Below the pieces are notes generated by a model. The model ran no database searches, had not been told where the DNA came from, and was given only the letters and a program-made list of their open reading frames with translations. A DNA stretch of 64,000 nt from an uncultured Elusimicrobia bacterium (lineage in GTDB: Bacteria; Elusimicrobiota; Elusimicrobia; UBA1565; UBA9628), in contig CAYHPY010000004.1 in the NCBI GenBank assembly GCA_964358485.1, positions 10,796-74,795 of the forward strand, in the 5' to 3' direction. This document shows, one piece after another, positions 1 through 64,000 of the stretch (the first letter of the stretch is position 1; the number at the start of each line of letters is the position of its first letter). A program made the position numbers and the translations under genes.

Positions 1-399
1 CGGAGGCTCGGAGGCCTTCGGCGCGGGAGCGGCGGGGGCGGAGGAAGAGTCCTTGGCGGGGGCCGGCTGTGCGCGGCCCTCGTCTTCCAGCAGGCGGGCG
101 GCCTTTCCGGTCAACCCGCGCAGGTAGTAGAGGCGCGAGCGGCGAACGCGTCCGCTGCGCACCAGCTCGATCTTGTCGATGTGCGGGGAGTGGATGGGGA
201 AGGTCCGCTCCACCCCGACGCCGAAGGAGGTTTTTCGGACGGTGAAGCTCTCCGAGACCCCGGACCCGCGGCGGCTCACGACGGTGCCCTCGAAGGTTTG
301 AAGCCTTTCGCTCTCGCCTTCGACGACCTTGATGATCACCTTGACGGTGTCTCCCGGACGAAACTCCGGGGTCTTCTTTTCCAGCGGTTGCGCAACCAT
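1..399 (-). CDS. rplS: 50S ribosomal protein L19 (N-terminal part; C-terminal low-complexity tail runs off the window start)
   Basis: Reverse ORF with ATG at ~397-399 preceded by an AGGAGA RBS. Translation [21 protein letters not shown]...[41 protein letters not shown] matches L19. The frame stays open to position 1 through an Ala/Pro/Ser-rich tail. Confidence 0.9.
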
Positions 400-418
400 A
401 TGTTTCTCCTGAGAACTC

Positions 419-1093
419 CTAGTCTCCTGCTGCCAACAAATCGGGACGCTTGCGGCGGGTCGCGGCCAGCGCGGCCCGTTTGCGCCATTGCGCGATCCGC
501 GCGTGGTCGCCGGACAATAGCGCGGCGGGAACGCGGCGGCCGCGCCAAACTCGCGGACGGGTGTATTGGGGATGATCCAAGGTCGGCCCCTCGAAGGACT
601 CGGCCTCCACGGCCTCGCGCTTTTTCAGGACGCCGGGGAGCAGGCGGGCGACGGCGTCGATGACCACCATCGCGGGCAATTCCCCTCCGGTCAAGACGTA
701 ATCGCCGATCGAAATTTCCTCGTCGAACAACCGGGAGGCCCTTTCATCGATGCCTTCGTAATGGCCGCAGACCAGGACCACGTGGGGCAGGCCCGACAAC
801 CGGCGGGCCGTTGCGGCGTTGAAACGCGCCCCCGAGGCCGACAGGAGCACGACGCGGCTGTCTTTGCGCGCCACGCTCTTGACCGCGGCCCGCAGGGGGC
901 CGGGCGCCAGGACCATCCCCGGGCCGCCGCCGAACGGGCGGTCGTCGACCGAGCCGCGCTTGCCCGGGGTGAAATCCCGGGGATTGGCGAAACCCAGCTC
1001 GAGCCGGCCCGAGGCGCGCGCGCGGCCCACGATGCTGTCGGTCGTGGGGCCGGCGAACATGCCCGGGAACAGGGTGACGACGTCGATTTTCAC
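419..1093 (-). CDS. trmD: tRNA (guanine37-N1)-methyltransferase
   Basis: 224-aa ORF with GTG start, [13 protein letters not shown]...[23 protein letters not shown], a typical TrmD SPOUT fold signature. It lies immediately upstream of rplS, as in the canonical operon. Confidence 0.93.
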
Positions 1094-1098
1094 CGGAG

Positions 1099-1326
1099 CT
1101 AGTCGACCTCCACCATGGTCCGCAGGTTTTCCGCGGAGGCCGCCGCCTGGACGACCGTGCGGATGGCCTTGATCACCTTGCCCTGCTTGCCGATGATCCG
1201 GCCCTTGTCTTCCTCCGAAACGGTGAGGCGGATCTGCAGGACTCCATCCTCCGTGCTCTCCGTGGCCCGCACCTGCTCGGGATGGCCCGCCAGGCCCTTC
1301 GCGATGTGAAGCACCAGTTCCTTCAT
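1099..1326 (-). CDS. KH-domain RNA-binding protein (UPF0109/YlqC-like)
   Basis: Likely true start is MKELVLHIAKG...GRIIGKQGKVIKAIRTVV, which has the GxxG KH motif. Its ATGA overlap with rpsP is the usual position between rpsP and rimM/trmD. Confidence 0.75.
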   Translation of the reverse strand: MKELVLHIAKGLAGHPEQVRATESTEDGVLQIRLTVSEEDKGRIIGKQGKVIKAIRTVVQAAASAENLRTMVEVD

Positions 1327-1589
1327 TTCGCGGCTCCCGCCTTTTTCATGGACTTGACCAAGGTCGCGACGGTCTCGGAAGGCTGCGCCCCCCGCGTGAC
1401 CCAATGCTCGTAGCGCTCCGGGCTCAACTGAAGCTTGTCGGAGGCCTTGTCGAGCCTCGGATTGTAGGACCCGATGACCTCGATCGGCTTGCCGGCGGCG
1501 CCCCGGCCCTTCTCGATCGCCACGACGCGGAAATAGGCCTGTTTGGGCTTTCCGGTTCTCTGCAGACGAATGACCACTGCCATATTCAC
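1323..1589 (-). CDS. rpsP: 30S ribosomal protein S16
   Basis: MNMAVVIRLQRTGKPKQAYFRVVAIEKGRG...GSYNPR is the S16 signature. A GGAGGAG RBS sits 7 nt upstream of the ATG. Confidence 0.93.
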   Translation of the reverse strand: MNMAVVIRLQRTGKPKQAYFRVVAIEKGRGAAGKPIEVIGSYNPRLDKASDKLQLSPERYEHWVTRGAQPSETVATLVKSMKKAGAAK

Positions 1590-1607
1590 TCCTCCTCGTC
1601 GCCGCCG

Positions 1608-2285
1608 TCAGGCGGCCGATGCGAACGCCGCTTTGGCGTTTTCCCGAATTTCACGAAACGCGGCGCCGTGGCCGTCGCCCCCCACGCCGCCGGGCCGGCC
1701 CAGGTGGCGGGCGGCGCGGGCCGGGCCCGCCCCCACGACGGTCGTCTTGTTGATTCCGCCGTCCACCTGAATCCAGGTTTTTCGTCCGGATTTGGACACC
1801 GCCGAGCGAAGGGCGGATACCTTCGAAAGCACTCCTTCCAGAAATTTGGCTCCGCCGAAACCCGGCTCGACGGTCATGACCAAGGCCAGATCCAACTCAC
1901 CGACCATGGGAAGGATGGGCTCCACGGGAGTGGCGGGCTTGACGGCCAGTCCGGCTCCACAGCCCAGGGACCGGAGCAGTCGGACGGCGGCGCGCGGATC
2001 GGCGCACGCCTCCCAATGGACGGTGACCACGTCGGCCCCGGCCTTGGCGAACCACGGCGCCGCGGTCTCGGGGTTGGCGACCATCAGGTGGGCGTCCACG
2101 AAAAAACCCTCGGCCTTGGCCATGCGGACATGGTCCGGGCCGAAGCTCAGATTGGGCACGAAATGCCCGTCCATGACGTCCACCGAGACCCACTCGGCCC
2201 CCGCGTCCTTGACCCGCCGCAGGCACTCCCCGAAGCGGGAAGGGTCGGCGGCAAGAAGCGAAGGGACGATCTGGGGAGCCGTCAC
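1608..2285 (-). CDS. rpe: ribulose-phosphate 3-epimerase
   Basis: IVPSLLAADPSRFGE...VDVMDGHFVPNLSFGP...VDGGIN carries the Rpe motifs. 225 aa. Confidence 0.9.
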   Translation of the reverse strand: MTAPQIVPSLLAADPSRFGECLRRVKDAGAEWVSVDVMDGHFVPNLSFGPDHVRMAKAEGFFVDAHLMVANPETAAPWFAKAGADVVTVHWEACADPRAAVRLLRSLGCGAGLAVKPATPVEPILPMVGELDLALVMTVEPGFGGAKFLEGVLSKVSALRSAVSKSGRKTWIQVDGGINKTTVVGAGPARAARHLGRPGGVGGDGHGAAFREIRENAKAAFASAA

Positions 2286-3247
2286 AGGTCCCGCTCCTCG
2301 ACCAGGATGCCGTTGAGGAAAATCTTCACGCGGGCGCCCCCCGTCTCTTGAAGGGGGATGTCGATCTTGGAACCGGGCCGCCGCAGGCCGTTGAAGAGCT
2401 CCCGCTCGCCGTATTTGTCGGCGACGACGATGCGGACCAAGCTCTCGTTGCCTCCCTGGGAAAGTTCGTAGTGAAAAGTCTTGGCTGGGGCTCCGGCCGG
2501 CCCTTCCTTGCTGGCGCGCCCGCTGACGACCGCCGCCACGGCGACCTTGCGGTCGGAGGGCAGAACGGTGTCGGGGGCGGGCGCTTGGCTCAGGACGGTC
2601 CCGGCGGGAAACAACGAGGTCGCGTCCTTGGAGACGCTGACCTGCAGGCCCTCCGAGGCGGCCCAGGCTTCGAACTCGGACACGTCCTTGCGCAGGAAAT
2701 CGGGAATCAGGCTCACCCCGGACGGAGGCTCGCCGGCGGAGACGCTGACGGAAACCAGGGAATTTCGCTCGACGCTGGCCTCCGCCTTCGGGTCCTGGGA
2801 CATGACCTGCCCCTTCTCGACCCGGAGGGAATAGGATTCGGCGACCTCACCCAGGGAAAGTTGATTCTGCCGCAGCAGCATCCCGGCGTTGCGCAGGGGC
2901 AGCCCCACCAGGCCCGGAACGAATACCGTCTCGCCGCCCTGGCTGAGGACCACGCGGACGATCTTGCCTTCCCGGACCACGGTGCCTGCGGGAGGATCCT
3001 GCCGTAGGATGGCCTGGACGGGGACCGAGGAATCGAACTCGCTGCCGTCTTTGCGGACGCCGAGGTTGAGAGGGGCCAAGACGGTCAAGGCCTCCCCCAA
3101 GGAACGGCTCCGGAGATCCGGCACGGTCTGTATCGCACGGTTGTGAATCACTCCCTCCAAACCCCACTGAAACATATAATACGCCAAGCCGCCCAAAGCG
3201 GCCAAGACGGCGAGCTTTTCAAACGGTCGAGCCATCCCCAAACGCAT
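2282..3247 (-). CDS. membrane-anchored PASTA-domain protein (three PASTA repeats, no kinase domain)
   Basis: An N-terminal TM helix is followed by three ~65-aa repeats of PASTA type (PDLRSRSLGEALTVL..., VPGLVGLPLRNAGMLL..., IPDFLRKDVSEFEAWAASEGL...). It overlaps rpe by 4 nt. Confidence 0.75.
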   Translation of the reverse strand: MRLGMARPFEKLAVLAALGGLAYYMFQWGLEGVIHNRAIQTVPDLRSRSLGEALTVLAPLNLGVRKDGSEFDSSVPVQAILRQDPPAGTVVREGKIVRVVLSQGGETVFVPGLVGLPLRNAGMLLRQNQLSLGEVAESYSLRVEKGQVMSQDPKAEASVERNSLVSVSVSAGEPPSGVSLIPDFLRKDVSEFEAWAASEGLQVSVSKDATSLFPAGTVLSQAPAPDTVLPSDRKVAVAAVVSGRASKEGPAGAPAKTFHYELSQGGNESLVRIVVADKYGERELFNGLRRPGSKIDIPLQETGGARVKIFLNGILVEERDL

Positions 3248-3256
3248 GGTCTTTTT

Positions 3257-4195
3257 TTAGGCCGCCGGAAACGGATCGCCCGGGGCCAGACGCAAGCCGT
3301 TCAAGAAATCCGCAGCGGGGACCGGCTTTTTTCCTTCAGGCTGAACCAGGACGACCCACAGGCGGCTGCCGTCCGAGCATTGTACCAAAATCCCCCTGGA
3401 ACGATCAACGGAGATGATGGTCCCGGGGGGGAAAGAGGAAACCCCCTCTCCCAGGGCGGTTTTGACGATCCCCAGTCGGCGGGGCGGGGCGCCGGAGAGC
3501 TCCAGCCAGGTTTTAGGCCAAAGGGACAGCCCCCGAACGCGGTCGTGGATGCGGGCCGCCGCCTGCTGGAAAGAGAGCCGGCCGTCTTCCTTTTGGATCA
3601 ATGGGGCCAGGCTCGGAGATCCGGATTGGGGGGTTCGCAGGACCCGTCCGGCCGCGATATCGGAAAGCGCCTCCCCCAAGCCTTCGGTCCCTATCCGGGT
3701 CAGCCGGGCCAGCAAGGCGCCGGCGTCCTCCTCGGGCCCGACCTGGGTCTCTCGGACCAATTGGACCGGCCCGGTGTCCATTCCCTCGTCCAGCCAGAAA
3801 ATCGTCACCCCCGTCCGGCTCTCCCCATGAACCAAGGCCCATTGGACCGGCGCGGCCCCGCGGTACTTGGGCAGGAGGGAGAAATGGACGTTGATCGCCC
3901 CGAGGCGGGCCGCCGAGAGAATGTCCGGCTTGAGGATCCGCCCGTAGGCCACCACGACGGCCAGGTCGCAGTTCAGCGCGGCCAATTCGGAGGCGGCGTC
4001 CGAGGGACGGGCCGGTTGGAGAACTTTCAAGCCCAGTTCCAGGGCCCGCTTCTTGACCGGGGTCGGAGCCACCGACAAACCGCGCCCGGCGGGCTTGTCG
4101 GGCTGGCTGACGACCGCGGCGACCTCGTGCCCGCGCACGGCCTCCTCCAAAAAAGGGACGGCCGTTTCCGGGGTCCCGAAGAACACTATCCTCAC
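3257..4195 (-). CDS. fmt: methionyl-tRNA formyltransferase
   Basis: A GTG start gives VRIVFFGTPETAVPFLEE...INVHFSLLPKYRGAAPVQWALVHGE, the Fmt N- and C-domain signatures. The upstream 133 codons of the track ORF are a GC-rich read-through and are not counted. There is a 4-nt overlap with def. Confidence 0.88.
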   Translation of the reverse strand: MRIVFFGTPETAVPFLEEAVRGHEVAAVVSQPDKPAGRGLSVAPTPVKKRALELGLKVLQPARPSDAASELAALNCDLAVVVAYGRILKPDILSAARLGAINVHFSLLPKYRGAAPVQWALVHGESRTGVTIFWLDEGMDTGPVQLVRETQVGPEEDAGALLARLTRIGTEGLGEALSDIAAGRVLRTPQSGSPSLAPLIQKEDGRLSFQQAAARIHDRVRGLSLWPKTWLELSGAPPRRLGIVKTALGEGVSSFPPGTIISVDRSRGILVQCSDGSRLWVVLVQPEGKKPVPAADFLNGLRLAPGDPFPAA

Positions 4196-4704
4196 GACCA
4201 GTTCTTCTTGAGGTCCTTGAGAATGCCCTGGACCCGCAGGCGCGCCTCGAAGGGAAGGTGGTCGATAAAGAGCTTGCCGTCCAAATGGTCGGTCTCGTGC
4301 TGAAAGGCCCGCGCCAACAGGCCCGTGCCCTCCATTTCGTAAGGCTCGCCGCGGGCGTCCAGCGCGCGGATGCGGGCCCGGACGGAGCGCGTGATTTTGG
4401 AGTACAGACCCGGCAGGGACAGACAGCCTTCCTCCTCGTGCACGCCGCCTTCCAAGGAGAGAATCTCGGGGTTGATGAGCACCAAAGGCTGGCGCTTGCC
4501 TTCCGGCCGCACGTCGATGACCGCCAGACGCAGGGAAAGTCCGATCTGGGGCGCGGCCAAACCCACCCCGTTGACGGAGTGCATCGTCGCCCACATGTCC
4601 CGAAGCAGGCGCGGAAGATCCTTTTTAAGGGCCCCGTAATCCACGGGCTCGGCGGCCTTGCGCAGAACCGCCTCACCGTGCTTGGTAATGCGAAGAACGC
4701 TCAT
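4192..4704 (-). CDS. def: peptide deformylase
   Basis: The three PDF motifs are present: GVGLAAPQIG, EGCLSLPG and QHETDHLDG. 170 aa. Confidence 0.95.
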   Translation of the reverse strand: MSVLRITKHGEAVLRKAAEPVDYGALKKDLPRLLRDMWATMHSVNGVGLAAPQIGLSLRLAVIDVRPEGKRQPLVLINPEILSLEGGVHEEEGCLSLPGLYSKITRSVRARIRALDARGEPYEMEGTGLLARAFQHETDHLDGKLFIDHLPFEARLRVQGILKDLKKNWS

Positions 4705-6701
4705 CAGAGGTCGACCGTCATCTCCTTGCCGTCGCCCAATATCCGGAACCGGACCGGCTGGCTCTCCTTGGTCTGCTGTGCGCCCCAGGTCATGGCCAGG
4801 CGCTCCAACTGGACCTCCAGGCTCACCCGGCCGGAGATTCCGATGACGACTTCCTGGGCGCCGACGGCCTGGGCCGCCTGGGAGACGGCGTAGGCGGGAT
4901 CCTTGGACACGACCAAAAGGGGGATGACGGTTTTTCCGCTTTTCTCCGCCAGGGTGATCACGCGCGTGAAGAGAAGCTCCTCCTCGGGGCCCATGGCGGT
5001 CATTTCACCTTCGAAACCCAGGCCGCGTTCGACCTTGGAATGCATGGCGACCAAGTCCGTAGTCTCGGAATCCAAGGTTTCCAACGCCTTGGACAGGTGG
5101 GCGAGGCGGTTGGGATCGGCCAGGGCGACCAGCACCCGATTCGGCTTGACGATCGCCCCGATCGCGGTGGAAAGGTCCGGGGCGTGGCGGAGATTGAGCT
5201 TTTCGCGGTGGTCCTGGGCCAAATGCCCGCCCGCTTTCCGGTTGATCCGCTCCGAAATGTAGAACAGGATGAAGAAAAACGCCGTGAATATCAGGCCGGA
5301 AATCGTTGCGACCCGCTTGGTCAGCAAGTTCACGCCGCCGACCGCCAAAAGGACCGCGAAGATGAAGGAAAGTCCGACCGGCCATTGAGTTTCGCCGATG
5401 CGAAGGTTCAACGGAACCATCCATTCCCGGGCCCCCCGATCCTTGAAGCGAAGCGCCACGACCGCCAGGGACATGAAAACGAAGCTCCAGATCACCCCGA
5501 AGGCGTAGGCCTCCCCCAGAAGATACAGGTCGCCCCGGCAGAGCAGAATGGTCCCGATCTGCATCGCCACGATGAGGTTGACCATCCGATGGGTGGTCCC
5601 GTAGCGGTGGTGGAGAAACCGAAACCAATCGGGAAGCACGCCGTCCTCGGCCAGGCGGTTCATGACCCCGTTGGCGCCCATGATGGCGGTGTTGACGGCC
5701 CCCGCCAGGATCACGGCTCCCACCAGCACGACGAAGGCCTGCAGCGCCAGCCTCAGCCAGTGCGGCCCAAGCATCGACATCGCCAACCCGGCCAGGAGAT
5801 TCTCCGAATAATGGGCGCGCAACTCTTCCGGGATCAGGCCCACCGCGAGGAAAGACACTCCGGTCGTCAGGAGAAAGGCGAATACAAAAATGATGATCGC
5901 GGCGCGTTTGAGATTGAACAGCTTGGGCGCCTCCATCTCCCGGTACACTTGGGCAAGGGTTTCCAGCCCGCTCATGCCGAGGAAGGCGTGGCCGAAGGCG
6001 ATCAACATTCCGACCGCGCCGATTCTCCGGTGCCAATCGGAATTCTTGAGCCAGCCCAAGGAATCGGGCGTGAAGCTCAACTCCAGGGAAGGCCAATGAA
6101 ATCCCCGGACCAAGGCGGTGGCCGCCCCCCAGGCGAAGACGACGAGGCCCATGACCGCCACCAGCCGGATGATCTTCCAGGCCTTGTCGCTGGATTCCTC
6201 GATGCCCCGGATGTTCTGCTCCCAGAAATACAGGGTGACCCCCACCGCGAAAAGCGAGGCGAAGATCGCGGGATTGAGCTTCCAACCGATGTTGACCAAC
6301 GGGAAAAGGCTGTTGAGCAGGCCGGCCACGTATTGCCCCGCGGAGACCGAGCTGATCGCCCCGGTCAAAACATAGTCGAACATCAGGGCCGAGACGGAAA
6401 GTTTGGCCATGGTGCCCCCCATGGACTCCTTGACCACCTTGTAAACGCCGCCGCGGACGAACATGCTGGAGGCCTCGACGTACATCGCCAGCACGCAGGC
6501 CGAGAAGAGCATGACGGCCAGGATGGCCCAGGGCGCGGCCGGGCCGACGGCTTTCTCGGAAATGCCGCCGATGTACCAAGCGGTGGAGGCCATGTCGCAG
6601 AGCACGATCGCGGCGGCCCGCCAGAAGGGAATGAAGGTCAGCATCGCGGTGGTCAGCACCACCACGCTCGTCACCCGGACCTTGGCTCGCTTGCTGGACA
6701 C
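4704..6701 (-). CDS. APC-family amino-acid permease fused to a C-terminal universal-stress-protein (UspA-like) domain
   Basis: The first ~470 aa are predicted to span the membrane ~12 times with APC-type motifs. The C-terminal ~170 aa (VLVALADPNRLAHLSKA...VVIGISGR) resemble a Usp alpha/beta domain. Confidence 0.8.
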   Translation of the reverse strand: MSSKRAKVRVTSVVVLTTAMLTFIPFWRAAAIVLCDMASTAWYIGGISEKAVGPAAPWAILAVMLFSACVLAMYVEASSMFVRGGVYKVVKESMGGTMAKLSVSALMFDYVLTGAISSVSAGQYVAGLLNSLFPLVNIGWKLNPAIFASLFAVGVTLYFWEQNIRGIEESSDKAWKIIRLVAVMGLVVFAWGAATALVRGFHWPSLELSFTPDSLGWLKNSDWHRRIGAVGMLIAFGHAFLGMSGLETLAQVYREMEAPKLFNLKRAAIIIFVFAFLLTTGVSFLAVGLIPEELRAHYSENLLAGLAMSMLGPHWLRLALQAFVVLVGAVILAGAVNTAIMGANGVMNRLAEDGVLPDWFRFLHHRYGTTHRMVNLIVAMQIGTILLCRGDLYLLGEAYAFGVIWSFVFMSLAVVALRFKDRGAREWMVPLNLRIGETQWPVGLSFIFAVLLAVGGVNLLTKRVATISGLIFTAFFFILFYISERINRKAGGHLAQDHREKLNLRHAPDLSTAIGAIVKPNRVLVALADPNRLAHLSKALETLDSETTDLVAMHSKVERGLGFEGEMTAMGPEEELLFTRVITLAEKSGKTVIPLLVVSKDPAYAVSQAAQAVGAQEVVIGISGRVSLEVQLERLAMTWGAQQTKESQPVRFRILGDGKEMTVDL

Positions 6702-6709
6702 GAGGGCCG

Positions 6710-7288
6710 TCAGGCTTCTTTGCGGCGGATCAACTCCAGGGCCGCCGCGGGGGTCGCCGCTTGAGAAAGCTGCTCCACCAGATCCGGCTGGAAGAAGAAG
6801 GAGACTTCCCGGAGCATCCGCAGGTGGGGCTGGATGAACTCCTGTTTATCCGGGGAGAAAAACAAGAACATGACCCGGATCACCAATTGGGGATCCGCAA
6901 TCCCCTGGGGGACCAAGGCCATCCCGGCCACGATCCGGGAAATCGATTCCAGGCGCGCGTGGGGAAGGCTCAAACCGGTATCCAAGGTGGTGCTGACCGA
7001 TTTCTCCCGATCGACCACCTTGGCCAGGAGCGCGTCCTTGTTCGAGAATCCGTGTTTGGCGCAAAGGGCCGTGACCAGGCCCTCCAGAAGGGCTCCCTTG
7101 TCCTGGCCGGGCTGGGCCACCAGGATCACGTCCTCGCTCAAAAGCTCGGAAACCGGAGACGATTTGGCCTTGCCCTTGGACGGCTTGGCCGATCCGGCGG
7201 CGGGCGAGGAGGCCTTCTCCTGGGGCATCGGCTCCGGGGGAGGGGGCGGGGGAGGCGTGGATTTCTTCTGGAACCAACCGAGCGACAT
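6710..7288 (-). CDS. PTS EIIA-type (EIIA-Ntr/fructose-type) regulatory domain protein with Pro-rich N-terminal extension
   Basis: MSLGWFQKKSTPPPPPPPEP... is followed by a PTS_EIIA_2-like domain (ALLEGLVTALCAKHGF...LPHARL...VIRVMFLFFSPD). The start is inferred at MSLGW. The longer track ORF upstream is GC read-through. Confidence 0.7.
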   Translation of the reverse strand: MSLGWFQKKSTPPPPPPPEPMPQEKASSPAAGSAKPSKGKAKSSPVSELLSEDVILVAQPGQDKGALLEGLVTALCAKHGFSNKDALLAKVVDREKSVSTTLDTGLSLPHARLESISRIVAGMALVPQGIADPQLVIRVMFLFFSPDKQEFIQPHLRMLREVSFFFQPDLVEQLSQAATPAAALELIRRKEA

Positions 7289-7318
7289 AGGCGTCCGGGC
7301 ATTATAGTAGAATGGCCC

Positions 7319-8101
7319 ATGGTTCGCAAGCGGTCGGGGGCGGGAACCCTTCGGGGCCTGACCTTGATCCTGACCCGCCCCCGCAATCAGGCGGGGGAGA
7401 TGGCCGCCGCCCTGCGCGCCGCGGGGGCAAAGGTGGTCCTGGCCCCCTTGATCCGGATCGAGCCCCCGGATTCCTGGGCGCCCCTGGACCGGGCCCTGAC
7501 GAACCTCGGCGGCTTCGACGCCGTCGTGTTCGCCAGCGCCAACGCCGGAGAAGCCTTCTTTTCCCGGGCACAATCCCTTCGATTGGGCGCCCTGCCGCGG
7601 CCCCTCCGTCTTTTCGCCGTGGGGCCCGGAACGGCCCTGAGCCTGGCCGCGCACGGCTGGCCCGGAGCCGTCCAGCCCGCCAAAAATCAAGCGGAGGGCC
7701 TGGCACGGCGTCTGGGAGCGGTCCGAGGCTGGAAAATCCTCATTCCGCGGGCCGCCGAGGGGAGGGAGGCCCTCCCCCGGCTGCTGAGAAAAGCCGGGGC
7801 CAAGGTCACTTTGGCCCCGTGCTACCGGACCCGTCCGGATAAAGCCGGAGGGCGGGTCCTGGCCCGCGCAACCGGCCGCGGCGGGGTCCTCGTCGCCTTC
7901 GCCTCCCCGTCGGCCGTCAAGGCCGCCCGGAAGGCCTTGGGAGCCTCGGGGTTTCGCTCTTTGTTTCGAGGGGCAGGGGCGGCGGCCCTGGGTCCCGTGA
8001 CCGCCGCCGCCCTTAAAAAGTTCGGCGTCGTCGCCCGCGCGGTTTCCCTGAAACCGACGGCGGCGGGACTAGTGGACGCCCTCGCGGAGAACCTCGCGTG
8101 A
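7319..8101 (+). CDS. hemD: uroporphyrinogen-III synthase
   Basis: MVRKRSGAGTLRGLTLILTRP...GAKVVLAPLIRIEPP in the first half and ILIPRAAEGREALPRLLRKAGAKVTLAPCYRT in the second half are the HemD duplicated-half motifs. The start is inferred 30 nt from the divergent PTS gene. Confidence 0.75.
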   Translation: MVRKRSGAGTLRGLTLILTRPRNQAGEMAAALRAAGAKVVLAPLIRIEPPDSWAPLDRALTNLGGFDAVVFASANAGEAFFSRAQSLRLGALPRPLRLFAVGPGTALSLAAHGWPGAVQPAKNQAEGLARRLGAVRGWKILIPRAAEGREALPRLLRKAGAKVTLAPCYRTRPDKAGGRVLARATGRGGVLVAFASPSAVKAARKALGASGFRSLFRGAGAAALGPVTAAALKKFGVVARAVSLKPTAAGLVDALAENLA

Positions 8102-8889
8102 TCCCGGCCCGAGCCGAAAAGGTCTTGGGAACCGCCCTCTCCCGCGCGGGCCGGGTGCTGCGGCGCAAGTTCGGGAAAGTCGGGGTCGGCTACAAAGGAA
8201 GGGCCAACCTCGTCACCGCCGCCGACCTCGAAAGCCAGGAGGCCGTCCTGGCGACGATCCGCCGGGCGTTCCCCGGCCACGATTACCTGGCCGAGGAAAG
8301 TGCCGCCAAAAAGACCGGCTCCGACTATCTTTGGGTCATCGATCCGTTGGACGGAACGACCAATTTCGCCCACGGCTATCCGGTCTGCTGCGTGTCGATC
8401 GGCCTGCTGCGGCGGGGCGTCCCGGTGCTGGCCGGGATTTACGATCCGTTCCGCCGCGAGCGGTTCACCGCCCGCCGGGGACGGGGCGCCCATTTGAACG
8501 GGCGCCGCATCCGGGTTTCCGCGGCTGGCTCCGTGTCCGAATCACTGTTGGTGACCGGCTTTCCTTATGACCGGGCGGAGCGCTCCAGATTCTACGTCGA
8601 GTTCTACCGCCGCTTCATGGTCTCTTGCCACGACGTCCGACGGAGCGGCTCGGCGGCCCTGGACCTGGCGTGGATCGCGGCGGGCCGGGCCGAAGGATTC
8701 TGGGAGTTCAATTTAAGCCCCTGGGACGTGGCGGCCGGCGCTCTTCTGGTCGCTGAAGCCGGGGGCAAGGTGACGGATTTCGCGGGCCGCCCGTGGCGGT
8801 CCCTTGAGGATTTCGGGCGCCGGACTTTGGCCACCAACGGGCGCGTCCACGCCGAGATGCTGAAAACCTTGAACAAGGGCTTGCCGTGA
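8098..8889 (+). CDS. inositol monophosphatase family protein (SuhB-like)
   Basis: The IMPase motifs YLWVIDPLDGTTNF and WDVAAGALLVAEAGG are present. It overlaps hemD by 4 nt. Confidence 0.88.
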   Translation: MIPARAEKVLGTALSRAGRVLRRKFGKVGVGYKGRANLVTAADLESQEAVLATIRRAFPGHDYLAEESAAKKTGSDYLWVIDPLDGTTNFAHGYPVCCVSIGLLRRGVPVLAGIYDPFRRERFTARRGRGAHLNGRRIRVSAAGSVSESLLVTGFPYDRAERSRFYVEFYRRFMVSCHDVRRSGSAALDLAWIAAGRAEGFWEFNLSPWDVAAGALLVAEAGGKVTDFAGRPWRSLEDFGRRTLATNGRVHAEMLKTLNKGLP

Positions 8890-9707
8890 CGACCGGAGCG
8901 GTCCTTTTTTTCCTTGGCCTCGGCGGAGGCCTGCTCGGAGCGGTGTTCGGGATCGGAGGGGGCGTGTTCCTGATCCCCATCCTCGTGCTCTTCTGCGGAT
9001 TTTCCATGCTCAACGCGGTCGCCACGGGCCTGGTCACCGTAATCGCGACCTCCAGCGCGGTGGCCGCGGTCAATCTGGAGCGGGGGCTGGCCAATATCCG
9101 GCTCGGGATGGTCCTGGAATTGGCCACGGTCCTGGGGGCGGTGCTCAGCGCGTTCGCGGCGGGAAAACTCCCGCAGAACCTGCTGGTGGGGCTATTCGGG
9201 GCCCTATTGGGCGCCGTCTCCATCATGATGTGGAAAGGGCAGGGAGGGGAAACGGCGAAAGACCGGGCCCCGGCCAAGCCGGGGCTGTTGGACGGCGCAT
9301 ATTTCGATCCCGCCGCGGGGCGCAACGTGGTCTACCAGGTTCGCCGGCTGGGGACCGGCCTGGCGGTGTCTTTCGGGGCCGGAGCGGTGTCGGGCCTGCT
9401 CGGCGTGGGGGGAGGGGTTTTCAAAGTTCCCGCCATGCATTTGTTCTGCGGTCTGCCGATGAAGGCGGCCGCGGCGACCAGTAATTTCATGATCGGGGTC
9501 ACGGCCGCGGCCAGCGCTTTTCTTTATTTCAATCGCGGCGCCGTCCTCCCGGAACCGACCGCGCTCATCGTGCTCGGCGTGCTGGGCGGTTCAATGGCGG
9601 GGACCTGGCTCAATCTGCGGCTCAAGGACGCGGGGATCCGACGGGGCTTCTCGGTGCTGCTCCTCCTGCTCTCGATCCGGATGCTCGTCAAGGCCTTCCA
9701 TGGCTGA
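8886..9707 (+). CDS. TauE/SafE-family (DUF81) sulfite/anion exporter membrane protein
   Basis: An 8-TM protein with Gly-rich repeats GIGGGVFLIP and GVGGGVFKVP, typical of TauE/SafE. Confidence 0.8.
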   Translation: MTTGAVLFFLGLGGGLLGAVFGIGGGVFLIPILVLFCGFSMLNAVATGLVTVIATSSAVAAVNLERGLANIRLGMVLELATVLGAVLSAFAAGKLPQNLLVGLFGALLGAVSIMMWKGQGGETAKDRAPAKPGLLDGAYFDPAAGRNVVYQVRRLGTGLAVSFGAGAVSGLLGVGGGVFKVPAMHLFCGLPMKAAAATSNFMIGVTAAASAFLYFNRGAVLPEPTALIVLGVLGGSMAGTWLNLRLKDAGIRRGFSVLLLLLSIRMLVKAFHG

Positions 9708-9981
9708 CCGCGAAAGGTTCGTGGACCGCCTCGTGTCCCGGCTCTTGGGGACCGGGGTCGCCGTCAGCGGTCTGCTGTTGGCGGCGGGCCTGTTCACGGC
9801 CGCGCCGATGGGCGAACGCCTTCTGCACTGGGGAATCGTTTTGCTCATCGCGACCCCGGTGTCCCGGGTCGTCCTGTTGGCCGGCGCGTTCGCGGCCCAA
9901 AAAGAGTGGCGGATGTTCTGGGCCAGCGCGGGCGTTCTTGGGCTACTGGCGGCGGGGGCGTTGACGGGAGCCGGCCACTAA
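9700..9981 (+). CDS. small membrane protein (DUF1634-like TauE partner)
   Basis: A 93-aa protein with two TM helices. It overlaps the TauE gene by 8 nt, the common TauE-DUF1634 arrangement. Confidence 0.55.
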   Translation: MADRERFVDRLVSRLLGTGVAVSGLLLAAGLFTAAPMGERLLHWGIVLLIATPVSRVVLLAGAFAAQKEWRMFWASAGVLGLLAAGALTGAGH

Positions 9982-10961
9982 AACCGGTAGCCCAACCAGA
10001 ACCGGTTGGTCGAGCCGATGTCGCCGAAGGGGACCCAGGCGTAGTCGATGAAAAACCGCTCGAAATCCAGGCCGGCCCCGAGGGCCAGGCCGGAGAGGCC
10101 CTCGACTTTCCGGGAGTAGCGGAGGTTGTAGCCGCCCCGAAAGAGCGCCTTCCAGGGTTTGGGCCGCTGAAGGGGAACGTGGCCCTCCAGGCCCATGGTC
10201 AGGTAAGGGTCGTTGTCCACCGGGAGGTTGTAATCGAACGCGGTCTTCAAATACGGGGTGGTGTGCCACAGAACCCCGGTGCGGATGTGAAAAGGAAGTG
10301 GATCTGATTCCTGCCCCAGCTTGAGAGGGCTTCCCAGGTTGAATACGCTGCAACCCACGTCCACGGGGCCGTCCCCGGCCTCGGTCAGCCGGAGAAACTG
10401 CGCCCCGAAATCAAAGGCGACCGCGGAACCGGACACGTTGTCGATCGAGGAGCGGATCACCTTGGCGCCGCCGCCAAGCAAGAGGCGGCCCAGCGCGCCC
10501 GCGTAGGCCGCCGACAGGGCCATGTCCCCGGCGGAAAAAGATCCCGCGGAATCGCCGAGGGCGTTGTAGGCGGTCTGTTCGGACTGCGAAAAATACACGA
10601 ACCCCAGCCCCAACGCTCCTTTTCCCAACGGCGCCGCGTAGGCCAGGGCCCCCGAGTGCGCCCCTTCCAGGAGATTGTTGTATCCGATCCCCGCCTCGGA
10701 AAGCGCCGGAGCGGGCCGCCGGGCGAGCCCCGCGGGGTTGAAAAAAACCGCCTCCGCGCCCTCGGCGCCTCCGGCGGCGACCTCCGCCATTCCCATGCTT
10801 CGGGCCCCCGGAGGCGACTTCAGAAAAGCCGCGCCCACCGAGCCGGCCGCTTTCCGCGAAAACGCGCCGTCGGGAAACATCGCGGCCTGGGCGGCGAAAG
10901 GAAACGCCAGGCAGAAACCGGCCGACGAGATCAGGCCGAAGGGGGAGAGTCCGGATTTCAA
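9978..10961 (-). CDS. PorV/PorQ-like (FadL-like) outer-membrane beta-barrel, paralog 1
   Basis: A signal peptide is followed by the N-terminal motif SMGMAEVAAGGAEGAEAVFFNPAGLA. The protein has alternating beta-strand character and ends in the aromatic terminus GYRF. It is a paralog of ORFs 42534..43541 and 61067..62074. Confidence 0.7.
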   Translation of the reverse strand: MKSGLSPFGLISSAGFCLAFPFAAQAAMFPDGAFSRKAAGSVGAAFLKSPPGARSMGMAEVAAGGAEGAEAVFFNPAGLARRPAPALSEAGIGYNNLLEGAHSGALAYAAPLGKGALGLGFVYFSQSEQTAYNALGDSAGSFSAGDMALSAAYAGALGRLLLGGGAKVIRSSIDNVSGSAVAFDFGAQFLRLTEAGDGPVDVGCSVFNLGSPLKLGQESDPLPFHIRTGVLWHTTPYLKTAFDYNLPVDNDPYLTMGLEGHVPLQRPKPWKALFRGGYNLRYSRKVEGLSGLALGAGLDFERFFIDYAWVPFGDIGSTNRFWLGYRF

Positions 10962-12055
10962 ATCGGCCAGACCGGGCCCTTGCGGGCGGGCTTGGCTTCC
11001 GACGCGTCGGCCGGCTTCTCTGAGAGAGACTCGAGGACCATCGGCGTCGGATTCGGAAGCTTGACGGTGGCGTCGGGATTCTTGACCGGAGCGGGAGGAG
11101 GAGGAGGCGGCGGGGGAGGCGGCTCGATCGAAAGGGCGGGGGGCGCTTCTTCTGTCGGGGGCTTTGCGACCAGCCCGGCCAGGGCGGGAGGAACGTCCAA
11201 TTGGATGGACATGGAGGATTCGGGTTCGGCGGCCTTGGGAGAGTTGGGCTCGGGGACCGCTTCGGGCAGGGAAGACCCCGCCATGAGAGCGTCCAACGGC
11301 GCCCCATGGGGCCGGGCGTCCATGTCTCCCAGAATATCCGCGGCGGGAGCGGCGGGTTCCGGAGCCTTCATCGGAAGATCGAAGGAGGGGACATCGGGCG
11401 CGGAAGCGGGCGGCTCCGCGGGAGCGGGGGCGGGGGCGGGAGCGGGGGCGGAGGCAGGCGTGGCCGCGACGGGCGCGGGGGCCGCCGGCGCGGGCGCCAG
11501 GGCGGCAGTTTTGACTTGCGAGGAAAGTTCCTCGAGCTTCTTGAGGATCAGGCTATCCTGATTTAGGAGCCCCGCCTGCTGACTCTCCTGCTTGGTGAGC
11601 AATGTCTTGATCACCGCCACTTCCTTGTCCAGGCGGTCAAGCTGGGATTTGATGTTCTGCATGTAGACCACGGCCGGACTAATGCCGCCGGTTGTGTTTT
11701 CGGCTTTTTTCTGGCCGGCGGCGGCGGCCGCCGTCGCATCGGGCGCGGGCGCGGGCGCAGGCGCGGGTGCCGGTGCCGGTGCGGGCGACGGAGCCTTGAT
11801 CGGCGCAGGAGCGGGAGCAGGCGCCGCGGCCGGAGCCGTGGGCGGGAGCACCAAGGTCTTTTCAATCGCGGGCGATTTCACCGCGACGGGCATGAGCGGA
11901 GGAAGCGGGAAGGACTCGGGCTCGTGCGAATCCTGCCGCTCCGGAGCGCCGGTCGCTTTCTTATATTGGCTGAGGAGATATACGAAAAGCGCGGAACTGA
12001 CGCAGAAACCGAGGGCGGAAACCCAGAACCAAGCGTCCTTGATGAGGTTGGCCAT
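10958..12055 (-). CDS. membrane-anchored Pro/Ala-rich coiled-coil protein (hypothetical)
   Basis: It has an N-terminal TM helix (WFWVSALGFCVSSALFVYLL) and long (PA)n tracts. A central heptad coiled coil reads LDRLDKEVAVIKTLLTKQESQQ. It overlaps the downstream barrel gene by 4 nt. Confidence 0.55.
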   Translation of the reverse strand: MANLIKDAWFWVSALGFCVSSALFVYLLSQYKKATGAPERQDSHEPESFPLPPLMPVAVKSPAIEKTLVLPPTAPAAAPAPAPAPIKAPSPAPAPAPAPAPAPAPDATAAAAAGQKKAENTTGGISPAVVYMQNIKSQLDRLDKEVAVIKTLLTKQESQQAGLLNQDSLILKKLEELSSQVKTAALAPAPAAPAPVAATPASAPAPAPAPAPAEPPASAPDVPSFDLPMKAPEPAAPAADILGDMDARPHGAPLDALMAGSSLPEAVPEPNSPKAAEPESSMSIQLDVPPALAGLVAKPPTEEAPPALSIEPPPPPPPPPPAPVKNPDATVKLPNPTPMVLESLSEKPADASEAKPARKGPVWPI

Positions 12056-12117
12056 GGAAAGTCCATGGTATCGGAATTGCCAAAGGATGTCAAGAAATTT
12101 GCTATTCTGGCCGCGCC

Positions 12118-13590
12118 ATGAAATTGATCCTCGCCCTCTTGCTCACCGGGCCCGCCTCCGGAGCTCCCAAGCCTTTCCCGGGAGAAAATTGCGTCCGCTG
12201 CCACGCCGCGTTGAGGGACAAGGTCCCCGGCCCGGCGGCTTCCAAGGCTCCGACCGACGCTGGGACCTACGACGCCGTCATCATCGGGGGGGGGCTCAGC
12301 GGCCTTTCGGCGGGCCACTTCCTTAAGAAGCGCAAGCTCCTCATTCTGGAGGCGGAATCCAAGCCGGGGGGACGCGCGCGCCGGGAATCCTTCGGGGCGA
12401 ACCGGAAGTACCCGACCGGGGCGGTCTACACCTCCGAGCCTTACGGGGCGATCAAAACGCTATACGACGATCTCGGGCTCAAATCCAAGGTCATCACCAT
12501 GACGGCCCACAGCCTTTACAGCCAGGGCAAGGTTTTCGAGCATTGGCTCCGGGCCGACGGCAACGGCCTGCCGGAAAACTCCTTCACCCCCGAGGACCGC
12601 GCGGCCTACAAGCGCCTGAGCGCCAAGATGAAGGAGCTCGTCGAAACCCACGCGCTCACCATCCCGATCGAGGAAGCCCCGAAAAGCGCCCTGGACGAAT
12701 ACGACTCGATCTCGTTCTGGGATTACCTGGAAAAAAATTACGGCAAGCGCCTGGCCGAGGTCGGGGACATCTACGCCCGCGACGTTTTCGGCGACGGCGC
12801 CCGGGAAGTCTCCGCCTACGCCGGCCTTACCTACCTGGCGGTGGAGCAGGACGTCAGCAAAACCTGGGAGGGCGGCATGGGCGAGATCCCGGAAGCCCTG
12901 CATCGGGAGCTCGGAAAATCGGTGAGAACGGGGGCCTTAGTCTGGAAGGTCGCCCAGGACGCGGAGGGAGTCGACGTCTTCTACTCAAAGGACGGGAAGG
13001 ACTTCAAGGCCCGGGGGAAAACCGCCGTCATGGCCGTCTCCTCCTTGGTCGCCCGCCGGATCGTCGCGGGCCTGCCCGAGGACAAACTCAAGGCCATGGC
13101 CCAGACCCGTTATTCCTCCTACGCCCTGGTCCCCTTGAAGCTGAAAAAAGTGGTCTGGGCCGATTCCTTCGTGTTGTGGATGCGGGACGCCTTCGTCACC
13201 GATTTCACCTTGCCCCGGGCCGACAACGCGTCCCTGAAGGCCCACCCCGAGAAGGGCCAGGTCCTGGTGGGCTACGCCCCCATGGGGGGGGCGGCGGGCC
13301 GGAAATACCTGCTCGCGGCCCCGGATGAAGAGCTGAAGTCCCGGGCGATCGCCGACCTGGAGCGGGCTTTTCCCGGAGCGTCCTCGCAGGTCGAGGAAGC
13401 GCGGGTGATCCGGTGGGGGCACGCGATGCCCTTGGCGTTTCCAGGTTATCTGGCCCAAGTCCGCCCGATCATCGCCCGCCCCGAGGGGCGTATTTTCTTC
13501 GCGGGGACCGACACTCAGCTTCCCGCCATGGAAGGCGCGATCTACTCGGGATTTTACGCCGCCGAAAAGGCGTCGGCTTTGCTCAAATGA
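12118..13590 (+). CDS. secreted FAD-dependent amine oxidase-family flavoprotein with N-terminal CxxCH (putative heme c) motif
   Basis: A signal peptide is followed by ENCVRCHAAL, then a GxGxxG FAD fold (YDAVIIGGGLSGLSAGHFL) and amine-oxidase-like C-terminal motifs (IFFAGTDT...EGAIYSG). Confidence 0.75.
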   Translation: MKLILALLLTGPASGAPKPFPGENCVRCHAALRDKVPGPAASKAPTDAGTYDAVIIGGGLSGLSAGHFLKKRKLLILEAESKPGGRARRESFGANRKYPTGAVYTSEPYGAIKTLYDDLGLKSKVITMTAHSLYSQGKVFEHWLRADGNGLPENSFTPEDRAAYKRLSAKMKELVETHALTIPIEEAPKSALDEYDSISFWDYLEKNYGKRLAEVGDIYARDVFGDGAREVSAYAGLTYLAVEQDVSKTWEGGMGEIPEALHRELGKSVRTGALVWKVAQDAEGVDVFYSKDGKDFKARGKTAVMAVSSLVARRIVAGLPEDKLKAMAQTRYSSYALVPLKLKKVVWADSFVLWMRDAFVTDFTLPRADNASLKAHPEKGQVLVGYAPMGGAAGRKYLLAAPDEELKSRAIADLERAFPGASSQVEEARVIRWGHAMPLAFPGYLAQVRPIIARPEGRIFFAGTDTQLPAMEGAIYSGFYAAEKASALLK

Positions 13591-15821
13591 AGCTGTCGAC
13601 CGCCGCCCTGCTTCTGAGCTTGGCGTCTTACGCGGGGGCTTGGGAGGAGAAACCCAAAGGGCCGCCGCCGCCGCAGAAGAAGCCCTGGCAGGAGCAACCA
13701 AAAAGATGGCAGGATTGGGGCCAGCAGAACCCCCAGGAGCCGGCCCCTGCCCCCAAACCCCCGAAAACCGTCATCGTCCCCTTCGGAGGAGGAGACAACG
13801 CCATGCCTCCCCGCCAACCCCGGACCGGGCCCTCGAAGCCCCCGGTCATGAAGGAGTTCAAGGAGGAGGTTTCGCGCCTGGTGTCGGCCTATGTCGAAGC
13901 GAAGGCCGCGGGCAGCGGAGGGGTGTTCCTGGTCACCGACACCGACGGGAGCCAACTCAAGCTCACCCGCCCAAGCTTGAAAGGCGGCCAGATCCGGAAC
14001 CTGCCCAACGGCCAGGTCGCGGCCTGCGTCTTTTTCGCCGACGCTTCCGGGGGGGCGCGCGGGGCGGACCTGGATTTCATCCTCTCCAAGGAATCCGGGG
14101 ATTGGACCGTCGCCAAGCTTTTTGTCCACGCGGTCGGCGGGAGCGCCCGGTACGACTATGACCCCGACAACCGGATCGTGGCCGCGGCTTCGGCGACCAG
14201 GCCCCAAAATCCGGCCGCCCCCCGCGCGAGCCGCTCCCCGAGGCCCACCGCGCCCCCGCGGTTGGCCGTCAAGGTCGCTTTCGTCGAGCCTTCCGGAAAC
14301 GACATCCTGGACGGAGGGGAGACCGCCGAAATCCGGGTCACGGTCTCCAACTCGGGAACCGGGGAGGCGTACGGGGTCAGCGTCGCGGCGGCGATGAACC
14401 CGGCGGCCAAGGGCCTGTCCTTGCCGGCGCCGGCCGAACTGGGGAATATCAGGCCCGGAAAATCCGCGTCGGCCCGCCTGACCGTCTCGGCCGCCGAATC
14501 CGCCCCGGACCGCACCGCCCGAGTGTCCGTGGAGACGCGGGAGGCCAACGGCTTCGACGCCGAGGCAAGCGTCTTGGAATTCGAGATCCGCGCCTACCGC
14601 CCCCCCCGGCTGGAAGTGGCCGGCCTGGAGCTCGAGGGGGCCGCCGTGGTCAAAGCCGGGGAGCCGACCAAATTCAAGGCGACCCTCCGCAACGCGGGGG
14701 CCTCGGCCGCGCGGGGAGTTTCGGCGCGGCTGGTCATCGACAGCCCGGACATTTTTCCCTCCGGGGAGGAGAGCGTTTCCCTGGGCGTCCTTCCTCCCGG
14801 GGAAACCAAGACCGCCTCCTTCGAGTTCTTCGTCAACAAGCGCTTCAAGGGGGGAAAGGCCCTGCCGCTTTGGTTGGAGCTCACCCACGCGGGGCCCGAC
14901 GGACCCCGGCCGGAAAAGGCTCCGCTGTCCCTGGCCCTGGGGAAAACCCCGGACGCCCCGAAGGTGCTCAGCATCAAAGGGCGGCAGGAGCTTCCCGCCC
15001 CGGCGGGAGAACCGGCCTCCGCCCTGGAGGAGCCGCCCGCCTCCCGCACGCCAAAAAACCCGGATGCCTACGGCGTGGTCATCGGGATCGAACGCTACCG
15101 GGACGTTCCGCCGGTCTCCTATGCCGCGTCGGACGCCCGGACCGTTTACGCCTATCTCACCCAGTCCATGGGATTTGACCCGAAGAACGTGATCCTTCTG
15201 GAGGACGACCGCGCGGCCCTGACCGACATCGACACCTACCTTGGGCCATGGCTGTCGGACCGCGTCGGCCCCAAAAGCAAGGTCTTCGTGTTCTACGCCG
15301 GGCACGGGGCGCCCAACCCGAAAACCGGAGAAGCCTACCTGATCCCATTCGACGGCAATCCAAATTACGTGGAGACCAAGGCTTATCCGATCCGCAAGCT
15401 CTATGAGGGCCTGTCGAAACTCCCCTCCCGGGACGTGACCGTGGCGTTGGACGCCTGCTTCTCCGGTGCGGGCGGCCGGTCGGTTCTGGCCAAGGGAGCC
15501 CGGCCCCTGGTTCAGATGGGCGCCCCGGTCCCGGCCGGGGATAACCTGGTGATCCTGACCGCCTCGGGCCCCGATCAGATCAGCACCTTCCACGAAGAGG
15601 GAAGGCACGGCCTGCTGACCTATTTCCTCCTCAAGGGCTTGCGGGGGGAGGGGGACTCGGACAAGGACGGGCGGGTGACCACGGGAGAGTTGTTCTCCTA
15701 TCTGAAGCCCGCCGTCGAGCGGGAGGCGCGCCTTCAGCACGTGGAACAGGTCCCCACCCTCACCCCCGCTCCGGAAAACCTCGGGGAACGGGCCGACGGG
15801 GTTTGGCTCCGACTCAAATAA
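13587..15821 (+). CDS. secreted caspase-family (peptidase C14) protein with two CARDB-like domains and C-terminal EF-hand-like loop
   Basis: The start MKLSTAALLLSLASYAGA is inferred and overlaps the upstream stop (ATGA). Two CARDB-type Ig-like domains read ETAEIRVTVSNSGTGEAYGV and EPTKFKATLRNAGASAARGV. The caspase His/Cys dyad is VFVFYAGHG ... ALDACFSGAGG, and a DSDKDGRVTTGEL loop follows. Confidence 0.75.
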   Translation: MKLSTAALLLSLASYAGAWEEKPKGPPPPQKKPWQEQPKRWQDWGQQNPQEPAPAPKPPKTVIVPFGGGDNAMPPRQPRTGPSKPPVMKEFKEEVSRLVSAYVEAKAAGSGGVFLVTDTDGSQLKLTRPSLKGGQIRNLPNGQVAACVFFADASGGARGADLDFILSKESGDWTVAKLFVHAVGGSARYDYDPDNRIVAAASATRPQNPAAPRASRSPRPTAPPRLAVKVAFVEPSGNDILDGGETAEIRVTVSNSGTGEAYGVSVAAAMNPAAKGLSLPAPAELGNIRPGKSASARLTVSAAESAPDRTARVSVETREANGFDAEASVLEFEIRAYRPPRLEVAGLELEGAAVVKAGEPTKFKATLRNAGASAARGVSARLVIDSPDIFPSGEESVSLGVLPPGETKTASFEFFVNKRFKGGKALPLWLELTHAGPDGPRPEKAPLSLALGKTPDAPKVLSIKGRQELPAPAGEPASALEEPPASRTPKNPDAYGVVIGIERYRDVPPVSYAASDARTVYAYLTQSMGFDPKNVILLEDDRAALTDIDTYLGPWLSDRVGPKSKVFVFYAGHGAPNPKTGEAYLIPFDGNPNYVETKAYPIRKLYEGLSKLPSRDVTVALDACFSGAGGRSVLAKGARPLVQMGAPVPAGDNLVILTASGPDQISTFHEEGRHGLLTYFLLKGLRGEGDSDKDGRVTTGELFSYLKPAVEREARLQHVEQVPTLTPAPENLGERADGVWLRLK

Positions 15822-15837
15822 GCTATAATCGCCCCTC

Positions 15838-16494
15838 ATGGCAGAGGCCTTCGTCCTTGAAAGCGTGGAACCCGGGGAATCCCTTTCCTGGGCCTCGCGC
15901 CTGCTGAGCGGCGAGCCCCAGGATGCCTTCGCCCCCTCCGAGGCCGCCGATTTCGCCGTGCTAAAGACCGACAAGCGCCGCCGGGATTGGACCGGGGGGC
16001 GGTTGGCGGCCAAAAGGGCCGCCTCCAAGGCCATCGGAAACCTTCCCTTGGGATCGATCCTGATCGAAAACGAGCCTGGCGGGGCCCCGCGGATGAGCGC
16101 CCCCGGCGCCCAATTGCCCTTGTCCATCACCCATACCGACGCCGGGGCCGCTTGCGCCGTTTCCATGTCGGGGGGGCCCATCGGAATCGACTGGGAAATG
16201 GTCCGGCCCTTGGACGCCGGAACCTTGAGCCTCGCGTTTCACGAGGACGAACTGCCCTGGGCCATGAACGCGTCTCCCCGGGACCTAGCCCGGGCCTGGA
16301 CGGCCAAGGAGGCCGTGATCAAATTGCTGAAATCCGACCTTTCCTCCCTGCGAGAGGTCCGCCTTTCCGGCCCGGACTCCACGCCCCGGCTCCACGGCGC
16401 GGCCGCCTTGAAATGGGAGGAACTCGGACGGCCCGCGCTGACCGTGTTTCACGCCCACCATCCCGATTCGGTCCTTTGCGTCGCCCATGGCTAA
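15838..16494 (+). CDS. 4'-phosphopantetheinyl transferase (Sfp/EntD type)
   Basis: The PPTase motifs LSITHTDAGAACAVS and WTAKEAVIKLLK are present. Confidence 0.75.
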   Translation: MAEAFVLESVEPGESLSWASRLLSGEPQDAFAPSEAADFAVLKTDKRRRDWTGGRLAAKRAASKAIGNLPLGSILIENEPGGAPRMSAPGAQLPLSITHTDAGAACAVSMSGGPIGIDWEMVRPLDAGTLSLAFHEDELPWAMNASPRDLARAWTAKEAVIKLLKSDLSSLREVRLSGPDSTPRLHGAAALKWEELGRPALTVFHAHHPDSVLCVAHG

Positions 16495-18106
16495 AGCCAA
16501 ACCCGAACCCACGCCTCCCACCCCTCCGGCGCCCGCCCCGATTCCGGCGCCGAGCTCGGGGGCGAACGGCCGCCTCAAGGCCGCCGTGGACAAAGCCCTC
16601 CAGGGCGGAGGGGAGGCCCGGGTTCAGGCCCAAAAGACCCGCGGGAAGTTCACCGCCCGGGAGCGAATCAACTACCTCCTCGATGAGGGAACCTTCCTGG
16701 AAACCGATCTGCTGGTCAATAGCCGGGCCACCGAGTTCGGGCTCAAGGGGAAACACATCCCCGGGGACGGCGTTATCACCGGTTTCGGCCGCATCAACGG
16801 GCGCGACGTCTGCGTTTACTCCCAGGATTTCACGGTTCTCGGAGGCTCGCTCGGCATCGCCCACGCCCGCAAAATCTGCAAGATCATGGATCTGGCCCAC
16901 GACAACCGGGTCCCCGTGATCGGCCTTCTGGATTCCGGCGGCGCCCGCATCCAGGAAGGGGTGGATTCCCTGGACGGCTACGCCGAGATCTTCCACCGCA
17001 ACGTCAAATCCTCCGGGGTCATCCCCCAAATTTCCGTGATCCTCGGCCCCTGCGCCGGCGGGGCGGTCTACTCCCCGGCCCTGACCGACTTCGTGTTCAT
17101 GGTGGAAGGGGTCAGCCACATGTTCGTGACCGGCCCCGACGTGGTGAAGGCAGCCACCGGAGAGGAGGTCACCTTCGACGCTCTCGGGGGCTGCGAGGCC
17201 CACGCCGGAAAATCCGGGGTCTGCCATTTCGTGGCCAAATCCGAGCCCGATTGCTTCCGCCAGGTCCGCGAACTTCTTTCCTTTCTCCCCCAGGGCCGCC
17301 ATGAGCGCGCTCCCCGGGTGGCCAACCCGGACCCCGTCCGGCGCGCCACGCCCCTGCTGGAGAAAATGTGCGAGCTGGACCCGCGCAAATCATACCGGAT
17401 GCACCACATCATCTGGCAGATCGCCGATGAGCACAAGTTTTTCGAGGTCCACGCGGGGTTCGCGCGCAACATCGTGGTCGGCTTCATGCGCATGGGCGGC
17501 GACGTGGTCGGGGTCGTGGCCAATAACCCCGGGCACATGGCCGGCGCCCTGGACATCGACGCCTCCGACAAAGCCGCGCGCTTCATCCGCATGCTCAATG
17601 CCTTCAACATCCCGATCGTTTCCCTGGTCGACGTCCCGGGCTACTGGCCGGGCGTGCAGCAGGAGCACGGCGGCATCATCCGCCACGGCGCCAAGCTCCT
17701 GCACGCCTACGCCGAGGCGACCGTGCCCAAAATCTCCGTGATTCTACGCAAGGCCTATGGCGGCGCCTACATCGCCATGAGCTCCAAGCACCTCAAATCC
17801 GACTTCAATTTCGCCCTGCCCTGCGCCGAGATCGCGGTCATGGGGCCGGCCGGCGCCATCGAAATCCTTTTCTCCCGCGAGATCGCCGCCGCCCCGACGC
17901 CCGAGGCCAAGGCCCAACTGCGCGCCAAGCTGGCCAAGGACTACGCCGACAAATTCGCCTCGCCTTATCAGACCGCCTCGACGGGCTCCCTCGACGAGGT
18001 CGTCGAGCCCAGCCACATACGCTTCAAGATCGTCCGCGCCCTGCGCTTTCTCAAGGACAAGCGCCGCCCGGGCGACAGCCCCAACCGCGGAAACATCCCG
18101 CTTTAA
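16487..18106 (+). CDS. acyl-CoA (propionyl/methylmalonyl-CoA) carboxylase carboxyltransferase subunit
   Basis: A 539-aa PccB/AccD5-family protein with carboxyltransferase N and C domains: TARERINYLLDEGTFLE, GGSLG..., DVPGYWPGVQQEHGGIIRHGAKLLHAY. Confidence 0.9.
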   Translation: MAKAKPEPTPPTPPAPAPIPAPSSGANGRLKAAVDKALQGGGEARVQAQKTRGKFTARERINYLLDEGTFLETDLLVNSRATEFGLKGKHIPGDGVITGFGRINGRDVCVYSQDFTVLGGSLGIAHARKICKIMDLAHDNRVPVIGLLDSGGARIQEGVDSLDGYAEIFHRNVKSSGVIPQISVILGPCAGGAVYSPALTDFVFMVEGVSHMFVTGPDVVKAATGEEVTFDALGGCEAHAGKSGVCHFVAKSEPDCFRQVRELLSFLPQGRHERAPRVANPDPVRRATPLLEKMCELDPRKSYRMHHIIWQIADEHKFFEVHAGFARNIVVGFMRMGGDVVGVVANNPGHMAGALDIDASDKAARFIRMLNAFNIPIVSLVDVPGYWPGVQQEHGGIIRHGAKLLHAYAEATVPKISVILRKAYGGAYIAMSSKHLKSDFNFALPCAEIAVMGPAGAIEILFSREIAAAPTPEAKAQLRAKLAKDYADKFASPYQTASTGSLDEVVEPSHIRFKIVRALRFLKDKRRPGDSPNRGNIPL

Positions 18107-18141
18107 CGGCGCGACCTCCCCGCCCCGCGGCCTAATTAAGG

Positions 18142-18171
18142 TTGACGCTGCGCCAAGGGTATTCTTATACT
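18142..18171 (+). promoter_or_regulatory. sigma70-type promoter (TTGACG-18nt-TATACT) for the response-regulator gene
   Basis: A near-consensus -35 TTGACG at 18142-18147 and a -10 TATACT at 18166-18171 lie ~8 nt upstream of ATG 18179. Confidence 0.55.
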
Positions 18172-18178
18172 CAAGGCC

Positions 18179-18862
18179 ATGAAGGCCCAAATTCTGGTCG
18201 TGGAAGACCAGGCCGCGACTTCCGAACTCATCTGCGACATCCTCAAGGAAGAGGGCTACGAGGTCCAGACCGTGGACACCGTCGCGGGCGCCAAGACCAG
18301 CCTCAAGCGGGCCGCCCCGGAGCTTTTGATTTTGGACCGGACCTTGCCGGACGGAGACGGCCTCGACCTCTGCAAAGAGCTTCGCGGCGAGGAAAAATTT
18401 CACTCCTTGCCGGTTTTGATCCTGACCGCCCGAAAGAGCGTGGAGGACAAGGTCTCCGGCCTCAAGGGCGGGGCCGACGATTACCTGGCCAAGCCCTTCA
18501 GCACGGAGGAACTCGTCGCCCGCGTCGGCGCGCTCCTGCGCCGCGCCGGGCGGGTGGAGGAACCCGCCACCCAGAAAGCCGGGGACCTGACCCTCAACCG
18601 CGAGTCCCGCAAGGCCTTCTCCGGGGGAAAGGAGATCGGCCTGAGCGCCAAGGAATTCGACCTGCTTTGGTTTCTCATGCTCCGGCGCAACCGGGTCCTC
18701 ACCCGGGACTTTCTCCTGCAGCATGTCTGGGGCTATGAGGAGGGCCTCAACCTCACCACCAAGGTCGTCGACGTCACCATGAGCCACCTGCGCGACAAGC
18801 TGGGCCCCTTGGCCTCGATGATCTCCGCCGTCCGCGGCTTCGGCTACCGCCTCGACGCCTAA
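18179..18862 (+). CDS. OmpR-family two-component response regulator (orphan; no adjacent histidine kinase)
   Basis: A receiver domain (VVEDQ...LILDRTLPDGDG...DDYLAKPF) is followed by a winged-helix trans_reg_C domain (LSAKEFDLLWFLMLRRNRVLTRDFLLQHVWG). Confidence 0.92.
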   Translation: MKAQILVVEDQAATSELICDILKEEGYEVQTVDTVAGAKTSLKRAAPELLILDRTLPDGDGLDLCKELRGEEKFHSLPVLILTARKSVEDKVSGLKGGADDYLAKPFSTEELVARVGALLRRAGRVEEPATQKAGDLTLNRESRKAFSGGKEIGLSAKEFDLLWFLMLRRNRVLTRDFLLQHVWGYEEGLNLTTKVVDVTMSHLRDKLGPLASMISAVRGFGYRLDA

Positions 18863-18866
18863 ATTA

Positions 18867-18915
18867 GGGACACCCCCCATTTTTACCATTGAATGGTAAA
18901 AATGGGGGGTGTCCC
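18867..18915. terminator. bidirectional intrinsic terminator: perfect palindrome with 24-bp stem
   Basis: GGGACACCCCCCATTTTTACCATT-g-AATGGTAAAAATGGGGGGTGTCCC lies between convergent genes (response regulator + and spermidine-synthase-like -). AAUUUA-type tails flank it on both strands. Confidence 0.7.
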
Positions 18916-18919
18916 CAAT

Positions 18920-20365
18920 TTAACGGCGGAGGTACTTGGCCACCAGCCACTCGACCGGGGCGCGGTCGTCGGTGAGCTCCTGGCCGGGGCGGCAGGCGAG
19001 CATGTCGGCCCCGATTCCGGTTTCGAAGCCCGTTCCCTCCAGAATATTCTTGGAGAGAACACCATCGGGGCGGTTTCCCGCGACGAGGATGACGTTCTGC
19101 ACTCCCCGGCCGAGCCCGTGGATGGGATGCAGGCGGACCTCAGGAAACTCCGCGGACAGGGACTGGGCGATCGCGCAGAGCAGTCCCTCCTTCTCCAGCA
19201 CGTCGCCGATCACGTTGAGCCCCAGGATTCCGTCGGACTTGAGCCCCCGGCGGACTTCCGCGAAAAACTCGCGGGTGGTGAGGTGGAAGGGAATCGACAT
19301 GACGCCCTGGTAGGCGTCCACGAAAACCCCGTCCAGGCTGGCGGCCTCGCCGCGCAGGGCCTGGCGTCCGTCGGCCACGCGGGTGCTCAGATTGGGGGCT
19401 TCCCCGGCCCGGAAATATTTCCGGGCCACGGCGTCGACGACCGGGTCGACCTCCGCCACGATGACGGAAGCCGCGGGCAGGGCCTCGGCCGCGCGCAGGG
19501 GCATGCTGAAGGCCCCGCCGCCGATGAAGAGCAGGCGCGCGGCCGCCTTGGGACCGAGAATGTTCGGAAACAACCGCCAGGCGCGGGTATACTCGAACAC
19601 CATTTCCTTGTCGGCCAGGCGCATCGCTCCCTCGTGCGTGCTGTCGAGCATCATCAAGCGGGTCAAGTCCGCCCCGGCGCCCTGCTCGAAAACCCGGACC
19701 AGCTGGTAGGAGGACTCCTTGGAGAAGACCGGTTCGGCGTCCATGTAGCTGACGGGCCGGGCGTTGGCGCGGGCGGCGCCGACCAGAGCCAGCGCGTAAA
19801 CGGCGACGGCCGCGGAGGCCTTGCCCCAGGAGGCCCCGCCCAGAAAGACGCGCAGGCCGAGGGCCAGGACGGCCAGGCCGACGCCGATGGCGGCGAAAAG
19901 CCCGCGCACCCCGTAGGCGGGGATCAGCCAAAAAACCGTGGCCATCGTCCCCAGGATGCTTCCCGCCGCGGCCAGGGCCGAACCGACGCCCGAGGCCACC
20001 GAGGGACTGCGCCCCTGGGCCGTCCAGATGCCGACGACCACCGGAGAAAGACCCGCCAACGCGGCGGCGGGCAGGCCGAACACCGCGAAACAACCGAAGA
20101 GGGGGGGATAAACCGACGGGGAGCCCGAAGGCGCCAGCAAAAGCAGGTCCGCCGCCCAGGGCACGCAGGACACCAGGAGCCCGGAGGCCAGCAACTCGGC
20201 GAAGGCCAAGGACGGCCGGTTTTTCGAGCGCTCGGAGAGCCAACCGCCCGCCAGATACCCGAGGAACAACCCCGCCACGATGATGGCGATGACCGAGGAC
20301 CAGGTGAAGACGGTGTTGCCGAAACGCGGGAACAGCAGACGCGTGGCCAGAAGCTCCACGCCCAT
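18920..20365 (-). CDS. spermidine/spermine synthase-family aminopropyltransferase fused to an N-terminal polytopic membrane domain
   Basis: The N-terminal ~190 aa are multi-TM. The C-terminal domain (LLFIGGGAFSMP...VIVAEVDPVV...GVFVDAYQG) is a class-I SAM/dcSAM-binding spermidine-synthase-like fold. Confidence 0.7.
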   Translation of the reverse strand: MGVELLATRLLFPRFGNTVFTWSSVIAIIVAGLFLGYLAGGWLSERSKNRPSLAFAELLASGLLVSCVPWAADLLLLAPSGSPSVYPPLFGCFAVFGLPAAALAGLSPVVVGIWTAQGRSPSVASGVGSALAAAGSILGTMATVFWLIPAYGVRGLFAAIGVGLAVLALGLRVFLGGASWGKASAAVAVYALALVGAARANARPVSYMDAEPVFSKESSYQLVRVFEQGAGADLTRLMMLDSTHEGAMRLADKEMVFEYTRAWRLFPNILGPKAAARLLFIGGGAFSMPLRAAEALPAASVIVAEVDPVVDAVARKYFRAGEAPNLSTRVADGRQALRGEAASLDGVFVDAYQGVMSIPFHLTTREFFAEVRRGLKSDGILGLNVIGDVLEKEGLLCAIAQSLSAEFPEVRLHPIHGLGRGVQNVILVAGNRPDGVLSKNILEGTGFETGIGADMLACRPGQELTDDRAPVEWLVAKYLRR

Positions 20366-20426
20366 GACGGCGGCGTTGGTCCCCAGGACGCAGAGGGCGA
20401 GCCAAAAATCCCCCAGGCCGATCTTC

Positions 20427-21335
20427 TTAATGGCAGTCCCCCAGGAAGTCCCCGAGCCGGGTCTTCAAAAAATCCTCCAGGGTGTCCTGGACGAGCCCCA
20501 ACCTTTGGCGGGACACGCGGTCGACCGAATCCCGCGTGGTGTGCCATTGAGGATAGCCCCAGCCGATGATGAGGATCGCGGGAATCCCGGCTTGGCTGAG
20601 GGGCACGTGGTCGTCGCCGATGGCGCCTTGGGGCTTGCGGCTGAAGGCGGGGGACTTGGCGGCGCCGATTTCCCAAACGGCGTCCGCCAGCGCCGGATGC
20701 AGGCGGGCCGACGCGGCCTCGATCCTGAAATCGGTCTCCGGGGAACCCACCATGTCGAGGATTATCCCGAATTTGGCCTTCCCCTTCAACCCGGGGGACA
20801 GCCCGCGGGCGTAATGCTCCGAGCCTTTGCAATAACCTCCGACCCCCGGGTAGCCCATTTCCTCCCCGTCGAAAAGGACCACGTCGGCGCCGACCGTCGG
20901 CGGGAGAAGGGAGGCCAGGCGCCCGGCCAGCGCCAGGACCACGGCCGTGCCGGAGGTGCCGTCATTGGCCCCGGGGATCGGCCGGGACCGCAGCGCCGGG
21001 TCCGGGTCCTCCTCCGCGGCGTGCCGGGTGTCGAAATGGGAGCCGATTAAAAAGCGGCACGGCGCATCGGGGCGGAACTTTCCCACCAGGTTGACCATGT
21101 CCCACGACTTTCCGCTGCGCGGGTCCGCGGCGGTGAATTCCTGCCGCTCGACCGAGAGCTTTCTCTCCCGCATGAGCCGCGCGAGCAGGGCCACCGCCTC
21201 CTTCCTCCGGGGCGCCCCCGCGTAACGCTGTCCGAAGGAGGCCAACTTTTTGACCAGGCGATGAGCTTCGGCGCCGGCCGGGGCCGCGCGCGCCGGAAGC
21301 GCCGCCAGGGCCCACGCCAGAACGATCGCCCTCAT
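20427..21335 (-). CDS. secreted M28-family zinc peptidase (aminopeptidase/glutaminyl-cyclase-like)
   Basis: The start MRAIVLAWALAALPARA is inferred. The metal-binding motifs GSHFDTRH, GANDGTSG and LFDGEEMG are present. Confidence 0.78.
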   Translation of the reverse strand: MRAIVLAWALAALPARAAPAGAEAHRLVKKLASFGQRYAGAPRRKEAVALLARLMRERKLSVERQEFTAADPRSGKSWDMVNLVGKFRPDAPCRFLIGSHFDTRHAAEEDPDPALRSRPIPGANDGTSGTAVVLALAGRLASLLPPTVGADVVLFDGEEMGYPGVGGYCKGSEHYARGLSPGLKGKAKFGIILDMVGSPETDFRIEAASARLHPALADAVWEIGAAKSPAFSRKPQGAIGDDHVPLSQAGIPAILIIGWGYPQWHTTRDSVDRVSRQRLGLVQDTLEDFLKTRLGDFLGDCH

Positions 21336-22873
21336 CGCCCCGCCCCCGCGAGCCTTTTGTGTTCGAGGATCGCGGCGCGGGCTTGGTCCATCCACGCCCG
21401 GGTGTCCCATTTCCCCAGCCGGCCGTCCAGGGCCCGGGCCAGGTCATGGATGAAGATCCCTTGGGCCCGTCCGTCGCCGAAAACGCGTTTGGCGGCCTCC
21501 AAGGTCCGCCTTCGAAGCGCCGCGGGACCGGAGGGATCCCGCTGGTGCAGGGGCCAATCCACGATGTCTCCGACCATGAGCTGGGCGTCGCCCCGGCGGA
21601 CATAGGAGCCCCAATCCTTGAGGATCATCCGGAACTGGTCTTCATCGGCCTCGTACATCATCAGGGCGTCAATGTCGACCCCGGCGTCGTTGAACATCAC
21701 CGGATCCTGCCCGTGGTGCCAGCCCTTGTCCCAGGTCAAGGTAAACGCCCAGAGGGGCTTGGCGCCGACCTCGGCCTTGATATTCCGGATGATCCGGCCC
21801 ACCGCGTGGGCCCGCCACCATTGCCAGGCGTCGACGAACGGCAGGTCGCGCCTCATCCCTTTTTTTCGGGCGAAGTAAACCATCTTTTCCGAAACGCTCA
21901 AGCGGCCCCAATCCGGGGGCGGGGAGACTCCGGGCATTTCGGCGTAAAAATCCTCCGCCAGTTCGCAGCCGCCCAGGGCGTTGCGGATGTAGTCGAGCCC
22001 CACGAAATCCACCTCCGGAATCCGGGCGAAGCGCTTGAGCAGAGCCGCGACGTCCCGGATTCGATTTTCATCGCGCAGGGAAATCGCCCGCGTTTTCTCG
22101 GGGACGCCCTCGGAGACCTCCACGGCGTATTCATACCTGGCCAACCGGCGGGCCGAGGAGGCGGTCAAATAGGCCTTGGCGTAAACTCCGAACTGGAGCC
22201 CGCGGCGCCGGCACTCCCGGCCCATTTCCGGGATGACGGCGAAATTGGTGGAGACCCAAACCTCGTCGGCCCCCTCTCCCGGGGTTTCTCCGGCCAGAAT
22301 CCAAAAGGCGTCGGCCCCCGCGTACTCCACCCAATCCAGGAGCCCCTTCCAATCCTTGAGCGTCCCGTCCGGAGATCGCACCTTCATCTCACGGAAGGAG
22401 GCCATGCTTTCCCATGTGAGGACCGCATAGCCCTCCGGGATGGGGATCGGACGCCGGCGGCCGATTCGGAATTTCCCGGCCGTCACCCGGCTCCCCAGCT
22501 CCCCGCCGCCGACGAGCTCCAGGGCGTACTCCCCGGCCGGGGCGTTCCAGGGGCATGGCCAACCGCCCCGGAAGGAGCCCGACCCCGCGTCCAATCGCAG
22601 GGGCGCCTCGATCAAGCCGCCGATGGTCTCGACCCGCCGCCCGTTGTAGAGCACCGCCGCGCGGGGAGGCCGGGCTTTCCAGCGTGACACGAGGGCGGGA
22701 TCGCGAGCGCGAAGCTCGAAAGAAACGATTTCGTCGTGGAGAAATTCGGCCTTCGAGGCCGAGAGGCTTGCCCCGCCCATCCAACTCCGCCAGGCCGAGC
22801 GCCCCCCGAAGACGACGCCGTAGAAGAGCGCCAGTCCAAGAAGGAATTTTCTTCCGCGGCCGTCGCTTTTCAT
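21332..22873 (-). CDS. hypothetical exported protein, possible glycoside-hydrolase-like TIM-barrel (GHL10/DUF4015-like)
   Basis: A 513-aa protein with an N-terminal hydrophobic segment. Weak family recall only. It overlaps the M28 gene by 4 nt. Confidence 0.35.
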   Translation of the reverse strand: MKSDGRGRKFLLGLALFYGVVFGGRSAWRSWMGGASLSASKAEFLHDEIVSFELRARDPALVSRWKARPPRAAVLYNGRRVETIGGLIEAPLRLDAGSGSFRGGWPCPWNAPAGEYALELVGGGELGSRVTAGKFRIGRRRPIPIPEGYAVLTWESMASFREMKVRSPDGTLKDWKGLLDWVEYAGADAFWILAGETPGEGADEVWVSTNFAVIPEMGRECRRRGLQFGVYAKAYLTASSARRLARYEYAVEVSEGVPEKTRAISLRDENRIRDVAALLKRFARIPEVDFVGLDYIRNALGGCELAEDFYAEMPGVSPPPDWGRLSVSEKMVYFARKKGMRRDLPFVDAWQWWRAHAVGRIIRNIKAEVGAKPLWAFTLTWDKGWHHGQDPVMFNDAGVDIDALMMYEADEDQFRMILKDWGSYVRRGDAQLMVGDIVDWPLHQRDPSGPAALRRRTLEAAKRVFGDGRAQGIFIHDLARALDGRLGKWDTRAWMDQARAAILEHKRLAGAGR

Positions 22874-22903
22874 GCTCTAGGCATCCATAATACAATATCG
22901 TCG

Positions 22904-24169
22904 ATGAGGCGGCTTCCGCTGTATCTCACCTTCAACGCGGCCCTGGCCGCGGCGGTGGCCTGCGTGATCCTGGCGGCCTTCCGCTCCGGCTCCTCCGAAC
23001 AGGCGAACCACACGACCCTGCTGGACCAGGCCCTGACCTCGACCATAGAGGATTGGGCCAATCGCGGCGTTCCGCCCGAGGAACGGCTCCTGACGATCCT
23101 CGTCCGGGAGCCCCTGACCGATAGCGGCCTTCTGGAGACCTCGCCGCGGCCCGGCGTGGCGGGCCTGCTGCTTCGGGCCGTCTTGCGGGACGGGCTAGGG
23201 TCCGAGGCCGGCGCCGAAACCCTTTCCGCGGCCCTGGCCAAGGGAACGCGCCCCTTTCTGGACTGGAAGGCGGAGTCCATCCTTTGGAATTCGGCTGAAA
23301 AAACCCGGACGGCCGCCCTGGCCGGACATTTGACGCGCGCCCATCAGGCGGGGGCACGGATCACCGTCGTCTCCCAAGGGCACGGGGCGGAAATCGCCCT
23401 GGAGGCCCTCGCCTCCGTCCGGGGGCGGGCCTCCGCCGAAAAATTGCTCATTCTCGGCCGCGGGCGAAGCTCCCTCCAAAAAAACCCCGGGATTCGCGCC
23501 TACCTCGAGCGCCCGGCCAACGTCCGGGAGACGATCTGCGTGTGGGCTCAAGGTCTGGCCCCGATGCCGGGCAAGCGCCTGGCCGGAAGCGTCCAATTGG
23601 AACTGCTCCCCCAATCCGGACTTTGGACCCGCCTCTCCGGGAACGCGCTCCTGATCCGGGAGGAGGGCTCGAGCGCTTTTTCCGAGGAAGACATGCTCCG
23701 AGCCTTGGCCGACCTCGGCCGCTCCGACCGATCCATGGAAGAAGCGCTCCTCTTGTCCGGCGCCCTGCCCCCCAACGCCACCGGCGCCTGGAAAGGGCTC
23801 TATCATTATCCGCCCCTTCGCAAGGACGGCACGCCCTACAACAAAGCCCCGGTGCCATTCTCGGCGAAGCTCACCCAGGTGGGGGAGCGCCTGGAGGGAA
23901 ATATCTCCGAACCGCAAACATTCGGACCCATCCCGGCGGCAGTCCTGAAATCCTACCTGGTCAACGGCCTGGTGGACCGGGCGGGCAACGTCCGCTTCAT
24001 CAAGAAGTACGACGGCTCGGGCGGGGTCGAGCACGCGGTCACCTATAAAGGAACCCTGGCCCGGGACGGCAAAAGGATGGAGGGAACCTGGCTCCTCCTC
24101 AACGGCAGCGAAGGGAAGTTCGAACTCGAGAAGTCGTCGGAGCCGGCGGCTACTCGTCCCGGTCCGTGA
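22904..24169 (+). CDS. hypothetical membrane-anchored protein
   Basis: The start MRRLPLYLTFNAALAAAVACVILAAF is inferred. The 56 upstream codons in the track ORF span the divergent promoter. No confident family. Confidence 0.45.
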   Translation: MRRLPLYLTFNAALAAAVACVILAAFRSGSSEQANHTTLLDQALTSTIEDWANRGVPPEERLLTILVREPLTDSGLLETSPRPGVAGLLLRAVLRDGLGSEAGAETLSAALAKGTRPFLDWKAESILWNSAEKTRTAALAGHLTRAHQAGARITVVSQGHGAEIALEALASVRGRASAEKLLILGRGRSSLQKNPGIRAYLERPANVRETICVWAQGLAPMPGKRLAGSVQLELLPQSGLWTRLSGNALLIREEGSSAFSEEDMLRALADLGRSDRSMEEALLLSGALPPNATGAWKGLYHYPPLRKDGTPYNKAPVPFSAKLTQVGERLEGNISEPQTFGPIPAAVLKSYLVNGLVDRAGNVRFIKKYDGSGGVEHAVTYKGTLARDGKRMEGTWLLLNGSEGKFELEKSSEPAATRPGP

Positions 24170-25214
24170 GCGCGTAAACGGCGAACTGGGGAACCCAGTG
24201 GCCGTAGGCCCCGTAATCGGCCCCGTGCACGGCGTGATCGGCCAGGCCCCGCTTCATGTGCTCTCCGTAGGCGCGGGTGAAGCGCTCCCGAAGCGCCGGG
24301 TCGGACGCCTTGCGGCCCAGGGCCTTCAAGGCCCAGGCCCGGCTCCAGTTCATCCCGAAATGATGGGCGGTGGGTTTTGGTACCGCCGCCAGGCGGTGGG
24401 GAAAAGGTATTAATCGCTCGACGGGAGCCAATTCCGTCTCCGGGAAATCCCGTTGAGCGATTAATGCATTCACTTGTTCCGTTGTCCCAGCCGTTGTTAT
24501 GAAGTAGCTCCATACCCCAAACGGCGAAAAAAACTCGGCGATCGACCGATCATCCCCAAACCCCGGACCCCCTTTTCCCAGAAAGCCTTTTTCCAAATGC
24601 CTTTTCACCGCTTCCTTGCCCGCCTCATTTCCATCGAAAACGAACCAATCATGAAGCCGAGCCAGCGCCCAGGAAGCGTTGAGATACTCCCTGGAATGCG
24701 GCGTCGGGGGGAATTTCTCATAGTAGCCCAACATCGAGGCCGCGGTCTCGCGCGCCAACGGCCGCAGCCGCTCCGGGTCGGACGCGCCCGTCTCCTTGGC
24801 CCACCGGCCATGCTCGGAGGCCAACAGCAAAAACCAGGCCCGGCCATAGGGCATCTCGAAGGCGGGATTCTCCCGGAGCATGGAGGCTTCCTTGGCCACG
24901 CTTTGGGGACTCAGCGAACGGTCCGCCGCCAGGGCCGCCGCGCGCGTTCCCCGCCCGGCCCGGGCGATCCTCAGCAGGGCCCAATGGCCGTGGACCGCCG
25001 AATGCCAGTCATAACAGCCGTGGAAGGCCGCGAATTTCGTGTCCCGGCGGTCGATGTGGGAGGCGATCATGACGGAGAAAGCGTCCAAAGCCTCCTCCGG
25101 AGTGGCCAGGACGGCGGGAGGTTCGACGGGCGAAGGCCGTCGGGCGGGGGAGACGCAGGCCCCCAAGACGCCCGCCGCCGCCAGAACGGCCCCCCGCCGA
25201 GCCCAATTTTTCAT
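24150..25214 (-). CDS. DUF2891-like lipoprotein (hypothetical)
   Basis: It has a lipobox (LGAC) and the motif HGCYDWHSAVHGHW. Its 3' end overlaps the convergent upstream gene by 20 nt. Confidence 0.5.
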   Translation of the reverse strand: MKNWARRGAVLAAAGVLGACVSPARRPSPVEPPAVLATPEEALDAFSVMIASHIDRRDTKFAAFHGCYDWHSAVHGHWALLRIARAGRGTRAAALAADRSLSPQSVAKEASMLRENPAFEMPYGRAWFLLLASEHGRWAKETGASDPERLRPLARETAASMLGYYEKFPPTPHSREYLNASWALARLHDWFVFDGNEAGKEAVKRHLEKGFLGKGGPGFGDDRSIAEFFSPFGVWSYFITTAGTTEQVNALIAQRDFPETELAPVERLIPFPHRLAAVPKPTAHHFGMNWSRAWALKALGRKASDPALRERFTRAYGEHMKRGLADHAVHGADYGAYGHWVPQFAVYALTDRDE

Positions 25215-25309
25215 CCCGCGATGATACGAAATTTTTTCGAATGAATTTGATATACTCCGGGCTGCCCGCGATTGCGGCGAACCTGATTATAGGAAGGGAG
25301 ACAGGCGAA

Positions 25310-25543
25310 ATGGTGACCGGATTGGTGTTGGTGCGGCTGATGTCGGGAAAGGAAAAGGTAGCCTTGAGCCGGATCAAGGAAGTCCCCGGAGTGGCGCACG
25401 TGACGGCCGTCTTCGGGCGCTGGGATCTGGTTTTGGACATCGAGACCGACGATCTGGCCACGCTCTCCAACGTCGTGGTTCGGGGAATCCGCTCGGTCCC
25501 GGGGGTTCTCTCCACCGAGAGCCTCGTGACGACCGCGATTTAA
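25310..25543 (+). CDS. AsnC/Lrp-family ligand-binding (RAM) domain-only protein
   Basis: The ~78-aa product MVTGLVLVRL...VTAVFGRWDLVLDIETDDL matches the Lrp C-terminal RAM domain and lacks an HTH. A GGAGACAGG RBS precedes it. Confidence 0.6.
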   Translation: MVTGLVLVRLMSGKEKVALSRIKEVPGVAHVTAVFGRWDLVLDIETDDLATLSNVVVRGIRSVPGVLSTESLVTTAI

Positions 25544-25552
25544 GCGTCCCCG

Positions 25553-26557
25553 GTGCAACCAGTCCTTTCGATCCGGGGCCTTCGAACCCACTTCAAGACC
25601 GAAGCCGGCGTCGTCCGCGCCGTGGATGGGGTCACCTATGACCTTCTGCCCGGAAAAACCCTGGCCGTTGTCGGCGAGTCCGGCTCCGGCAAGAGCGTCC
25701 ACGCGCTTTCCATCCTCCGCCTGCTTCCGATGCCGCCGGCGGAGATCGTCTCCGGAGAGATCCTATTTCAGGGCCGCGACCTCCTCAAGATGGGCCCCGA
25801 GGAGCTCCGCAAGATCCGGGGCAACCGAATCGCCATGATCTTCCAGGAGCCGATGACCTCGCTCAACCCCGTCCTCAAGGTGGGCGAGCAGATCGCGGAA
25901 TCCCTGATCTGCCACCAAGGGGTCTCCTTCGAGCACGCGATGAAGAAAGCCATCGAGTTGCTTAAGAAAGTGGGCATTCCCCATCCCGAGGAGCGGGTCC
26001 AGGATTACCCCCACCAGTTCTCGGGCGGGATGCGCCAGCGAGCGATGATCGCCATCGCCCTGGCCTGCAAGCCGGACATCCTGATCGCCGACGAACCGAC
26101 CACCGCCCTGGACGTCACCATTCAGGCCCAGATCCTGGAACTGATGAAGGAGCTTCAAAAGGAATACCGGATGGCCATCATCCTCATCACCCACAACATC
26201 GGCGTGGTGGCGGAGATGGCCGACGACGTGGCCGTCATGTACGCGGGACGCCAGGTCGAATTCGGCCCCGTGGGGGAAATCTTCAAGAACCCCCTGCACC
26301 CCTACACCCAGGGCCTGCTCAATTCAGTGCCTTCCATCTACACCCGCAAGGAACGCCTGGAGGCCATCCCCGGCCAGCCGCCGGAGCTCAGCGCCGAGTT
26401 CAAGAACTGCCCGTTCGTGGTCCGCTGCGCCTGCGCCGAGGAGCGCTGCAGGACCCAGGACCCGCCCCAATTCCACCTCGGGGGACGAATGTCCAATTGC
26501 TGGCGGCAGGAAGCCGACTGGAAGCAGACCTCCCACCGGTACGGAGACTCGAAGTGA
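25553..26557 (+). CDS. oligopeptide/dipeptide ABC transporter ATP-binding protein (OppD/DppD type)
   Basis: Walker A GESGSGKS, signature FSGGMRQR and the oligopeptide C-terminal extension with Cys cluster are present. Confidence 0.93.
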
Positions 26558-27570
26558 CCCCGCTGCTCGAAGTCAAGGACCTCAAGAAGCACTTCTCCTC
26601 GCGCAAGGGGCTTTTCGGGGAGGTCGGCACCGTCAAGGCCGTCGACGGCATCAGCTTTTCGGTGTTCCCCAAGGAGAGCTTCGCGGTGGTGGGGGAGTCG
26701 GGCTGCGGAAAAACCACTTTGGGGAAATTGATCCTGGCCCTGGAGCGGCCCACGGGGGGACAGGTGATTTTCCAGGGCAAGGACCTCCACACCATTTCGG
26801 CGGGTTCTCTGCGCGCCCTGCGCAAGGACATCCAGGTCATTTTTCAGGACCCCTTCTCCAGCCTCAACCCCCGCATGACGGTCGAAGACATCCTGAGCGA
26901 GCCCTTCGAGATCCACGGCCTGCTCCCGAATTCCGCCGACCGCCACAAGAAGCTTCTGCGACTCCTGAGCGTCGTCGGCCTGGCCAAATCCCATCTCAAG
27001 CGCCATCCCCACGAATTTTCCGGCGGCCAGCGCCAACGGGTGGGCATCGCGCGGGCCCTGGCCTTGGACCCAAAGCTCATCGTCGCCGACGAGCCGGTGT
27101 CGGCCCTGGACGTCTCGATCCAGGCCCAGATCCTGAACCTGCTCAAGGACCTTCAAAAGGAGTTGAGCCTCACCTACCTTTTCATCTCCCACGACTTCTC
27201 CGTGGTGCGCCACCTCTGCAACCGGATCGCGGTCATGTACCTGGGACGGATGGTGGAGCTGTCCGAATCGGAAATCCTCTTCAAGGACCCGCAGCACCCC
27301 TACACCGAGGCCCTGCTCTCGGCGGTCCCGGTTCCCGACCCCGCCATCGAAAAGCGCCGCCAGCGCGTGCTTTTGACCGGCGACGTCCCCAGCCCGCTGG
27401 ATCCTCCCTCCGGCTGCCGCTTCCATCCCCGCTGCCGCTACGCGCTCCCCGCGTGCGGTTCAGACGTCCCGCCCCTGGCCGAGCTCAAGGATCGTCCCGG
27501 ACATTTCGCCGCCTGCCCCGTCGCCCCGTTCGGCCGCCAACGGAGCAAATGCGCCCTCGTGGAGCTATAA
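26554..27570 (+). CDS. oligopeptide/dipeptide ABC transporter ATP-binding protein (OppF/DppF type)
   Basis: A GTG start overlaps the upstream stop (GTGA). Walker A GESGCGKTT, signature FSGGQRQR and C-terminal CRFHPRCRYALPAC are present. Confidence 0.9.
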   Translation: MTPLLEVKDLKKHFSSRKGLFGEVGTVKAVDGISFSVFPKESFAVVGESGCGKTTLGKLILALERPTGGQVIFQGKDLHTISAGSLRALRKDIQVIFQDPFSSLNPRMTVEDILSEPFEIHGLLPNSADRHKKLLRLLSVVGLAKSHLKRHPHEFSGGQRQRVGIARALALDPKLIVADEPVSALDVSIQAQILNLLKDLQKELSLTYLFISHDFSVVRHLCNRIAVMYLGRMVELSESEILFKDPQHPYTEALLSAVPVPDPAIEKRRQRVLLTGDVPSPLDPPSGCRFHPRCRYALPACGSDVPPLAELKDRPGHFAACPVAPFGRQRSKCALVEL

Positions 27571-27571
27571 C

Positions 27572-29443
27572 ATGAAACCCGCCCCGGCCGAACCCGCCAA
27601 GAAAGCCTTCCAGCCCTTCATCCCGGCGGATCAATCCCCGACCGAAATGACCTGGCGCGGAATGATCATCGGCCTGCTGATCGCCGTCGTCTTCGGCGCC
27701 GGCAACGCCTACCTGGGCCTCAAGGTGGGGATGACGATATCCGCGTCCATCCCCGCGGCCGTGATCTCGATGGCGATCCTCCGGTCCATGAAGGGTTCTT
27801 CGATCCTGGAGAACAACATCGTCCAGACCGTGGGCTCCTCCGGCGAATCCCTGGCGGCCGGCGTCATCTTCACGATCCCGGCCCTCTTTTTCCTCGGAGA
27901 CCACCCGTCCTCCCTGAAAATATTCTGGATCTCGTCTTTGGGCGGCCTTCTGGGAGTCCTCTTCATGATTCCCCTGCGCCGGTATCTCATCGTCCAAGAG
28001 CACGAAACCCTTCCCTTTCCCGAGGGGAAGGCCTGCGCGGAGATTCTCATCGCCGGAGAGGAAGGCGGCTCCAAGGCCCGCCTCGTGGTCTGGGGCGGAG
28101 CGGTGGGGGCGGCCTTCAAGTTCCTCATGAGCGGCGCCCACGCCTGGGTCGACACCGCCAGCTGGACCCTGACCCGCCTGCAGGGCACGGTCGTCAGCCT
28201 GGAGGCCACGCCGTCCTTGCTGGGCGTGGGCTTCATCATCGGGCCCCGCATCGCGGCCATGATGCTCTCCGGCGCGGCCCTGGGCTGGTGGGTCCTCATC
28301 CCCCTGATCAAGATGTTCGGCGAGGGCCTGGCCGCCCCCATTTTCCCGGCCACGGCCCCGATCGGCGAGCTGGCGGCCTCAAAAATCTGGTCCAACTACA
28401 TCCGCTACATCGGCGCGGGCGCGGTGGCCACCGGGGGCCTGGTCGGATTGATCAAGTCCATCCCCATCGTCTCGCGCTCCTTTCGCGCGGGCTTGAAAGA
28501 GGCCTTCGGCGGGGTCGGCGCGAAAGTCGCCGCCTTGCGAACCGACGACGATCTCCCCATGAGCTGGGTGGTTTGGGGCTCGGTGGCCATCATCCTGGCC
28601 CTCTGGCTCACACCGGGGATGAACCTCAATTTGATGGCGATCGCCCTGGTGATCGTGATGGGCTTTTTCTTCGTGACGGTCGCCTCCCTGTCGGTCGGAT
28701 TGGTCGGCTCGTCCTCCAACCCGGTCTCCGGCATGACCATCACCACCCTGCTGGTCACCTGCCTGGTCTTCGTCGGCTTCGGCTGGACCAGCGAAAGCCA
28801 CATGCTCGGCGCCATGATGGTCGGGGCGGTCGTCTGCATCGCCATCTGCATGGCCGGCGACGCCTCCCAGGACCTCAAGACCGGCTACCTCGTCGGGGCG
28901 ACCCCCCGCTTGCAGCAGCTCTCCGAAGTTTTGGGCGTGCTCGTGCCCGCGACCGTGATGGGGGGAACGCTCTTCCTCCTTGATAAGGCCTACGGCCTGG
29001 GATCGGACAAGCTCTCGGCCCCGCAGGCGACCTTGATGAGCCTGGTGGTCAAGGGGGTGCTCCACGGGGATCTTCCCTGGCTGTTGGTGATCACCGGAGC
29101 GGTGATCGGGGCCTGCGTCGAACTGCTGGGCATCGGGTGCCTTCCTTTCGCCATCGGCCTGTACCTGCCGGTCTCCCTGAGCACCCCGATCATGGCCGGG
29201 GGCTTGGTCATGGCGGCGGTCCAGAAATTGGCCGGAGCTCGGGCCGAGGCCGCCAACCAGCGGGGGGTGCTCCTGGCCTCCGGCTTGGTCGCGGGCGACG
29301 CGGTGATGGGAGTGGTCATCGCCCTGTTGGTGGTGACCGGCCTGGTCAACATCGAGGCCGCGCCGCTGGCCGGATCCGGCGCCGCCCTCGCCGCTTTCCT
29401 GGCCGTCGCCGCCTGGCTCGGGGCCCTGAGCCTCAAGAAATGA
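27572..29443 (+). CDS. OPT-family oligopeptide transporter
   Basis: A 623-aa polytopic protein. The OPT motifs NIVQTVGSSGESLAAGV and a repeated 16-TM architecture are present. Confidence 0.88.
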   Translation: MKPAPAEPAKKAFQPFIPADQSPTEMTWRGMIIGLLIAVVFGAGNAYLGLKVGMTISASIPAAVISMAILRSMKGSSILENNIVQTVGSSGESLAAGVIFTIPALFFLGDHPSSLKIFWISSLGGLLGVLFMIPLRRYLIVQEHETLPFPEGKACAEILIAGEEGGSKARLVVWGGAVGAAFKFLMSGAHAWVDTASWTLTRLQGTVVSLEATPSLLGVGFIIGPRIAAMMLSGAALGWWVLIPLIKMFGEGLAAPIFPATAPIGELAASKIWSNYIRYIGAGAVATGGLVGLIKSIPIVSRSFRAGLKEAFGGVGAKVAALRTDDDLPMSWVVWGSVAIILALWLTPGMNLNLMAIALVIVMGFFFVTVASLSVGLVGSSSNPVSGMTITTLLVTCLVFVGFGWTSESHMLGAMMVGAVVCIAICMAGDASQDLKTGYLVGATPRLQQLSEVLGVLVPATVMGGTLFLLDKAYGLGSDKLSAPQATLMSLVVKGVLHGDLPWLLVITGAVIGACVELLGIGCLPFAIGLYLPVSLSTPIMAGGLVMAAVQKLAGARAEAANQRGVLLASGLVAGDAVMGVVIALLVVTGLVNIEAAPLAGSGAALAAFLAVAAWLGALSLKK

Positions 29444-31185
29444 GGCTGCCCGCGCTTTTCCGGGCCGCGGCCCCCCTGGCGCTGCTTTTATCTCCGGCGC
29501 ACGGCCAGCCCAAGAACCCGGACACCTTCACCTACGCCATCATCGGCGACGCCGACAGCCTGGACCCGGCGTGGCAATACGACGGCATCAGCCACGAAAT
29601 CCAATACCAAATTTACGAGACTTTGGTTTTCTACAAAGGGCCCTCGGTTTCGGAGTTCGAACCGATGCTCTCGCGGGTGGTCCCTTCCCGGGAAAACGGC
29701 CTGCTGTCCCAGGACGGATTGCGCTACGCCTTCCCGATCCGTAAAAACGTCAAGTTTCACGACGGCACCCCGCTCACTCCCGAGGACGTCCGCTACTCGA
29801 TTCTCCGATTCCTTCTGACCGACCGGGCCAGCGGCCCCTCCACCTTGCTCCTGGAACCGCTCCTTGGGGTTTTCTCCGTGACCGGGCCCGACGGCAAGCC
29901 GCTCCCCGGAATCTTCAAGGAAGCCGAAAAAGCCGTCACCATCGAGGCCGGGGCCCTGGTCCTCAAGCTCAAGAAACCGGCGGCGCCCCTTCTTTCGATC
30001 CTGGCGGGCTTTTGCCCCGTGGTCTCGAAATCCTTCGTCGTCGCCCACGGCGGCTGGGACGGATCGGAAGGCTCGTGGACCCGCCACCTCAACCCCTCCA
30101 AGCAGGACGCCGCCCTTTACGACCGCGCCAACGGCACCGGGCCCTTCAAGCTCGAGCGCTGGGACAAGGAGAACCGGGCCGTCATCCTTTCGCGCAACGA
30201 GGACTATTGGCGCAAGCCCGCGGCCCTCAAGCGGGTCATCTTCAAGACCGTGCCCGAGTCGGCCACCCGCAAGCTCATGCTCCAGGCCGGAGACGCCGAC
30301 GCCGCCTTTCTGGAGCGGCAATTTTTGCCGCAATTCGAGCGGCTGGAGGGCGTCACGGTCACCGACGACCTGCCGTTCCTCGAGATCCACAACGTCTTCG
30401 TTCCGAACTTTAAAATAACGATGGAAGGGAACCCCTACGTTGGGTCCGGGAAATTAGATGGGGACGGAATAACAAGCGACTTCTTTTCGGACATGGATGT
30501 CCGAAAAGGATTGGCCCACTCCTTCGATTATGACGCCTACATCCGCGACGGCTACCGGGGCAAGGGGCGCCGCGCCCGGGGTCCCGTCCCCTTCGGGGTT
30601 CTGGGCCACAACCCGCGCCAGACCCTCCTGAATTTCGATCCCGCCAAGGCCGCCGAGCACTTCAAGAAGGCCTTCGGCGGCCGCCTTTGGGAGACGGGGT
30701 TCCGCTTTACGGTCCTCTTCATGGAGGGCCGCGCCGACCGCCAGCTCGCCTGCCAGATTCTCAAAGCCCAGGTGGAGGCCCTCAACCCCAAGTTTCATAT
30801 CGAGGTGCGCGGGGTCCAGTGGTCCACCTATCTCAGCCATTTCAGCGCCGGACGCATTCCCATCGCCAACGCCCGGTGGGCCATGGACTTTCCGGACCCC
30901 CACAACGCCGTCCAGCCCTTCCTCCACAGCGCGGGGCATTACGCCAAGCGCCAGGGCTACGCCAATCCCCGCGCGGACGCACTGGTGGAGCGGGCCTGGG
31001 GGGAAACCGATCCCGAAAAGCGAAAAGCCCTTTACGCGGAGCTCCAATCGATCGCTCGCACCGATTTGCCCCAAATTTATACAATCGACACCTACCATCT
31101 TCAGGTGCGCCGAAGCTGGGTGAAGGGGTGGTATTATAATCCGATCGTGGTGTATGGATACCTTTACCCGGTCAGGAAGGATTAG
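29440..31185 (+). CDS. ABC transporter substrate-binding protein, family 5 (peptide/nickel; paralog 1)
   Basis: The start MRLPALFRAAAPLALLLS is inferred (ATGA overlap with OPT). SBP_bac_5 motifs are present (DPAWQYDGISHEIQYQIYETL, DVRKGLAHSFDYD). Confidence 0.88.
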   Translation: MRLPALFRAAAPLALLLSPAHGQPKNPDTFTYAIIGDADSLDPAWQYDGISHEIQYQIYETLVFYKGPSVSEFEPMLSRVVPSRENGLLSQDGLRYAFPIRKNVKFHDGTPLTPEDVRYSILRFLLTDRASGPSTLLLEPLLGVFSVTGPDGKPLPGIFKEAEKAVTIEAGALVLKLKKPAAPLLSILAGFCPVVSKSFVVAHGGWDGSEGSWTRHLNPSKQDAALYDRANGTGPFKLERWDKENRAVILSRNEDYWRKPAALKRVIFKTVPESATRKLMLQAGDADAAFLERQFLPQFERLEGVTVTDDLPFLEIHNVFVPNFKITMEGNPYVGSGKLDGDGITSDFFSDMDVRKGLAHSFDYDAYIRDGYRGKGRRARGPVPFGVLGHNPRQTLLNFDPAKAAEHFKKAFGGRLWETGFRFTVLFMEGRADRQLACQILKAQVEALNPKFHIEVRGVQWSTYLSHFSAGRIPIANARWAMDFPDPHNAVQPFLHSAGHYAKRQGYANPRADALVERAWGETDPEKRKALYAELQSIARTDLPQIYTIDTYHLQVRRSWVKGWYYNPIVVYGYLYPVRKD

Positions 31186-31189
31186 CTTT

Positions 31190-32953
31190 ATGAAACGAAC
31201 AATTTTGGCAACGGCACTGATGGCCGTCTTTATGGCCGCGCCCACGGGCGCGACCATAAAGAATAAAGACACCTTCATCCACCTCACCATCGGCGACCCG
31301 GAGAGCCTGGATCCGGTCTGGTCCTACGACACCGCCAGCCAGAACATCATCGGAAACATCTACGAATACCTTCTTGCCTTCCAGGGCTCCGGCGTGACCC
31401 CCAAGGACCTCATCGGGCGGCTCGCCGAAAAGGTCCCTTCGACCGCCAACGGCCTGCTGTCCAAGGACGGACTCACCTACCGTTTTCCGATCCGCAAAGG
31501 AGTGAAGTTCCAGGACGGCTCCATCCTCACCCCCGAGGACGTGCGGTACTCCTTCCTTCGTTTCCTGCTGGTCGACCGCGACGGGGGGCCCTCGTCGCTT
31601 CTGTTGGAGCCCCTCCTCGGCGTGACCGGAACCCGGGGCCCGGACGGGAAAATGCTTCCCGGAATCTACGACCGCGCTGCCAAGGCGGTCAGCTTGGAAG
31701 GGACTACTCTCGTCATCCGTCTGGACAAGCCCTTCGCCCCGTTCTTGAGCATTCTGGCCAGCTTCGGAGCCATCGTCTCCAAACCCTGGTGCGTCGCCAA
31801 GGGGGAATGGGACGGGACCCCCGAGGGCCTGGCGACCCACAACAATCCCAAGCGGGAGTCGTCCCACCTCCTGGACCACGCCAACGGAACCGGGCCCTTT
31901 TCCCTGGAGCGTTTCGACAAGGCCACCAAGGAAATCTTCTTGGCCCGGCACGACGGCTACTGGCGGGGACCCGCCAAGCTCAAGCGCGTCATCGTCAAGG
32001 TCATCGACGAGTTCGCCACCCGCAAGCTCAAGATCCAAGCCGGGGACGCCGACACCATCTACGGCCCGCAAATGTATTTTCCCCAGCTTCAAGGCTTGGA
32101 CGGCGTCGAAGTGATCGACGGGCTCCAGAATCTGGAAAGAAGCTCGATCGTCTTTTTCACGTTCAAGTCGAATCCTTCGGGAAATCCAAATCTGGGATCC
32201 GGGAAATTAGACGGGAACGGAATACCGCCCGACTTCTTTTCGGACATAAATGTCCGAAAAGGATTCGCCTACTCCATCGACTATGAAGGTTATGTCCGGG
32301 ATATCCTGCGGGGAAAGGGGCGCCAAGCCGTCAGCTTCATTCCCCAGGGCCTGGTGGGCTACAAGGCCGACCTGCCCAAGCATACCTTCGACCCGAAGAA
32401 AGCCGAAGAGCACATGAAAAAGGCGTGGGGGGGAAAGGCCTGGGAAAACGGCTTCAAGCTCACCATGGTTTTCAACGCCGGCTCGGCCCCGGCCCAGACC
32501 GTTTGCCAGATGATCAAGAAGAACGTCGAGGCTTTGAACCCCAAGTTCAAGATCGACGTGCGCAGCCTGCAGTGGTCCTCATTCCTCGAGCAGAACCAGG
32601 CGGGCAAGACCCCGCTCTACCTGGGAGCCTGGCAGGCGGATTACCCGGACGCGCATAATTTCGCCTTTCCCTTGCTGCACTCCAAGGGCTATTTCCCCGG
32701 CAAGCAGCGCTACGCCAACCCCGAGGTGGACCGGCTCATCGAGGAGGCCGCCCGGACCCAGGACTCGGCCAAGCGCGAGAAGCTTTACGTGAAGCTCCAG
32801 AAGATCGTCTTCGAAGACGTCCCCCACGTCCAAATTTCCGAAGGAGTCCGCTACCGCACCCAACGCACCTGGGTCAAAGGCTTCGTCTTCAACCCGATCT
32901 TCCCGGACTCGCCCTACGGAAGCTATTTCTACGATCTGAGGAAGGAGGAATGA
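31190..32953 (+). CDS. ABC transporter substrate-binding protein, family 5 (paralog 2)
   Basis: MKRTILATALMAVFMAAPTGA is the signal peptide. It is a paralog of the flanking SBPs. Confidence 0.88.
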   Translation: MKRTILATALMAVFMAAPTGATIKNKDTFIHLTIGDPESLDPVWSYDTASQNIIGNIYEYLLAFQGSGVTPKDLIGRLAEKVPSTANGLLSKDGLTYRFPIRKGVKFQDGSILTPEDVRYSFLRFLLVDRDGGPSSLLLEPLLGVTGTRGPDGKMLPGIYDRAAKAVSLEGTTLVIRLDKPFAPFLSILASFGAIVSKPWCVAKGEWDGTPEGLATHNNPKRESSHLLDHANGTGPFSLERFDKATKEIFLARHDGYWRGPAKLKRVIVKVIDEFATRKLKIQAGDADTIYGPQMYFPQLQGLDGVEVIDGLQNLERSSIVFFTFKSNPSGNPNLGSGKLDGNGIPPDFFSDINVRKGFAYSIDYEGYVRDILRGKGRQAVSFIPQGLVGYKADLPKHTFDPKKAEEHMKKAWGGKAWENGFKLTMVFNAGSAPAQTVCQMIKKNVEALNPKFKIDVRSLQWSSFLEQNQAGKTPLYLGAWQADYPDAHNFAFPLLHSKGYFPGKQRYANPEVDRLIEEAARTQDSAKREKLYVKLQKIVFEDVPHVQISEGVRYRTQRTWVKGFVFNPIFPDSPYGSYFYDLRKEE

Positions 32954-34701
32954 TGAAGCTCTGGACCCTCGCCGCCCTTCTGGGCCTATCCCTGACCGCG
33001 GCCGCCGCCCCCGTCAAGGACCCCGACACCTACACCTACCTCACCTTGTCCGACCAGGACAGCCTGGACCCGGCGTACTCCTACGACACGGCCAGCCACC
33101 TGGTCATCTTCAACGTTTACGAGTCCCTGTTCTTCTACGACGGCTCCTCCACCGAGAAGCTGGTCCCCCACCTGGCGACCAAGGTCCCCTCCCGGGCCAA
33201 CGGCCTGATCTCGCCGGACGGCAAGACCTACACCATTCCCCTGCGCAAGGGCGTCAAGTTCCAGGACGGCAGCCCCTTCACGCCCGAGGACGCGCGCTAT
33301 TCGCTCATGCGCTTCATGCTCCAGGACCGCGACGCCGGCCCCTCGTCTTTGCTCATGGAGCCCCTGTTGGGCTACCCGGCCACCCGCGACGCGAAGGGCG
33401 TCCTCAACCCCAACTCCTGGAAAGACGCCGACAAGGCGGTTTCCCTGAAGGGGGACAACCTCATCTTGAAACTGCCCCGCCCGGACGCGTCCATCCTCAC
33501 CATCCTGGCCCAATGGGCGCCGATCGTGTCCCGGGCCTGGGCCGTCAAGAACGGCGATTGGGATGGGACCGAGGCGACTTGGGCCAAATTCAACAATCCC
33601 AAGAAGGAATCCACCCCCTTCTACAACCGCATGAACGGCACCGGCCCCTTCGCCCTGGAGCGCTGGGACAGCACCACCAAGACCATGATCCTGGCCCGCA
33701 ACGAGGGCTACTGGCGGGCGCCGGCCAAGCTCAAGCGCGTCATCATCAAGGGCGTGGACGAGTTCGCGACCCGCAAGCTCAAGCTCCAAGCCGGCGACGC
33801 CGACGCCATCTACGCGGACCGCCCCGTCATCAGCCAGCTCGAGGGCATCGAGGGCGTCCAGCTCATCGACGATTTGCCGACGGTGGAGATGAATCCCGCG
33901 GTTTACTTCACGTTCGACATCAACCCAACGGGAAATCCGAACATCGGATCTGGAAAATTTGATGGGGACGGAATAACAAAAGACTTCTTTGCGGACATAA
34001 ATGTCCGCAAAGGATTTGCCTACTCCTTCGACTACGAGGGCTTTCTCAAGGACGTCTTCCGGGGCAAGGGCGTGCAGGCCACCAGCGCCATCCCGCGCGC
34101 CCTGGCCGGGCACAACCCCAAGCAGAAGACCTACAAATTCGACCCCGCCAAGGCCGCCGAGCATTTCAAGAAGGCCCACGGCGGCAAGGTCTGGGAGAAG
34201 GGCTTCCGCTTCACCTTGACCTTCAACTCGGGCAACGTCCCGCGCCAGACCCTGTGCCAGATCATCAAGCGCAACGTCGAGGCCCTCAACCCGAAATTCC
34301 GCATCGACGTCCGCCCGGTCCAATGGTCCACCTTCCTGGACGGCCAGAAGGCCCACAAGCTCCCCATGTTCACCCTGGGTTGGAACGCGGACTACCCGGA
34401 CCCGCACAACTTCACCTTCCCGTTCTATCACTCCAAGGGGCAGTACCCCGTGGTCCAAAATTACTCCAATCCCGCCATGGACAAGCTGGTGGAGGCGGGC
34501 CAGAAGGAGACCGACCCCGCCAAGCGCAAAAAGATCTATTTCGAGCTGCAGGCCCTGGCCTACGAAGAGGTCCCGCACCTGGTCCTGGTGGACACCGCGA
34601 AGTTCCGGACCCAGCGCTCCTGGGTCAAAGGATGGTACCACAACCCCATCTTCCCGGACTCCCCGTACGGGAGCTATTTCTACCCGATCTACAAACAATA
34701 A
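32950..34701 (+). CDS. ABC transporter substrate-binding protein, family 5 (paralog 3)
   Basis: MMKLWTLAALLGLSLTAAAA is the signal peptide. It overlaps the upstream gene by 4 nt. Confidence 0.88.
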   Translation: MMKLWTLAALLGLSLTAAAAPVKDPDTYTYLTLSDQDSLDPAYSYDTASHLVIFNVYESLFFYDGSSTEKLVPHLATKVPSRANGLISPDGKTYTIPLRKGVKFQDGSPFTPEDARYSLMRFMLQDRDAGPSSLLMEPLLGYPATRDAKGVLNPNSWKDADKAVSLKGDNLILKLPRPDASILTILAQWAPIVSRAWAVKNGDWDGTEATWAKFNNPKKESTPFYNRMNGTGPFALERWDSTTKTMILARNEGYWRAPAKLKRVIIKGVDEFATRKLKLQAGDADAIYADRPVISQLEGIEGVQLIDDLPTVEMNPAVYFTFDINPTGNPNIGSGKFDGDGITKDFFADINVRKGFAYSFDYEGFLKDVFRGKGVQATSAIPRALAGHNPKQKTYKFDPAKAAEHFKKAHGGKVWEKGFRFTLTFNSGNVPRQTLCQIIKRNVEALNPKFRIDVRPVQWSTFLDGQKAHKLPMFTLGWNADYPDPHNFTFPFYHSKGQYPVVQNYSNPAMDKLVEAGQKETDPAKRKKIYFELQALAYEEVPHLVLVDTAKFRTQRSWVKGWYHNPIFPDSPYGSYFYPIYKQ

Positions 34702-35726
34702 TGCTCAAGTTCATCCTCAAGCGCCTCGCCTTCCTGCCCTTCGTGATGTTCGGGGTGACGATTCTGCTGTTTACGTGCCTGCAGTTCCTTTCCCCGGAGA
34801 TGCGGGCGGCGCTCTACGTCAAGGACCCCCGCCAGCTTTCGGCGCTGGAATCGGTCATCCAGAAGTACCGCCTGCGCGATCCCATGCCCGTGCAGTATTG
34901 GCTCTGGCTCAAGCAGGTGGCCCACGGGGATCTGGGCTACTCCGAGACGGCCAAGATGCCGGTATCCGACGCCGTCCGGGCCTTCTTCCCGGCGACTTTC
35001 GAACTCACCGTGGCGGCCTTCTTCCCGATCCTGATCATCGGGGTCTGGTTCGGAGTCCTTTCGGCGGTGCACAAGGACAAGGCCATCGACCACGCGACGC
35101 GCTTTGTGGCCATCACCGGGTATTCCCTGCCCAGCTTCGTGCTGGGCCTGGTCCTGCTCATGGTCTTCTACGGCAAGCTCCAAATGTTCCCGCCGGGGCG
35201 CTACTCCCTGGAGGTGGACCTTTTGGTCCACCAGGAAAGCTTCAAGCACTACACGAGCATTTTGACCCTGGACACCTTGCTCAACGGCGAGCCCCGCGCC
35301 TGCCTGGACGTGCTCAAGCACCTGGTCCTGCCGGCGACGACTTTGATCTACATCAGCGTGGCCCTGCTTTTGCGCATCACCCGGTCCTCCATGCTCGAGG
35401 AGCTCTCCAAGGATTACGTCCGCACCGCCCGGGCCAAGGGCCTTCCGGAGAGCACGGTGATCCGCAAGCACGCCCTGCGCAACGCCCTGATCCCGGTCGT
35501 GACCCTGTCGAGCCTGCTCTTCATCGGCCTGCTGGGCGGCGTGGTCATCACCGAAACGGTCTTCGATTTCCCCGGGATCGGGCGCTGGGGCGTCAACGCC
35601 GCGGTCCAACTCGACATCCCCGGGGTGCTGGGCTCGACCTTGCTGGCCGCGACGCTTTTTGTGATGGCGAATTTGATTTCGGATCTGCTGTATGCCGTCG
35701 TGGATCCCCGGATTCGGATGGGCTGA
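34701..35726 (+). CDS. peptide ABC transporter permease (OppB/DppB type)
   Basis: The start MLKFILKRLAFLPFVMFGV is inferred (TAATG overlap). The BPD_transp_1 EAA-loop region (YVRTARAKGLPE) is present. Confidence 0.9.
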   Translation: MLKFILKRLAFLPFVMFGVTILLFTCLQFLSPEMRAALYVKDPRQLSALESVIQKYRLRDPMPVQYWLWLKQVAHGDLGYSETAKMPVSDAVRAFFPATFELTVAAFFPILIIGVWFGVLSAVHKDKAIDHATRFVAITGYSLPSFVLGLVLLMVFYGKLQMFPPGRYSLEVDLLVHQESFKHYTSILTLDTLLNGEPRACLDVLKHLVLPATTLIYISVALLLRITRSSMLEELSKDYVRTARAKGLPESTVIRKHALRNALIPVVTLSSLLFIGLLGGVVITETVFDFPGIGRWGVNAAVQLDIPGVLGSTLLAATLFVMANLISDLLYAVVDPRIRMG

Positions 35727-35728
35727 CG

Positions 35729-36667
35729 ATGGAAACGACATTAAGCCCATCCGAATTGAATTCCGTTTCTTCCGTTGACGAGAAGCCGTCGGCGTTGGTC
35801 CGAGCTTGGAAAATCCTAAAACGCCGGCCGATGTCCCTTTTGGGCATAGCCCTGATCGGCTCCTTTTTCCTCGTCGCCGTATTCGCGCCCGTCCTCGCGC
35901 CGCCCGCCCCCAATTCCCGCGACGCCTACCTGATCCCCCAGGACGGCTACAGCCCCGACCCGGTCCGGCCCAGCGCCGCGCACCGCTTCGGCACCACCGA
36001 ACAGCAATTCGACCTTTACTACGGAATGGTGTGGGGGACCCGGACGGCCTTCCGGGTGGCCCTGAGCGTGGTCGTGACCTCTTTGATCATCGGCGTCCTC
36101 ATGGGCGCGGTGGCCGGCTTTTACGGGGGCTGGGTCGACGAGGCCATCATGCGCTTCACCGACATCATGCTGGCCTTCCCGGACATGGTCCTGGCCGTCG
36201 TCATCGTGGCGGTCCGCGGCCCCAGCCTGCACAACGTCATGGTGGCCGTGACGGTCGTCTCCTGGCCGTCCTACGCCCGCCTGCTTCGAGGCGACGTCCT
36301 CTCTCTCAAGGAGCGGGATTTCGTCCTGGCCGCGCGCGCCTTGGGCGCCTCCGACGCGCGGATTCTCCTGCGCCACATCATCCCCAACGCCATCTACCCG
36401 GTCCTGGTCGTGGCCTCCCTGAGCATGGGCCGCATCGTCATCACCGCCGCCGCCCTGAGCTTCCTGGGGCTGGGCGCCCCGGTGGGCTACGCCGATTGGG
36501 GACAGCTCATTTCCCTGTCCCGCAACTGGATCCTGGGCAGTTCCGGCAATCCCTTCGAGTTCTGGCACACCGTCTTCATTCCGGGATTCACCATCTTCCT
36601 CTTCGTCCTCGGCTGGAACCTCCTAGGAGACGCCGTCCGCGACATCCTCGACCCCCGCCAAAAATAA
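35729..36667 (+). CDS. peptide ABC transporter permease (OppC/DppC type)
   Basis: METTLSPSEL... is followed by the OppC N-terminal region and permease core (ARALGASDARILLRHIIPNA). Confidence 0.88.
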   Translation: METTLSPSELNSVSSVDEKPSALVRAWKILKRRPMSLLGIALIGSFFLVAVFAPVLAPPAPNSRDAYLIPQDGYSPDPVRPSAAHRFGTTEQQFDLYYGMVWGTRTAFRVALSVVVTSLIIGVLMGAVAGFYGGWVDEAIMRFTDIMLAFPDMVLAVVIVAVRGPSLHNVMVAVTVVSWPSYARLLRGDVLSLKERDFVLAARALGASDARILLRHIIPNAIYPVLVVASLSMGRIVITAAALSFLGLGAPVGYADWGQLISLSRNWILGSSGNPFEFWHTVFIPGFTIFLFVLGWNLLGDAVRDILDPRQK

Positions 36668-36681
36668 CAATCGGAGAACGC

Positions 36682-38277
36682 ATGAACCTCAACGACCTCT
36701 TGGACCAATCGGCCGCCGCCAATTCCGGCGCCCTCGCCTTCGTATCGCAAAATTCCAGCATCACCTACGGGGAGCTGCGCCGCGCGGTTTTGGAAACCGC
36801 CGGGGGCTTCGCCAAAAGGGGGGTCGGCCCGGGCCACTGCGTGGCCATCATCCACCGCAACAGCCAGGATTTCGTCATCGCCTACCTCGCCCTCAACCGG
36901 CTGGGCGCCATCGGCGTTCCGATCAATTTCATGATCCAGAAGGCCGAGGAATTGGCCTACATGCTCAAGGATTGCGGCGCGGTCGGGGTCGTGTCTCAAA
37001 AGGAGTTCCTCAAAGGCGTCCGGGCCGCCGTGGCCCTGGCCCCGACCGTCAAAACCCTCTGGGTGACCGACGTCCCGGATTCGGAATTGAAAAAAGGGGA
37101 GGAATGGTTCTCCCGCCTTCGGCAATTCGGGGATTCCTTCCCCGCCCGGACGGTTTCGGAATCCGACGTGGCCGCCATCCTCTACACCTCCGGGACCACC
37201 GGCTCACCCAAGGGCGTGATGCTGACGCACCGCAACCTGGTCACCAACGCCGACGCCGCCATCAAAGTCATGCGCCTCAAAAAATCCGACGTCGGGCTCT
37301 GCATCCTGCCCATGTTCCACAGCTTCGCCTGGACCGGCTGCGTTCTGGTGCCCCTGCGCCTGGGGACCAAGGCGGTTATCTCCCCGGCCATCACCCCGGC
37401 AAAACCCTGGCTCAAGCTCATGGCGTCCCACGGGGTGACGCTGTTTGCGGCCGTGCCCCAGCTTTACGCCGTCCTGGCCAAGGAGGTCACCGGCCTCAAG
37501 GGCCTGGTGATGCGCTATTGGTTCTTCCGCAAAGTCCGGCTGGCCATCTCCGGAGCGGCGCCGCTGAGCCCCACGGTCCAGAAGGCCTTCGAAAAGGCCC
37601 TCGGGGTGCCCATCGTGGAGGGTTACGGCCTCACCGAAACCAGCCCCGTGGCCACCATCAACGTCCCTTCCGCCCGGCGGCGGGGCAGCGTCGGGCCCGC
37701 GGTCCAGGGCGTCCAGCTCAAGATCATCGATGACGCGGAGAAGACCCTCGCGACCGGAGAAGAGGGGGAAATCTGCATCAAGGGCGAGAACGTGATGAAA
37801 GGGTATTACAACCTTCCCGCGGAAACCAAGGCCGCCTTCACCAAGGACGGCTGGTTCAAGACCGGAGACGTGGGCGCGCTCGATGAAAAGGGCTATCTCT
37901 ACATCCGGGACCGCAAGAAGGACATGATCATCGTCAAGGGGCTCAAGGTCTTTTCCGCGCAAGTGGAGGCCAGCCTCCTGGAGCACCCATCCATCGAAGA
38001 GGCGGCCATCATCGGCGTTCCGGATGAGACCGGGGATGAGGTGATCAAGGCCTTCCTCGTCCTGCGCAAGGATTCGCCCGCCGACAAGGCGGCCTTGATG
38101 AAATTCTGCAAGGAAAAGTTCGACCCCTACAAGCGCCCCCGAGACGTCGAGATCGTGGAGTCGCTCCCGAAAAACGCCCTGCAGAAGGTGCTCAAGCGGG
38201 TCCTCCGGGACCGGGAGATGGCCAAGAGGGACGCCGGAGCGCCGCCCCCGCAGTCCGGCCGGAAGGCCGCCGCCTGA
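36682..38277 (+). CDS. long-chain-fatty-acid--CoA ligase (AMP-binding enzyme)
   Basis: A GGAGA RBS precedes the ATG. The AMP-binding motifs YTSGTTGSPKGVMLTH, GYGLTET and C-terminal IVKGLKVF are present. Confidence 0.9.
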   Translation: MNLNDLLDQSAAANSGALAFVSQNSSITYGELRRAVLETAGGFAKRGVGPGHCVAIIHRNSQDFVIAYLALNRLGAIGVPINFMIQKAEELAYMLKDCGAVGVVSQKEFLKGVRAAVALAPTVKTLWVTDVPDSELKKGEEWFSRLRQFGDSFPARTVSESDVAAILYTSGTTGSPKGVMLTHRNLVTNADAAIKVMRLKKSDVGLCILPMFHSFAWTGCVLVPLRLGTKAVISPAITPAKPWLKLMASHGVTLFAAVPQLYAVLAKEVTGLKGLVMRYWFFRKVRLAISGAAPLSPTVQKAFEKALGVPIVEGYGLTETSPVATINVPSARRRGSVGPAVQGVQLKIIDDAEKTLATGEEGEICIKGENVMKGYYNLPAETKAAFTKDGWFKTGDVGALDEKGYLYIRDRKKDMIIVKGLKVFSAQVEASLLEHPSIEEAAIIGVPDETGDEVIKAFLVLRKDSPADKAALMKFCKEKFDPYKRPRDVEIVESLPKNALQKVLKRVLRDREMAKRDAGAPPPQSGRKAAA

Positions 38278-39797
38278 AGCCGGAGATCCCCGGTCCGGCG
38301 CTCGACTTCATCCGCGGCGCCGCGCGCTGCTGCCGGTCCTCCAAGGGCACGCCGGAACCCCTTTACCTCGTCGGAGGCGCCTTGCGGGACACCGTCCTGG
38401 GGCACCCCTTCGCCGACCTGGATTTCGCCGCCCGGGACGCGCTGAAAATCTCCCAGGCTCTGGCCCGCGCCTACAAGGGGACCTTGGTCCCGCTTGACGA
38501 GAAGCTCGGCGTTTACCGGGTGGCCCTGCCCGCGGGTTCGGCCCTCACCCACCTGGACGTTTCCGAAATCCAGGGGGAAGGGATCGAAGAGGACCTGCTG
38601 CGGCGCGATTTCACGATCAACGCGCTCGCCCTGGAGGTCGGGCCGGACCAGGGGGGGAGCTTCCGGGATAACGAACTGCTCGATCCCCGAGGGGGTTTGA
38701 AGGACCTGGAGCGGAAAGTGTTGAGGACCGAAAGCGCCGCTCCGCTTCGAGATGACCCCGTGCGGGTCCTGAGGGCGTTTCGGATCGCCGCCGAGGCCGG
38801 CTTGACCATCGAGGAGCGAACCCTTGGGTTTGCGTCCGCGGCGCGGCAGGGCTTGCGGAGGGAGGCCGGGGAACGGATCCAAAACGAATTGATGGCTCTG
38901 CTGAGCGTCCCAAGAACGGCCCCATGGTTGGATTTGATGGACCGGGCCGAAGTCCTGACGGTCGTCTTCGAGGACCTCGAGGCGTCCCGGAAATGCGCCC
39001 TGGAATATCACGGCCCCGGCGGCGTGCTGCGCCACAGCCTCGACGCCGTGTCCCGGGCGGATTTCCTGCTGGAACGGCTCGGAGAGGCCTTCCCGGATTC
39101 GGCCCCCGGCCTGAGGGATTACCTGGCCTCCCGCTCCCGGCCCGGCCGGCCCCACGCCGCCCTTCTGCGCCTGGCCGTCCTGCTCCACGACGTCGCCAAG
39201 CCCATGACGGCCAAAAGGGTGGGGGGACGCCTGCGCTTCTTCGGTCACGACTCCATCGGAGCCAAAGCCGCCGGCGACATATTGCGCAAACTCCGTTTCC
39301 CGGGAGACGAGGCGGACGCCGTCTCCCTGGTCGTCCTGCACCATCTGCGCCCCGGCCACTTAGCCGCCGGAGCCGGAGTCACCGAACGGGCGGCCTACCG
39401 GTTTTTCCGGGACGTGGGCCCCCGGACGCCGACCGTCCTGCTGTCCTGCTGGGCCGACCACGCCAGCTATTTGTCCCCCGAGGATCTGGAGCGGCTCCTC
39501 CCGAGATGCTCCGAAGACCCGCAAACCTCGAACCTCTCCCGACTCAAGCCGGAAAACGCCCGGAAAACGGTCCACCACCTTCGGATCATCGCCGACCTCC
39601 TGCGCCGAGGCCTGGCCCAGCCCGAGGCCGCCGCCGCCCCGATGCTGGACGGCCACGCCGTCATGAAGGCCCTGGACCTTCCGCCGGGGCCCAAGGTCGG
39701 CAAGATCCTGGCGCGCCTGCGGGAGGCCGAGGCCCTGGGAAAGGTCAAGACCAGAAGCCAGGCCCTGGACTTCATTTCCCGCCTCAAACTGAAATAA
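38274..39797 (+). CDS. cca: CCA tRNA nucleotidyltransferase / poly(A) polymerase-family enzyme with HD domain (5' end uncertain)
   Basis: The head-domain motif LYLVGGALRD...DLDFA lies upstream of the first canonical start (38382). The frame is open back to 38040 with no ATG/GTG/TTG, so an in-frame CTG at 38274 is proposed. An HD domain (LLHDVAKP...GHD) is present. Confidence 0.7.
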   Translation: MKPEIPGPALDFIRGAARCCRSSKGTPEPLYLVGGALRDTVLGHPFADLDFAARDALKISQALARAYKGTLVPLDEKLGVYRVALPAGSALTHLDVSEIQGEGIEEDLLRRDFTINALALEVGPDQGGSFRDNELLDPRGGLKDLERKVLRTESAAPLRDDPVRVLRAFRIAAEAGLTIEERTLGFASAARQGLRREAGERIQNELMALLSVPRTAPWLDLMDRAEVLTVVFEDLEASRKCALEYHGPGGVLRHSLDAVSRADFLLERLGEAFPDSAPGLRDYLASRSRPGRPHAALLRLAVLLHDVAKPMTAKRVGGRLRFFGHDSIGAKAAGDILRKLRFPGDEADAVSLVVLHHLRPGHLAAGAGVTERAAYRFFRDVGPRTPTVLLSCWADHASYLSPEDLERLLPRCSEDPQTSNLSRLKPENARKTVHHLRIIADLLRRGLAQPEAAAAPMLDGHAVMKALDLPPGPKVGKILARLREAEALGKVKTRSQALDFISRLKLK

Positions 39798-39831
39798 TTA
39801 AGCAATAGCATACTGTTACTTATAGTGCAGG

Positions 39832-42537
39832 ATGCTTTCCGCTCCATTCCGGGCCGCGATTCTCCTGTTTTTCCTGTCGACCCCGCGGGTTTGGGGGGCC
39901 CCGAGCGCGCCCGTGCTTTCCACCGGAACGGCCGTGGGGACGACCTCGATCCTCTGGAACTGGACCGCCCCCTCGGACCTGGCGGCCGTCTGCCCGACGG
40001 GAACCCAGACCTACACCCTCTTCGACATGGCCACGGGCCTTCCGGTCACCTCCGTCCTGCATCCTTCCGTTTCCATCCAGGAGAACTTCGGAGGTCTCCC
40101 CAACACCCGCTACGTCCGCGGCGTGAGCGTGGCGTGCAGCTGCCTGGGCTGCGGCACCAGCCCCCTGTCCAACAGCTCGACCATCTACTCTTTGGCCGCC
40201 GCGCCCGCCAATCCGGGCGCCTCCTCGGTCTCGACGGGCACCATCGTCCTCAACTGGAGCGCCAACTCCAATCCGTCCTACACCCGCTACGAAATCACCC
40301 TCTCGACGATCAGCTACGCGCTCGGAGTCACCTCCCCGGTGGTTTACACCGACAACCTCACGCTGAGCACCAAGGCCTTCACGACGCTGAGCCCCGGGAC
40401 CACCTACTTTTTCCGGATCCGCTCCTTCAACGGCAGCGCGGCCGACGCCTCCGGGGCGCAATTTTCCGCGCTGACGAGCACCGACATTCCGACTCTGCCC
40501 GACCGGGCGGTCGCGGCGGGCACGGCCCTCTCGACCGGCTCCCTGCGCTGGACCTGGAACCTGGTCCAAGGAGCCACGGGCTACCGCGTCTATTCCAATT
40601 CGGGCGAGTTCATGGCCGACGGCCCCATCGTGGCCGTCAGCTCAGGCGGGCTGGCCGCCAGCGCCGGCTACGGGATTCAGGTCGAAGCCTACAACCGTTC
40701 CGGGGCCGGGCCCCGGGGCACGGCGTTCGCCTTCACCAAACCCCGGACCCCGATCAATTTCTCGATCGTCTCCGCCGACACCAACACCATCGGCATCTCC
40801 TGGGACGCCGACGGCAACGCCGCGGGGACCTTTTACGAAATCTACACCGCCCTCGATCCCGCGTTTCTCTCCCCGATCGCCACCAACACCGTGACCCAGA
40901 CCAGCGCCTCCCTGGGAGGGCTGTTCCCGGGAAGCACCTACTACGTGCGCCTGCGGGCGCTCAACGGCGGGCAGCTCGCCTCGGCCTTCACCGCCATCCG
41001 GTCCACGGTCACCCCCGTGACGGCCGGTCTCAGCCAATCGACGGCCCCGGCCTCGCCCTACGCCACCGTCGGCACCACCATCGGAATCTGGCATCTGGAC
41101 GCCAGCTCCGGAACGGCGGCCGTCGACGCCGGATCCTTGAGCAACGCCGGGACCATGACCTGCCAGGGGCAGGGCTGCACCTCGACGCCGACCTTCACGA
41201 CGGGCCTGACGGGAATGGGCAACGCCGCCTCATTCAGCGGAGTGCCCAACGCCATGGTCCGGATCGCCAGCCTCCCGGCCTATGACTTCACCGGGGCCAT
41301 CACGGTCAGCGCCTGGGTCCGCCCCGCCACCGCGTCCCAACCCCTGGGCGCGGCGATCGTCGCAAAAGGCACCGGGACCTACGAATCGTTCGCCCTGGAC
41401 ATCTCCTCGAGCTCCTCGGGCTCGCGCCATTTCCGCTTTTTGGTGACCGGACCCGGGGGAGCGGGCCCCGTCACCTATGTCGCCGTCGCGACCTCCGCGA
41501 TCCGGGCCGGTCAATGGGACCATGTGATCGGCGTTTACACCCCGGCGGGGACCCCGAGCGTCAAAATTTTCGTCAACGGGTCCCTTTCGAACACGAACGC
41601 GACGGGGGTGGCCGCGTCGAGGGTCGTCTCCCGGGCCCCGATCACGATCGGCAGCCGGCAGTCCGCGGCATCCTCCTACGACCTCTCGTTGACGGGCGCC
41701 GCCGACGAGATCCGGATCCTGGACCGGGCCTTGACCGATTCCGAGGCGGCCATCGAATACCGGTCCGGCTTTCCGGGGGCGGTCGCCCCACCCTCGGCCA
41801 ACGGCCGGCTGGTCCTGTCCATCCCGCCCAACGCCTTCAACGGGACGGCGGTGGTCTTCTTTTCCGCCGACCCCCTGCGCGAACCGGTCCGGTCCGCCGA
41901 CAATTTCGTCTCCCAGGGCCTGGCCATCCTGCCCACGACCCAGACCTTGATTCCCAACTCCCTGATCGAAATCGTCCCCACGATCAACGGAACTCCCTAC
42001 GCGGGGGACCTAGGATCGACGGCCACCCTCACGGTCCCCTACACCGACGCGGACAACGACGGCACGGTCGACGGCACCTCCCCGCCGATCTCCGCCTCAT
42101 CGCTGAAGCTTTACCGCCTGGAGACCACGGTCCTGCGCTGGGTGGAACTGGCGACGACGGTGGACACCGCCAACAAATTGGTCACCGGCCAAACCACCCA
42201 TTTCTCCGTCTTCGGCCTTTTCGGAGCCAGCTCTTTCGCCACCGCCCTCTCCCAGGCCCGGGTCTATCCCTTGCCCTGGAAACCGGGCTCGGGCACGCGT
42301 TTTGACGCGGCCGGACTGATTTTCGACGGCCTGGGGACCAGCGGGTCCATCCGGATCTACAACCTGGCGGGCGCCGAGGTGGCCCATTTCTTCTTCGGGG
42401 TCGCGGACCAGGGGCGCAAAACCTGGGACGGCCGCAATCGGGATGGAATTCCCGCCGCCAGCGGGCTCTATTTCGCGGTGGTCCGCGGGAGCTCCGGAAA
42501 CGACACCGCGCTTTTGAAATTCATTCTGGAACGATGA
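39832..42537 (+). CDS. large secreted surface protein: fibronectin-III repeats + LamG/ConA-like lectin domain + C-terminal T9SS-type (Por_Secre_tail-like) sorting domain
   Basis: A signal peptide is followed by repeated FN3-like units (W.W motifs) and a LamG-like block (WHLDASSG...GAADEIRILDRAL). The C-terminal ~80 aa read RVYPLPWKP...IRIYNLAGAEV...WDGRNRDGIPAASGLYFAVV. Confidence 0.7.
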   Translation: MLSAPFRAAILLFFLSTPRVWGAPSAPVLSTGTAVGTTSILWNWTAPSDLAAVCPTGTQTYTLFDMATGLPVTSVLHPSVSIQENFGGLPNTRYVRGVSVACSCLGCGTSPLSNSSTIYSLAAAPANPGASSVSTGTIVLNWSANSNPSYTRYEITLSTISYALGVTSPVVYTDNLTLSTKAFTTLSPGTTYFFRIRSFNGSAADASGAQFSALTSTDIPTLPDRAVAAGTALSTGSLRWTWNLVQGATGYRVYSNSGEFMADGPIVAVSSGGLAASAGYGIQVEAYNRSGAGPRGTAFAFTKPRTPINFSIVSADTNTIGISWDADGNAAGTFYEIYTALDPAFLSPIATNTVTQTSASLGGLFPGSTYYVRLRALNGGQLASAFTAIRSTVTPVTAGLSQSTAPASPYATVGTTIGIWHLDASSGTAAVDAGSLSNAGTMTCQGQGCTSTPTFTTGLTGMGNAASFSGVPNAMVRIASLPAYDFTGAITVSAWVRPATASQPLGAAIVAKGTGTYESFALDISSSSSGSRHFRFLVTGPGGAGPVTYVAVATSAIRAGQWDHVIGVYTPAGTPSVKIFVNGSLSNTNATGVAASRVVSRAPITIGSRQSAASSYDLSLTGAADEIRILDRALTDSEAAIEYRSGFPGAVAPPSANGRLVLSIPPNAFNGTAVVFFSADPLREPVRSADNFVSQGLAILPTTQTLIPNSLIEIVPTINGTPYAGDLGSTATLTVPYTDADNDGTVDGTSPPISASSLKLYRLETTVLRWVELATTVDTANKLVTGQTTHFSVFGLFGASSFATALSQARVYPLPWKPGSGTRFDAAGLIFDGLGTSGSIRIYNLAGAEVAHFFFGVADQGRKTWDGRNRDGIPAASGLYFAVVRGSSGNDTALLKFILER

Positions 42538-43541
42538 GACCCGAACGATCGCCGCGCCCGCGCCGGAAAACGGCCTTGCTGGCCGCGCTGCTGCTTTGGG
42601 GGCCGGGCCCGGCGGGAGCCGCCTATAAAAAAACGGACTCCGGGACCACGGTCGGGCAGTTTTTGAAGCTCGGGGCCGACGCCCGGGCCGCCGGCATGGG
42701 CCAGGCCGCCCGGGCCTTGGCCGAGGACGCCACCGCGGTCTACTGGAATCCCGCCGGGCTGGCGGGGCTCCAACGGAGGCACGCCACCGTGACCCACGCC
42801 GTCTACCTCCAGGATGTGTTTTACGACTTCATGGCCTACGCCCAGCCCGTCGAGTCGGTCCTCGGACGGGGGGTGCGCGAGCGGGAACTGCGGACCAGCC
42901 CGCTGGGCTCGATCGGGGTCGGCGTGATGTATCTCAACTCGGGACGGTTCGGAGAGCTCGACAACACCGGCGCACAGACCGGAGCGACCTTCATTCCCCA
43001 GGACCTGGCCGTGATGGCCGCGTGGGGGGGGAGCGTGACCCGGAATCTGGACCTCGGCCTCGGGGTCAAATACATCGCCTCCCGCATCCACGCGGCGGCC
43101 GCGACCGGAGCGCTCGACGCGGGAGGACGCTGGCGCTGGAAGCTGCTGGGGCGCCCGGCGGTCTTCTCCTTCAGCGTCCACCATGTCGGCGGCAATCTCC
43201 GCTACAACAATTCCGAGGAGACGCTCCCGACCACCGTCAGCGGGGGCGGAGCGTTGAAACTGACGCGGGATTGGTCGTTGGCGGCCGAATTGTTGGCCCC
43301 GCGCGACGGACGGATCTACGGGGTGGTCGGCACCGAATTCCGCTGGCGCTTCGACGGGGATTCGGCGGCGACCCTGCGGGCCGGCTACAACGGCCTTGCC
43401 AGCTCCCGGGAACTGGGGGGATTTACCGCCCTGACCGCCGGGGGAGGCTACCAGGCCAAGCGCTATGGGGTGGACTACGCCTGGACTCCGTTCGGGCGGC
43501 TGGGAGACATTCACCGCTTCACCCTCTCCTTCAGTTTTTAA
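42534..43541 (+). CDS. PorV/PorQ-like outer-membrane beta-barrel, paralog 2
   Basis: AAGMGQAARALAEDATAVYWNPAGLA ... C-terminal YAWTPFGRLGDIHRFTLSFSF. It overlaps the upstream surface-protein gene by 4 nt. Confidence 0.7.
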   Translation: MRPERSPRPRRKTALLAALLLWGPGPAGAAYKKTDSGTTVGQFLKLGADARAAGMGQAARALAEDATAVYWNPAGLAGLQRRHATVTHAVYLQDVFYDFMAYAQPVESVLGRGVRERELRTSPLGSIGVGVMYLNSGRFGELDNTGAQTGATFIPQDLAVMAAWGGSVTRNLDLGLGVKYIASRIHAAAATGALDAGGRWRWKLLGRPAVFSFSVHHVGGNLRYNNSEETLPTTVSGGGALKLTRDWSLAAELLAPRDGRIYGVVGTEFRWRFDGDSAATLRAGYNGLASSRELGGFTALTAGGGYQAKRYGVDYAWTPFGRLGDIHRFTLSFSF

Positions 43542-43575
43542 TACACGGGCCAATAAGCTAAAATCGCCCCTGCAC

Positions 43576-44553
43576 ATGGGCAAAAGGGTCCTGGTCACCG
43601 GCTGTTCCGGCTACATCGGAGAGCTTTTGGTTCGCCATCTCCTGGCCCATCCGCTCGTCCAGAAGACCGTGGCCGTGGACGTCAAACCGTCCCCTCTGCC
43701 CCAAGGGCCCAAATTCAAGCATTACCCGGCCGACATCCGGGACGAATTCCTCCTGCGCAGCCTCCTTGAGGAAGAGCGGATCGACACGATTTTCCACCTG
43801 GCCTTTCTTTCCGAGGAATCCAGGACCGCCCTGGCCCGCGCCGTGAACGTGGACGGCTCCCTGACGGTCTTGGACGCCGCGCACAAAAGCTCGACGGTCT
43901 CCAAATTGATCGTGACCAGCTCCTCTTTGGCCTACGGAGCCCGGGCCGACAATCCCCGCCCGCTGAGGGAGGAAAACCCCCTGCGCGCCACGAACTTCCC
44001 CTACGCCGTCCACAAGCGGCTGGTCGAGGAGGAGATCGGCAAGATCCTCCCGCAGTTGCGCCGCAACCTCCAGGTGTCCATCCTCAGGCTCTGCACCGTG
44101 GTCGGCCCCCATGAACGCCGGGAAGGGACCATCCGGTTCTTCTGCCGGTCCCCTCTCGGCGTGACCGCGCTTCTGCGGCCGGGAGGGCTTCAGTTTTTGG
44201 CCGAGGACGATCTGCTCAAGGTCCTGACCCGGGCCATGGAAACTCCGGAATTCCGCGGGACCTACAACGTCGCCCCGGACGATTTCACCACGGTCGCCGC
44301 CTTGTGCCGGAGCCTGGGAAAAACACGCCTGGCCCTGCCCTACCCGTTGGTCTGGGCCTTGTTTTACCTGCGCAAGAGGATGGACCCCCGGTCCCCGATC
44401 AACGAGGATCTGGCCCGGTTCATCGCCCACCCGATCATCCTCTCCAACGAGAAAATCAAGAAGGCCCTCGGGATCACCTTCCAAAAAACCTCGGAGCAGG
44501 CCTTTCTGGAGTGCGCCCGGGCCCTGTCCAACGGCGCGGAGGCGGCCCCGTGA
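43576..44553 (+). CDS. NAD-dependent epimerase/dehydratase family protein
   Basis: MGKRVLVTGCSGYIGELLVRHL is a Rossmann GxxGxxG. The YxxxK region is present. Confidence 0.8.
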   Translation: MGKRVLVTGCSGYIGELLVRHLLAHPLVQKTVAVDVKPSPLPQGPKFKHYPADIRDEFLLRSLLEEERIDTIFHLAFLSEESRTALARAVNVDGSLTVLDAAHKSSTVSKLIVTSSSLAYGARADNPRPLREENPLRATNFPYAVHKRLVEEEIGKILPQLRRNLQVSILRLCTVVGPHERREGTIRFFCRSPLGVTALLRPGGLQFLAEDDLLKVLTRAMETPEFRGTYNVAPDDFTTVAALCRSLGKTRLALPYPLVWALFYLRKRMDPRSPINEDLARFIAHPIILSNEKIKKALGITFQKTSEQAFLECARALSNGAEAAP

Positions 44554-45242
44554 CCGGGAATCTCAAATGCTTCCTCGGAGAATTCCTGGGAACTTTCGCC
44601 CTGGTCCTGTTCGGGGCGGGCGCGACGTGCATGGACGCGCTCACGGGGGGAAACGTGGGCCTCGTGGGAACGGCGCTCGCCGCGGGGCTGACTCTGACGG
44701 TGGCGACCTGGACCTACGGCCCCGCCTCCGGGGGCCATTTCAACCCGGTCCTCACCCTGGCGCTTTTGGCCAATCAAAGGATCGAACCCACCAAGGCGGT
44801 CCTCTACGCGGCCTCACAACTCCTGGGCGCCGCCTGCGGCGGACTCCTGCTGGGGGCCGTCCTCCACGGCCGGCCCGAGCTGGCCTCCGCGCCGACCTTT
44901 CTCGGGGCGTTCGAACCCTCCGCCGTCGGGTTTAAGGCCGCCACCCTTCTGGAAGCTCTGGGAGCCTTCCTCCTGGTTTCCGTTTACTACGCGACCGCCA
45001 TCGACCCCCGGGGAAACCCGGCCCACGCCGCCCCCGCGGTCGGACTGACCCTCGTTTTGAGCGTTCTCGCCATGGGCCCCGTCACCGGGGCCGCCCTCAA
45101 TCCCGCGCGGGCCTTCGGGCCCGCCGTCGCCTCGGGACATTGGACCGACTGGTATGTTTACTGGATCGGCCCGGTCGCCGGGGCCTTGGCGGCGGCGTTC
45201 ATCCAGGAGAAGATTTTCCTCTCCAAAAATCGCCCCTCGTGA
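44550..45242 (+). CDS. aquaporin (MIP family)
   Basis: A GTG start overlaps the upstream stop. Two NPA boxes are present (GGHFNPVLTLA, ALNPARAFGPA). Confidence 0.9.
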   Translation: MTGNLKCFLGEFLGTFALVLFGAGATCMDALTGGNVGLVGTALAAGLTLTVATWTYGPASGGHFNPVLTLALLANQRIEPTKAVLYAASQLLGAACGGLLLGAVLHGRPELASAPTFLGAFEPSAVGFKAATLLEALGAFLLVSVYYATAIDPRGNPAHAAPAVGLTLVLSVLAMGPVTGAALNPARAFGPAVASGHWTDWYVYWIGPVAGALAAAFIQEKIFLSKNRPS

Positions 45243-45249
45243 GGAACCC

Positions 45250-46698
45250 ATGATCCCCGTCTCCAGCCTGAGCCTGGCCGCAACCGACGAACGCGACGCG
45301 CCGCTTTGCCTGTTCTCCCACCCGGGGGGCGTCCTGGCGGGCGCCGGGGCCCTGCCGCCCGCCCTGCGCAAGGACCTGTCCGCGCAAGCCGCGGCGGAAG
45401 GCTTCACCGGAGAGCTCGGGGAATGCGTCGGCCTGCGGGCCGACCGGGGCGGGCGTTCCCGCCGCTTTCTTATCGCCGGAGCCGGCCGCCGCGAGGACGC
45501 CAGCCCGGAAACTTGGCGCCGCGCCGCGGGGGTCCTCTACCAGCACGCCCGCGGGCGCTTCGAGGAGATTTCCGTCCTCCCCGGGCCCGACGCGCGCGCG
45601 ACCGCCGAGGGCCTGATGCTGGGCTCCTACCGCTTCTCCGAATACAAGAAGGCCGACCCCTCGCGCCTGGCGCGGGCCGGGCTGGTGTTTGCCGGAGCCG
45701 CCGCCCGCCGGGGGATCGAAAAGGCCTGCGCGGAAGCCGCGATCATCGCCGACGCCGTGGCCATGGTCCGGGACCTCGTGGACCGGGCTCCCTCCGACAA
45801 GACTCCGGAAAGCATCGCCGCCCTGGCCCAAAACCTGGCGGGGGCGCAGACCAAGGTGACGGTCATCTCCAAGGCCGAGGCGGAAAAATTGGGGATGGGG
45901 GCCTTCCTCGGCGTGGCCCGCGGGGGCGGGGCCGATCCGGTCTTCCTGCACCTGACCTATAAGCCCAAGGGAGCGCGCCGTAAAATCGGCTTGGTCGGCA
46001 AGGGAATCACCTTCGACTCGGGCGGCCTGAGCCTCAAGCCCGCCGCCTCGATGGAAACCATGAAAATGGACATGGCGGGTGCCGCGGCCGTGCTCGGCGT
46101 TTTCAAGGCCCTCCCGCAATTCAAGATCCGGGCCGAAGTCCACGGGTTCTGCCCCTTCACCTACAACCTTCCGGGCCCCGACGCGGTGCGGCCCGGGGAC
46201 GTGCTCAAGGCGATGAACGGAAAAACCATCGAGGTTCTCAACACCGACGCCGAGGGCCGATTGGTCCTGGCCGACGCCCTGGTCTACGCCTGCCGCCAGA
46301 AATTCGACGCGATCGTCGATCTGGCCACTTTGACCGGGGCCGCCGTGGTCGCCTTGGGCAGCAAGGTGACCGGCGCGATGACCAATAACCGGGCCCTCTT
46401 GGCCCAACTCTTCTCGGCCTCCAAGCGGGCCGGGGAAACCCTCTGGGAGCTCCCCCTGCCCCGGGAATACCGGGAAATGATCAAGAGCTCCTTCGCCGAC
46501 CTCAAGAACATCGGCAAGCCGGGGGAGGCGGGGACGATCATCGGGGGCCTCTTCCTGCAGGAATTCGTGGACGACACCCCATGGGTCCACCTCGACATCG
46601 CCGGCACCGCCTGGACCGACTCGGACACCCCGACCTGCCCGAAGGGGGGAACCGGAGCCCTGGTGCGGACCTTGGTCGAATACCTGAAGGCCCTATGA
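45250..46698 (+). CDS. pepA: leucyl aminopeptidase (M17)
   Basis: The M17 active-site signatures [11 protein letters not shown] and [14 protein letters not shown] are present. Confidence 0.92.
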
Positions 46699-47273
46699 AG
46701 AAACCGGGTCGGACGGCCCCGGACGACGAGCTCGCGGGCAATGTCCGCGCCCTGATCCTCGGCATCGGCGAAAATCCCGAGAGGGAGGGCCTGCTCAAGA
46801 CCCCGCACCGCGTGGCCAAGTCCCTCAAGGAGCTGACCAGCGGCTACGCCGCGGACGTGGACGCCATGATCAACGGCGCCCTGTTCAAGGAAACCTACAA
46901 CGAGATGGTGCTCGTGCGGGACATCACCTTCTATTCCCTCTGCGAGCACCACCTGCTTCCCTTTTTCGGGAAGGCGCACGTGGCGTACATCCCGGAGGGC
47001 AGGATCGTCGGCCTTTCAAAAATCCCGAAACTGGTCGAGATCTTTTCCCGCCGCCTGCAGGTCCAGGAGCGCCTCACCAGCCAGATCGCCGAAACCCTGG
47101 AGCGCAAACTCGCGCCCCGGGGGGTGGGGGTGGTCCTGGAGGCCAGGCACCTCTGCATGGAGATGCGCGGGGCCGAAAGCCTTCACTCGCCGACGGTGAC
47201 CAGCGCCATGATCGGCTGTTTCCAAAAGGACCCGCGGACGCGGAAGGAATTCCTCAGCCTCATCAACCGGTAG
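46695..47273 (+). CDS. folE: GTP cyclohydrolase I
   Basis: An ATGA overlap with pepA. The FolE motifs [22 protein letters not shown] and QVQERLT are present. Confidence 0.93.
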
Positions 47274-47292
47274 CCGAATTTGGCGTGGACGA

Positions 47293-47338
47293 CATTATCA
47301 CCTCCGCGGCGGAGGTGATTTTGTCGTTGAGAACAAAA
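47293..47338. repeat. palindromic repeat copy 1 (hairpin + T-tract; probable folE terminator)
   Basis: ATCACCTCCGCGGCGGAGGTGATTTTGTCGTTGAG lies 20 nt after the folE stop. It is a near-identical copy of 47693..47742. Confidence 0.6.
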
Positions 47339-47692
47339 CCAGGGGAGAGCCGGGGTCGTTGGGGGGAAAAGAAAGCCCCCCACGGCCCATCGTCCCCCCG
47401 CGGGGGGGCTCCGGTGGCGCTCGACCTAACGGCAGGTCGAGCGCTGAAAAAAACACCCGCGAATTTTAACCGAGATTTTCAGGTTTGGCATTACGCCGTG
47501 AGTCATTCACAGCTTCTCCTGCGGAGCGTGAAGGGGAATAAACACAAGACTCGCATCGACGTGCTGTTCAAAGGCGTCGACCTGGTCCATATTCCCACGA
47601 ACTTTTCCGGGCAAGTTTCTCTCGTTCGCTTTGGCTTGGAATGCTCCACCCGCGCATTCGTTCGGGATTTGAACTGAGTAGGCAATGTCTCC

Positions 47693-47742
47693 AACGACAA
47701 AATCACCTCCGCCGCGGAGGTGATTTTGTCGTTGAGGACAAT
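47693..47742. repeat. palindromic repeat copy 2 (perfect ~43-nt palindrome; bidirectional terminator-like)
   Basis: CAACGACAAAATCACCTCCGCCGCGGAGGTGATTTTGTCGTTG lies 14 nt downstream of the CDGSH gene stop on the minus strand. Confidence 0.6.
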
Positions 47743-47755
47743 ACGCGTCGGCCCG

Positions 47756-47998
47756 TCAAAGCGTCCGGTGGGTGCCGTCGCAGTACGGCTTCTTGCCCGA
47801 CCGCCGGCAGCCGCACCAGGCCACCTTCTGGGCTTCCTTGAATTCCACGGGGACCGGGACGATCCCGGTGTTCATGCGCGCGTGGGAACCGTCGCAGTAG
47901 GGCTGCTTCTGGGAATGGCCGCAGGCGCACCAGGCCTTTTTCCCGGCGGGCTCCTCCCGGACGTAGGGGGCCTTCTGATCCATCTTCGGTTCGCTCAT
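47756..47998 (-). CDS. CDGSH iron-sulfur domain protein (two CDGSH motifs)
   Basis: CACGHSQKQPYCDGSH and CGCRRSGKKPYCDGTH. 80 aa. Confidence 0.85.
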   Translation of the reverse strand: MSEPKMDQKAPYVREEPAGKKAWCACGHSQKQPYCDGSHARMNTGIVPVPVEFKEAQKVAWCGCRRSGKKPYCDGTHRTL

Positions 47999-48064
47999 CT
48001 TTTCTCCCGGGGACGCGGCTCCGAACTTGAGCCTCCGCCGGGGTTATTATACAATAGACCCGAC

Positions 48065-48135
48065 GCGGGCGTAGTTCAATGGTAGAATGGGAGCTTCCCA
48101 AGCTCTAGACGTGGGTTCGATTCCCATCGCCCGCT
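48065..48135 (+). tRNA. tRNA-Gly (anticodon CCC)
   Basis: GCGGGCGTAGTTCAATGGTAGAAT...CTTCCCAAG...GGTTCGATTCC...CGCCCGCT folds as a cloverleaf with a 7-bp acceptor stem. It is near-identical to the E. coli tRNA-Gly(CCC) recalled from memory. CCA is not encoded. Confidence 0.9.
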
Positions 48136-48147
48136 CTCGATTTCCCG

Positions 48148-50229
48148 GTGTTCTTTTCCGTCCTCTCGGCTTTTTTCCTCGGCGCGGGCCCCGCCCGCGC
48201 GGCCACTCCCCCAGACGCCCAGGCGTTGATCGCCGAGGGCCATTCCCTTTACCAGCGTGGACGGTCCCGGGACGCCCTCCTGGCCTATCGGCGGGCGGTT
48301 AAATTAGATTCCGAAGCGGTTGCGGGCTGGATCAACGGGGCCGTCCTCTTGGAAGACCTCGGCCAGCCCAAGGAAGCCCGGAAGTGGTGGAGCCGCGCCG
48401 CCTCCCTGACCTCGGACCCCGAGGTGGGCGTTCAGGTCGGCTGGGCGGGCCTGGCAGCGGACGATCTCGCTGGAGCCCGCAAGGCCCTGGAGTCTGCCTT
48501 AGCCCGCGCGCCGGAAGACCCCTTGGCCCTGCTCGGCCTGGCCCGGGTGCGCCTCGGCGGGCCCAAGCCCGACCCGGAAGCGGCCCTGCCCCTGCTCGAT
48601 CGGGCGGCCAGGAACGCCCCCTTGTTGACTTTGATCCCCTTCTGGCAGGGGATCGCCAACGGCAAGTTGGGCCGCAACGGCCCGGAAATCGAGGGCTACC
48701 GGAAGAGCGTCGCGGGGGACTCCTATTTTTTCGAGGGACGGGAGGCCCTGGGGCAGGCTCATCTGCGGGAAAGCCGGTTCAATGAGGCCTGGCGGCAATT
48801 CAGCCGGATTCTGGACGCCGACCCCCGGAACAAGCGATTTCGGGCCTTGATCGAGAAACTCCGTCCGCGTTTGACCAAGAATCCCTCGGAAATCCGCCCC
48901 TCGTCGACGCGGGAAGCCCCGGATTGGGGGCAGGCCGACGAGGGCAAGGGAAGCCTGCCGATTCTCCGCGTGGGAATCGGGACCACCCCCATGGGGCGTC
49001 CCCTGCCCCGGCAATTGGTGACCTTCTCGCCGCGGACTTCGTTCTGGCTGGCCGACGCCCGGACCGGCCGGCGGCTGATTCCCGGCAAGGCCGGGGAAGC
49101 CTGGCAGGCGACGGTCCGGATCGTGAAAAAACGGGCGATGCTGGACATCACGGACCCCTCGGGGAAAAGCCGCCTCCGGCGCCGGGAGTCCGTCCTCATC
49201 CGCCCCGACTCCCCGAACGAGGGCTTCACCGTCCTCAAGGACATCCCCTATGCCCGGGGCTCCCAATGGACCGGAGTCGCCGACAAAGTGGTGCGGGGGG
49301 ACCTGGAACTTTCCCTTTGGGCGGGCGGGCGCTCCCTGCGGCTGGTCAATTGGATCGATCTGGAAAATTACACCCACGGAGTCGTCTCCGCGGAGATGCC
49401 CGTCCAATCCCCCTTGGAGGCCTTGAAAGCCCAGGGCGTCATGGCCCGGGGACACGCGCTCTACATCAAAACCATGACCCGCCGCCACCGCAAGGACGGC
49501 TACGATCTCTGCGACGAACAGCACTGCCAGGTTTACGGCGGAGTCCGCTACGAAAGCGCCAGGTCCCGGGCGGCGGTGGCGGCCACCCGGGGAAAAATCC
49601 TGACATATAAGGGAAGGCCCGCCCACGTCATCTATTCCTCCAACTGCGGGGGCCGCACGCAGAGCGGACGGGACGTGGGCTGGGGGGACGTTCCCTATTG
49701 GGTCGGGATCGTCGATTCTCCCGAGGCGTCCGACGTCCCGCGCGCGCCCTGGGACTTCCGGCGCTGGCTCCAAGCCTCGCCCCAGGCCTATTGCAAGCCT
49801 TCCGCCTATGTCCACTCCTCCCATTTCCGCTGGACGCGGGTCATCCCCGTCAAGGATCTTGAGGACAAGCTCCGCCGCAAGAAAAACCTAGGGCGGCTTT
49901 TGTCGGTCGCGGTCGAGCGCCGTTCGCCGGCGGGCAACGCGCTTGCCCTCAAGCTCACCGGGAGCAAGGGGACCCTGCGCGTCGATTCCGAGCTCAGCAT
50001 CCGCGGCATGCTGGGCACCGGTTCCTTAAGAAGCACCCTGTTTTTCATCCGGCCGGAGGCCGACGCCGCCGGCCGTCTCGAACGCCTCGTGCTCCATGGG
50101 GGGGGCTGGGGCCACGGAGTCGGCCTTTGCCAGTCGGGCGCCATGGGCCGGGCCGAGGCCGGAGAGCCCTTCGAGGCCATCGTCAAGGCTTATTTTCCCG
50201 GGACCGAACTGGGCTCCCTGAAATATTGA
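48148..50229 (+). CDS. TPR-repeat / SpoIID-LytB domain fusion protein
   Basis: A signal peptide is followed by N-terminal TPR-like repeats (AYRRAVKLDSEAVAGWINGA...). The C-terminal SpoIID/LytB domain has SNCGGRT and GHGVGLCQSGA. Confidence 0.75.
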   Translation: MFFSVLSAFFLGAGPARAATPPDAQALIAEGHSLYQRGRSRDALLAYRRAVKLDSEAVAGWINGAVLLEDLGQPKEARKWWSRAASLTSDPEVGVQVGWAGLAADDLAGARKALESALARAPEDPLALLGLARVRLGGPKPDPEAALPLLDRAARNAPLLTLIPFWQGIANGKLGRNGPEIEGYRKSVAGDSYFFEGREALGQAHLRESRFNEAWRQFSRILDADPRNKRFRALIEKLRPRLTKNPSEIRPSSTREAPDWGQADEGKGSLPILRVGIGTTPMGRPLPRQLVTFSPRTSFWLADARTGRRLIPGKAGEAWQATVRIVKKRAMLDITDPSGKSRLRRRESVLIRPDSPNEGFTVLKDIPYARGSQWTGVADKVVRGDLELSLWAGGRSLRLVNWIDLENYTHGVVSAEMPVQSPLEALKAQGVMARGHALYIKTMTRRHRKDGYDLCDEQHCQVYGGVRYESARSRAAVAATRGKILTYKGRPAHVIYSSNCGGRTQSGRDVGWGDVPYWVGIVDSPEASDVPRAPWDFRRWLQASPQAYCKPSAYVHSSHFRWTRVIPVKDLEDKLRRKKNLGRLLSVAVERRSPAGNALALKLTGSKGTLRVDSELSIRGMLGTGSLRSTLFFIRPEADAAGRLERLVLHGGGWGHGVGLCQSGAMGRAEAGEPFEAIVKAYFPGTELGSLKY

Positions 50230-50257
50230 CTTAACAGCGATAAGGTATGATTCGACG

Positions 50258-50911
50258 ATGAGATTCTCGCTGGCGGGCCTGGCGGCGGCGGCGCTTTTGG
50301 CCGGCTGCGCCGGGACCATCCCGCGCCGGGATTATGGACCCGACTCGGGCCTTTCGGCGGTCATTCTCGGGGGAAAAATCATCCTTCCCGCCGGAGAGAG
50401 CCGGGAAGGATCCATCGCCATCAACCTGGAGGGCGACGGCGGCCGGCAAGCGTCCACCTACCGGCTTCCCCTGGAGGTCGGCCGCGCGAAGCTGTTTCTC
50501 ATCGAGCCCGGCGATTACCGCCTCCTTCCGACCCGGTCGATTTTCGGTTTCCGGCGGGATTCCATCTCCGTCGAACTCGAGGGGAGAACCCTTTCGGTTC
50601 CCTTTTCCCGCGAAATCCTCCGCCGCCCCGCGATGACCATCCGTTCCAAAAAGGCCCACTCCCTCGGCGTGCTGGTCATAAAAATCAACACGGCCCTCCC
50701 GGGCCAGCCCGCGTCCATCACCGCCAGCCTCGACGACGGCCCCGCCGCGCGCCGGAGCGCGGTTCAGGAAATCATCCGGGAAATGATGGACCCCAATTCG
50801 ACCGTCGAAGAACGCGAGACCGCGATCCTTTGGGCCAAACCCCTCGACGACATCCTGAGCGCCATCATGGCCGAGCCGGAACGCCGGCCGACTTTCAAGC
50901 CCTCCCCGTGA
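50258..50911 (+). CDS. hypothetical lipoprotein
   Basis: A lipobox (LLAGCAG) is present. No family recognised. Confidence 0.5.
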   Translation: MRFSLAGLAAAALLAGCAGTIPRRDYGPDSGLSAVILGGKIILPAGESREGSIAINLEGDGGRQASTYRLPLEVGRAKLFLIEPGDYRLLPTRSIFGFRRDSISVELEGRTLSVPFSREILRRPAMTIRSKKAHSLGVLVIKINTALPGQPASITASLDDGPAARRSAVQEIIREMMDPNSTVEERETAILWAKPLDDILSAIMAEPERRPTFKPSP

Positions 50912-51699
50912 AACGCGCCGGAATCGACATCGGCGGAACTTGGCTCCGCTGCTCCATCCAGGATTGCGGCACCGGACGCGTGCGCCGCTCCCGCCGCCCG
51001 GCCCCGGCCCCGGGGGCATGGCGAAGGGCCGTAGCCCCCCTGTTGGGACCGGCGCCCCTGAACGCCCTGACCGTCGGCTCCACCGGCGTCTGGACCGCCG
51101 CCCAGCGACGCCGCGCCCGGGAGAGCCTCAAAGGGCTGGCCCGCGCCGTCCGGGTGCTTCCCGACCTCGAACTGGCCCACGCCGCCGCTTTCGCGGGGGG
51201 CTCAGGGGTCCTGGTCCTGGCGGGAACAGGTTCGGTCGCCCTGGCCCAAGGCCGCGACGGAAAACTCCGGCGGGCGGGAGGCTGGGGACCGCTTTTGGGC
51301 GACGAAGGCTCGGCGTTCTGGATCGGAAAACGGGCCCTGGCCGATCCCGCCCTGAGCCGGACGTTGAAGCTTCCTTCTCCCCTGGAGCTGGCCCACGGCG
51401 ATTTTCCCGTCCGCCGGGTCGCCGCCCTAGCCCGCCGGGTGCTGGAAGCCGCCCCGGGAAATCCCCGGGCCGCGCGCTTGGTCCGGGAAGCCGCCGGAAA
51501 GCTCGCGGAGCTGGCCGTCGAGACGGCCGCGGGCCTCTTCCCGGGACGCGGACCCGTGCCCGTCTCCTGGCATGGGGGCGTTATGCAAAACCCATATCTC
51601 CGCGAGCATTTCGCCCTGGCCCTCGGCCGGAGGTTCCCCCGTGCCGCCCTGCGCCCGCCCCTGATGGATCCGGATTTGGCCGGAGCCCTCCTCGTTTAA
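50908..51699 (+). CDS. BadF/BadG/BcrA/BcrD-type ATPase (N-acetylglucosamine-kinase-like)
   Basis: A GTG start overlaps the upstream stop. GIDIGGTWLR is an ASKHA phosphate-1 motif, and VLAGTGSV is also present. Confidence 0.65.
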   Translation: MKRAGIDIGGTWLRCSIQDCGTGRVRRSRRPAPAPGAWRRAVAPLLGPAPLNALTVGSTGVWTAAQRRRARESLKGLARAVRVLPDLELAHAAAFAGGSGVLVLAGTGSVALAQGRDGKLRRAGGWGPLLGDEGSAFWIGKRALADPALSRTLKLPSPLELAHGDFPVRRVAALARRVLEAAPGNPRAARLVREAAGKLAELAVETAAGLFPGRGPVPVSWHGGVMQNPYLREHFALALGRRFPRAALRPPLMDPDLAGALLV

Positions 51700-51711
51700 T
51701 ATACTGTCTTT

Positions 51712-52176
51712 GTGAGAATCGCGCTGGGCGCCGACCACGGCGGCTGGGAACTCAAGGCCCTCCTCGGCCCGGAGCTCGAGAAATGGGGGCACACCGTCCT
51801 CAACCAGGGCGTCGACGGCCCCGCCGCGGCCGATTATCCGGATTACGCCCGCAAGGTCGCCGAAGCCGTGACCCGCGGGGCTGCCGAGCGCGGCATCATG
51901 ATCTGCGGCAGCGGCGTGGGCGCCTGCGTGGCCGCCAACAAGGTCCCCGGAATCCGGGCGGGCCTTTGCCACGACACCTTCTCGGCCCGGCAAGGCGTGG
52001 AGGACGACGACGTCAACGTCCTGTGCCTGGGCGCGCGGGTCGTGGGTTCGGAGCTGGCCAAGGAGATCGTCAAGGCTTGGCTGGCCGCGCGTTTTTCGAA
52101 CGCCGAGCGGCACCTCCGGCGGCGCGACAAAGTCATCGCCATGGAGCGGGAATTCGGCGGGGCGCGGCCGCGATGA
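51712..52176 (+). CDS. rpiB: ribose-5-phosphate isomerase B
   Basis: The RpiB/LacAB signature MRIALGADHGGWELK...MICGSGVGACVAANK is present. Confidence 0.92.
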   Translation: MRIALGADHGGWELKALLGPELEKWGHTVLNQGVDGPAAADYPDYARKVAEAVTRGAAERGIMICGSGVGACVAANKVPGIRAGLCHDTFSARQGVEDDDVNVLCLGARVVGSELAKEIVKAWLAARFSNAERHLRRRDKVIAMEREFGGARPR

Positions 52177-53828
52177 AGACCGATGGTGCCCCAGGCTGGA
52201 CCGCCCTTCAAAACGCGAATTTTTCGGAACGGCTCCGCGGGAAAGATCCGTCCCTCTGGTCCGCCGAAAAGGCGGCCCAGAAATCGATCCGCAACAGCCT
52301 GGGCTGGGTGACGGTCCCCGAGGCCATGGCGGCCGGCCTGGGAACGATCCGTTCCTTCGTCTCCGAGGTTCGCTCCGCCGGCATCCACGACGCGGTCGTG
52401 CTCGGGATGGGGGGCTCGAGCCTGGCCTGCGAGGTCTTCCGCTCAGCCTTTCCCGCCGTCCCCGGAATGCCCCGCCTGCATGTCCTGGACACCATCAGCC
52501 CCGGAGCCGCGGCAAGGCTGGAGCGGGAGTTGGACCTGGCCCGGACCCTGTTCATCGTTTCCAGCAAATCCGGCTCCACCATCGAACCGAACTGCCTCCT
52601 GGCCCATTTCGAAAAGCGCGTCGAACGCCTCCCCGGGCCCTCCGGGGCGCGCTTTTGCGCCATCACCGACCCGGGAACCTCCCTGGAAAAATACGCCCGG
52701 GAACGGAATTTCCGCAAAGTCTTCCTCAATCCCGCCGACATCGGAGGGCGCTATTCCGCCCTTTCTTATTTCGGGCTGGTCCCCGCGGCCCTCATGGGAG
52801 TCGAAATCGAGCGGCTCCTGGATCACGCCCGCCGGGCGATGCGCCAACCCGAGGAAGGCCTGCGCCTGGGAGCGGCCCTCGGCGACGCGGCCCGGGCGGG
52901 ACGAGACAAGCTCAGCCTCTCCACCTCCCCGAAGCTGGCGGCTTTCGGGCTCTGGGTCGAACAGCTCGTCGCCGAATCCACCGGCAAGCAAGGCCGCGGC
53001 ATCCTGCCGGTCCTGGAGACGCCTCCCGAAAATGACCCGGGGGACCGGCTCTTCGTCCGCGTGGCGCTGGAGGCCGACGCCGACCCCGAAGGGAAAAAAC
53101 GATTGTCCGCCCTCCTGGGATCGGCCCCCGCGCCCACGCGCTTTCTCCTTTCCGACCCCCACGAGCTCGGGGCGCAATTTTTCCTTTGGGAGGCGGCGAC
53201 CGCCGCCGCGGGTTATCTGCTCGAGGTCAATCCCTTCGACCAGCCCGACGTCCAAAGCGCCAAGGACCGGACCAACGCCCTTTTGGGAAACCTGGAACGG
53301 GGAAAACTGCCCGCCGACAAGCCTTCGTTCCAAACGGCCGGCATGGCCGCGTTCGCCGATTCCGAGTTGTGCGGGAAATTGGAATCGGCGCCGGACGCTA
53401 CCTTGGACTTGGGCAAGGTCCTCCAGGCCCACTGGGGGCGCCTGAAGGCGGGGGACTACGGAGCGGTGCTTGCCTTCCTGGACCCCGATGCCGAGAATTT
53501 GGGGCTTCTGGAGCAATTGCGCGCGGCCTTGGCCCAAGCCGGGCCGGCGGCCGTCACCTTGGGCATCGGCCCCCGCTATCTGCATTCGACGGGCCAACTG
53601 CACAAAGGGGGCAACGCCCGGGGCGCGTTTTTGCTGATCAACGAGACCTCCCCCGGCCGCCTCGAGGTCCCGGGAAAATCCTTCGATTTCGGAACCCTCC
53701 AGCAGGCCCAGGCGCGGGGGGATTACGAGGCCCTTCGCTCGGCGGGGCGCCGGGTACTCCGGCTGGACCTGGACCGGACCAAGGACGGCCTGCGGGCCCT
53801 GATCAACGCGGCGGGGGGGAAAGGATGA
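52173..53828 (+). CDS. pgi: glucose-6-phosphate isomerase (PGI family)
   Basis: The start MKTDGAPGW is inferred (ATGA overlap with rpiB). The SIS/PGI motifs VVLGMGGSSL and FIVSSKSGSTIE are present. The 5' part of the 962-aa track ORF is read-through. Confidence 0.8.
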   Translation: MKTDGAPGWTALQNANFSERLRGKDPSLWSAEKAAQKSIRNSLGWVTVPEAMAAGLGTIRSFVSEVRSAGIHDAVVLGMGGSSLACEVFRSAFPAVPGMPRLHVLDTISPGAAARLERELDLARTLFIVSSKSGSTIEPNCLLAHFEKRVERLPGPSGARFCAITDPGTSLEKYARERNFRKVFLNPADIGGRYSALSYFGLVPAALMGVEIERLLDHARRAMRQPEEGLRLGAALGDAARAGRDKLSLSTSPKLAAFGLWVEQLVAESTGKQGRGILPVLETPPENDPGDRLFVRVALEADADPEGKKRLSALLGSAPAPTRFLLSDPHELGAQFFLWEAATAAAGYLLEVNPFDQPDVQSAKDRTNALLGNLERGKLPADKPSFQTAGMAAFADSELCGKLESAPDATLDLGKVLQAHWGRLKAGDYGAVLAFLDPDAENLGLLEQLRAALAQAGPAAVTLGIGPRYLHSTGQLHKGGNARGAFLLINETSPGRLEVPGKSFDFGTLQQAQARGDYEALRSAGRRVLRLDLDRTKDGLRALINAAGGKG

Positions 53829-54421
53829 AAGCGGCCGGCCGGAAATTAAGCTCGAAGGAAGTCCTCCGAAGAGCCCGCGCCCTCAAAGCCGTTCTCATGG
53901 ACGTGGACGGGGTCCTGACCAGCGGGATTCTCTATCATTTCGTCGACACCGCCGGCGGCCTGGTGGAGCTCAAGGGCATCCACGCCCAGGATTCGATCTC
54001 CCTGACCTGGCTGGCCGACGCGGGACTCAAGACGGGCTTCATCAGCGGCCGGATTTCCCAGGGGGTGGCCGAGCGGGCCAAGGCCTTGCGGGTCAGCTAC
54101 GTCTACCAGCACCGGCTCGACAAGCTGGTCGTTTTCCGGGAGATCTGCAAGGACGCCGGAATTTCCCCGGAGGAGATCCTCTACATCGGCGACGACCTGC
54201 CCGACATCCCGGTCCTCAAGGCCGCGGGCCTCGGGGTCGCGACGGCCAACGCGCGGCCCGAGACCATCGCGGCCGCGCACCTGGCGACCGCCGTGCCGGG
54301 GGGACAAGGGGCTCTTCGGGAAGTGACGGAGTTCGTCCTTCAGGCCAACGGACATTGGCCCAAGGTCCTCGCGCGCTTTGACGCCGCCGGCCTCGTTGAC
54401 TCTCCGAGGCCTTTGCGGTAG
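53825..54421 (+). CDS. kdsC: HAD-IIIA phosphatase (KdsC-like 3-deoxy-D-manno-octulosonate-8-phosphate phosphatase)
   Basis: The HAD motif LMDVDGVLT and C-terminal GDDLPDIPVL are present. An ATGA overlap with pgi. Confidence 0.75.
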   Translation: MKAAGRKLSSKEVLRRARALKAVLMDVDGVLTSGILYHFVDTAGGLVELKGIHAQDSISLTWLADAGLKTGFISGRISQGVAERAKALRVSYVYQHRLDKLVVFREICKDAGISPEEILYIGDDLPDIPVLKAAGLGVATANARPETIAAAHLATAVPGGQGALREVTEFVLQANGHWPKVLARFDAAGLVDSPRPLR

Positions 54422-54431
54422 AATCAGGCCG

Positions 54432-55082
54432 ATGTTCGACCCTTTCGGCTTGAAGAAAGACCCCGAGGAAGCGCCCGAAAAACCGGCGTCCCCGGCGCCC
54501 GCCCCCGCGGCCGAGCCGACCGGCCCCGCCCCCGGGTTCTCCACGCGGGTCCTGGCGGCGTTTCTGGTTTTCGATTCCCTTTTCGTGATCGTCTTCGGGG
54601 GCGCCTTGGCGGCGAAATTCTACGAGCACCTCAGCGCCCCGGCCCCGGTCCTCAAAGGGGCGCCTCCACCGAAAAAGGCCAAGACTCCGGAACCCCCGGC
54701 GGCCGCGCCCGACGCCCCGCCGCCGGCGCCCGTCGCGCCTTCGGCCCCCAAGCCCGAGCCTCCGGCCGCGGCGCCCAAGGCCCCCGAGCCCCCGCCGCCC
54801 GCGGCGGCCGCCGCCGCGGCCGCCGCGCCGGCCAAGACCAAAGCTTTGCCGGTGGAATTCAAGCTCAAGCAGGCCGGGGCCAAGAAAGTCGAGCTGGCCG
54901 GCGCCTTCATCGTCCGGGGGGGGAAAGCCCCCATGGCTAAAAACGGGGACGGGAGCTGGACGGTGACCTTGTACCTGATCCCCGACACCTACCGCTACAA
55001 TTTCCTCGTCGACGGCAAGAAGATCATCGACCCCCAAAACCCCAATGTCAGCCGGGGGGCGTCGGTGGTCACCATTCCCTAG
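54432..55082 (+). CDS. membrane-anchored Pro/Ala-rich protein with C-terminal AMPK-beta/CBM48-like glycogen-binding domain
   Basis: A TM helix (VLAAFLVFDSLFVIVFGGALAA) is followed by a PA-rich linker. The C-terminal PVEFKLKQAGAKKVELAGAF...DGSWTVTLYLIPDTYRYNFLVDGKKIIDPQNP is an E-set/CBM48 signature. Confidence 0.65.
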   Translation: MFDPFGLKKDPEEAPEKPASPAPAPAAEPTGPAPGFSTRVLAAFLVFDSLFVIVFGGALAAKFYEHLSAPAPVLKGAPPPKKAKTPEPPAAAPDAPPPAPVAPSAPKPEPPAAAPKAPEPPPPAAAAAAAAAPAKTKALPVEFKLKQAGAKKVELAGAFIVRGGKAPMAKNGDGSWTVTLYLIPDTYRYNFLVDGKKIIDPQNPNVSRGASVVTIP

Positions 55083-55199
55083 GCCCTCCCTAGGCCCTCC
55101 CGAAAACGCCCCTTGCCCGGTTATTGATTCTGTAACACGACCCTGGTAAGCTTATTCTCAGCGCCCACCGCTCCCGTCTCAGGGAGCTCCGGGCCATCT

Positions 55200-58100
55200 A
55201 TGCGAGGATTTCAATTTGGGCGGACCGGGCTCTTTTTGGGGCTGTTGTCCGCCCTACTCTGCGCCCAGGCCTCTAGGGCCTCCGCCGCCGTCTTCGCCGA
55301 CCGCTACTCCCACTCCTCGACCCTCCTGGCCGATGGAAACATCCTGATCGCGGGCGGTTTCGTGGGCGGCGCCGCCTCCGGCAATACGCAGCTGCGGGTC
55401 GACATGCGCGACACCTACCTCAATCTCGCCCCCATGGCCGTCGCCCGGGCCTCTCACACCGCCACCTTGCTGCCGGACGGGCGGGTCCTGGTGGCCGGCG
55501 GTTTCGACGGAGCCGTCGCCGTCACCGGCGCCGAATTTTACAACCCGGTCACCAACGCCTGGACCGCGGCGGGAGCCATGAACAACGCCCGCTACAACCA
55601 CACCGCCACCCTGCTTCGAAACGGAAACGTCCTGCTTTGCGGCGGCCAAACCCAGACCGGGGCGCTCCAAGCGAAGTGCGAAATCTTCAACATCACCACG
55701 GGCTTTCAGGCCGCCGGCAGCGTGCCGGACATGCTCACCCCCCGCACTCACCACACCGCGACCCTCGTCGAGGGCGGGCGCGTCTTCTTCACCGGGGGCT
55801 TCAGCGCCGCCGTGACCCCCAATTACATGCCCCTGTCCGAGGTCTTCGATTCCACCGCGGTGGCCACCGGGGCCAACTGCGTGGCCGGGGTGGGCTGCTT
55901 CATCCCCGCCCGCCCTTTGAACGAAGGCCGGGCCTACAATACCGCCACCTCGATGGGAAACGGGAAGGTCATGATCGCGGGCGGCTATTCCGGGCGCGAG
56001 CGCGATGGGAGCCGGGGCTACCTGGAAAGCACCGAGATCTACGACCCGATCGCCGATTCGATGATCACCGCCCCCGCCTTGAAGACCCGGATGATGGGCC
56101 ACACCGCCACCATGTGGAATGACGGGCAAATGCTCGTCTACGGAGGCCTCGGAAACATCACGACCACCTACTTGACCGGGGGCTACACCATCAACAACGG
56201 AAGCCTTCTGACCGGGCGCTTCGTTCTCCCCAGCGGCGCGGCCGGTTCCCTTTCCACGATGACCGTCCCGGCCGCGGCCACTCCTTCCGTCATCTCCGTG
56301 ACCATGGATTTCCCGCTTTCGGTCCCGGTCACCGGGAGCATCCATCGGGGACGGATTCTGTTCTCCACCCCCTCGATCACCTTCCCGGACGGGGTGGCCT
56401 ATCTGAATTGGGCGACCTCGGGAACCCTCACCAACGGCCTCCAGGCCGATCTCGCGGGAGTTCGGGTGGGGTGCACCCCCACCGGAACCTGCGGGAAAAT
56501 CACGGAAACCTTCCTTCTAAAGCAGATTACCGGGGTCTACGCGATGCGGGACCGCGCCACCTCGGTCTACCAATTCTTCGCCACCCAAGGCTCCTTCACC
56601 TTCATCGGCGGGAACATCACCCCCACCTCCCCGGCCCGGACCGTGACCGACGGCTACATCCACGGACCGGTCCAAATCCCCGTCCCCGGGGATTACATCG
56701 GAGCCAGCATTTCCAGCGGAACCTTCACCATCACCAGCGGCAGTTTCGCCAAGCTTTCGACCGGAACCGTCAGCATGATCCAGGGGGGCTACCTGGTCAT
56801 TCCCGCGGGGACGACGATCGTCGCCGATCCGACCGTTCCGGGGGGGGGCATGATCAGCCTCGCCTCGGGGGATTTCAACCGCATCATCGGCACGGTGGTG
56901 GGAAACGGCGCCGTCGAGTCGGCGTCTTCGGTCCAATGCGTTCCCGACGGGGCGACGGCCCCGGGCTGTTCGAACGTCTCCTATGTCAGCACCGTGGCGT
57001 TTTCCGCCTCGGGGAATTTGAAATTCGTGGTCGACCGGATCGACCTTTCCGGGAAGTTCCTGAACGTGGACAAATCGACGGTCATCATCGAGTCCATGGT
57101 CTTCAGCGATTTGCAAAAATTCTCCCCGAAAGACAATCAGTGGGCCGTCACCGCCGAGGGCCGCGGGGCGATTTCCCAATTCAACCACACCGCCGTTTTG
57201 TCGCCCACCTCCTCAATCAAATTCCTGGGCGGCCGCACCTGCGACAACACCGGCACCTGCGCCGTCCTGGTCGCCACCTCCGCCACGACCCTCCTGGGAA
57301 AGCTCGATACCTGGACGGCCGGCGGCAATATGGCCAACCCCCGCGGCCACCACACCGCCACGGTCCTTCCGACCGGGAAGGTCCTTGTGGCGGGGGGCAC
57401 CGACGGCCCCAACACCTGGGCCAGCGCCGAACTCTACAACCCCACGAGCCGGACTTTCGCCGCGACCGGTTCGATGAAACACGCCCGGGACCTGCACACC
57501 TCCAGCCTCCTTCCCAGCGGGCGGGTCCTGGTGGCGGGGGGTTTCTCTCCCGGAACGGCCAGCACGGGCGCCACCAACACCTCCGAAATATACTATCCCG
57601 ACTCCGCCGTCTGGATTCCCACCTCGGTCATGATCTCCTCCCGGGACAGCCACACCGCCACCGTCCTGCCCGACGGCAACGTCCTGGTGGCCGGGGGCTA
57701 CAACCGCGGGGTCTACCAGAATACCGCGGAAATTTTTTACTCCACGGCGGGGGTCTGGCGGCAGATCGCCAACATGCCGAACCGGCGGGCCAATCACACC
57801 GCCACCCTCCTGCCCAGCGGGGAGGTCCTCCTTTACGGGGGCATCAACGAGACGGGGGTGCTGGGCGCGCCGGTGTCCTACAATCCGATCACCGGCCTCT
57901 GGTCGGCCCGCACCAACACCACCTTCACGATCAACCGCACCTATCACCACACCGCCACCCTGCTTCCCAGCGGAGAGGTGCTCTTCCTGTTCGGCAACGA
58001 CGGGACGGGAACCATGGGAGTGGGTCAGCCCTATTTCCGCGAGATCTACGATCCCCTCTCCGACCTCTGGAGAACGGCCGCCGCTCAAGACATCGAGGCC

Positions 58101-61070
58101 GCCTTCAACCAGACCGCCACCCTTTTGCCCAACGGAATCGTTTTGATGACGGGCGGCGCGCACACCGCCATCGGGTCCGGCGAACTGGCCGACAACCGGG
58201 TCATCACCTACGACGTGACCGCGAGCGCATTCGTCACCGCCCAGGTCATGGGGACCAAACGGGCCTATCACACCGCCACCTTGCTGCCGGACGGCCGGGT
58301 GGCGGCCATCGGCGGCTACAACGGTTCTTCCTTCATTAATTCCAGCGAATCCATCTATTTTACCGGCGGTCCCGACAGCGCGATTTCCGCGACCGCGCCG
58401 AGCCTGCGCCAGCCCTCCATTACCACCGCGAACATGACCCTCTTCCGGGGCGGGGATTCGGTGACGATCCGGGACAAGAACCTGCTCCGCGTCCTGGAGG
58501 GCAGCGGAGGCGGAGCCACCAGCCAATCCTCCCATTCCCACCCCCGCCTCATCCTCCAAGCCCTGGATTCCTCCGGCGGCACGGGGTCCCAGGGCCAAAG
58601 CGGGTTCTTGATCGATCTGACGACCCGGATCTACCAAACCGCCAACATCCCCGGTTCGACCCCCAACAATTGGGCCTCCATCATCGGCACCGATCTGGTC
58701 AACTCCTCGATCACGGTCCGCATGCCCGAACTGTCCACGGGATTCCAATTCTCCACCGCCATGCCCAACGGCTATTACCACATGAGGTTGGTGGCCAACG
58801 CGGTCTACTCCGACAGCCTCCTGGTCCGGGTCGGCCCGCTCCTGCCCGCGGCCGTGACCCAGGCCACCGGAACCGTGCTCTCCAGCACCACCGTTTTCTG
58901 GACCTGGCCCAAGACCGCCTTGGCCGACGAAAGCGGCTACAACATCTTCTACGCCACTTCCGGGATCTTCATTTCCTCCATCCCGGTTCCCACCGGGGCC
59001 GACAGCGCCTCCTACCTTCAAACCGGCCTGGTCCCCAACACCACCGCGGCGCTCATGGTTTCCGCCTTCACCCTCACCGGGGACGGTCCGCTCACGACCT
59101 CGGCCACCACCTACACCCTTTCCACCGCCCCGGTGAGCGTCTCGTTTTCCACGGTCAACGTCAACGACCTGGTCCTTTTCTGGAACCCCAACGGCAACCT
59201 CCCGGGCACGATCTACGAGGTCTCGATGTCCTCCGACGATCCCTCCTCCAACGGCAAAAACCCGTTCACCACCTCGATCTCCACTCCGGTCTCCACCACC
59301 TTCAACTTCATTAAAACGACCGCCACCATCGACAACCTCACGGAAAACACCACCTATTACTTCCGGGTCCGGGCCTGCCGGGGCCACACCATCCTCTCCT
59401 GCGACCCGATCAACCTTTCGAATTTCAGCTACATCTCCTCGGCCACCACCCGCTCCCAGGTCCAAGGCCTCACCGGGACCCCGTGCGCCACGCCCAACGG
59501 CACCACCTGCATCAACTGGACCTGGTCCCCCATCGGCCCCGCCCTGAAGTACCGGGTCTACAACGCCACGACCGGCGTCCGCCTGGACAACGACAATCTC
59601 TCCCAGGCGTCCTTCAGCGACGTCAGCCTGGGGACCAACTGCCCCCGCGCGGTCCGGGTCAGCGCCGTGACCCCCGCCGGGGAAGGACCGCTCTCGCTCT
59701 CCACCACCCGCTACACCTTGGCCGCCATGCCGGGATTGGTCTCGCCGACCTTGACCACCTTGACCTCGGGGACCATCACGGGGCGGTGGGACACCAACGG
59801 CAATCCCCCGAGCGGCAACTCCTGCAACCCCGCGGGAACCACCTACCTGCTCTCCGTCTCCTCGACCTTCTTCGTCACGAGCACGACCAATTCCGTCGTC
59901 CAAACCGGCCTGGGCCTCATGAGCCTGGGCATGGGGAATCTGCCTCCCGCGGAGATCTACGGCGCGACCGTGTCGGCCGTCAACGGCGACGGGCTCGCCT
60001 CGGAATTCTCACGGGACCTGGGTTCCACGGCCACCTGGGCGGTGGAGCCCACGGGCCTGGCCATCACCGGCGCCAACCTGGATTCCGTATCCCTGGCTTG
60101 GTTGTCCAACGGCAACGCCTCCTCGGCCACCTATCAGGTCACCTACTCCACCGACGATCTCGCCGGCAACGGCCTCAATCCGTTCGCCCGCCACATCGCC
60201 ACGGACGCGGCGGCCAATTTCGCCGCCGGGTTCACCGGGCTTTCGGCGACGGTCAGCGGCCTGGACACCAACAAGAAGTACACCTTTCGGGTGCAGGCCC
60301 GCAACACCAGCGGGATCACGACGAATTTCTCCAACCAGGTGGCCACCACCACCCCGAGCGGCGGCGCGGTGACGGGTTCCATCGCCGGAACCCTGAAAGC
60401 CTCCGCGGACTCCGCCGTCACCGGCTCGGTGGGCTCGCCGACGGTGCGGACCGTTTCCCTGAACGCCCCCGCCGGGGCCTTCTCTTCCGACGTGACGGTG
60501 ACCCTTTCGTCCCACGCCTTCAACACCAGCCTTTGCGGCAACACCACCGGGGCCGGAGTTTCCATCTCGGTCAATCCGCCGCTGCAGCCCGTCAAACCCC
60601 TCGTGTTCACCATGACCTACACCACCGCCCCCGTCAACGAGCTCGGGGACATGCCGGCCAACCGGGTGACCCTCCTGCGCTGGGATCCGGTCGCCGCCAA
60701 ATGTGTTCCGATGCCGACGAGCGTCGATCCCCTGCAGGGGCTCATCACGGCGACTCTCAATCACCTTTCGATCTTCGTCCTGGGCCAGGTGGTGCCGTCC
60801 GGGTCGGTGGACACCGCCCGGGTCTTCCCCAATCCCTTCTTCCCGTCCTCCGACAGCTACATCACCTTCGAATTGCTCCCCGCCTACGCCCAGGTCCGGA
60901 TTTGGACCCTCCGGGGAGAGCTTGTGTTCGAGCGCACGGCCGGCGCGACCGGCACCCTGACCTGGAACGGAACCAACCGCTGGGGCAGGGCGGTCGCCAG
61001 CGGGGTGTATTTGGCCACCATCCAGCTGGGCAACGAGAAAAAAATTCTAAAGCTGGTGGTCCTGCGATGA
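55200..61070 (+). CDS. giant (1956-aa) secreted Kelch-repeat beta-propeller / FN3 surface protein with C-terminal T9SS-type sorting domain
   Basis: A signal peptide is followed by more than 12 Kelch-like repeats (HTATLLPDGRVLVAGG pattern) and multiple FN3 units. The C-terminus reads RVFPNPFFP...VRIWTLRGELVF...WNGTNRWGRAVASGVYLATI. Confidence 0.75.
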   Translation: MRGFQFGRTGLFLGLLSALLCAQASRASAAVFADRYSHSSTLLADGNILIAGGFVGGAASGNTQLRVDMRDTYLNLAPMAVARASHTATLLPDGRVLVAGGFDGAVAVTGAEFYNPVTNAWTAAGAMNNARYNHTATLLRNGNVLLCGGQTQTGALQAKCEIFNITTGFQAAGSVPDMLTPRTHHTATLVEGGRVFFTGGFSAAVTPNYMPLSEVFDSTAVATGANCVAGVGCFIPARPLNEGRAYNTATSMGNGKVMIAGGYSGRERDGSRGYLESTEIYDPIADSMITAPALKTRMMGHTATMWNDGQMLVYGGLGNITTTYLTGGYTINNGSLLTGRFVLPSGAAGSLSTMTVPAAATPSVISVTMDFPLSVPVTGSIHRGRILFSTPSITFPDGVAYLNWATSGTLTNGLQADLAGVRVGCTPTGTCGKITETFLLKQITGVYAMRDRATSVYQFFATQGSFTFIGGNITPTSPARTVTDGYIHGPVQIPVPGDYIGASISSGTFTITSGSFAKLSTGTVSMIQGGYLVIPAGTTIVADPTVPGGGMISLASGDFNRIIGTVVGNGAVESASSVQCVPDGATAPGCSNVSYVSTVAFSASGNLKFVVDRIDLSGKFLNVDKSTVIIESMVFSDLQKFSPKDNQWAVTAEGRGAISQFNHTAVLSPTSSIKFLGGRTCDNTGTCAVLVATSATTLLGKLDTWTAGGNMANPRGHHTATVLPTGKVLVAGGTDGPNTWASAELYNPTSRTFAATGSMKHARDLHTSSLLPSGRVLVAGGFSPGTASTGATNTSEIYYPDSAVWIPTSVMISSRDSHTATVLPDGNVLVAGGYNRGVYQNTAEIFYSTAGVWRQIANMPNRRANHTATLLPSGEVLLYGGINETGVLGAPVSYNPITGLWSARTNTTFTINRTYHHTATLLPSGEVLFLFGNDGTGTMGVGQPYFREIYDPLSDLWRTAAAQDIEAAFNQTATLLPNGIVLMTGGAHTAIGSGELADNRVITYDVTASAFVTAQVMGTKRAYHTATLLPDGRVAAIGGYNGSSFINSSESIYFTGGPDSAISATAPSLRQPSITTANMTLFRGGDSVTIRDKNLLRVLEGSGGGATSQSSHSHPRLILQALDSSGGTGSQGQSGFLIDLTTRIYQTANIPGSTPNNWASIIGTDLVNSSITVRMPELSTGFQFSTAMPNGYYHMRLVANAVYSDSLLVRVGPLLPAAVTQATGTVLSSTTVFWTWPKTALADESGYNIFYATSGIFISSIPVPTGADSASYLQTGLVPNTTAALMVSAFTLTGDGPLTTSATTYTLSTAPVSVSFSTVNVNDLVLFWNPNGNLPGTIYEVSMSSDDPSSNGKNPFTTSISTPVSTTFNFIKTTATIDNLTENTTYYFRVRACRGHTILSCDPINLSNFSYISSATTRSQVQGLTGTPCATPNGTTCINWTWSPIGPALKYRVYNATTGVRLDNDNLSQASFSDVSLGTNCPRAVRVSAVTPAGEGPLSLSTTRYTLAAMPGLVSPTLTTLTSGTITGRWDTNGNPPSGNSCNPAGTTYLLSVSSTFFVTSTTNSVVQTGLGLMSLGMGNLPPAEIYGATVSAVNGDGLASEFSRDLGSTATWAVEPTGLAITGANLDSVSLAWLSNGNASSATYQVTYSTDDLAGNGLNPFARHIATDAAANFAAGFTGLSATVSGLDTNKKYTFRVQARNTSGITTNFSNQVATTTPSGGAVTGSIAGTLKASADSAVTGSVGSPTVRTVSLNAPAGAFSSDVTVTLSSHAFNTSLCGNTTGAGVSISVNPPLQPVKPLVFTMTYTTAPVNELGDMPANRVTLLRWDPVAAKCVPMPTSVDPLQGLITATLNHLSIFVLGQVVPSGSVDTARVFPNPFFPSSDSYITFELLPAYAQVRIWTLRGELVFERTAGATGTLTWNGTNRWGRAVASGVYLATIQLGNEKKILKLVVLR

Positions 61071-62074
61071 GGATCTCCCGCCTCGGCCCGCTCGCGGCTC
61101 TGCTCCTGGCCCTGGGAAGCTCGGCCGCCTTCGCCCGCCGACCCCCGGAATTCTCCCGGGATTCGGTGGGCACCACCGGGTCGGAGTTTTTGACCATGGA
61201 CGTCGGGGCCCGCGGCATCGCCATGGGGGGGGCTTACTCGGCCCTGACCGACGACTCCAACTCCCTTTATTGGAACCCCGCGGGTCTGTCGCGGATTCCG
61301 AGGATGTCGGCGTCCTTCACCTATTCCCATTACCTGGCCGATATCTCCTACCAGTCCGGCTCGGTCGCCCGGCGCTTCACCGATTACGGGGTGCTTGGGG
61401 TGGGCTGGCGCTACATGGACATCGGGGAACTCGATCGCGTGGACATTTCCGGCGTCAAAAAAGGCATCTTCCATCCCCGGCACTATGTGGGTGAAGTCGG
61501 CTGGGGCCAGGCCGTCCTCGATCAATCCGACAGCGAAATGGACCTCACGGTCGGGGGGACCATCCGCTGGATCCACTCCGACCTGCTTCTGCACGCCGAC
61601 GGCTTCGGGGGGGACCTGGGCATGCAGTCCCGGTTCTACAAGGGCTCGACGATCTACGATTTCGGCGCCGTCCTCCAAAACCTGGGGCGCGGGCAGAATT
61701 TCAAAAGCGAACGGGACACTCTCCCCTTCCGCATGAAGGTCGGGGCCGCGGTTTACCCGGTCAAGAACCTGGCCCTGTCGGTCGAGGGATTCTTCCCGAT
61801 CTACTCCTATCCCCACGCCGGGGTCGGAGTCGAATACGGGGTCGAACTGCAAAAGGGAATTCGAGTGGCCCTCCGGTCCGGCTTCAACAGCGCGACCATC
61901 GAGAGCCTCGGCGCGCTTTCCACCATGAACATGGGCCTGGGGCTCAAGGTCTCCGATCTCAGCTTCGATTACGGCTTCTCCCCCATGGGAGTCCTTGGGA
62001 CCAACGTCGTCCACCGACTGACCTTCAGCTACAATCTTCCGTCAAAATCCTCCAAACGATATAGGGAGAGATGA
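61067..62074 (+). CDS. PorV/PorQ-like outer-membrane beta-barrel, paralog 3
   Basis: MRISRLGPLAALLLALGSSAAFA is the signal peptide. It carries MDVGARGIAMGGAYSALTDDSNSLYWNPAGLS and an ATGA overlap with the giant protein gene. The start may be at 61067 or 61070 (±3 nt). Confidence 0.7.
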   Translation: MRISRLGPLAALLLALGSSAAFARRPPEFSRDSVGTTGSEFLTMDVGARGIAMGGAYSALTDDSNSLYWNPAGLSRIPRMSASFTYSHYLADISYQSGSVARRFTDYGVLGVGWRYMDIGELDRVDISGVKKGIFHPRHYVGEVGWGQAVLDQSDSEMDLTVGGTIRWIHSDLLLHADGFGGDLGMQSRFYKGSTIYDFGAVLQNLGRGQNFKSERDTLPFRMKVGAAVYPVKNLALSVEGFFPIYSYPHAGVGVEYGVELQKGIRVALRSGFNSATIESLGALSTMNMGLGLKVSDLSFDYGFSPMGVLGTNVVHRLTFSYNLPSKSSKRYRER

Positions 62075-63636
62075 TGCCCCCCGACCCCCCCGAACCGCCC
62101 TTTCCGCCCGGAGGTCCCCTTCCTCCTCCCCGGGGGCCCCGGCCCGTCCCGCCCGCTCCGCCCCCTCCGGAACTCCTGCGGCCCGCCTCCCCGCACGTCC
62201 CGCTGACGCCCATGATGGATTTTCTCCAGCGCCGGCTGGAATCCCTCGAAACGGAACTTCAGGTGGAGCGGGAACGCTCCCAGTCCGCCCATAACCTTCT
62301 CACGCAGCAGGACAGCATGCGCGAGCAGGTCGAGTCCCAGCTCAAGGCCATGGCCGACCAGCTTCGGCGGGAGAAGTCCGAGCGGGACAACGAAGAAACC
62401 CGTTCCCATTCCCGGGGGCGCATCGACGCGCTGGAAAAGCGCCTGGACGAGATGCATCAGACCTGGGCGGGGCTCCTCAAGGAGGCCGTAGCCGGGGGCG
62501 GACGCCCCGAGGAATGGTCCAAGGTCAAGGACGAAATGGCCCGGATCAAGGACTCCCTGGCGCTGGTTCCCCAGGCGGTGGGAGAACTGCGCGATTGGGC
62601 CGCCCGCGCGCCGGCCGACGAGCTTCGGGTGGAGGAGCGCCTGGGCGCCATGGTCACCCGCCTGGCGGGTTCCCTGCATGACCAGATGGCGGAGTGGGAC
62701 CGCCGCCGCGGGATCGAGCTCGAGCACCAGAAGGAAGGCCTGCGCGCCTTGGAGCGGGAGCGAGCCGCCCTGCAGGAGGCCTGGGAGGGGGAATCCCGGA
62801 GCATGCGCAACCGGGACGCCCAGGAACGCCTCCTCCAGGAAAAACGCCTGGATGAGAAAGTCCGGGAGCTCGATAAGAGCCTGGCGGCGATCAAGGAAGG
62901 GCAGTCCTCGATCACGAAGGATTCGCAGGAGGTCCGCGCCCTGCTGGGCCGCGCCGTCGACGCCCTCACCGCCGAGCCCAAGGCGCGGGACCAGGTCATC
63001 GCCGACCTCGAGGAAGAAAATCGCGCCGTGGTCAAGTCCCTCCGGGAGCGGGGGGAGTCCATGCGCCGCTTCGCCGAGGAGCGCCGCCAGATCGAGGCCA
63101 GCATGGGCGCCAGCCTCATCGAGCTGACGGGCGCCGTGGAGGCCGAACGGGAGAAAACTCGGGAGGCCGCGCGCGCGGCCTCCGGCTGGAAATCCGAAAT
63201 CGCCGCCCTCCAGGACCGTCTGAGCGCCGCCGAAAGGGCCCTCCACGACAAAGACGCCCTCCTCGACGCCGCCCGGCAGGAGCGGGACTCCCTGCTGCGC
63301 TCGGTGGTGGAGCACGCCTCCCAGCTCCGGTCTCATGTGGACCAGAATTTGAAGGACCAACAGGCCTCCGACGCGCGCCTGCGGCAGTTCCAAGCCCAAG
63401 CCGCGGCCGAGAAACAGAAAGCCTCGGAGGAAGCCGCCTTCGCCTCAGACCTCAAGGCCAAGCTCGGCGCCCTGTCCCAGGAAGTGGCCCGCCTGGTGAT
63501 GGAACGAGACGCCTCCGGGGGACGCCAAAACGCTTGGGAGGGGGAACGGGCCCAGCTCATGGAGACTTTGCGCAAAAAGGAAGAAATGTTGGGCCTTCTC
63601 TCCTCCACCTTCCAAAACCTGATAAAGAAACCCTGA
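62071..63636 (+). CDS. Pro-rich N-terminus / long coiled-coil protein (hypothetical)
   Basis: An ATGA overlap with the barrel gene. ~450 aa of heptad-repeat Glu/Arg/Leu-rich sequence. Confidence 0.55.
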   Translation: MMPPDPPEPPFPPGGPLPPPRGPRPVPPAPPPPELLRPASPHVPLTPMMDFLQRRLESLETELQVERERSQSAHNLLTQQDSMREQVESQLKAMADQLRREKSERDNEETRSHSRGRIDALEKRLDEMHQTWAGLLKEAVAGGGRPEEWSKVKDEMARIKDSLALVPQAVGELRDWAARAPADELRVEERLGAMVTRLAGSLHDQMAEWDRRRGIELEHQKEGLRALERERAALQEAWEGESRSMRNRDAQERLLQEKRLDEKVRELDKSLAAIKEGQSSITKDSQEVRALLGRAVDALTAEPKARDQVIADLEEENRAVVKSLRERGESMRRFAEERRQIEASMGASLIELTGAVEAEREKTREAARAASGWKSEIAALQDRLSAAERALHDKDALLDAARQERDSLLRSVVEHASQLRSHVDQNLKDQQASDARLRQFQAQAAAEKQKASEEAAFASDLKAKLGALSQEVARLVMERDASGGRQNAWEGERAQLMETLRKKEEMLGLLSSTFQNLIKKP

Positions 63637-63653
63637 TTTTGTAGAATCGCCCC

Positions 63654-64000
63654 ATGAAGGCGATCGTCATTCGAAAACACGGCGGCCCGGAGGCGTTGGA
63701 GGCCGCGGAGCTTGCGAACCCCGAACCCGGTCTCGGGGAAGTCCTCCTCAGGGTCAGGGCTTGCGCCCTCAACCACCTCGACATCTGGGTCCGCGACGGC
63801 ATTCCGGCCTATAAAATCCCCCTGCCCCACATCCTCGGCTGCGACGCCGCCGGGGAGGTCGCGGCCCTCGGCCCGGGCGTTTCTGGCTTGAAGAAGGGCC
63901 AACGCGTGGCCGTGGCCCCGGGCCGGTCCTGCGGCGTCTGCGACGCCTGCCTGGAAGGCGCCGACAACCGCTGTCCCCGGTATGGGATTATCGGAGCCCA
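63654..64000 (+). CDS. zinc-binding alcohol dehydrogenase / quinone oxidoreductase (MDR superfamily), 5' part
   Basis: MKAIVIRKHGGPEALE...LLRVRACALNHLDIWVRDG...C..C..C.....C is a structural-zinc Cys cluster. It runs off the window end. Confidence 0.85.
   Translation, partial: MKAIVIRKHGGPEALEAAELANPEPGLGEVLLRVRACALNHLDIWVRDGIPAYKIPLPHILGCDAAGEVAALGPGVSGLKKGQRVAVAPGRSCGVCDACLEGADNRCPRYGIIGA

Follow-up and report, generated by a model that had tools for sequence, protein, structure and literature searches.

The window, a 64-kb stretch of Elusimicrobiota DNA with a GC content of 66%, carries three ORFs for outer-membrane (OM) β-barrels of the PorV/PorQ family, all of them present where the first-pass annotation had placed them (Table 1). 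The start codon of every barrel shares 4 nt with the preceding stop codon, ATGA in pairs 2 and 3 and TTGA in pair 1, in agreement with the spacing of 1–4 nt first described. The ORFs upstream of barrels 2 and 3 do have the features of exported proteins, with signal-peptide-like N-termini and T9SS-like C-terminal domains (CTDs); the statement that each barrel lies behind a large exported protein holds for these two pairs, but not for pair 1, in which the partner is a 365-aa protein with a TM helix and no CTD.

Table 1. Genes and domains of the three barrel pairs in the window.
Feature	Positions	Strand	Description
Barrel 1	9978–10961	-	PorV/PorQ-family OM β-barrel, 327 aa, TTG start, overlap TTGA
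Barrel-1 partner	10958–12055	-	365 aa, N-terminal TM helix, Pro/Ala-rich linkers, short coiled coil, without CTD
Cargo 2	39832–42537	+	901 aa, N-terminal signal-peptide-like segment, fn3, Laminin_G_3, CTD
CTD of cargo 2	42256–42534	+	aa 809–901, VYP[LV]PWKPGSG...KF[IA][LI]ER subtype
Barrel 2	42534–43541	+	PorV/PorQ-family OM β-barrel, 335 aa, overlap ATGA with cargo-2 stop
Cargo 3	55200–61070	+	1956 aa, N-terminal signal-peptide-like segment, many Kelch repeats (β-propellers), fn3, CTD
CTD of cargo 3	60816–61067	+	aa 1873–1956, PorZ-type/type A-like T9SS CTD, end KILKLVVLR
Barrel 3	61067–62074	+	PorV/PorQ-family OM β-barrel, 335 aa, overlap ATGA with cargo-3 stop
Downstream gene	62071–63636	+	521 aa, Pro-rich N-terminus, VPLTPMMDF..RRLE.LE.EL motif, long coiled coil

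Apart from one caspase/CARDB protein, the other scanned ORFs of the window are housekeeping genes (Opp/OPT transporters, M17 peptidase, GTP cyclohydrolase, TAL-PGI, SpoIID, carboxyltransferase). Pfam and NCBIfam searches revealed no T9SS core gene (SprA/Sov, PorL/M, PorK/N or PorU) in the window ORFs that they covered, and no C25 peptidase turned up there either. A caspase-domain protein of clan CD is encoded nearby at 13413–15821; it has neither a CTD nor similarity to PorU.

The partners of the three barrels

Cargo 3 matches Kelch_4 (148.7 bits) and fn3 (86.8 bits) in Pfam, and its full-length orthologues (31–45% identity) precede barrel-3 orthologues at Elusimicrobiota loci L001, L003 and L007–L020. 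Synteny of cargo 3 and barrel 3 beside central-metabolism genes is kept in the Elusimicrobiota genomes examined, and together the two probably form a core part of the envelope in Elusimicrobiota. The gene that follows begins within the barrel-3 stop, again with a shared ATGA; no signal peptide or TM segment was seen in its product and no Pfam family was found for it. Similar proteins are encoded behind the barrel of L001 (37% identity over 545 aa) and that of L003 (66% over the N-terminal 108 aa), and homologues follow barrel-3 orthologues in 12 loci.

Cargo 2 matches Laminin_G_3 (81.9 bits) and fn3 (72.6 bits) and is N-terminally shorter than its orthologues, which are 1302–1735 aa in length. 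These orthologues (38–44% identity) adjoin barrel-2 orthologues at L005, L006, L030, L032, L040, L048 and L055, and in L032 the two genes have been inverted to a convergent orientation yet are still adjacent, 104 nt apart.

The partner of barrel 1 passes the threshold of no Pfam or NCBIfam family. In three other genomes, homologues of 249–331 aa immediately precede the barrel-1 orthologues, and the conserved parts of the alignment (A2) are a TGGISPAVVY[LM]QNIK segment and the extreme C-terminus, R[RK]GPVWP[VI]. As the GPVWP[VI] terminus is kept even where the two genes are 62–90 nt apart, its conservation is at the protein level. Judged by its sequence, this protein is a different kind of partner and not a CTD cargo; it may be an inner-membrane-anchored, Pro/Ala-rich protein of sufficient length to span the periplasm, and, more speculatively, the GPVWP[VI] peptide probably contacts barrel 1 from the periplasmic side.

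Family and fold of the barrels

The description of the barrels as paralogues sharing a WNPAGL motif is borne out, as they are 27–30% identical to one another and N70-P71-A72-L74 of the motif, along with other columns, are invariant. The aromatic C-terminus ascribed to all of them is not found in barrel 3, which ends after its last strand in a conserved basic tail, NLPxKxSxRYRER (NLPSKSSKRYRER). Their assignment to the PorV/PorQ family is likewise firm: barrels 1, 2 and 3 score 122.7, 136.9 and 145.5 bits against NCBIfam NF033709 (cut-off 90 bits), and their orthologues and paralogues at other loci reach 155–253 bits. Of the three equivalog models, PorQ is the best-scoring for all barrels. The PorQ model (NF033711) gives 77.9, 78.4 and 97.6 bits, below its cut-off of 220, so that "PorQ-like" holds only in relative terms; the PorV model (NF033710) gives 34.3, 58.5 and 66.9 bits, below a cut-off of 250, and the PorV2 cut-off is reached by none of the three. 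Barrel 2 also passes the Pfam PorV model (28.6 bits, cut-off 27). Matches to FadL/TodX (PF03349) are below the cut-off of 29.7 bits (18.0 for barrel 2, 17.1 for barrel 3, none for barrel 1), and a weak match to UPF0164 is seen. The PorP/SprF models (PF11751/TIGR03519) match none of the barrels at E ≤ 0.1, and Pfam and NCBIfam return no POTRA, Omp85 or TPS matches in barrels or cargos.

AF2 modelled barrel 3 with a pLDDT of 91.7 and a pTM of 0.86. The model is all-β past residue 80, and its best Foldseek matches are PorV chains 8gl6_F and 6h3i_F (TM 0.68–0.69), taken from T9SS translocon complexes with and without bound substrate; FadL and TodX follow at about 0.5, and CdiB is no more than a weak neighbour (TM 0.43). 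PorV is also the sole PDB sequence match of the barrels (E=4.9e-20), with alignment limited to residues 25–236 and 335–395 and about 100 PorV residues missing; the mature barrels have about 305 residues vs 367–402 in the PorV chains. On this modelling, the barrels are of a FadL-like OM fold with an N-terminal hatch segment that carries the NPA motif. Homologues are numerous, with more than 290 for barrel 3, the named ones being "PorV/PorQ family protein" of an Elusimicrobia or Elusimicrobiota bacterium, and more than 450 for barrel 2, the named ones again from Elusimicrobia/Elusimicrobiota; for barrel 1 there are about 16 Elusimicrobiota orthologues at no less than 44% identity.

The CTDs and the conservation of pairing

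The two cargos had been described as ending in T9SS-type tails, which stands for cargo 3 and, at the profile level only, for cargo 2. The CTD of cargo 3 scores above the cut-off of the type A model TIGR04183 (24.9 vs 23 bits), and cleavage by a PorU-like sortase is therefore possible; it also matches the PorZ model NF052228 at model positions 669–755 of 757 with 51 bits. Taken alone, the CTD of cargo 2 is weak (FlgD_ig 22.2 bits, cut-off 27; CHU_C 15.4; TIGR04183 13.9, cut-off 23; PorZ model 24.1), and it aligns with the CTDs of other pairs in alignment A3, with the same subtype found upstream of related barrels. The type B CTD model TIGR04131 gives no match in the window proteins at E ≤ 0.1. 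Within the 23 CTDs of such pairs from which profile A3 was built, Pfam finds Por_Secre_tail in 8, CHU_C in 14 and FlgD_ig in 13, mostly under the cut-offs. The profile aligns end to end with the CTD of PorZ (5m11_A, residues 674–758) at E=1.3e-13, vs 9e-4 for the cleaved type A substrate CTD 8glk_D and 3e-3 for PorU. Homology of the pair CTDs to PorZ is thus evident, and in the cargos the PorZ model matches only in the CTD (positions ~663–755 of 757). Among eight upstream partners that were scanned, six Elusimicrobiota cargos have T9SS-related matches in the CTD region only, the two from the FCB group have no T9SS match, and none is PorU or another T9SS core component.

Each of the three pairs is found again in further Elusimicrobiota genomes, and for the two CTD pairs the synteny is kept as well. 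Where the sequence before the barrel extends over 1 kb or more, a CTD ORF lies directly upstream of 44 of 50 Elusimicrobiota barrels, the six others including barrel 1; in other or unlabelled phyla, the same adjacency is seen in 25 of 35 loci. Of the 3159 ORF C-termini in the fetched DNA as a whole, 92 were matched by a seed CTD HMM; 61 of these 92 belong to the ORF that directly precedes a queried barrel, a count from a sample centred on barrels in which CTD proteins distant from any barrel are under-sampled. CTD–barrel pairing is far above chance. Only two CTD ORFs were found in the window, both with a barrel directly after them, and further CTD ORFs in the Elusimicrobiota flanks lie 1–1857 nt from a barrel. 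The 4-nt overlap is also present in most orthologous loci, and some loci show another order, with the barrel before the cargo or with two barrels in tandem.

What varies among the pairs is the passenger, which may be of Kelch, LamG/TafC-like, NHL/ScyF-like, OmpL47-type or β-helix type, and what is constant is the CTD and the barrel. These two diverge together: over 68 pairs the barrel and CTD distance matrices correlate with Pearson r=0.78, a value reached by 0 of 2000 Mantel permutations, though co-inheritance of adjacent genes could produce such a correlation without physical interaction; for pairs whose barrels are <40% identical, r is 0.39.

The pairs extend beyond the FCB group, being found in Elusimicrobiota, Sumerlaeota and a Caldisericaceae MAG. 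At FCB-type loci from Bacteroidota, Rhodothermales, Caldithrix and Ignavibacteriales, and in the Caldisericaceae MAG (L054, L063, L064, L068, L070, L072, L075, L077 and L081), a CTD protein of ~1100–1400 aa lies directly upstream of a PorV/PorQ-family barrel with gaps of -1 to +121 nt, and its CTD is homologous to those of the window. Unlike the Elusimicrobiota module, which has been multiplied with diverse passengers, the upstream protein at these loci is one conserved orthologue that neither Pfam nor NCBIfam assigns to a family, and those hosts that are Bacteroidota come from a T9SS phylum. Rhodothermales, Caldithrix and Ignavibacteriales are likewise counted as T9SS lineages. The suggestion that the large CTD proteins before the Bacteroidota-type barrels are PorU, as in an ordinary porU-porV operon, was rejected, as neither PorU, C25 nor any other family was recognized in them.

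A candidate surface-anchoring module

On balance, and with modest confidence, pairs 2 and 3 are read here from their sequences as cognate barrel–CTD surface-anchor modules of the PorQ–PorZ type. In such a module, the large protein and its barrel would be made from one transcript, and translation coupled through the ATGA overlap would, as proposed, yield approximately one barrel per cargo. Both proteins would be exported by Sec and the barrel inserted in the OM, while for the cargo the route across the OM could be an SprA/Sov-like translocon, provided that Elusimicrobiota possess it, or a different one. The PorZ-type, Ig-like CTD would then dock on its own PorV/PorQ-family barrel and stay uncleaved, exposing the cargo at the surface, with the barrel serving as a permanent non-covalent anchor for one protein in place of a recycled shuttle. 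A permanent anchor would explain both the provision of a separate barrel gene for each cargo and the joint divergence of barrel and CTD. The dedicated cargo and cognate barrel of the first-pass annotation are therefore retained for pairs 2 and 3, given their synteny, the 44 of 50 adjacencies, the co-variation and the L032 arrangement, and not for pair 1 with its other kind of partner.

The closest precedent is found in the T9SS attachment complex of P. gingivalis, where PorZ keeps its CTD and PorQ holds PorZ on the surface independently of PorU and PorV (PMC10947112). There, as proposed for the pairs described here, a single surface protein with a CTD has a PorV/PorQ-family barrel of its own; the pair CTDs match that of PorZ best, the barrels score higher as PorQ than as PorV, and a retained CTD acting as anchor in a complex without PorU or PorV is what is proposed for the Elusimicrobiota pairs. 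In contrast, the Elusimicrobiota barrels remain below the cut-off of the PorQ equivalog model, the passengers share no relationship with PorZ beyond the CTD, and the genes are adjacent and overlapping (porQ and porZ being presumably non-adjacent in P. gingivalis), with many pairs per genome vs one and in a phylum outside Bacteroidota.

An identical gene logic is known for type B CTD substrates, whose genes are immediately followed by that of a cognate porP/sprF-like barrel (SprB–SprF, PG1035–PorP; PMC12618676, PMC9143113), with one barrel per substrate, some orphans and shared barrels, and a barrel that has been proposed as surface anchor. The likeness is one of layout and not of family, as the barrels here belong to NF033709 (PorV/PorQ), the CTDs are PorZ/type A-like and ~85–95 aa long vs 150–235 aa in type B, and the host phylum is outside Bacteroidota. 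In view of PorQ–PorZ (PMC10947112) and the type B pairs (PMC12618676, PMC9143113), the earlier judgement that the arrangement matches no described system was too strong. Its contrast with a single shared shuttle in Bacteroidota is valid for PorV with type A CTDs only, as Bacteroidota and relatives also have PorV-family paralogues encoded immediately behind other, uncharacterised CTD proteins. PorV itself (6h3i, 8gl6), the nearest solved structure and of the same fold and family, binds Ig-like CTDs and is the single shared carrier of type A CTDs on the SprA translocon, passing substrates to PorU for CTD removal (PMC10994853). The barrels of the window are smaller, with about 100 PorV residues missing, and score 34–67 bits where the PorV equivalog cut-off is 250, and a separate barrel gene for each cargo speaks against the role of a shared, PorV-type carrier.

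Among the alternatives, it is conceivable, though rather doubtful, that Elusimicrobiota and other non-FCB lineages with these pairs, such as Sumerlaeota and Caldisericota, lack SprA/PorKLMN altogether and that the pair is a free-standing module for OM display or export; if true, this would be an undescribed secretion route or an ancestral unit of the T9SS attachment and shuttle components. A reading in which these phyla have no SprA/PorKLMN and the barrel itself is the translocator (or co-opts BAM) in a self-contained two-gene export of the two-partner or autotransporter-like kind seems unlikely. It would fit the pairs outside the FCB group, the absence of T9SS core genes among the scanned window ORFs, the strict one-to-one pairing with its putative translational coupling, and a searched literature in which no paper ties Elusimicrobia to T9SS components. 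However, a small FadL/PorV-type barrel with an NPA hatch is an improbable conduit for β-propeller-rich cargos of 900–3300 aa, the barrels show no POTRA or Omp85 features, and the same pairing is found at the loci from Rhodothermales, Caldithrix, Ignavibacteriales and Bacteroidota, the latter a T9SS phylum (PMC12618676).

Quite unlikely is a canonical T9SS with specialised shuttles, in which the barrel collects its cargo from an SprA-like translocon and a PorU-like sortase cuts the CTD, leaving the cargo released or LPS-attached and the barrel recycled. Specialised shuttles are documented directly downstream of type B CTD substrates (PMC12618676), the CTD of cargo 3 passes the type A model, and the CTD profile also matches PorU and the cleaved CTDs of type A substrates; the best match by ten orders of magnitude, however, is the uncleaved PorZ CTD, a carrier that is recycled has no need to be encoded, and co-translated, separately for each cargo, and neither PorU among the eight scanned partners nor a C25 peptidase in the window was found. 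That the barrels are ordinary FadL-type channels for hydrophobic substrates, with adjacency of no functional meaning, is highly improbable and was rejected, since the Toluene_X/FadL (17–18 bits) and UPF0164 matches are weak and FadL and TodX are structural neighbours only behind PorV, whereas all three barrels pass the PorV/PorQ family model and the linkage is conserved in and beyond Elusimicrobiota, survives inversion and is accompanied by joint divergence of barrel and CTD.

For the anchoring modules favoured here, the searched literature contained nothing relevant that connected Elusimicrobia or Elusimicrobiota to the T9SS, to PorV or to core components; a groundwater Elusimicrobia genome survey leaves secretion and the outer membrane unmentioned, and no real description of PorV2 was found. 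Such pairs in Elusimicrobiota are thus undescribed in the literature searched, and they resemble known T9SS anchoring pairs. The literature confines the T9SS to Bacteroidota or the FCB group (PMC12618676), and T9SS-type sorting domains with PorV/PorQ barrels are now seen in many copies per genome beyond that group, which makes the origin of the T9SS surface-attachment parts an open question again. The degree of novelty depends on whether Elusimicrobiota carry the T9SS translocon and motor; if the T9SS core turned out to be missing, the pair would amount to a new and minimal system for display or secretion. The pairs, dozens here and hundreds in databases, also form a natural library in which the passenger varies while CTD and barrel co-diverge, well suited to reading the specificity code by which PorV-family barrels recognize CTDs, whether of type A, type B or PorZ-type signals.

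The three barrels and their gene junctions

The three beta-barrel ORFs named in the first-pass annotation are present in chromosomal DNA of 66% G+C and translate to proteins of 327–335 aa, all with signal-peptide-like N-termini. As proposed there, they are paralogous: mutual identity is 27–30%, and the common WNPAGL segment, which is the NPA hatch motif of the FadL family, is among the invariant positions of their alignment. Their starts were also said to abut the upstream stops, and a 4-nt overlap is found at all three junctions. An aromatic C-terminus, ascribed to all three, holds for barrels 1 and 2 (...YRF and ...FSF) but not for barrel 3, which ends in a basic tail instead. This tail (NLP[AS]K.S.R.RER, the last 13 codons of the gene) is conserved beyond the terminal beta-strand throughout the barrel 3 clade and would lie on the periplasmic side.

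All three barrels pass NCBIfam model NF033709, 'PorV/PorQ family protein' (122.7, 136.9 and 145.5 bits for barrels 1, 2 and 3; curated cut-off 90 bits), and fail the equivalog models for PorV (34–67 bits, cut-off 250), PorQ (78–98 bits, cut-off 220) and PorV2 (23–56 bits, cut-off 325); the Pfam PorV model is passed by barrel 2 only. Scores against the Pfam FadL and UPF0164 models are under their cut-offs. When all PDB sequences were searched with the barrel profile, PorV was the sole match (E=4.9e-20), and the AF2 model of barrel 3 (pLDDT 91.7) best matches PorV from SprA-PorV complexes (TM 0.68–0.69), the next neighbours being FadL/TodX at TM about 0.5. The identification of the barrels is sound given these family-model, PDB-profile and AF2 results; as PGAP already names them 'PorV/PorQ family protein', the family assignment is not new. 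Among metagenome relatives of barrel 1, the PorV-family barrels P0268, P0270, P0282, P0286 and P0290 carry fused N-terminal TPR repeats, and P0259 and P0262 give CsgG/TolB-like domain matches; the family thus includes other partner-binding architectures.

Features of the window and of homologous loci (L-numbers)
Feature	Location	Strand	Description
Barrel 1	9978-10961	-	
Partner/barrel 1 junction	10958-10961	-	TTGA
Barrel 1 partner	10958-12055	-	365 aa; N-terminal TM helix, Pro/Ala-rich stretches, short coiled coil
Caspase-domain ORF	13413-15821	+	802 aa; CARDB/DUF11-like repeats, C-terminal caspase domain (Peptidase_C14, clan CD)
Peptide-uptake cluster	27572-34701	+	OPT oligopeptide transporter, then three tandem SBP_bac_5 genes and Opp-type permeases
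Cargo 2	39832-42537	+	901 aa; fn3 and Laminin_G_3 domains
Cargo 2/barrel 2 junction	42534-42537	+	ATGA
Barrel 2	42534-43541	+	
TAL-PGI ORF	50940-53828	+	long ORF; relatives (931-942 aa) annotated TAL_FSA + PGI (transaldolase-phosphoglucose isomerase) fusion
Cargo 3	55200-61070	+	1956 aa; signal-peptide-like N-terminus, many Kelch repeats, fn3, CTD
Cargo 3/barrel 3 junction	61067-61070	+	ATGA
Barrel 3	61067-62074	+	
Coiled-coil gene	62071-63636	+	521 aa; start overlaps barrel 3 stop, ATGA
Barrel 1 partner homologues	L087:7255-8004; L088:7156-7938; L089:6916-7911		extreme C-terminus PVWP[VI] invariant
Multi-barrel locus	L032:4451-16223		variant layout in Elusimicrobiota: cargo-barrel-barrel, then convergent cargo 2 orthologue
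Multi-barrel locus	L022:8076-15785		variant layout in Elusimicrobiota: three barrels and two CTD proteins in 8 kb; one barrel-before-cargo order
~1100-1400-aa CTD protein	L054, L063, L064, L068, L070, L072, L075, L077, L081 (about 6.4-11 kb in each)		directly 5' of generic PorV/PorQ-family paralogue

Sorting-domain cargos and conserved linkage

The tails of cargos 2 and 3 had been read as C-terminal sorting domains (CTDs) of type IX secretion system (T9SS) kind, to be checked against TIGR04183 and FlgD_Ig. The cargo 3 CTD passes TIGR04183 (24.9 bits, cut-off 23) and scores 51 bits over the final ~87 positions of the PorZ model, whereas the cargo 2 tail alone is under every model cut-off. For a profile of 23 CTDs from barrel-CTD pairs, the best match is the P. 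gingivalis PorZ C-terminal domain (5m11_A 674-758, E=1.3e-13), aligned over its full length, with weaker matches to translocon-trapped type A substrate CTDs (8glk_D, 9e-4), PorU (3e-3) and FlgD Ig-like domains. Pfam assigns the pair CTDs variously to CHU_C, FlgD_ig and Por_Secre_tail, with most scores under cut-off, and NCBIfam PorZ matches are always limited to the CTD region of the cargos. In the cargo 2 orthologues (1302–1735 aa, in L005, L006, L030, L032, L040, L048 and L055), only the last ~880 aa align with cargo 2, which is without their N-terminal 400–870 aa, including, in precomputed annotations, the first Laminin_G_3 domain.

For each of the three barrels, most homologues with a source name are labelled 'PorV/PorQ family protein [Elusimicrobia/Elusimicrobiota bacterium]'; the weakest barrel 1 matches include a few from other candidate phyla. 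Elusimicrobiota, its own phylum in the NCBI lineage, lies outside the FCB group. Barrel 3 has >290 relatives (50–90% identity among the matches listed), barrel 2 >450, and barrel 1 about 16 orthologues at identities of at least 44%. The adjacency is conserved in related genomes, pairs 2 and 3 being syntenic and homologues of the pair 1 partner preceding barrel 1 orthologues. In the MAGs GCA_016194705.1 and GCA_016218575.1, the barrel 3 orthologue follows a 1870–1993-aa Kelch/fn3 protein with a 4-nt overlap. The neighbouring genes are those of the window, with a TAL-PGI fusion, a HAD hydrolase and an AMPK1_CBM protein 5', and the same coiled-coil gene 3'. Other Elusimicrobiota genomes conserve the TAL-PGI ORF 5' of pair 3. 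The barrel 2 orthologue follows a 1275–1674-aa LamG/fn3 protein, with Opp permeases, an AMP-binding enzyme and CCA/poly(A) polymerase conserved 5', and an epimerase, M17 peptidase and GTP cyclohydrolase I conserved 3'; the peptide-uptake cluster 5' of pair 2 is partly syntenic in relatives.

The genes scanned in the intervals separating the cassettes are of ordinary housekeeping type. The coiled-coil protein encoded 3' of barrel 3, in which neither signal peptide nor TM helix was seen, combines a Pro-rich N-terminus and a long coiled coil with the conserved motif VPLTPMMDF..RRLE.LE.EL; homologues (309–547 aa, N-terminal ~110 aa 66% identical) follow barrel 3 orthologues in 12 other loci. The caspase-domain ORF lies on the opposite strand from cassette 1, at a distance of about 1.4 kb, and its listed start is probably too far upstream. 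It has neither PorU similarity nor a CTD; the PorU/gingipain C25 family belongs to its peptidase clan as well.

Searching one genome per species with the barrel alignment gave 80 loci, mostly from Elusimicrobiota, with others from Sumerlaeota, Caldisericaceae, Rhodothermales, Bacteroidota, Caldithrix, Ignavibacteriales, Zixibacteria and Krumholzibacteria. A first CTD HMM, built from seven tails of the two orthologous groups and run on ORFs called in all loci, matches 92 of 3159 ORF C-termini, 61 of them in the ORF immediately 5' of the queried barrel. With the iterated HMM, and among barrels for which upstream sequence of 1 kb or more is available, a CTD ORF lies directly 5' of 44 of 50 in Elusimicrobiota and 25 of 35 in other or unlabelled phyla. 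The most frequent junction is an overlap of -4 or -1 nt. Every further CTD ORF in the DNA flanking Elusimicrobiota barrels is 1–1857 nt from some barrel; cargos 2 and 3, each followed by a barrel, are the only CTD ORFs detected in the 64-kb window. In L032 the cargo 2 orthologue (40% identity over 901 aa) is convergent with the barrel 2 orthologue, 104 nt apart, and the two have therefore stayed neighbours after inversion. Passengers vary widely across pairs (Kelch propellers, LamG/TafC-like, NHL/ScyF-like, OmpL47-type, delta-60, SBBP repeats, beta-helix), and cargo sizes reach at least 3319 aa. Across 68 pairs, barrel and CTD pairwise distances are correlated (Pearson r=0.78, with 0 of 2000 Mantel permutations as high; r=0.39 among pairs whose barrels are <40% identical), thus barrel and CTD are inherited and diverge as one unit, a correlation that alone is no proof of contact between them.

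The conserved ~1100–1400-aa CTD protein is found in Bacteroidota, Rhodothermales, Caldithrix, Ignavibacteriales and one Caldisericaceae MAG, and its CTD ends GKFAVIK. It matches no Pfam or NCBIfam family, and on that ground was rejected as a candidate PorU. L064 additionally has an FG-GAP/CTD protein about 6 kb 5' and an Amidase_2/CTD protein directly 3'; ORFs like these two, as judged by size and position only, recur in the other loci.

The partner of barrel 1

Each barrel had been thought to follow a large exported protein, which fails for barrel 1: its partner is a 365-aa protein with an N-terminal TM helix, in which no CTD was found and which matches no Pfam or NCBIfam family. Barrel 1 orthologues are preceded by a 249–331-aa homologue of this Pro/Ala-rich protein, the family sharing the TM helix, a TGGISPAVVY[LM]QNIK segment and the extreme C-terminus R[RK]GPVWP[VI], the last being kept even where 62–90 nt separate the two genes. 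In the window, L087, L088 and L089, partner-family genes are always directly 5' of barrel-1-type PorV-family barrels. Pair 1 is a real, conserved pair but a different module from pairs 2 and 3; the partner, anchored in the inner membrane, is possibly an envelope-spanning tether from inner to outer membrane.

Proposed cognate anchoring and its alternatives

Two T9SS substrates of P. gingivalis, PorZ and PorU, keep their CTDs uncleaved; the barrel PorQ retains PorZ at the cell surface, and formation of the PorQ-PorZ sub-complex needs neither PorU nor PorV (PMC10947112). For type B CTDs, the gene of a cognate PorP/SprF-like barrel, required for secretion and anchoring, lies directly 3' of the substrate gene (PMC12618676; PMC9143113). 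Pairs 2 and 3 resemble the former in having a PorZ-type CTD and a barrel more PorQ-like than PorV-like, and the latter in gene order. As the two precedents are combined in them, they are proposed, on balance and with modest confidence, to be cognate barrel-CTD surface anchor pairs. Cargo and its own barrel would be co-translated, presumably through translational coupling, and exported by Sec; the barrel would insert into the outer membrane, the retained, uncleaved CTD would dock on it, and the barrel would be consumed as a permanent anchor of a surface-exposed cargo. Use of the barrel as a permanent anchor would account for both the one-barrel-per-cargo ratio and the co-divergence.

No SprA/Sov, PorL/M, PorK/N or PorU was found among the window ORFs or partner proteins scanned; reviews and primary papers (including PMC12618676) state that T9SS is restricted to Bacteroidota or to the FCB group, and the literature search gave no paper connecting Elusimicrobia with T9SS components. 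If the T9SS core is present, the system would be a T9SS equipped with numerous specialised PorQ-like anchors; if it is absent, each cargo-barrel pair would work as a free-standing module for display or export, a rather improbable reading. Less probable again is a canonical pathway in which the cargo is cleaved and attached while its shuttle is recycled. That the barrels are coincidental FadL transporters is essentially excluded by sub-cut-off FadL scores and conserved linkage.

In the literature searched, no description was found of a systematic one-cargo-one-barrel organisation with PorZ-type CTDs, of the multiplication of such pairs in Elusimicrobiota, or of their occurrence in several non-FCB lineages. 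The pairing also bears on Bacteroidota-type genomes, through the unannotated ~1100–1400-aa CTD protein and its PorV-family paralogue. The significance of the pairs lies in the host phylum and the evolutionary implication for T9SS attachment parts, and in the ready-made natural set that they offer for working out how CTDs and barrels recognise each other specifically.

Follow-up and report, generated by a model that had tools for sequence, protein, structure and literature searches.

The current analysis describes a pair of overlapping genes that constitutes one self-contained operon, conserved in much of the Elusimicrobiota. The upstream gene encodes a member of an undescribed family of Pro/Ala-rich proteins (hereafter the anchor), whereas the downstream gene encodes an outer-membrane barrel that is exported by Sec, has the PorV/FadL fold and belongs to the PorV/PorQ family. 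As the best explanation of this arrangement, we tentatively propose, with a likelihood slightly short of even, a conserved operon in which translation of the barrel is coupled to termination on the anchor and starts at a nested CUG, and in which the anchor is oriented N-out/C-in and carries linkers of drifting length. The original prediction for this locus was partly confirmed as an observation, and its interpretation is partly supported.

A conserved anchor-barrel gene pair

Both genes are real and both lie on the minus strand of the window, i.e. the entire 64-kb stretch of DNA that was analysed. The anchor ORF (10958..12055, 365 aa) is followed co-directionally by the barrel ORF, which occupies 9978..10961 (327 aa) when read from the TTG at 10961 and 9978..10970 (330 aa) when read from a CTG at 10970; the overlap with the anchor ORF is 4 nt (TTGA) for the former start and 13 nt for the latter. 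An ORF in another frame had been named as a possible real gene in place of 10958..12055. This can be dismissed, since approximately 150 homologous clusters share the N-terminus, helix and C-terminus of the anchor reading frame. Upstream of the pair, a candidate sigma-70-like promoter (TTGACA-17-TACCAT, minus strand, 12065..12093) was recognized by its consensus match. It matches 10 of 12 positions and is the sole such match between 9800 and 12400, where shuffled sequences would be expected to yield 0.2. As it ends just 9 nt from the anchor ATG, the mRNA would be leaderless or nearly so, and no SD-like motif was found 5' of this ATG.

The pairing of a barrel with a membrane-anchored, PA-rich partner, as originally predicted, is borne out by its conservation. 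Among 52 species-representative loci, nearly all labelled as Elusimicrobia/Elusimicrobiota MAGs, 45 reach the 3' end, and every one of these (45/45) retains both genes, with the anchor ending in G-P-V-W-P-[V/I]-stop and followed directly by a barrel orthologue at 43-55% identity. Four further genomic contexts agree with the pairing. Neither this strict conservation nor the shared C-terminal ending and the nested start codon described below had been noted in the original prediction. Judged by these orthologues, the genes are a single-copy orthologous pair of their own and not variable cargo. Their earlier classification as a variant of the cargo-barrel cassette ("cassette 1") is consequently not supported, since the pair is separate and has its own invariant C-terminal motif as well as a nested start codon. 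In the window and six other loci, the neighbouring genes encode amine oxidase, TauE, DUF1634, ACPS, carboxyltransferase, thiolase, HemD and inositol phosphatase, and in none of them do ExbB/ExbD or TolQ/TolR genes adjoin the pair. Likewise, no T9SS core components were identified in the annotated parts of the window, and a literature search on Elusimicrobia together with PorV or T9SS yielded nothing relevant to the anchor-barrel pair.

The identification of the downstream ORF as a barrel, also part of the original prediction, is supported by both its sequence and its predicted structure. The protein scores 122.7 bits against the NCBIfam PorV/PorQ family model NF033709 (cut-off 90), and its AF2 model (pLDDT 90.9, pTM 0.86) has its best Foldseek matches in the PDB to two PorV chains from SprA translocon structures, 8gl6_F (E 1.3e-12, TM 0.69) and 6h3i_F (TM ~0.69), followed by TbuX, TodX and FadL. 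It carries a Sec signal peptide (~10884-10961, minus strand) ending in A-Q-A, an N-terminal hatch with a conserved N75-P76-A77, and a barrel of the 14-strand type. Thus, it resembles PorV/PorQ as well as FadL/TodX/TbuX in family model, fold, signal peptide and N-P-A hatch. Compared to the PorV and PorQ of T9SS, however, it falls far below the equivalog cut-offs (34.3 vs 250 for the PorV model NF033710 and 77.9 vs 220 for the PorQ model NF033711), its sequence identity to PorV is only 16-17%, and the protein encoded alongside it is not a secreted protein with a CTD. Known barrels of the PorV/FadL type either shuttle cargo in T9SS or form channels for hydrophobic molecules. The present barrel may be a cargo shuttle, a FadL-like channel or something else.

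The window also encodes cassettes in which a large cargo protein with a CTD precedes a PorV-like barrel, and which share the order of the pair (partner upstream, barrel downstream) and its overlapping stop and start codons. A comparable proximity is known from Flavobacterium, in which SprB-type adhesins are encoded beside PorP/SprF-like barrels. In the window, each cargo gene overlaps its barrel gene by ATGA, and the cargo proteins combine a cleavable signal peptide with folded domains (Kelch, fn3, LamG); both end in similar CTD-like sequences (...LKFILER and ...LKLVVLR); the C-terminus of the 901-aa cargo protein, the only one scored for this domain, is matched by FlgD_ig. The anchor shares none of these features. 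Instead, it has an uncleaved TM helix, no folded domain, a C-terminal motif of merely 6-11 residues, and a 13-nt overlap with a CUG.

A predicted start codon nested within the anchor motif

The junction of the two genes (10958..10993, minus strand) appears to serve a dual purpose, encoding the C-terminal peptide and stop codon of the anchor as well as the initiation region of the barrel, as indicated by the motif, the nested start, codon bias and SD spacing. In the window, an AAGG lies 11 nt 5' of the CTG (10970-10968) and 20 nt before the canonical TTG (10961-10959); before the coupled starts at 8886 and 9700, as before CTG 10970, the AAGG spacing is 10-11 nt. The same arrangement recurs in the 42 junctions compared, in which the barrel start falls inside the last six codons of the anchor and is CTG in 40 and TTG in 2. 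It falls where the invariant motif encodes Val-Trp (GTC TGG, with the start read as cTG G), and an SD-like purine run is found in the Arg/Lys-Gly codons of the motif. From this NTG, the barrel frame opens with (M)-A-R-L and a textbook signal peptide in nearly all 42 loci. An in-frame ATG, GTG or TTG upstream of the NTG is absent in most of the 42 and, in about 20, there is none within the 75 nt downstream either. Consequently, approximately 20 species have no canonical start that could preserve the barrel signal peptide, and barrel synthesis appears tied to termination on the anchor ORF. Among public gene calls, one (L004, 6918..7898) starts at the nested CTG, whereas several others use an internal Met and are missing the signal peptide. 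We infer from these sequence features that the barrel is initiated at the CUG by reinitiating ribosomes.

Codon usage at the junction is similarly constrained. At Val(-4), GTC is used by 40 of the 42 loci and GTG by none, compared with a background of 56% GTC and 29% GTG, although the 42 loci are phylogenetically related, so that p-values for this bias overstate their independence. Pro(-2) is shifted to CCC, which places Arg at barrel residue 3. Stronger start codons therefore appear to be selected against at this position. Nucleotide-level selection for a ribosome binding site is not sufficient to account for the motif, since the third positions of its Gly and Pro codons vary, as do those of Val/Ile, while the spacer dinucleotides CC and GT are fixed; furthermore, according to a review, no particular sequence is required around coupled stop and start codons (PMC12548453). 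From this pattern of substitution, the C-terminal motif is evidently under selection at the protein level as well. A programmed -1/+2 frameshift fusing the two ORFs was also considered and rejected, as there is no conserved slippery heptamer (the junction G-run is present just where the Gly codon is GGG, in 18/42 loci) and the beginning of the barrel frame encodes a normal signal peptide. Conserved RNA structure was not detected among 36 junctions examined with RNAalifold, which yielded 4 invariant pairs at -3 kcal/mol and no covariation.

The anchor family, its linkers and its topology

The anchor is a bitopic membrane protein. Its very short acidic N-tail is followed by a single TM helix and a disordered Pro/Ala/acidic linker, and then by a conserved TTGGISPAVVY motif that continues as a ~60-residue helix of the coiled-coil type. 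Another Pro/Ala linker, likewise disordered and highly variable in length, separates this helix from the invariant PVWP[V/I] at the C-terminus. In the window it consists of 20% Ala and 20% Pro (41% Pro+Ala). Its AF2 model contains two helices, at residues 3-35 (pLDDT ~92) and 127-185 (pLDDT 90-95), with the remainder disordered, including the C-terminal 180 residues. Both the N-terminal TM helix and the central coiled coil that had been read from the sequence are recognizable in these two helices. The TM helix (~residues 8-30; 11966..12034, minus strand) is assigned from invariant residues, the AF2 helix and charge counts; it is preceded by a 6-residue N-tail and followed by Q-Y-K-K. Invariant residues of this region are D7, W9, F10, S20 and Y31, and the helix has a conserved small/polar face (S13, G16, S20). 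A class III (type IV pilin-like) signal was rejected for the N-terminus, as the would-be Gly(-1) varies among G, S, T, N and H and the acidic residue sits at +4 rather than +5. The conserved core (11501..11695, minus strand), defined by invariant residues, AF2 and comparison with the orthologous locus L008, comprises T-T-G-G-I-S-P-A-V-V-Y-M-Q-N-I-K (residues 121-136) and the 59-residue helix into which it leads, which is amphipathic with a 3-4 hydrophobic spacing. P127, V130, Y131, N134 and K136 are invariant, and the window and L008 carry an extra heptad, QQAGLLN, relative to most homologues. At the C-terminus, only the 11-residue motif K-P-x-R-K-G-P-V-W-P-I is conserved (K-P-A-R-K-G-P-V-W-P-I in the window).

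A search of 1.84 billion representatives returned 149 anchor clusters at 50% identity, 132 of them below 1e-10, and no larger superfamily around them. The anchor was searched against Pfam, NCBIfam and PDB sequences, and no Pfam or NCBIfam model matches it above threshold; sub-threshold matches to Dynactin, IcmG/DotF (E 0.003), E2 lipoyl linkers and designed coiled coils were discarded as composition-driven. The T9SS C-terminal domain (~80 residues) is likewise absent, given that no CTD family matches and the C-terminus is disordered in AF2, in agreement with the original description of the partner as lacking a CTD tail.

Long Pro-Ala repeats are indeed present. PA tract 1 (residues 74-104; 11744..11836, minus strand) lies in disordered linker 1 and PA tract 2 (residues 187-212; 11420..11497, minus strand) at the start of disordered linker 2, and TRF detects arrays at 11740-11787 and 11395-11497, respectively, where near-perfect nucleotide runs had been reported. 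The positions are thus correct, but the runs are not near-perfect, as their 6-8 copies have an identity of just 85-87%. The period is also 6 nt (GCN-CCN) and not the 3 nt of a (GCN)n microsatellite. Because synonymous codons are mixed, the longest perfect tandem runs are only 19, 17 and 17 nt (about three hexamers, at most 3.2 units), plus (CCT)4.7 and (GCC)4.3. These (GCN-CCN)n runs had been suggested to be slippage-prone, such that spacer length would vary among strains or within a population as at a contingency locus. The hexamer arrays themselves and the length differences between orthologues of different species, which are in-frame indels placed in the PA tracts, would be compatible with such a role. 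Against a 77%-identical orthologue, the linkers differ by -5, -15, +7 and +9 aa; in L008, PA tracts 1 and 2 are 5 and 15 aa shorter than in the window; and across the family the two linkers span 48-142 aa and 27-199 aa. However, this variation between species does not extend to near-identical contigs. A contig from another sample with 98% nucleotide identity (L006) has the same repeat numbers as the window in both tracts, even though 34 gaps separate the two across both genes, these being 1-3-nt deletions mostly in short homopolymer runs. Similarly, L008 and L009, which represent one species in two different samples, do not differ in the 58 C-terminal residues kept by L009, including the poly-proline tract (P10-A-P, residues 312-323; 11087..11122 on the minus strand in the window), which is also conserved in L007. 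These are the only two close comparisons, as JGI metagenome contigs contained no close relatives for comparison among strains. Contingency loci have long perfect tracts, typically of at least 7 units, and repeat numbers that are polymorphic among near-identical strains; here the longest tracts reach 3.2 x 6 nt and 4.7 x 3 nt, and neither close comparison revealed polymorphism. Moreover, all repeat units are multiples of three, which makes on/off switching impossible. Slippage as a source of length variation among strains or within a population is therefore very unlikely, and the PA tracts are presumably ordinary drifting low-complexity linkers that act as flexible spacers rather than a hypermutable switch.

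The orientation of the anchor in the membrane can be addressed from the charges flanking its TM helix. Among 130 members, whose N-tails are 2-10 residues long, K/R is absent from the N-tail in 114, at least one K/R follows the helix in all 130, and the C-flank count exceeds that of the N-tail in 123. In deep-branching members, the helix is followed by KRYR, KKRR or KRAR (up to 4 K/R). This pattern favours an N-out/C-in orientation with the bulk of the protein in the cytoplasm, although the K/R difference across the helix is only 1 in the main clade and its C-flank is net acidic, such that the topology call is not secure. E. coli ExbD, for example, is N-in with no K/R in its N-tail. The predicted orientation argues against a periplasmic protein and hence against the cell-envelope spacer originally envisaged. 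It is reminiscent of E. coli ZipA, an N-out bitopic protein with a short N-tail, basic residues after the TM helix and a long Pro-rich cytoplasmic linker. The anchor is alike in its short N-tail, single TM helix, subsequent basic residues and long Pro-rich disordered linker, but in place of a C-terminal globular FtsZ-binding domain it has a coiled coil at its centre and a short peptide at the C-terminus, and it has neither sequence similarity to ZipA nor any link to division genes.

Proposed translational coupling and its alternatives

If the coupling model is correct, most translation of the barrel would come from ribosomes that, on completing the anchor ORF, reinitiate approximately 10 nt back. 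The weak CUG would hold independent initiation low, so that barrel output would follow anchor output. Early membrane insertion of the anchor would keep the translated mRNA at the membrane, and the barrel precursor would then be made beside the Sec machinery. The disordered bulk of the anchor would face the cytoplasm, as in ZipA, rather than span the periplasm, while its coiled coil and C-terminal peptide probably bind a partner. A role purely in mRNA targeting and coupling leaves the conserved central helix and the G-P-V of the C-terminal peptide unexplained.

That the C-terminal peptide binds the barrel itself is the premise of a trans-envelope tether, which we consider rather unlikely, though the most probable of the alternatives. 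The anchor would be N-in/C-out, its polyproline-II-like PA linkers and coiled coil would span the periplasm, and PVWP[V/I] would dock onto the cognate PorV-like barrel, at its hatch or periplasmic face, joining the inner and outer membranes. This comes close to the earlier envelope spacer and would function like TonB/TolA or a minimal CTD substitute. An outer-membrane barrel can only meet a partner in the periplasm, which favours the tether, and the pairing is obligate, the genes overlapping in 45/45 loci; genes that overlap this tightly often code for subunits of the same complex (PMC10666635). The two other barrels of the window are each ATGA-coupled to a cargo protein whose C-terminal domain is the expected barrel-binding element and, by analogy, the C-terminus of the anchor would be its binding element. 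Pro-rich linkers are also typical of periplasm-spanning proteins (PMC12204202), and even the shortest family members (~204 aa) could reach an estimated ~30 nm. TonB/TolA proteins are defined by a TM helix with an S-H-L-S motif in N-in orientation and by a Pro-rich or disordered domain II (PMC12204202). The anchor has such a domain II, a single N-terminal TM helix and a genetic link to an outer-membrane barrel. Nevertheless, it lacks the S-H-L-S motif (there is no His in its TM helix), K/R in the N-tail, a globular C-terminal domain in AF2 and adjoining ExbBD/TolQR motor genes, and its predicted orientation is the opposite, since the absence of N-tail K/R in 114/130 members with K/R always following the helix is an N-out/C-in signature. 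In addition, the linkers vary 4-7-fold in length, so there is no ruler-like constraint, and the nested initiation region already accounts for part of the motif invariance.

The position of the motif over the barrel start raises another scenario, in which R-[RK]-G-P-V-W-P-[VI]-stop would slow or stall the terminating ribosome and barrel reinitiation would be tuned by the state of the anchor (membrane insertion, folding), comparable to SecM-secA, MifM-yidC2 or TnaC. In SecM, MifM, VemP and TnaC, an upstream ORF with an export or insertion signal ends in a conserved C-terminal peptide over the downstream initiation region. The anchor is similar in that its conserved C-terminal peptide, which contains Pro, Trp and Arg, lies at the stop over the SD and start of a downstream envelope-biogenesis gene, the start has apparently been kept weak by selection, and its N-terminal insertion signal would be N-out like that of MifM. 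The arrest motif of SecM contains P-V-W-I and R-A-G-P, which is a lead for stalling, not a test of it. The anchor ORF is much longer than these, however, and its 200-400 codons with floppy linkers would prevent an insertion pulling force from reaching the ribosome at termination. No conserved stem-loop sequestering the SD and start was found by RNAalifold, and the TM helix, central helix and TTGG motif show the kind of conservation seen in a functional protein. We regard such nascent-peptide monitoring as improbable. A slightly better but still low chance is given to a gatekeeper variant, in which the barrel would be translated solely by ribosomes that terminate on PVWP[V/I]-stop and reinitiate at the selected-weak CUG, and the peptide, within the exit tunnel or via a tethered-dimer state, would tune this reinitiation. 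In this case, inner-membrane insertion status would control whether a housekeeping outer-membrane barrel is made, in a manner resembling SecM and MifM but built differently.

What is evident is that a PorV/FadL-type barrel is locked to an undescribed, membrane-anchored disordered protein in a poorly studied phylum, and that the junction between them is unusual, with a 13-nt overlap and a CUG start that falls where the upstream gene encodes its invariant Val-Trp. A practical consequence of a nested CUG start would be that standard gene callers truncate the barrel in many Elusimicrobiota genomes. If the coupling is true, the pair would be a clean natural case in which stoichiometry or localisation is controlled by termination-reinitiation at a non-canonical start. 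If the tether is true, it would provide a new minimal link between the inner and outer membranes, and the 6-residue C-terminal peptide may act as a CTD in minimal form, by which an inner-membrane protein docks with a PorV-like barrel. Either way, the anchor and barrel lend themselves to experimental work on the Elusimicrobiota envelope.

An anchor protein paired with a PorV-like barrel

Two co-directional minus-strand genes occupy positions 9978-12055: an anchor gene (10958-12055), whose 365-aa ORF begins at the first ATG past an in-frame stop, and a barrel gene (9978-10961), whose 327-aa ORF is given a TTG start and a 4-nt overlap with the upstream TGA by the mechanical ORF rule. Spurious ORFs are numerous in the window (61-69% G+C). 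We regard both of these as real genes, decisively because their homologues are conserved and also because G+C is distributed among their codon positions as in real genes, and the original prediction of a barrel with a membrane-anchored, Pro/Ala-rich partner was largely right. No SD was found upstream of the anchor ATG, and the sole sigma-70-like match in the region (TTGACA-17-TACCAT, 12065-12093, minus strand) ends 9 nt before it, so the anchor transcript may have little or no leader. The stop codons of the barrel gene and the convergent DUF1634 gene (9700-9981, plus strand) overlap by 4 nt on opposite strands (9978-9981), so no terminator could fit between the two genes.

The anchor protein represents an undescribed partner family of PorV-like barrel that is conserved across the phylum. 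A scan of GTDB species representatives yielded 52 loci, nearly all labelled Elusimicrobia or Elusimicrobiota; seven are cut by contig ends, and in all 45 that reach the 3' end the anchor ORF terminates in G-P-V-W-P-[V/I]-stop with a barrel orthologue (43-55% identity) directly after. About 25 anchor homologues occur in 90% clusters, all from Elusimicrobia MAGs where the source gives a name, and at 50% identity, 1.84 billion representatives contain 149 clusters of the family (132 below 1e-10); its boundary is sharp, and it belongs to no larger superfamily. In the gene tables of seven contexts, the pair forms an isolated two-gene unit amid divergent and convergent neighbours, frequently HemD, inositol monophosphatase, thiolase, TauE, ACPS, and carboxyltransferase; the window shares the series HemD-inositol phosphatase-TauE-DUF1634. 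Synteny is partly conserved across the phylum (L001, L002, L004, L005, L007, and L008; window 6761-9981): HemD and inositol monophosphatase, often with thiolase and TauE/DUF1634, flank the pair on one side, and the opposite flank holds ACPS with acetyl-CoA carboxyltransferase. That lipid-metabolism genes lie nearby may be a hint that the barrel functions like FadL. An 802-aa protein with CARDB/NPCBM-associated and caspase-like Peptidase_C14 domains is encoded two genes away from the pair (13413-15821, plus strand), and its gene is also present in L008.

The barrel belongs to the PorV/PorQ family (NF033709, 122.7 bits vs the NCBIfam cut-off of 90), but falls far under the equivalog cut-offs of PorV and PorQ proper. 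Its AF2 model is confident (pLDDT 90.9, pTM 0.86, 60-sequence alignment), and the closest solved structures are PorV of SprA translocon complexes (8gl6_F and 6h3i_F, TM ~0.69), followed by TbuX, TodX, and FadL. It carries a Sec signal peptide with an A-Q-A end as well as an N-P-A hatch motif. Two plus-strand paralogues in the window (42534-43541 and 61067-62074) each follow a large secreted protein, joined by an ATGA overlap, forming the pairs that the original prediction had termed cassette 1. The cassette at 39832-43541 encodes a 901-aa protein with a signal peptide, fn3, and LamG, and that at 55200-62074 a 1956-aa protein with a signal peptide, fn3, and Kelch; both proteins have similar CTD-like C-termini (...LKFILER or ...LKLVVLR), of which that of the 901-aa protein scores as FlgD_ig. 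Three barrel homologues (P0043, P0045, and P0048, 34-38% identity) have a Pro/Ala/Ser linker and an extra C-terminal domain of ~100-150 residues past the last strand; the precomputed Pfam matches of the latter two include PF03783 and PF13036, and P0045 is labelled a "TolB-like protein" in one source.

Architecture and repeat tracts of the anchor protein

In an AF2 model built with 26 homologues, the only structured parts of the anchor protein are helix 3-35, which is the TM helix, and helix 127-185 (pLDDT 90-95), the rest being low-confidence coil. The protein is 20% Ala and 20% Pro, with (PA)n tracts at residues 74-104 and 187-212 and a P10 tract at 312-323. Model and composition bear out the predicted N-terminal TM helix, Pro-Ala repeats, and central helix, and the protein has no CTD, as also predicted. 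Alignment of the homologues reveals four conserved elements with hypervariable linkers between them: an N-terminal M-x-x-L-x-x-D-x-W-F; the TM helix with S13, G16, and S20, then Q-Y-R/K; T-T-G-G-I-S-P-A-V-V-Y-L-Q-N-I-K running into the long helix; and K-P-x-R-[RK]-G-P-V-W-P-[VI] at the extreme C-terminus. Hydrophobic positions recur every 3-4 residues along the long helix. Compared to most homologues, the window and L008 share a 7-residue insertion in it, QQAGLLN (residues 159-165, ~11560-11580, minus strand), the length of one heptad, which is consistent with a coiled coil whose register is kept.

The description of the repeats as near-perfect microsatellites proved to be an overstatement, since the DNA repeats are hexamers (GCN-CCN) of mixed synonymous codons, whose 6-8 copies match at 85-87% according to TRF, and perfect tandem runs reach at most 19 nt, with two others of 17 nt as well as (CCT)4.7 and (GCC)4.3. 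Close relatives for comparing repeat length came from the barrel search. A contig from a different sample, L006, is 98% identical to the window over the full 2.2 kb, and its unit numbers in both PA tracts are exactly the same. Its 34 alignment gaps (2053-4238) are all deletions of 1-3 nt that fall mainly in short homopolymer runs, are spread across both genes, and break both ORFs; on a contig with 2.7x coverage (NODE_3664), they almost certainly stem from assembly or sequencing error rather than biology. L008 and L009, one species from two samples, have identical barrel proteins and the same poly-Pro tract. The anchor of L008 is 77% identical to that of the window, from which it differs by in-frame length changes (-5, -15, +7, and +9 residues) confined to the low-complexity linkers, and across the family the two linkers span 48-142 and 27-199 residues. 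No additional close relatives emerged from a scan of JGI metagenomes. Given the constant unit numbers in L006, the indels in L008, and the family-wide ranges, anchor linker length, judged from these alignments, drifts between species in a manner typical of low-complexity linkers. Nothing in this small sample indicates a hypermutable length switch, as had been proposed for the PA repeats; we consider such a switch highly improbable.

A barrel start codon nested in the anchor C-terminus

The last 12 anchor codons from 42 loci read ...[CGG/AAG] GGN CCN GTC TGG CCN RTN stop; in the barrel frame, this stretch gives NTG GCC CGT CTA, or (M)-A-R-L, followed by a textbook signal peptide, e.g. (M)ARLAPLLAAVLAAAPVQA, then RFLPPGAFS. 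The nested NTG, which is CTG in 40 of the loci and TTG in the other 2, lies within the Val-Trp codons of the invariant anchor C-terminus and creates a 13-nt overlap. Most loci have no in-frame ATG, GTG, or TTG between the preceding stop and the nested codon, and ~20 also have none in the next 75 nt, so that in the latter no start but the nested CTG keeps the signal peptide intact. One public gene call, in L004 (6918..7898), uses this CTG, whereas those of L001 (6897-7754), L002 (7119-7934), and L005 (7140-7964) use internal Met starts, yielding proteins of 271-285 aa that lose the signal peptide. Presumably, these truncated calls reflect a true CTG start, which would amount to systematic mis-annotation in Elusimicrobiota MAGs.

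In 40/42 loci, the Val codon supplying the first base of the start is GTC, and GTG and GTA do not occur there at all, whereas Val usage in the same barrel genes is 56% GTC and 29% GTG, and all four codons appear at the motif's terminal Val; as the loci are related, the nominal p-values (~1e-7) overstate this bias. Because GTG or GTA at this position would create a stronger start, the weak CUG looks to have been selected for. Pro(-2) is likewise biased to CCC, making barrel residue 3 an Arg. A purine run formed by the Arg/Lys-Gly codons lies 6-8 nt before the nested start, and in the window an AAGG lies 11 nt before CTG 10970, but 20 nt before TTG 10961. AAGG precedes each of three successive internal coupled starts (8886, 9700, and 10970) by 10-11 nt; an SD-like motif is missing from many of the window's stand-alone genes. 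A search for conserved RNA structure at the junction found none. The Gly, Pro, and terminal Val/Ile codons vary at their third positions, the spacer dinucleotides are invariant although nothing known about initiation demands it, and coupled stop/start codons do not require specific surrounding sequence, according to a recent review (PMC12548453). For these reasons, the C-terminal peptide itself appears to be under selection as well.

Membrane topology and possible functions

The predicted role as a cell-envelope spacer would require the bulk of the anchor to be periplasmic (N-in/C-out), and the charges around the TM helix point the other way, leaving that role mostly unsupported. The N-tail (2-10 residues with an invariant Asp) lacks Lys/Arg in 114 of the 130 members having the N-terminal helix; in each of the 130, one or more K/R come right after it, and the C-flank count exceeds that of the N-tail in 123. 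Deep-branching members carry KRYR, KKRR, KRAR, or KRFR after the helix; in the main clade the charge difference is one Arg, with an acidic stretch next. By the positive-inside rule, such charges mark N-out/C-in anchors, as in ZipA and Pf3 coat, although ExbD, which is N-in despite an N-tail without K/R, is an exception. On this pattern, the anchor protein is probably N-out/C-in. Its likeness to ZipA is confined to overall layout, and with TonB/TolA it shares only a Pro-rich disordered segment, as it lacks the SHLS motif, globular C-terminal domain, and nearby motor genes and exhibits the opposite charge bias. Unlike T9SS cargo, it has neither a signal peptide nor a CTD.

The tight pairing of the two genes (PMC10666635) and the analogy with the neighbouring cargo-barrel cassettes favour a trans-envelope tether, whose C-terminal peptide would dock on the barrel, but the K/R pattern at the TM helix points to the opposite orientation and we find this arrangement rather unlikely. 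The junction also recalls the arrest peptides SecM, MifM, and TnaC, in that an N-terminal insertion signal is combined with a conserved Pro/Trp/Arg peptide whose codons cover the region where the barrel would be initiated. However, the anchor ORF is far longer and an SD-masking hairpin is not conserved; regulation by putative stalling seems more doubtful still.

We tentatively prefer an account that joins CUG reinitiation coupling, an N-out tether, cytoplasmic partner binding, and flexible spacers, even if it falls short of an even chance. The anchor would be a probably dimeric N-out membrane tether, with its cytoplasmic coiled coil and C-terminal peptide binding a putative partner and the PA tracts serving as flexible spacers. 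The anchor-barrel junction is unusual in being dual-coding with a CUG start, and ribosomes terminating on the anchor ORF would reinitiate at this weak codon to produce most of the barrel. Since the barrel would be made largely by ribosomes finishing the anchor ORF, its amount, and probably its site of synthesis at the membrane as well, would be tied to the anchor protein.

Follow-up and report, generated by a model that had tools for sequence, protein, structure and literature searches.

Genes and features of the locus

The 64-kb window (the whole stretch of DNA analysed) contains two adjoining genes, ORF-A and ORF-B, followed in a tightly packed string by genes for a 4'-phosphopantetheinyl transferase (PPTase) and a carboxyltransferase (Table 1).

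Table 1. Coordinates in the window of the genes, domains and motifs discussed in the text
Feature	Position	Strand	Basis
ORF-A, 490 aa, putatively exported FAD amine-oxidoreductase-fold protein with predicted SpdH-type heme site	12118..13590	+	Pfam, AF2, Foldseek, hhalign
Putative Sec-type signal peptide, residues 1-16 (MKLILALLLTGPASGA), without twin-arginine motif	12118..12165	+	By eye and ortholog comparison
Conserved N-terminal motif F-x-G-E-x-C-x-x-C-H-x-x-[LIV]-R-D	12175..12219	+	Alignment
CVRCH: His29, predicted proximal heme ligand; Cys25 and Cys28, predicted thioether sites	12190-12204	+	Alignment
GxGxxG (GGGLSG), FAD dinucleotide-binding motif	12286..12303	+	Motif; G57, G59 and G62 invariant in alignments
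Asp222, equivalent of PaSpdH Asp282	12781..12783	+	Column mapping in alignment A2
RWGHAMP motif	13411..13431	+	Invariant in alignments A1 and A2
His435 in RWGHAMP, predicted distal heme ligand	13420-13422	+	Aligned with PaSpdH His562
ATGA overlap of ORF-A stop (TGA) and ORF-B start (ATG), CAAATGAAGC	13587..13590	+	Sequence
ORF-B, 744 aa, putatively exported orthocaspase-like protein	13587..15821	+	Pfam
ORF-B N-domain, about residues 90-200, one helix and beta-sheet	13854..14186	+	AF2, pLDDT about 65-80
Two CARDB/Ig-like beta-sandwich domains, about residues 226-446	14262..14924	+	Pfam, AF2
Peptidase_C14 (caspase-like) domain, residues 497-726	15066..15764	+	Pfam, E 1.6e-12
Dyad His573 (YAGH573G)	15303-15305	+	Sequence
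Dyad Cys624 (DAC624FSG)	15456-15458	+	Sequence
EF-hand-like loop, canonical DxDxDGxxxxxE, DSDKDGRVTTGE, residues 690-701	15654-15689	+	Sequence
PPTase gene	15838-16494	+	Pfam ACPS
Carboxyltransferase gene, overlapping the PPTase gene	16487-18106	+	Pfam Carboxyl_trans

Residues 60-483 of ORF-A match the Pfam Amino_oxidase profile (PF01593; E 4e-34, 119.1 bits against a cutoff of 19.8), and NAD_binding_8 matches as well. The AF2 model has a pLDDT of 91.4, and its best Foldseek matches are MAO-A, PPO, putrescine oxidase and SpdH; the comparison with MAO-A (E 8e-29, TM about 0.72) shows a two-domain fold of the MAO/PuO type. Compared by overall sequence, the catalytic domain scores better against MAO and L-amino-acid oxidase (E 1e-34) than against SpdH (E 3e-21), which counts against the SpdH-based reading given below. 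By profile and fold, ORF-A belongs to the flavoprotein amine oxidoreductase superfamily, and it is predicted to bind FAD and to oxidise C-N bonds.

A sequence-only reading of this DNA had described a leader followed by CVRCH and an FAD GxGxxG fold in ORF-A, and these elements are all present: the hydrophobic leader MKLILALLLTGPASGA is followed by FPGENC25VRC28H29AALRD and then by GGGLSG at residues 57-62. Profile searches, which it had proposed as a check, matched Amino_oxidase, Peptidase_C14 and CARDB. The leader looks Sec-like and has no RR, as judged by eye and from the orthologs, whose equivalent leaders have AxA-like ends 3-6 residues ahead of the F-x-G-E-x-C motif.

ORF-A is the only one of about 50 likely genes in the window to encode CxxCH, and the two Cys of the motif are the only cysteines of the protein. 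The same holds for 8 of the 24 other CxxCH-bearing relatives checked; in the remainder, the positions of the extra Cys are not conserved. The motif occurs in 20 of 20 database orthologs and in 10 of 10 GTDB Elusimicrobia species representatives (partly overlapping sets, 35-73 % identity), and in alignment A1 (n = 22) C28 and H29 are invariant and C25 is nearly so. Because it is unique in the window, holds the sole cysteines of ORF-A and is invariant across the orthologs, the motif is, on this comparative evidence, more than chance. The doubt raised with the sequence-only reading, that orthologs might lack CxxCH, is answered by its presence in every ortholog found.

A predicted heme site shared with SpdH

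The spermidine dehydrogenase SpdH of Pseudomonas aeruginosa (PaSpdH) carries FAD and a surface heme b with axial ligands His54 and His562; spermine reduces the heme via FAD, and cytochrome c or ferricyanide then accepts the electrons from the heme (PMC12564564). MAFFT places H29 of ORF-A in the His54 column and H435 in the His562 column, and both are among the 14 columns that are invariant in a MAFFT alignment of 20 diverse family members. The same correspondence is obtained when the ortholog profile is aligned with the SpdH profile by hhalign (probability 99.7 %, E 5.5e-26), which pairs C-V-R-C-H29 with F-E-V-A-H54 and RWGH435 with RWSH562. In the alignment with MAO-A, H435 lies one residue ahead of Cys406, the covalent FAD attachment site, which would place the predicted ligand at the flavin edge. 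On these alignments, the most likely reading of ORF-A is a periplasmic dehydrogenase with both flavin and heme that is related to Pseudomonas SpdH. The earlier description of the protein as periplasmic and flavocytochrome-like gains from the position of the CxxCH histidine at a heme ligand of a solved homolog, and is sharpened by the second conserved histidine, the other predicted axial ligand (His562 in SpdH).

We considered whether the CxxCH and RWGH residues might instead bind a metal ion or merely stabilise the N-terminal helix, with FAD as the sole cofactor. The AF2 model puts CxxCH on a short helix (residues 25-33) with modest confidence (pLDDT about 61 for residues 21-30), which would leave room for such a role, as would the fact that for the whole clade the SpdH-type site is read from sequence. 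However, both histidines map to crystallographic heme ligands of SpdH, and family members gain or lose the two together. Some 1000 clusters match at E <= 1e-30, and the two histidines were examined in the best 150 only (family representatives at <=50 % identity): both are present in 121 of these 150 and both absent in 17, and the 12 discordant cases are mostly fragments. A metal-binding or purely structural role is scarcely probable, and we favour a heme site.

Probable heme c and the route of export

In the Elusimicrobia clade the predicted ligand His29 is preceded by CxxC, so the heme would most likely be covalent heme c. Covalent heme c would require that the unfolded protein be exported by Sec and that FAD be loaded outside the cytoplasm, which would explain why the leaders here are Sec-like while those of the heme-b relatives are of the Tat type. 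ORF-A is thus probably an exported FAD-dependent C-N dehydrogenase with a single heme, of the covalent c type, in the SpdH site. The whole predicted heme-binding N-terminal segment measures about 15-20 residues; neither Pfam nor NCBIfam recognises a cytochrome c domain in ORF-A, and the motif sits on a short helix only, points that speak against heme c.

The 150 representatives show how leader and motif vary together. CxxCH forms lack the RR motif in 16 of 17 cases (the exception is a single member with an RRSFL leader), whereas RR is present in 74 of 83 His-only forms and in 20 of 22 forms with a single Cys beside the His. The association of leader type with motif is strong (Fisher p = 5e-9), although this value comes from a regex-based contingency table and overstates the independence of sequences that share a phylogeny. 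At least four separate subgroups have CxxCH at the heme-ligand position, all with non-RR leaders. The pairing of CxxCH with non-RR leaders and of His-only sites with RR fits export of heme c forms by Sec and of heme b forms by Tat.

Could ORF-A bind heme b non-covalently through His29 and His435, as SpdH does, with the CxxC acting as a periplasmic disulfide or redox switch? Histidine alone suffices in SpdH and in most family members, and since the single-Cys forms mostly have Tat leaders, a Cys at that place is by itself no proof of heme c attachment. Consistent with heme b, too, neither the 64-kb window nor 443 kb of related loci yielded Ccm or CcsBA genes or any further CxxCH protein. A disulfide, however, hardly explains why CxxCH arose in several subgroups, each time coinciding with loss of the Tat motif, a loss that heme c requires, and between orthologs of 35-73 % identity the C-x-x-C-H spacing never varies. 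We regard non-covalent heme b as unlikely and prefer covalent heme c. One detail counts against this preference: the spacing from the His to Arg-Asp differs by one residue between the ORF-A clade and the Tat-type relatives. The phylum does have c-type cytochromes, since groundwater Elusimicrobia possess genes for cytochrome c oxidase, alternative complex III, NrfAH and NirS (10.1101/765248).

More tentatively, the SpdH heme site, instead of being confined to a few proteobacterial spermidine dehydrogenases, could be the hallmark of a large, almost uncharacterised superfamily of periplasmic flavohemoprotein dehydrogenases that has switched repeatedly between heme b (Tat) and heme c (Sec). If so, the Elusimicrobia enzyme would amount to a flavoenzyme with a minimal 'one-helix cytochrome c' grafted on, a natural direct-electron-transfer enzyme with the smallest known c-heme module of any flavocytochrome.

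Comparison with known flavoproteins and proposed mechanism

SpdH (PA3713; PDB 7D9F-7D9J; Che et al., FEBS J 2021; PMC12564564) is among the closest known systems. Like ORF-A, it has the fold of an exported flavoprotein amine oxidoreductase, with one heme-ligand His (predicted for ORF-A) in an N-terminal segment about 20 residues ahead of the GxGxxG strand and another (likewise predicted) in an R-W-x-H loop towards the C-terminal end; the substrate-site Asp (D282, equivalent to D222) is shared and, as predicted for ORF-A, electrons flow from FAD through heme to an external acceptor. The two proteins are about 20 % identical, and the SpdH-specific insertions are missing from ORF-A (490 against 620 aa). 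As to spermidine/spermine specificity, Asp222 is kept in most orthologs and missing in some, and Tyr443 of SpdH is Leu337 in ORF-A; Y443 and D282 are the residues mutated in the solved SpdH structures, one of which has Asp282 changed to Ala. The Tat leader (MTISRRDFL) and the xxxAH of SpdH, a heme b protein, contrast with the Sec-like leader without RR and the CxxCH of ORF-A, for which covalent heme c is predicted.

Other members of the amine oxidase superfamily are periplasmic and deliver electrons to heme c rather than to O2, as we predict for ORF-A: the cytochrome-c-dependent FAO dehydrogenases NicA2/CycN, Pnao and the FAO-CytC fusions of subclade 3F (PMC12224317, PMC9396064), in some of which enzyme and heme protein form a single polypeptide. 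They differ from ORF-A in having Tat leaders and a complete class I cytochrome c domain, separate or fused; ORF-A has only the predicted five-residue attachment motif within the SpdH-type site, and no other CxxCH ORF that could be a cytochrome gene lies in the window or adjoins any ortholog. MAO-A/B, putrescine oxidase and the L-amino-acid oxidases, which resemble the catalytic domain most in overall sequence and fold, lack the leader, the N-terminal heme segment and the RWGH histidine (in MAO the FAD-linked Cys is one residue beyond the His435 position), and they are O2-reactive oxidases.

Uptake of FAD in the periplasm by a Sec-exported flavoprotein is unusual, and this too weighs against our main reading. 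In the Shewanella flavocytochrome c3 fumarate reductase (Fcc3/FccA), a single polypeptide exported by Sec, c-type heme at the N-terminus precedes an FAD domain, and the FAD has to be loaded outside the cytoplasm. Fcc3/FccA (PDB 1D4C-1D4E) differs from ORF-A in its four hemes, its roughly 100-residue heme domain and its flavin domain of the succinate dehydrogenase/fumarate reductase type, which performs other chemistry; the only match to it was a Rossmann-motif match with the N-terminal fragment of a distant homolog as query.

In the mechanism that we propose, the heme would be held at the protein surface between the short N-terminal helix (His29) and the C-terminal RWGH loop (His435), the latter beside the dimethylbenzene edge of the flavin. 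Substrate would reduce the FAD, which would pass single electrons to the heme, and the heme would donate them to a periplasmic acceptor other than O2. A polyamine-like amine as the substrate is only a guess. With a predicted internal heme acceptor as in SpdH, ORF-A would more probably act as a dehydrogenase than as an oxidase that forms H2O2, contrary to the sequence-only reading.

Recognition of dehydrogenases within the 'amine oxidase' superfamily is recent: NicA2/CycN dates from 2021 and a broader survey from 2025. The heme fold of SpdH was likewise presented as novel in 2021. ORF-A is probably a c-type variant of this known kind of flavohemoprotein, the covalent c-type form being the new part. 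If the prediction is right, the SpdH site reaches distant phyla and one enzyme family has exchanged heme b for heme c along with its export route, a clear natural experiment in how cofactor chemistry constrains protein targeting. A compact FAD-heme c enzyme on a single polypeptide would also be of interest for direct-electron-transfer biosensors, where SpdH is already in use, and would give groundwater Elusimicrobia, whose respiratory repertoire is little known, an enzyme that donates electrons outside the cytoplasm.

ORF-B and its position beside ORF-A

The ATGA overlap reported in the sequence-only reading is present. That reading took the two genes as translationally coupled; on its model an O2-using, H2O2-producing secreted amine oxidase would work with the CARDB-caspase, for example in antagonism or in the breakdown of peptides or polyamines. 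Both products have export leaders, the genes lie in a same-strand string in which no terminator signal rises above chance, and in one related genome a shorter C14 paralog is located 3.5 kb downstream of the oxidase gene. The string, however, continues into the cytoplasmic, housekeeping-type PPTase and carboxyltransferase genes, which overlap likewise. Among about 14 oxidase loci, a CARDB-caspase gene lies downstream only in the source organism (the window and its contig L012): in the closest ortholog (73 %, L013/L014) the oxidase gene runs directly into the PPTase and carboxyltransferase genes with no caspase gene, and 11 further loci have unrelated neighbours and no adjoining caspase. Conversely, the three recoverable caspase-ortholog loci have no oxidase; the best caspase orthologs adjoin Suf, PPK or glycan genes, and one is on a different contig of a genome that also encodes the oxidase. 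The pair is not co-conserved, which largely refutes a partnership, and the conserved predicted heme site favours a dehydrogenase; we consider joint function highly improbable. The two genes are chance neighbours in one genome, and their overlap reflects tight gene packing in one lineage, not shared function. The caspase part of this locus is mainly a caution that a four-base start/stop overlap is no evidence for shared function.

By its domain content, ORF-B is an independent, putatively exported orthocaspase-type protease with two Ig-like domains. The features attributed to it earlier (744 aa, a leader, two CARDB domains, a C14 domain with an intact His/Cys dyad and a DxDxDG loop) are all present. 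A signal-like N-terminus (MKLSTAALLLSLASYAGA, judged by eye and from orthologs) is followed by a Pro-rich linker and an alpha/beta N-domain, called unknown in the sequence-only reading, for which Pfam gives no match. CARDB matches in two stretches (E 7e-11) that are all-beta in the AF2 model (pLDDT about 80-89), and Peptidase_C14 scores 48.1 bits against a cutoff of 21.4; NCBIfam caspase_w_EACC1 (caspase, EACC1-associated type) scores 73.7 bits, below its cutoff of 140. Loss of the dyad in orthologs had been named as a point against a caspase; His573 and Cys624 are kept in the full-length orthologs P0048-P0052, which also keep the architecture, and in the L001 paralog. With bacterial orthocaspases of the Peptidase_C14 family ORF-B shares the p20-like domain, the His/Cys dyad, the C-terminal EF-hand-like loop and the presence of variable accessory domains; it differs in its putative export, in its unique alpha/beta N-domain and in its two CARDB domains. 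We found only about eight relatives that share this architecture, and all come from Elusimicrobia-type assemblies.

The oxidase and its orthologs

The product of ORF-A, the oxidase gene, begins with MKLILALLLTGPASGA-PKP-FPGENC25VRC28H29AALRD, and GGGLSG follows at residues 57-62. The CVRCH is the sole CxxCH among the ~50 probable genes of the 64-kb window (66 % G+C), and its two cysteines are the only ones in the whole protein. The sequence-only reading had described a secreted flavin amine oxidase with this heme c motif, whose TGA stop overlaps (ATGA) the ATG start of ORF-B, an exported CARDB-caspase protein; Pfam profiles, motif positions and the overlap itself show that all of its descriptive statements were correct.

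Features of the window and of the compared loci
Feature	Sequence	Coordinates	Strand	Description
ORF-A	window	12118-13590	+	Oxidase, 490 aa; Pfam Amino_oxidase at residues 60-483 (E 4e-34); also NAD_binding_8
ORF-B	window	13587-15821	+	CARDB-caspase protein, 744 aa; signal-like N-terminus, Pro-rich linker
ORF-B N-domain	window	13854-14186		Residues ~90-200; in the model, a single long helix against a ~7-stranded sheet (pLDDT 65-80)
PPTase	window	15838-16494	+	4'-Phosphopantetheinyl transferase
Carboxyltransferase	window	16487-18106	+	
HemD ORF	window	6761-8101	+	446 aa
PorV/PorQ and Pro/Ala-rich genes	window	9978-12055	-	
Synthase-like gene	window	18920-20365	-	481 aa
Large ORF	window	55200-61070	+	1956 aa; signal-like N-terminus
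Toxin-antitoxin pair	L001 (GCA_947085715.1)	11584-12146		PhdYeFM/ParE
CTP_transf_like	L003	7509-7997		~162 aa
CTP_transf_like	L007	1427-1921		~162 aa
LpxL-oxidase frame	L019/L006	4867-7242		791 aa
SpdH homolog	L010	2360-5216		Homolog gene and the cytochrome c gene after it; Duffyella gerundensis plasmid pEM01

A word-indexed protein database search located ~20 orthologs of ORF-A (39-100 % identity), those bearing names being labelled Elusimicrobia. A protein identical to ORF-A is found on a contig of the Hainich groundwater assembly Hain_H52, and scanning the GTDB species representatives located an ortholog at 10 loci in Elusimicrobia. Every ortholog (~20 database sequences and 10 GTDB loci) has F-x-G-E-x-C-x-x-C-H-x-x-[LIV]-R-[DE], located 3-6 residues after the AxA-like end of the leader, and RWGHAMP near the C-terminus. 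Since CxxCH is kept in all of them, its distribution gives no ground for rejecting the heme c motif. The identities HpnE, PigB, protoporphyrinogen oxidase and CrtI were rejected for ORF-A because the NCBIfam scores are all far under the cutoffs, and a lipoprotein anchor was rejected because there is no lipobox ahead of Cys25. PADLOC gave a desaturase-like match for ORF-A and only a generic caspase match for ORF-B; these imply no defence system.

A predicted heme site of the spermidine dehydrogenase type

The AlphaFold2 model of ORF-A, calculated from the ortholog alignment, has a pLDDT of 91.4 and is helical at residues 25-33. Foldseek of this model against the PDB retrieved MAO-A, protoporphyrinogen oxidase and putrescine oxidase, with spermidine dehydrogenase (SpdH; 7D9F-7D9J) from Pseudomonas aeruginosa (PaSpdH) within the top ten; SpdH is, to our knowledge, the only member of this fold known to hold heme. 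The full PaSpdH sequence, obtained by way of a plasmid-borne homolog, has the key segments ...LRGSH46PGAFEVAH54QMGW...EEY74DLVVVGGG...NRWSH562GY. PMC12564564 (citing Che et al. 2021) describes the heme b of SpdH as surface-exposed, with His54 and His562 as ligands, and as reduced via FAD upon spermine addition.

Short fragments matching a 43-aa SpdH fragment in a protein database search show an 'AH-x-LRDG' motif. Distant homologs of ORF-A (P0021-P0042, ~25-29 % identity) have twin-arginine leaders, together with N-terminal ...H-x-[LV]-R-D-G and C-terminal [RW]-[WG]-G-H motifs. Searches of the PDB with phmmer (distant homologs as queries: P0021, an N-terminal fragment and P0028) aligned the Rossmann region only and not the N-terminal region of SpdH. 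When six CxxCH orthologs, 11 distant homologs and three SpdH sequences were aligned with MAFFT, only 14 columns were invariant; two are histidines, pairing H29 with His54 and H435 with His562, and the remainder are mostly glycines of the FAD-binding core. The comparison of the ortholog profile with the SpdH profile by hhalign, which is independent of MAFFT, gave identical residue pairing (99.7 % probability, E 5.5e-26). The agreement of H29 and H435 with the heme ligands of SpdH supports the flavocytochrome proposed from the sequence and refines it. Profile alignment puts H435 one residue ahead of Cys406 of rat MAO-A (chain position 414 of 1O5W), the residue that forms the covalent link to the FAD 8-alpha-methyl, and this predicted ligand histidine would therefore be at the electron-exit edge of the flavin.

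SpdH is the closest functional analogue of ORF-A, sharing the fold and both heme-ligand histidine positions, although ORF-A has no Tat leader. Asp282 of SpdH is kept as D222, but Leu takes the place of Tyr443, ORF-A lacks the SpdH insertions and the two share only ~20 % identity, so the substrate specificity of SpdH need not apply to ORF-A. Judging from these comparisons, we consider ORF-A quite probably a c-type, Sec-exported, minimal-motif variant of the SpdH-like flavohemoprotein dehydrogenases.

Leader type and heme motif

An exhaustive profile search gave 975 cluster representatives at E <= 1e-30, and the best 150 of these, aligned to the broad profile, were surveyed for both histidines and for leader type. 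The N- and C-terminal histidines are both present in 121 of the 150 and both absent in 17; the 12 discordant representatives are mostly N-terminally truncated fragments. An RR leader is found in only 1 of the 17 representatives with the CxxCH form of the N-terminal site, as against 74 of 83 with the His-only form and 20 of 22 with a single Cys (x-x-x-C-H, within P0074-P0195). Fisher's test on simpler, regex-based motif and leader classes gave p = 5e-9, a value that overstates independence because the sequences are related. At least four separate subgroups have the CxxCH form, namely the Elusimicrobia clade, P0076, P0081/82/85 and P0087/P0093, and their leaders are all non-RR. By the established rules of biogenesis, Sec carries apocytochromes c across the membrane in unfolded form and their heme is added on the far side, whereas heme-b and FAD proteins are already folded when Tat takes them out of the cytoplasm; the split between CxxCH with non-RR leaders and His-only with RR leaders is thus the one expected. 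The same logic has been given for FAO/cytochrome c pairs (PMC12224317). In the single-Cys form, the cysteine is directly ahead of the heme-ligand His and is mostly accompanied by a Tat leader.

Cytochrome-c-dependent FAO dehydrogenases are known: NicA2/CycN, Pnao and >100 predicted pairs, with one fused subclade (PMC12224317). These dehydrogenases have complete cytochrome domains and Tat leaders, whereas ORF-A has a minimal motif and a Sec-like leader. A literature search found no work joining flavocytochrome, amine oxidase and CXXCH.

Proposed mechanism

We suggest that substrate would be oxidised at the flavin of ORF-A, that FADH2 would reduce the His29/His435 heme one electron at a time, and that the exposed heme would hand the electrons to a periplasmic carrier. 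With such a route, ORF-A would be likelier to act as a dehydrogenase than to produce H2O2; the earlier view of an H2O2-generating oxidase is unsupported, as the predicted internal heme acceptor favours a dehydrogenase. Apart from a Duffyella cytochrome c, no Ccm/Ccs genes, further CxxCH proteins, heme-lyase WWD motifs or multi-CxxCH ORFs were found in the window and 443 kb of related loci, a result that is uninformative rather than negative. Groundwater Elusimicrobia encode c-type cytochrome systems (10.1101/765248).

A tetrapyrrole-synthesis gene (HemD, uroporphyrinogen-III synthase) is located 4 kb upstream of ORF-A, the predicted hemoprotein, and L001, the locus of the 57 % oxidase ortholog, is arranged alike. 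The HemD domain is confined to residues 213-438, and the start of this ORF is therefore probably over-called. The gene 5 kb downstream of ORF-A encodes a protein that spans the membrane several times and has, at its C-terminal end, a domain resembling spermine/spermidine synthase (Pfam 22.2 bits, cutoff 22.9); this might hint at polyamine metabolism. We note that the Duffyella plasmid carries an SpdH homolog of full length (E 2e-229 against PaSpdH) and, 10 bp after it, a gene annotated as cytochrome c whose product has three CxxCH motifs and may be the natural electron acceptor of that homolog.

The CARDB-caspase protein

ORF-B has a ~110-residue region without family match, then CARDB in two stretches, then a Peptidase_C14 domain (Pfam, residues 497-726, E 1.6e-12) that holds YAGH573G, DAC624FSG and the EF-hand-like loop DSDKDGRVTTGE. 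The His/Cys dyad, noted as intact in the sequence-only reading, is conserved along with the loop in the ~8 relatives of the same architecture. ORF-B is an ordinary, though rarely seen, exported orthocaspase architecture. Its AlphaFold2 model is mediocre (pLDDT 63.7), and Foldseek of the whole model gave only tandem-Ig proteins (integrins, transglutaminases), so no fold was identified for the N-domain. This domain, which matches no family, is conserved in all CARDB-caspase orthologs and may serve as a pro-domain or an inhibitor domain.

Gene neighbourhoods

The locus of the closest oxidase ortholog (73 %; L013/L014) is syntenic with the window, having the Pro/Ala-rich gene (opposite strand), oxidase, PPTase and carboxyltransferase, but it has no caspase gene. 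In L001, five genes separate the oxidase from the carboxyltransferase; the intervening genes comprise an S41 peptidase (other strand), the toxin-antitoxin pair, two genes without family match and a C14 paralog that is shorter and lacks CARDB. Both the peptidase and the toxin-antitoxin pair are inserted between oxidase and paralog. The toxin-antitoxin and S41 insertions show that the locus is a hotspot of gene insertion. The true ORF-B ortholog of that genome (54 %) is on a different contig, where it adjoins Suf genes, and other caspase loci adjoin PPK or glycan genes. With the caspase gene missing beside the 73 % ortholog and caspase orthologs located elsewhere, the functional pairing of oxidase and caspase that had been proposed is unsupported.

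In the window, the gene string runs on into the PPTase and carboxyltransferase genes, themselves overlapping at 16487-16494. In a promoter and terminator scan, terminator-like sites did not exceed chance, and of the only two matches to promoters neither is between ORF-A and ORF-B. Since the pair is not conserved and the string continues into these overlapping genes, the ATGA overlap reflects compact packing and not function.

At the other oxidase loci the neighbouring genes are unrelated. Two distant genomes of Elusimicrobia (L003, L007) are alike in that a CTP_transf_like (cytidylyl/adenylyltransferase) gene directly precedes the oxidase with a gap of <=3 bases, the sole recurring neighbour outside the close synteny group. 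In Elusimicrobia RIFCSPHIGHO2_02_FULL_57_9, a single open frame encodes an LpxL-type lipid A acyltransferase domain and, downstream of it, the oxidase ortholog, with the hydrophobic leader inside the frame, which is either a real fusion or contains an unresolved internal start. Two adjoining genes are divergent from the oxidase in the window, one for an outer-membrane protein of the PorV/PorQ family (NCBIfam 122.7 bits) and one for a 365-aa, N-anchored Pro/Ala-rich protein without family; both are syntenic in L001, and L013 retains the Pro/Ala-rich gene.
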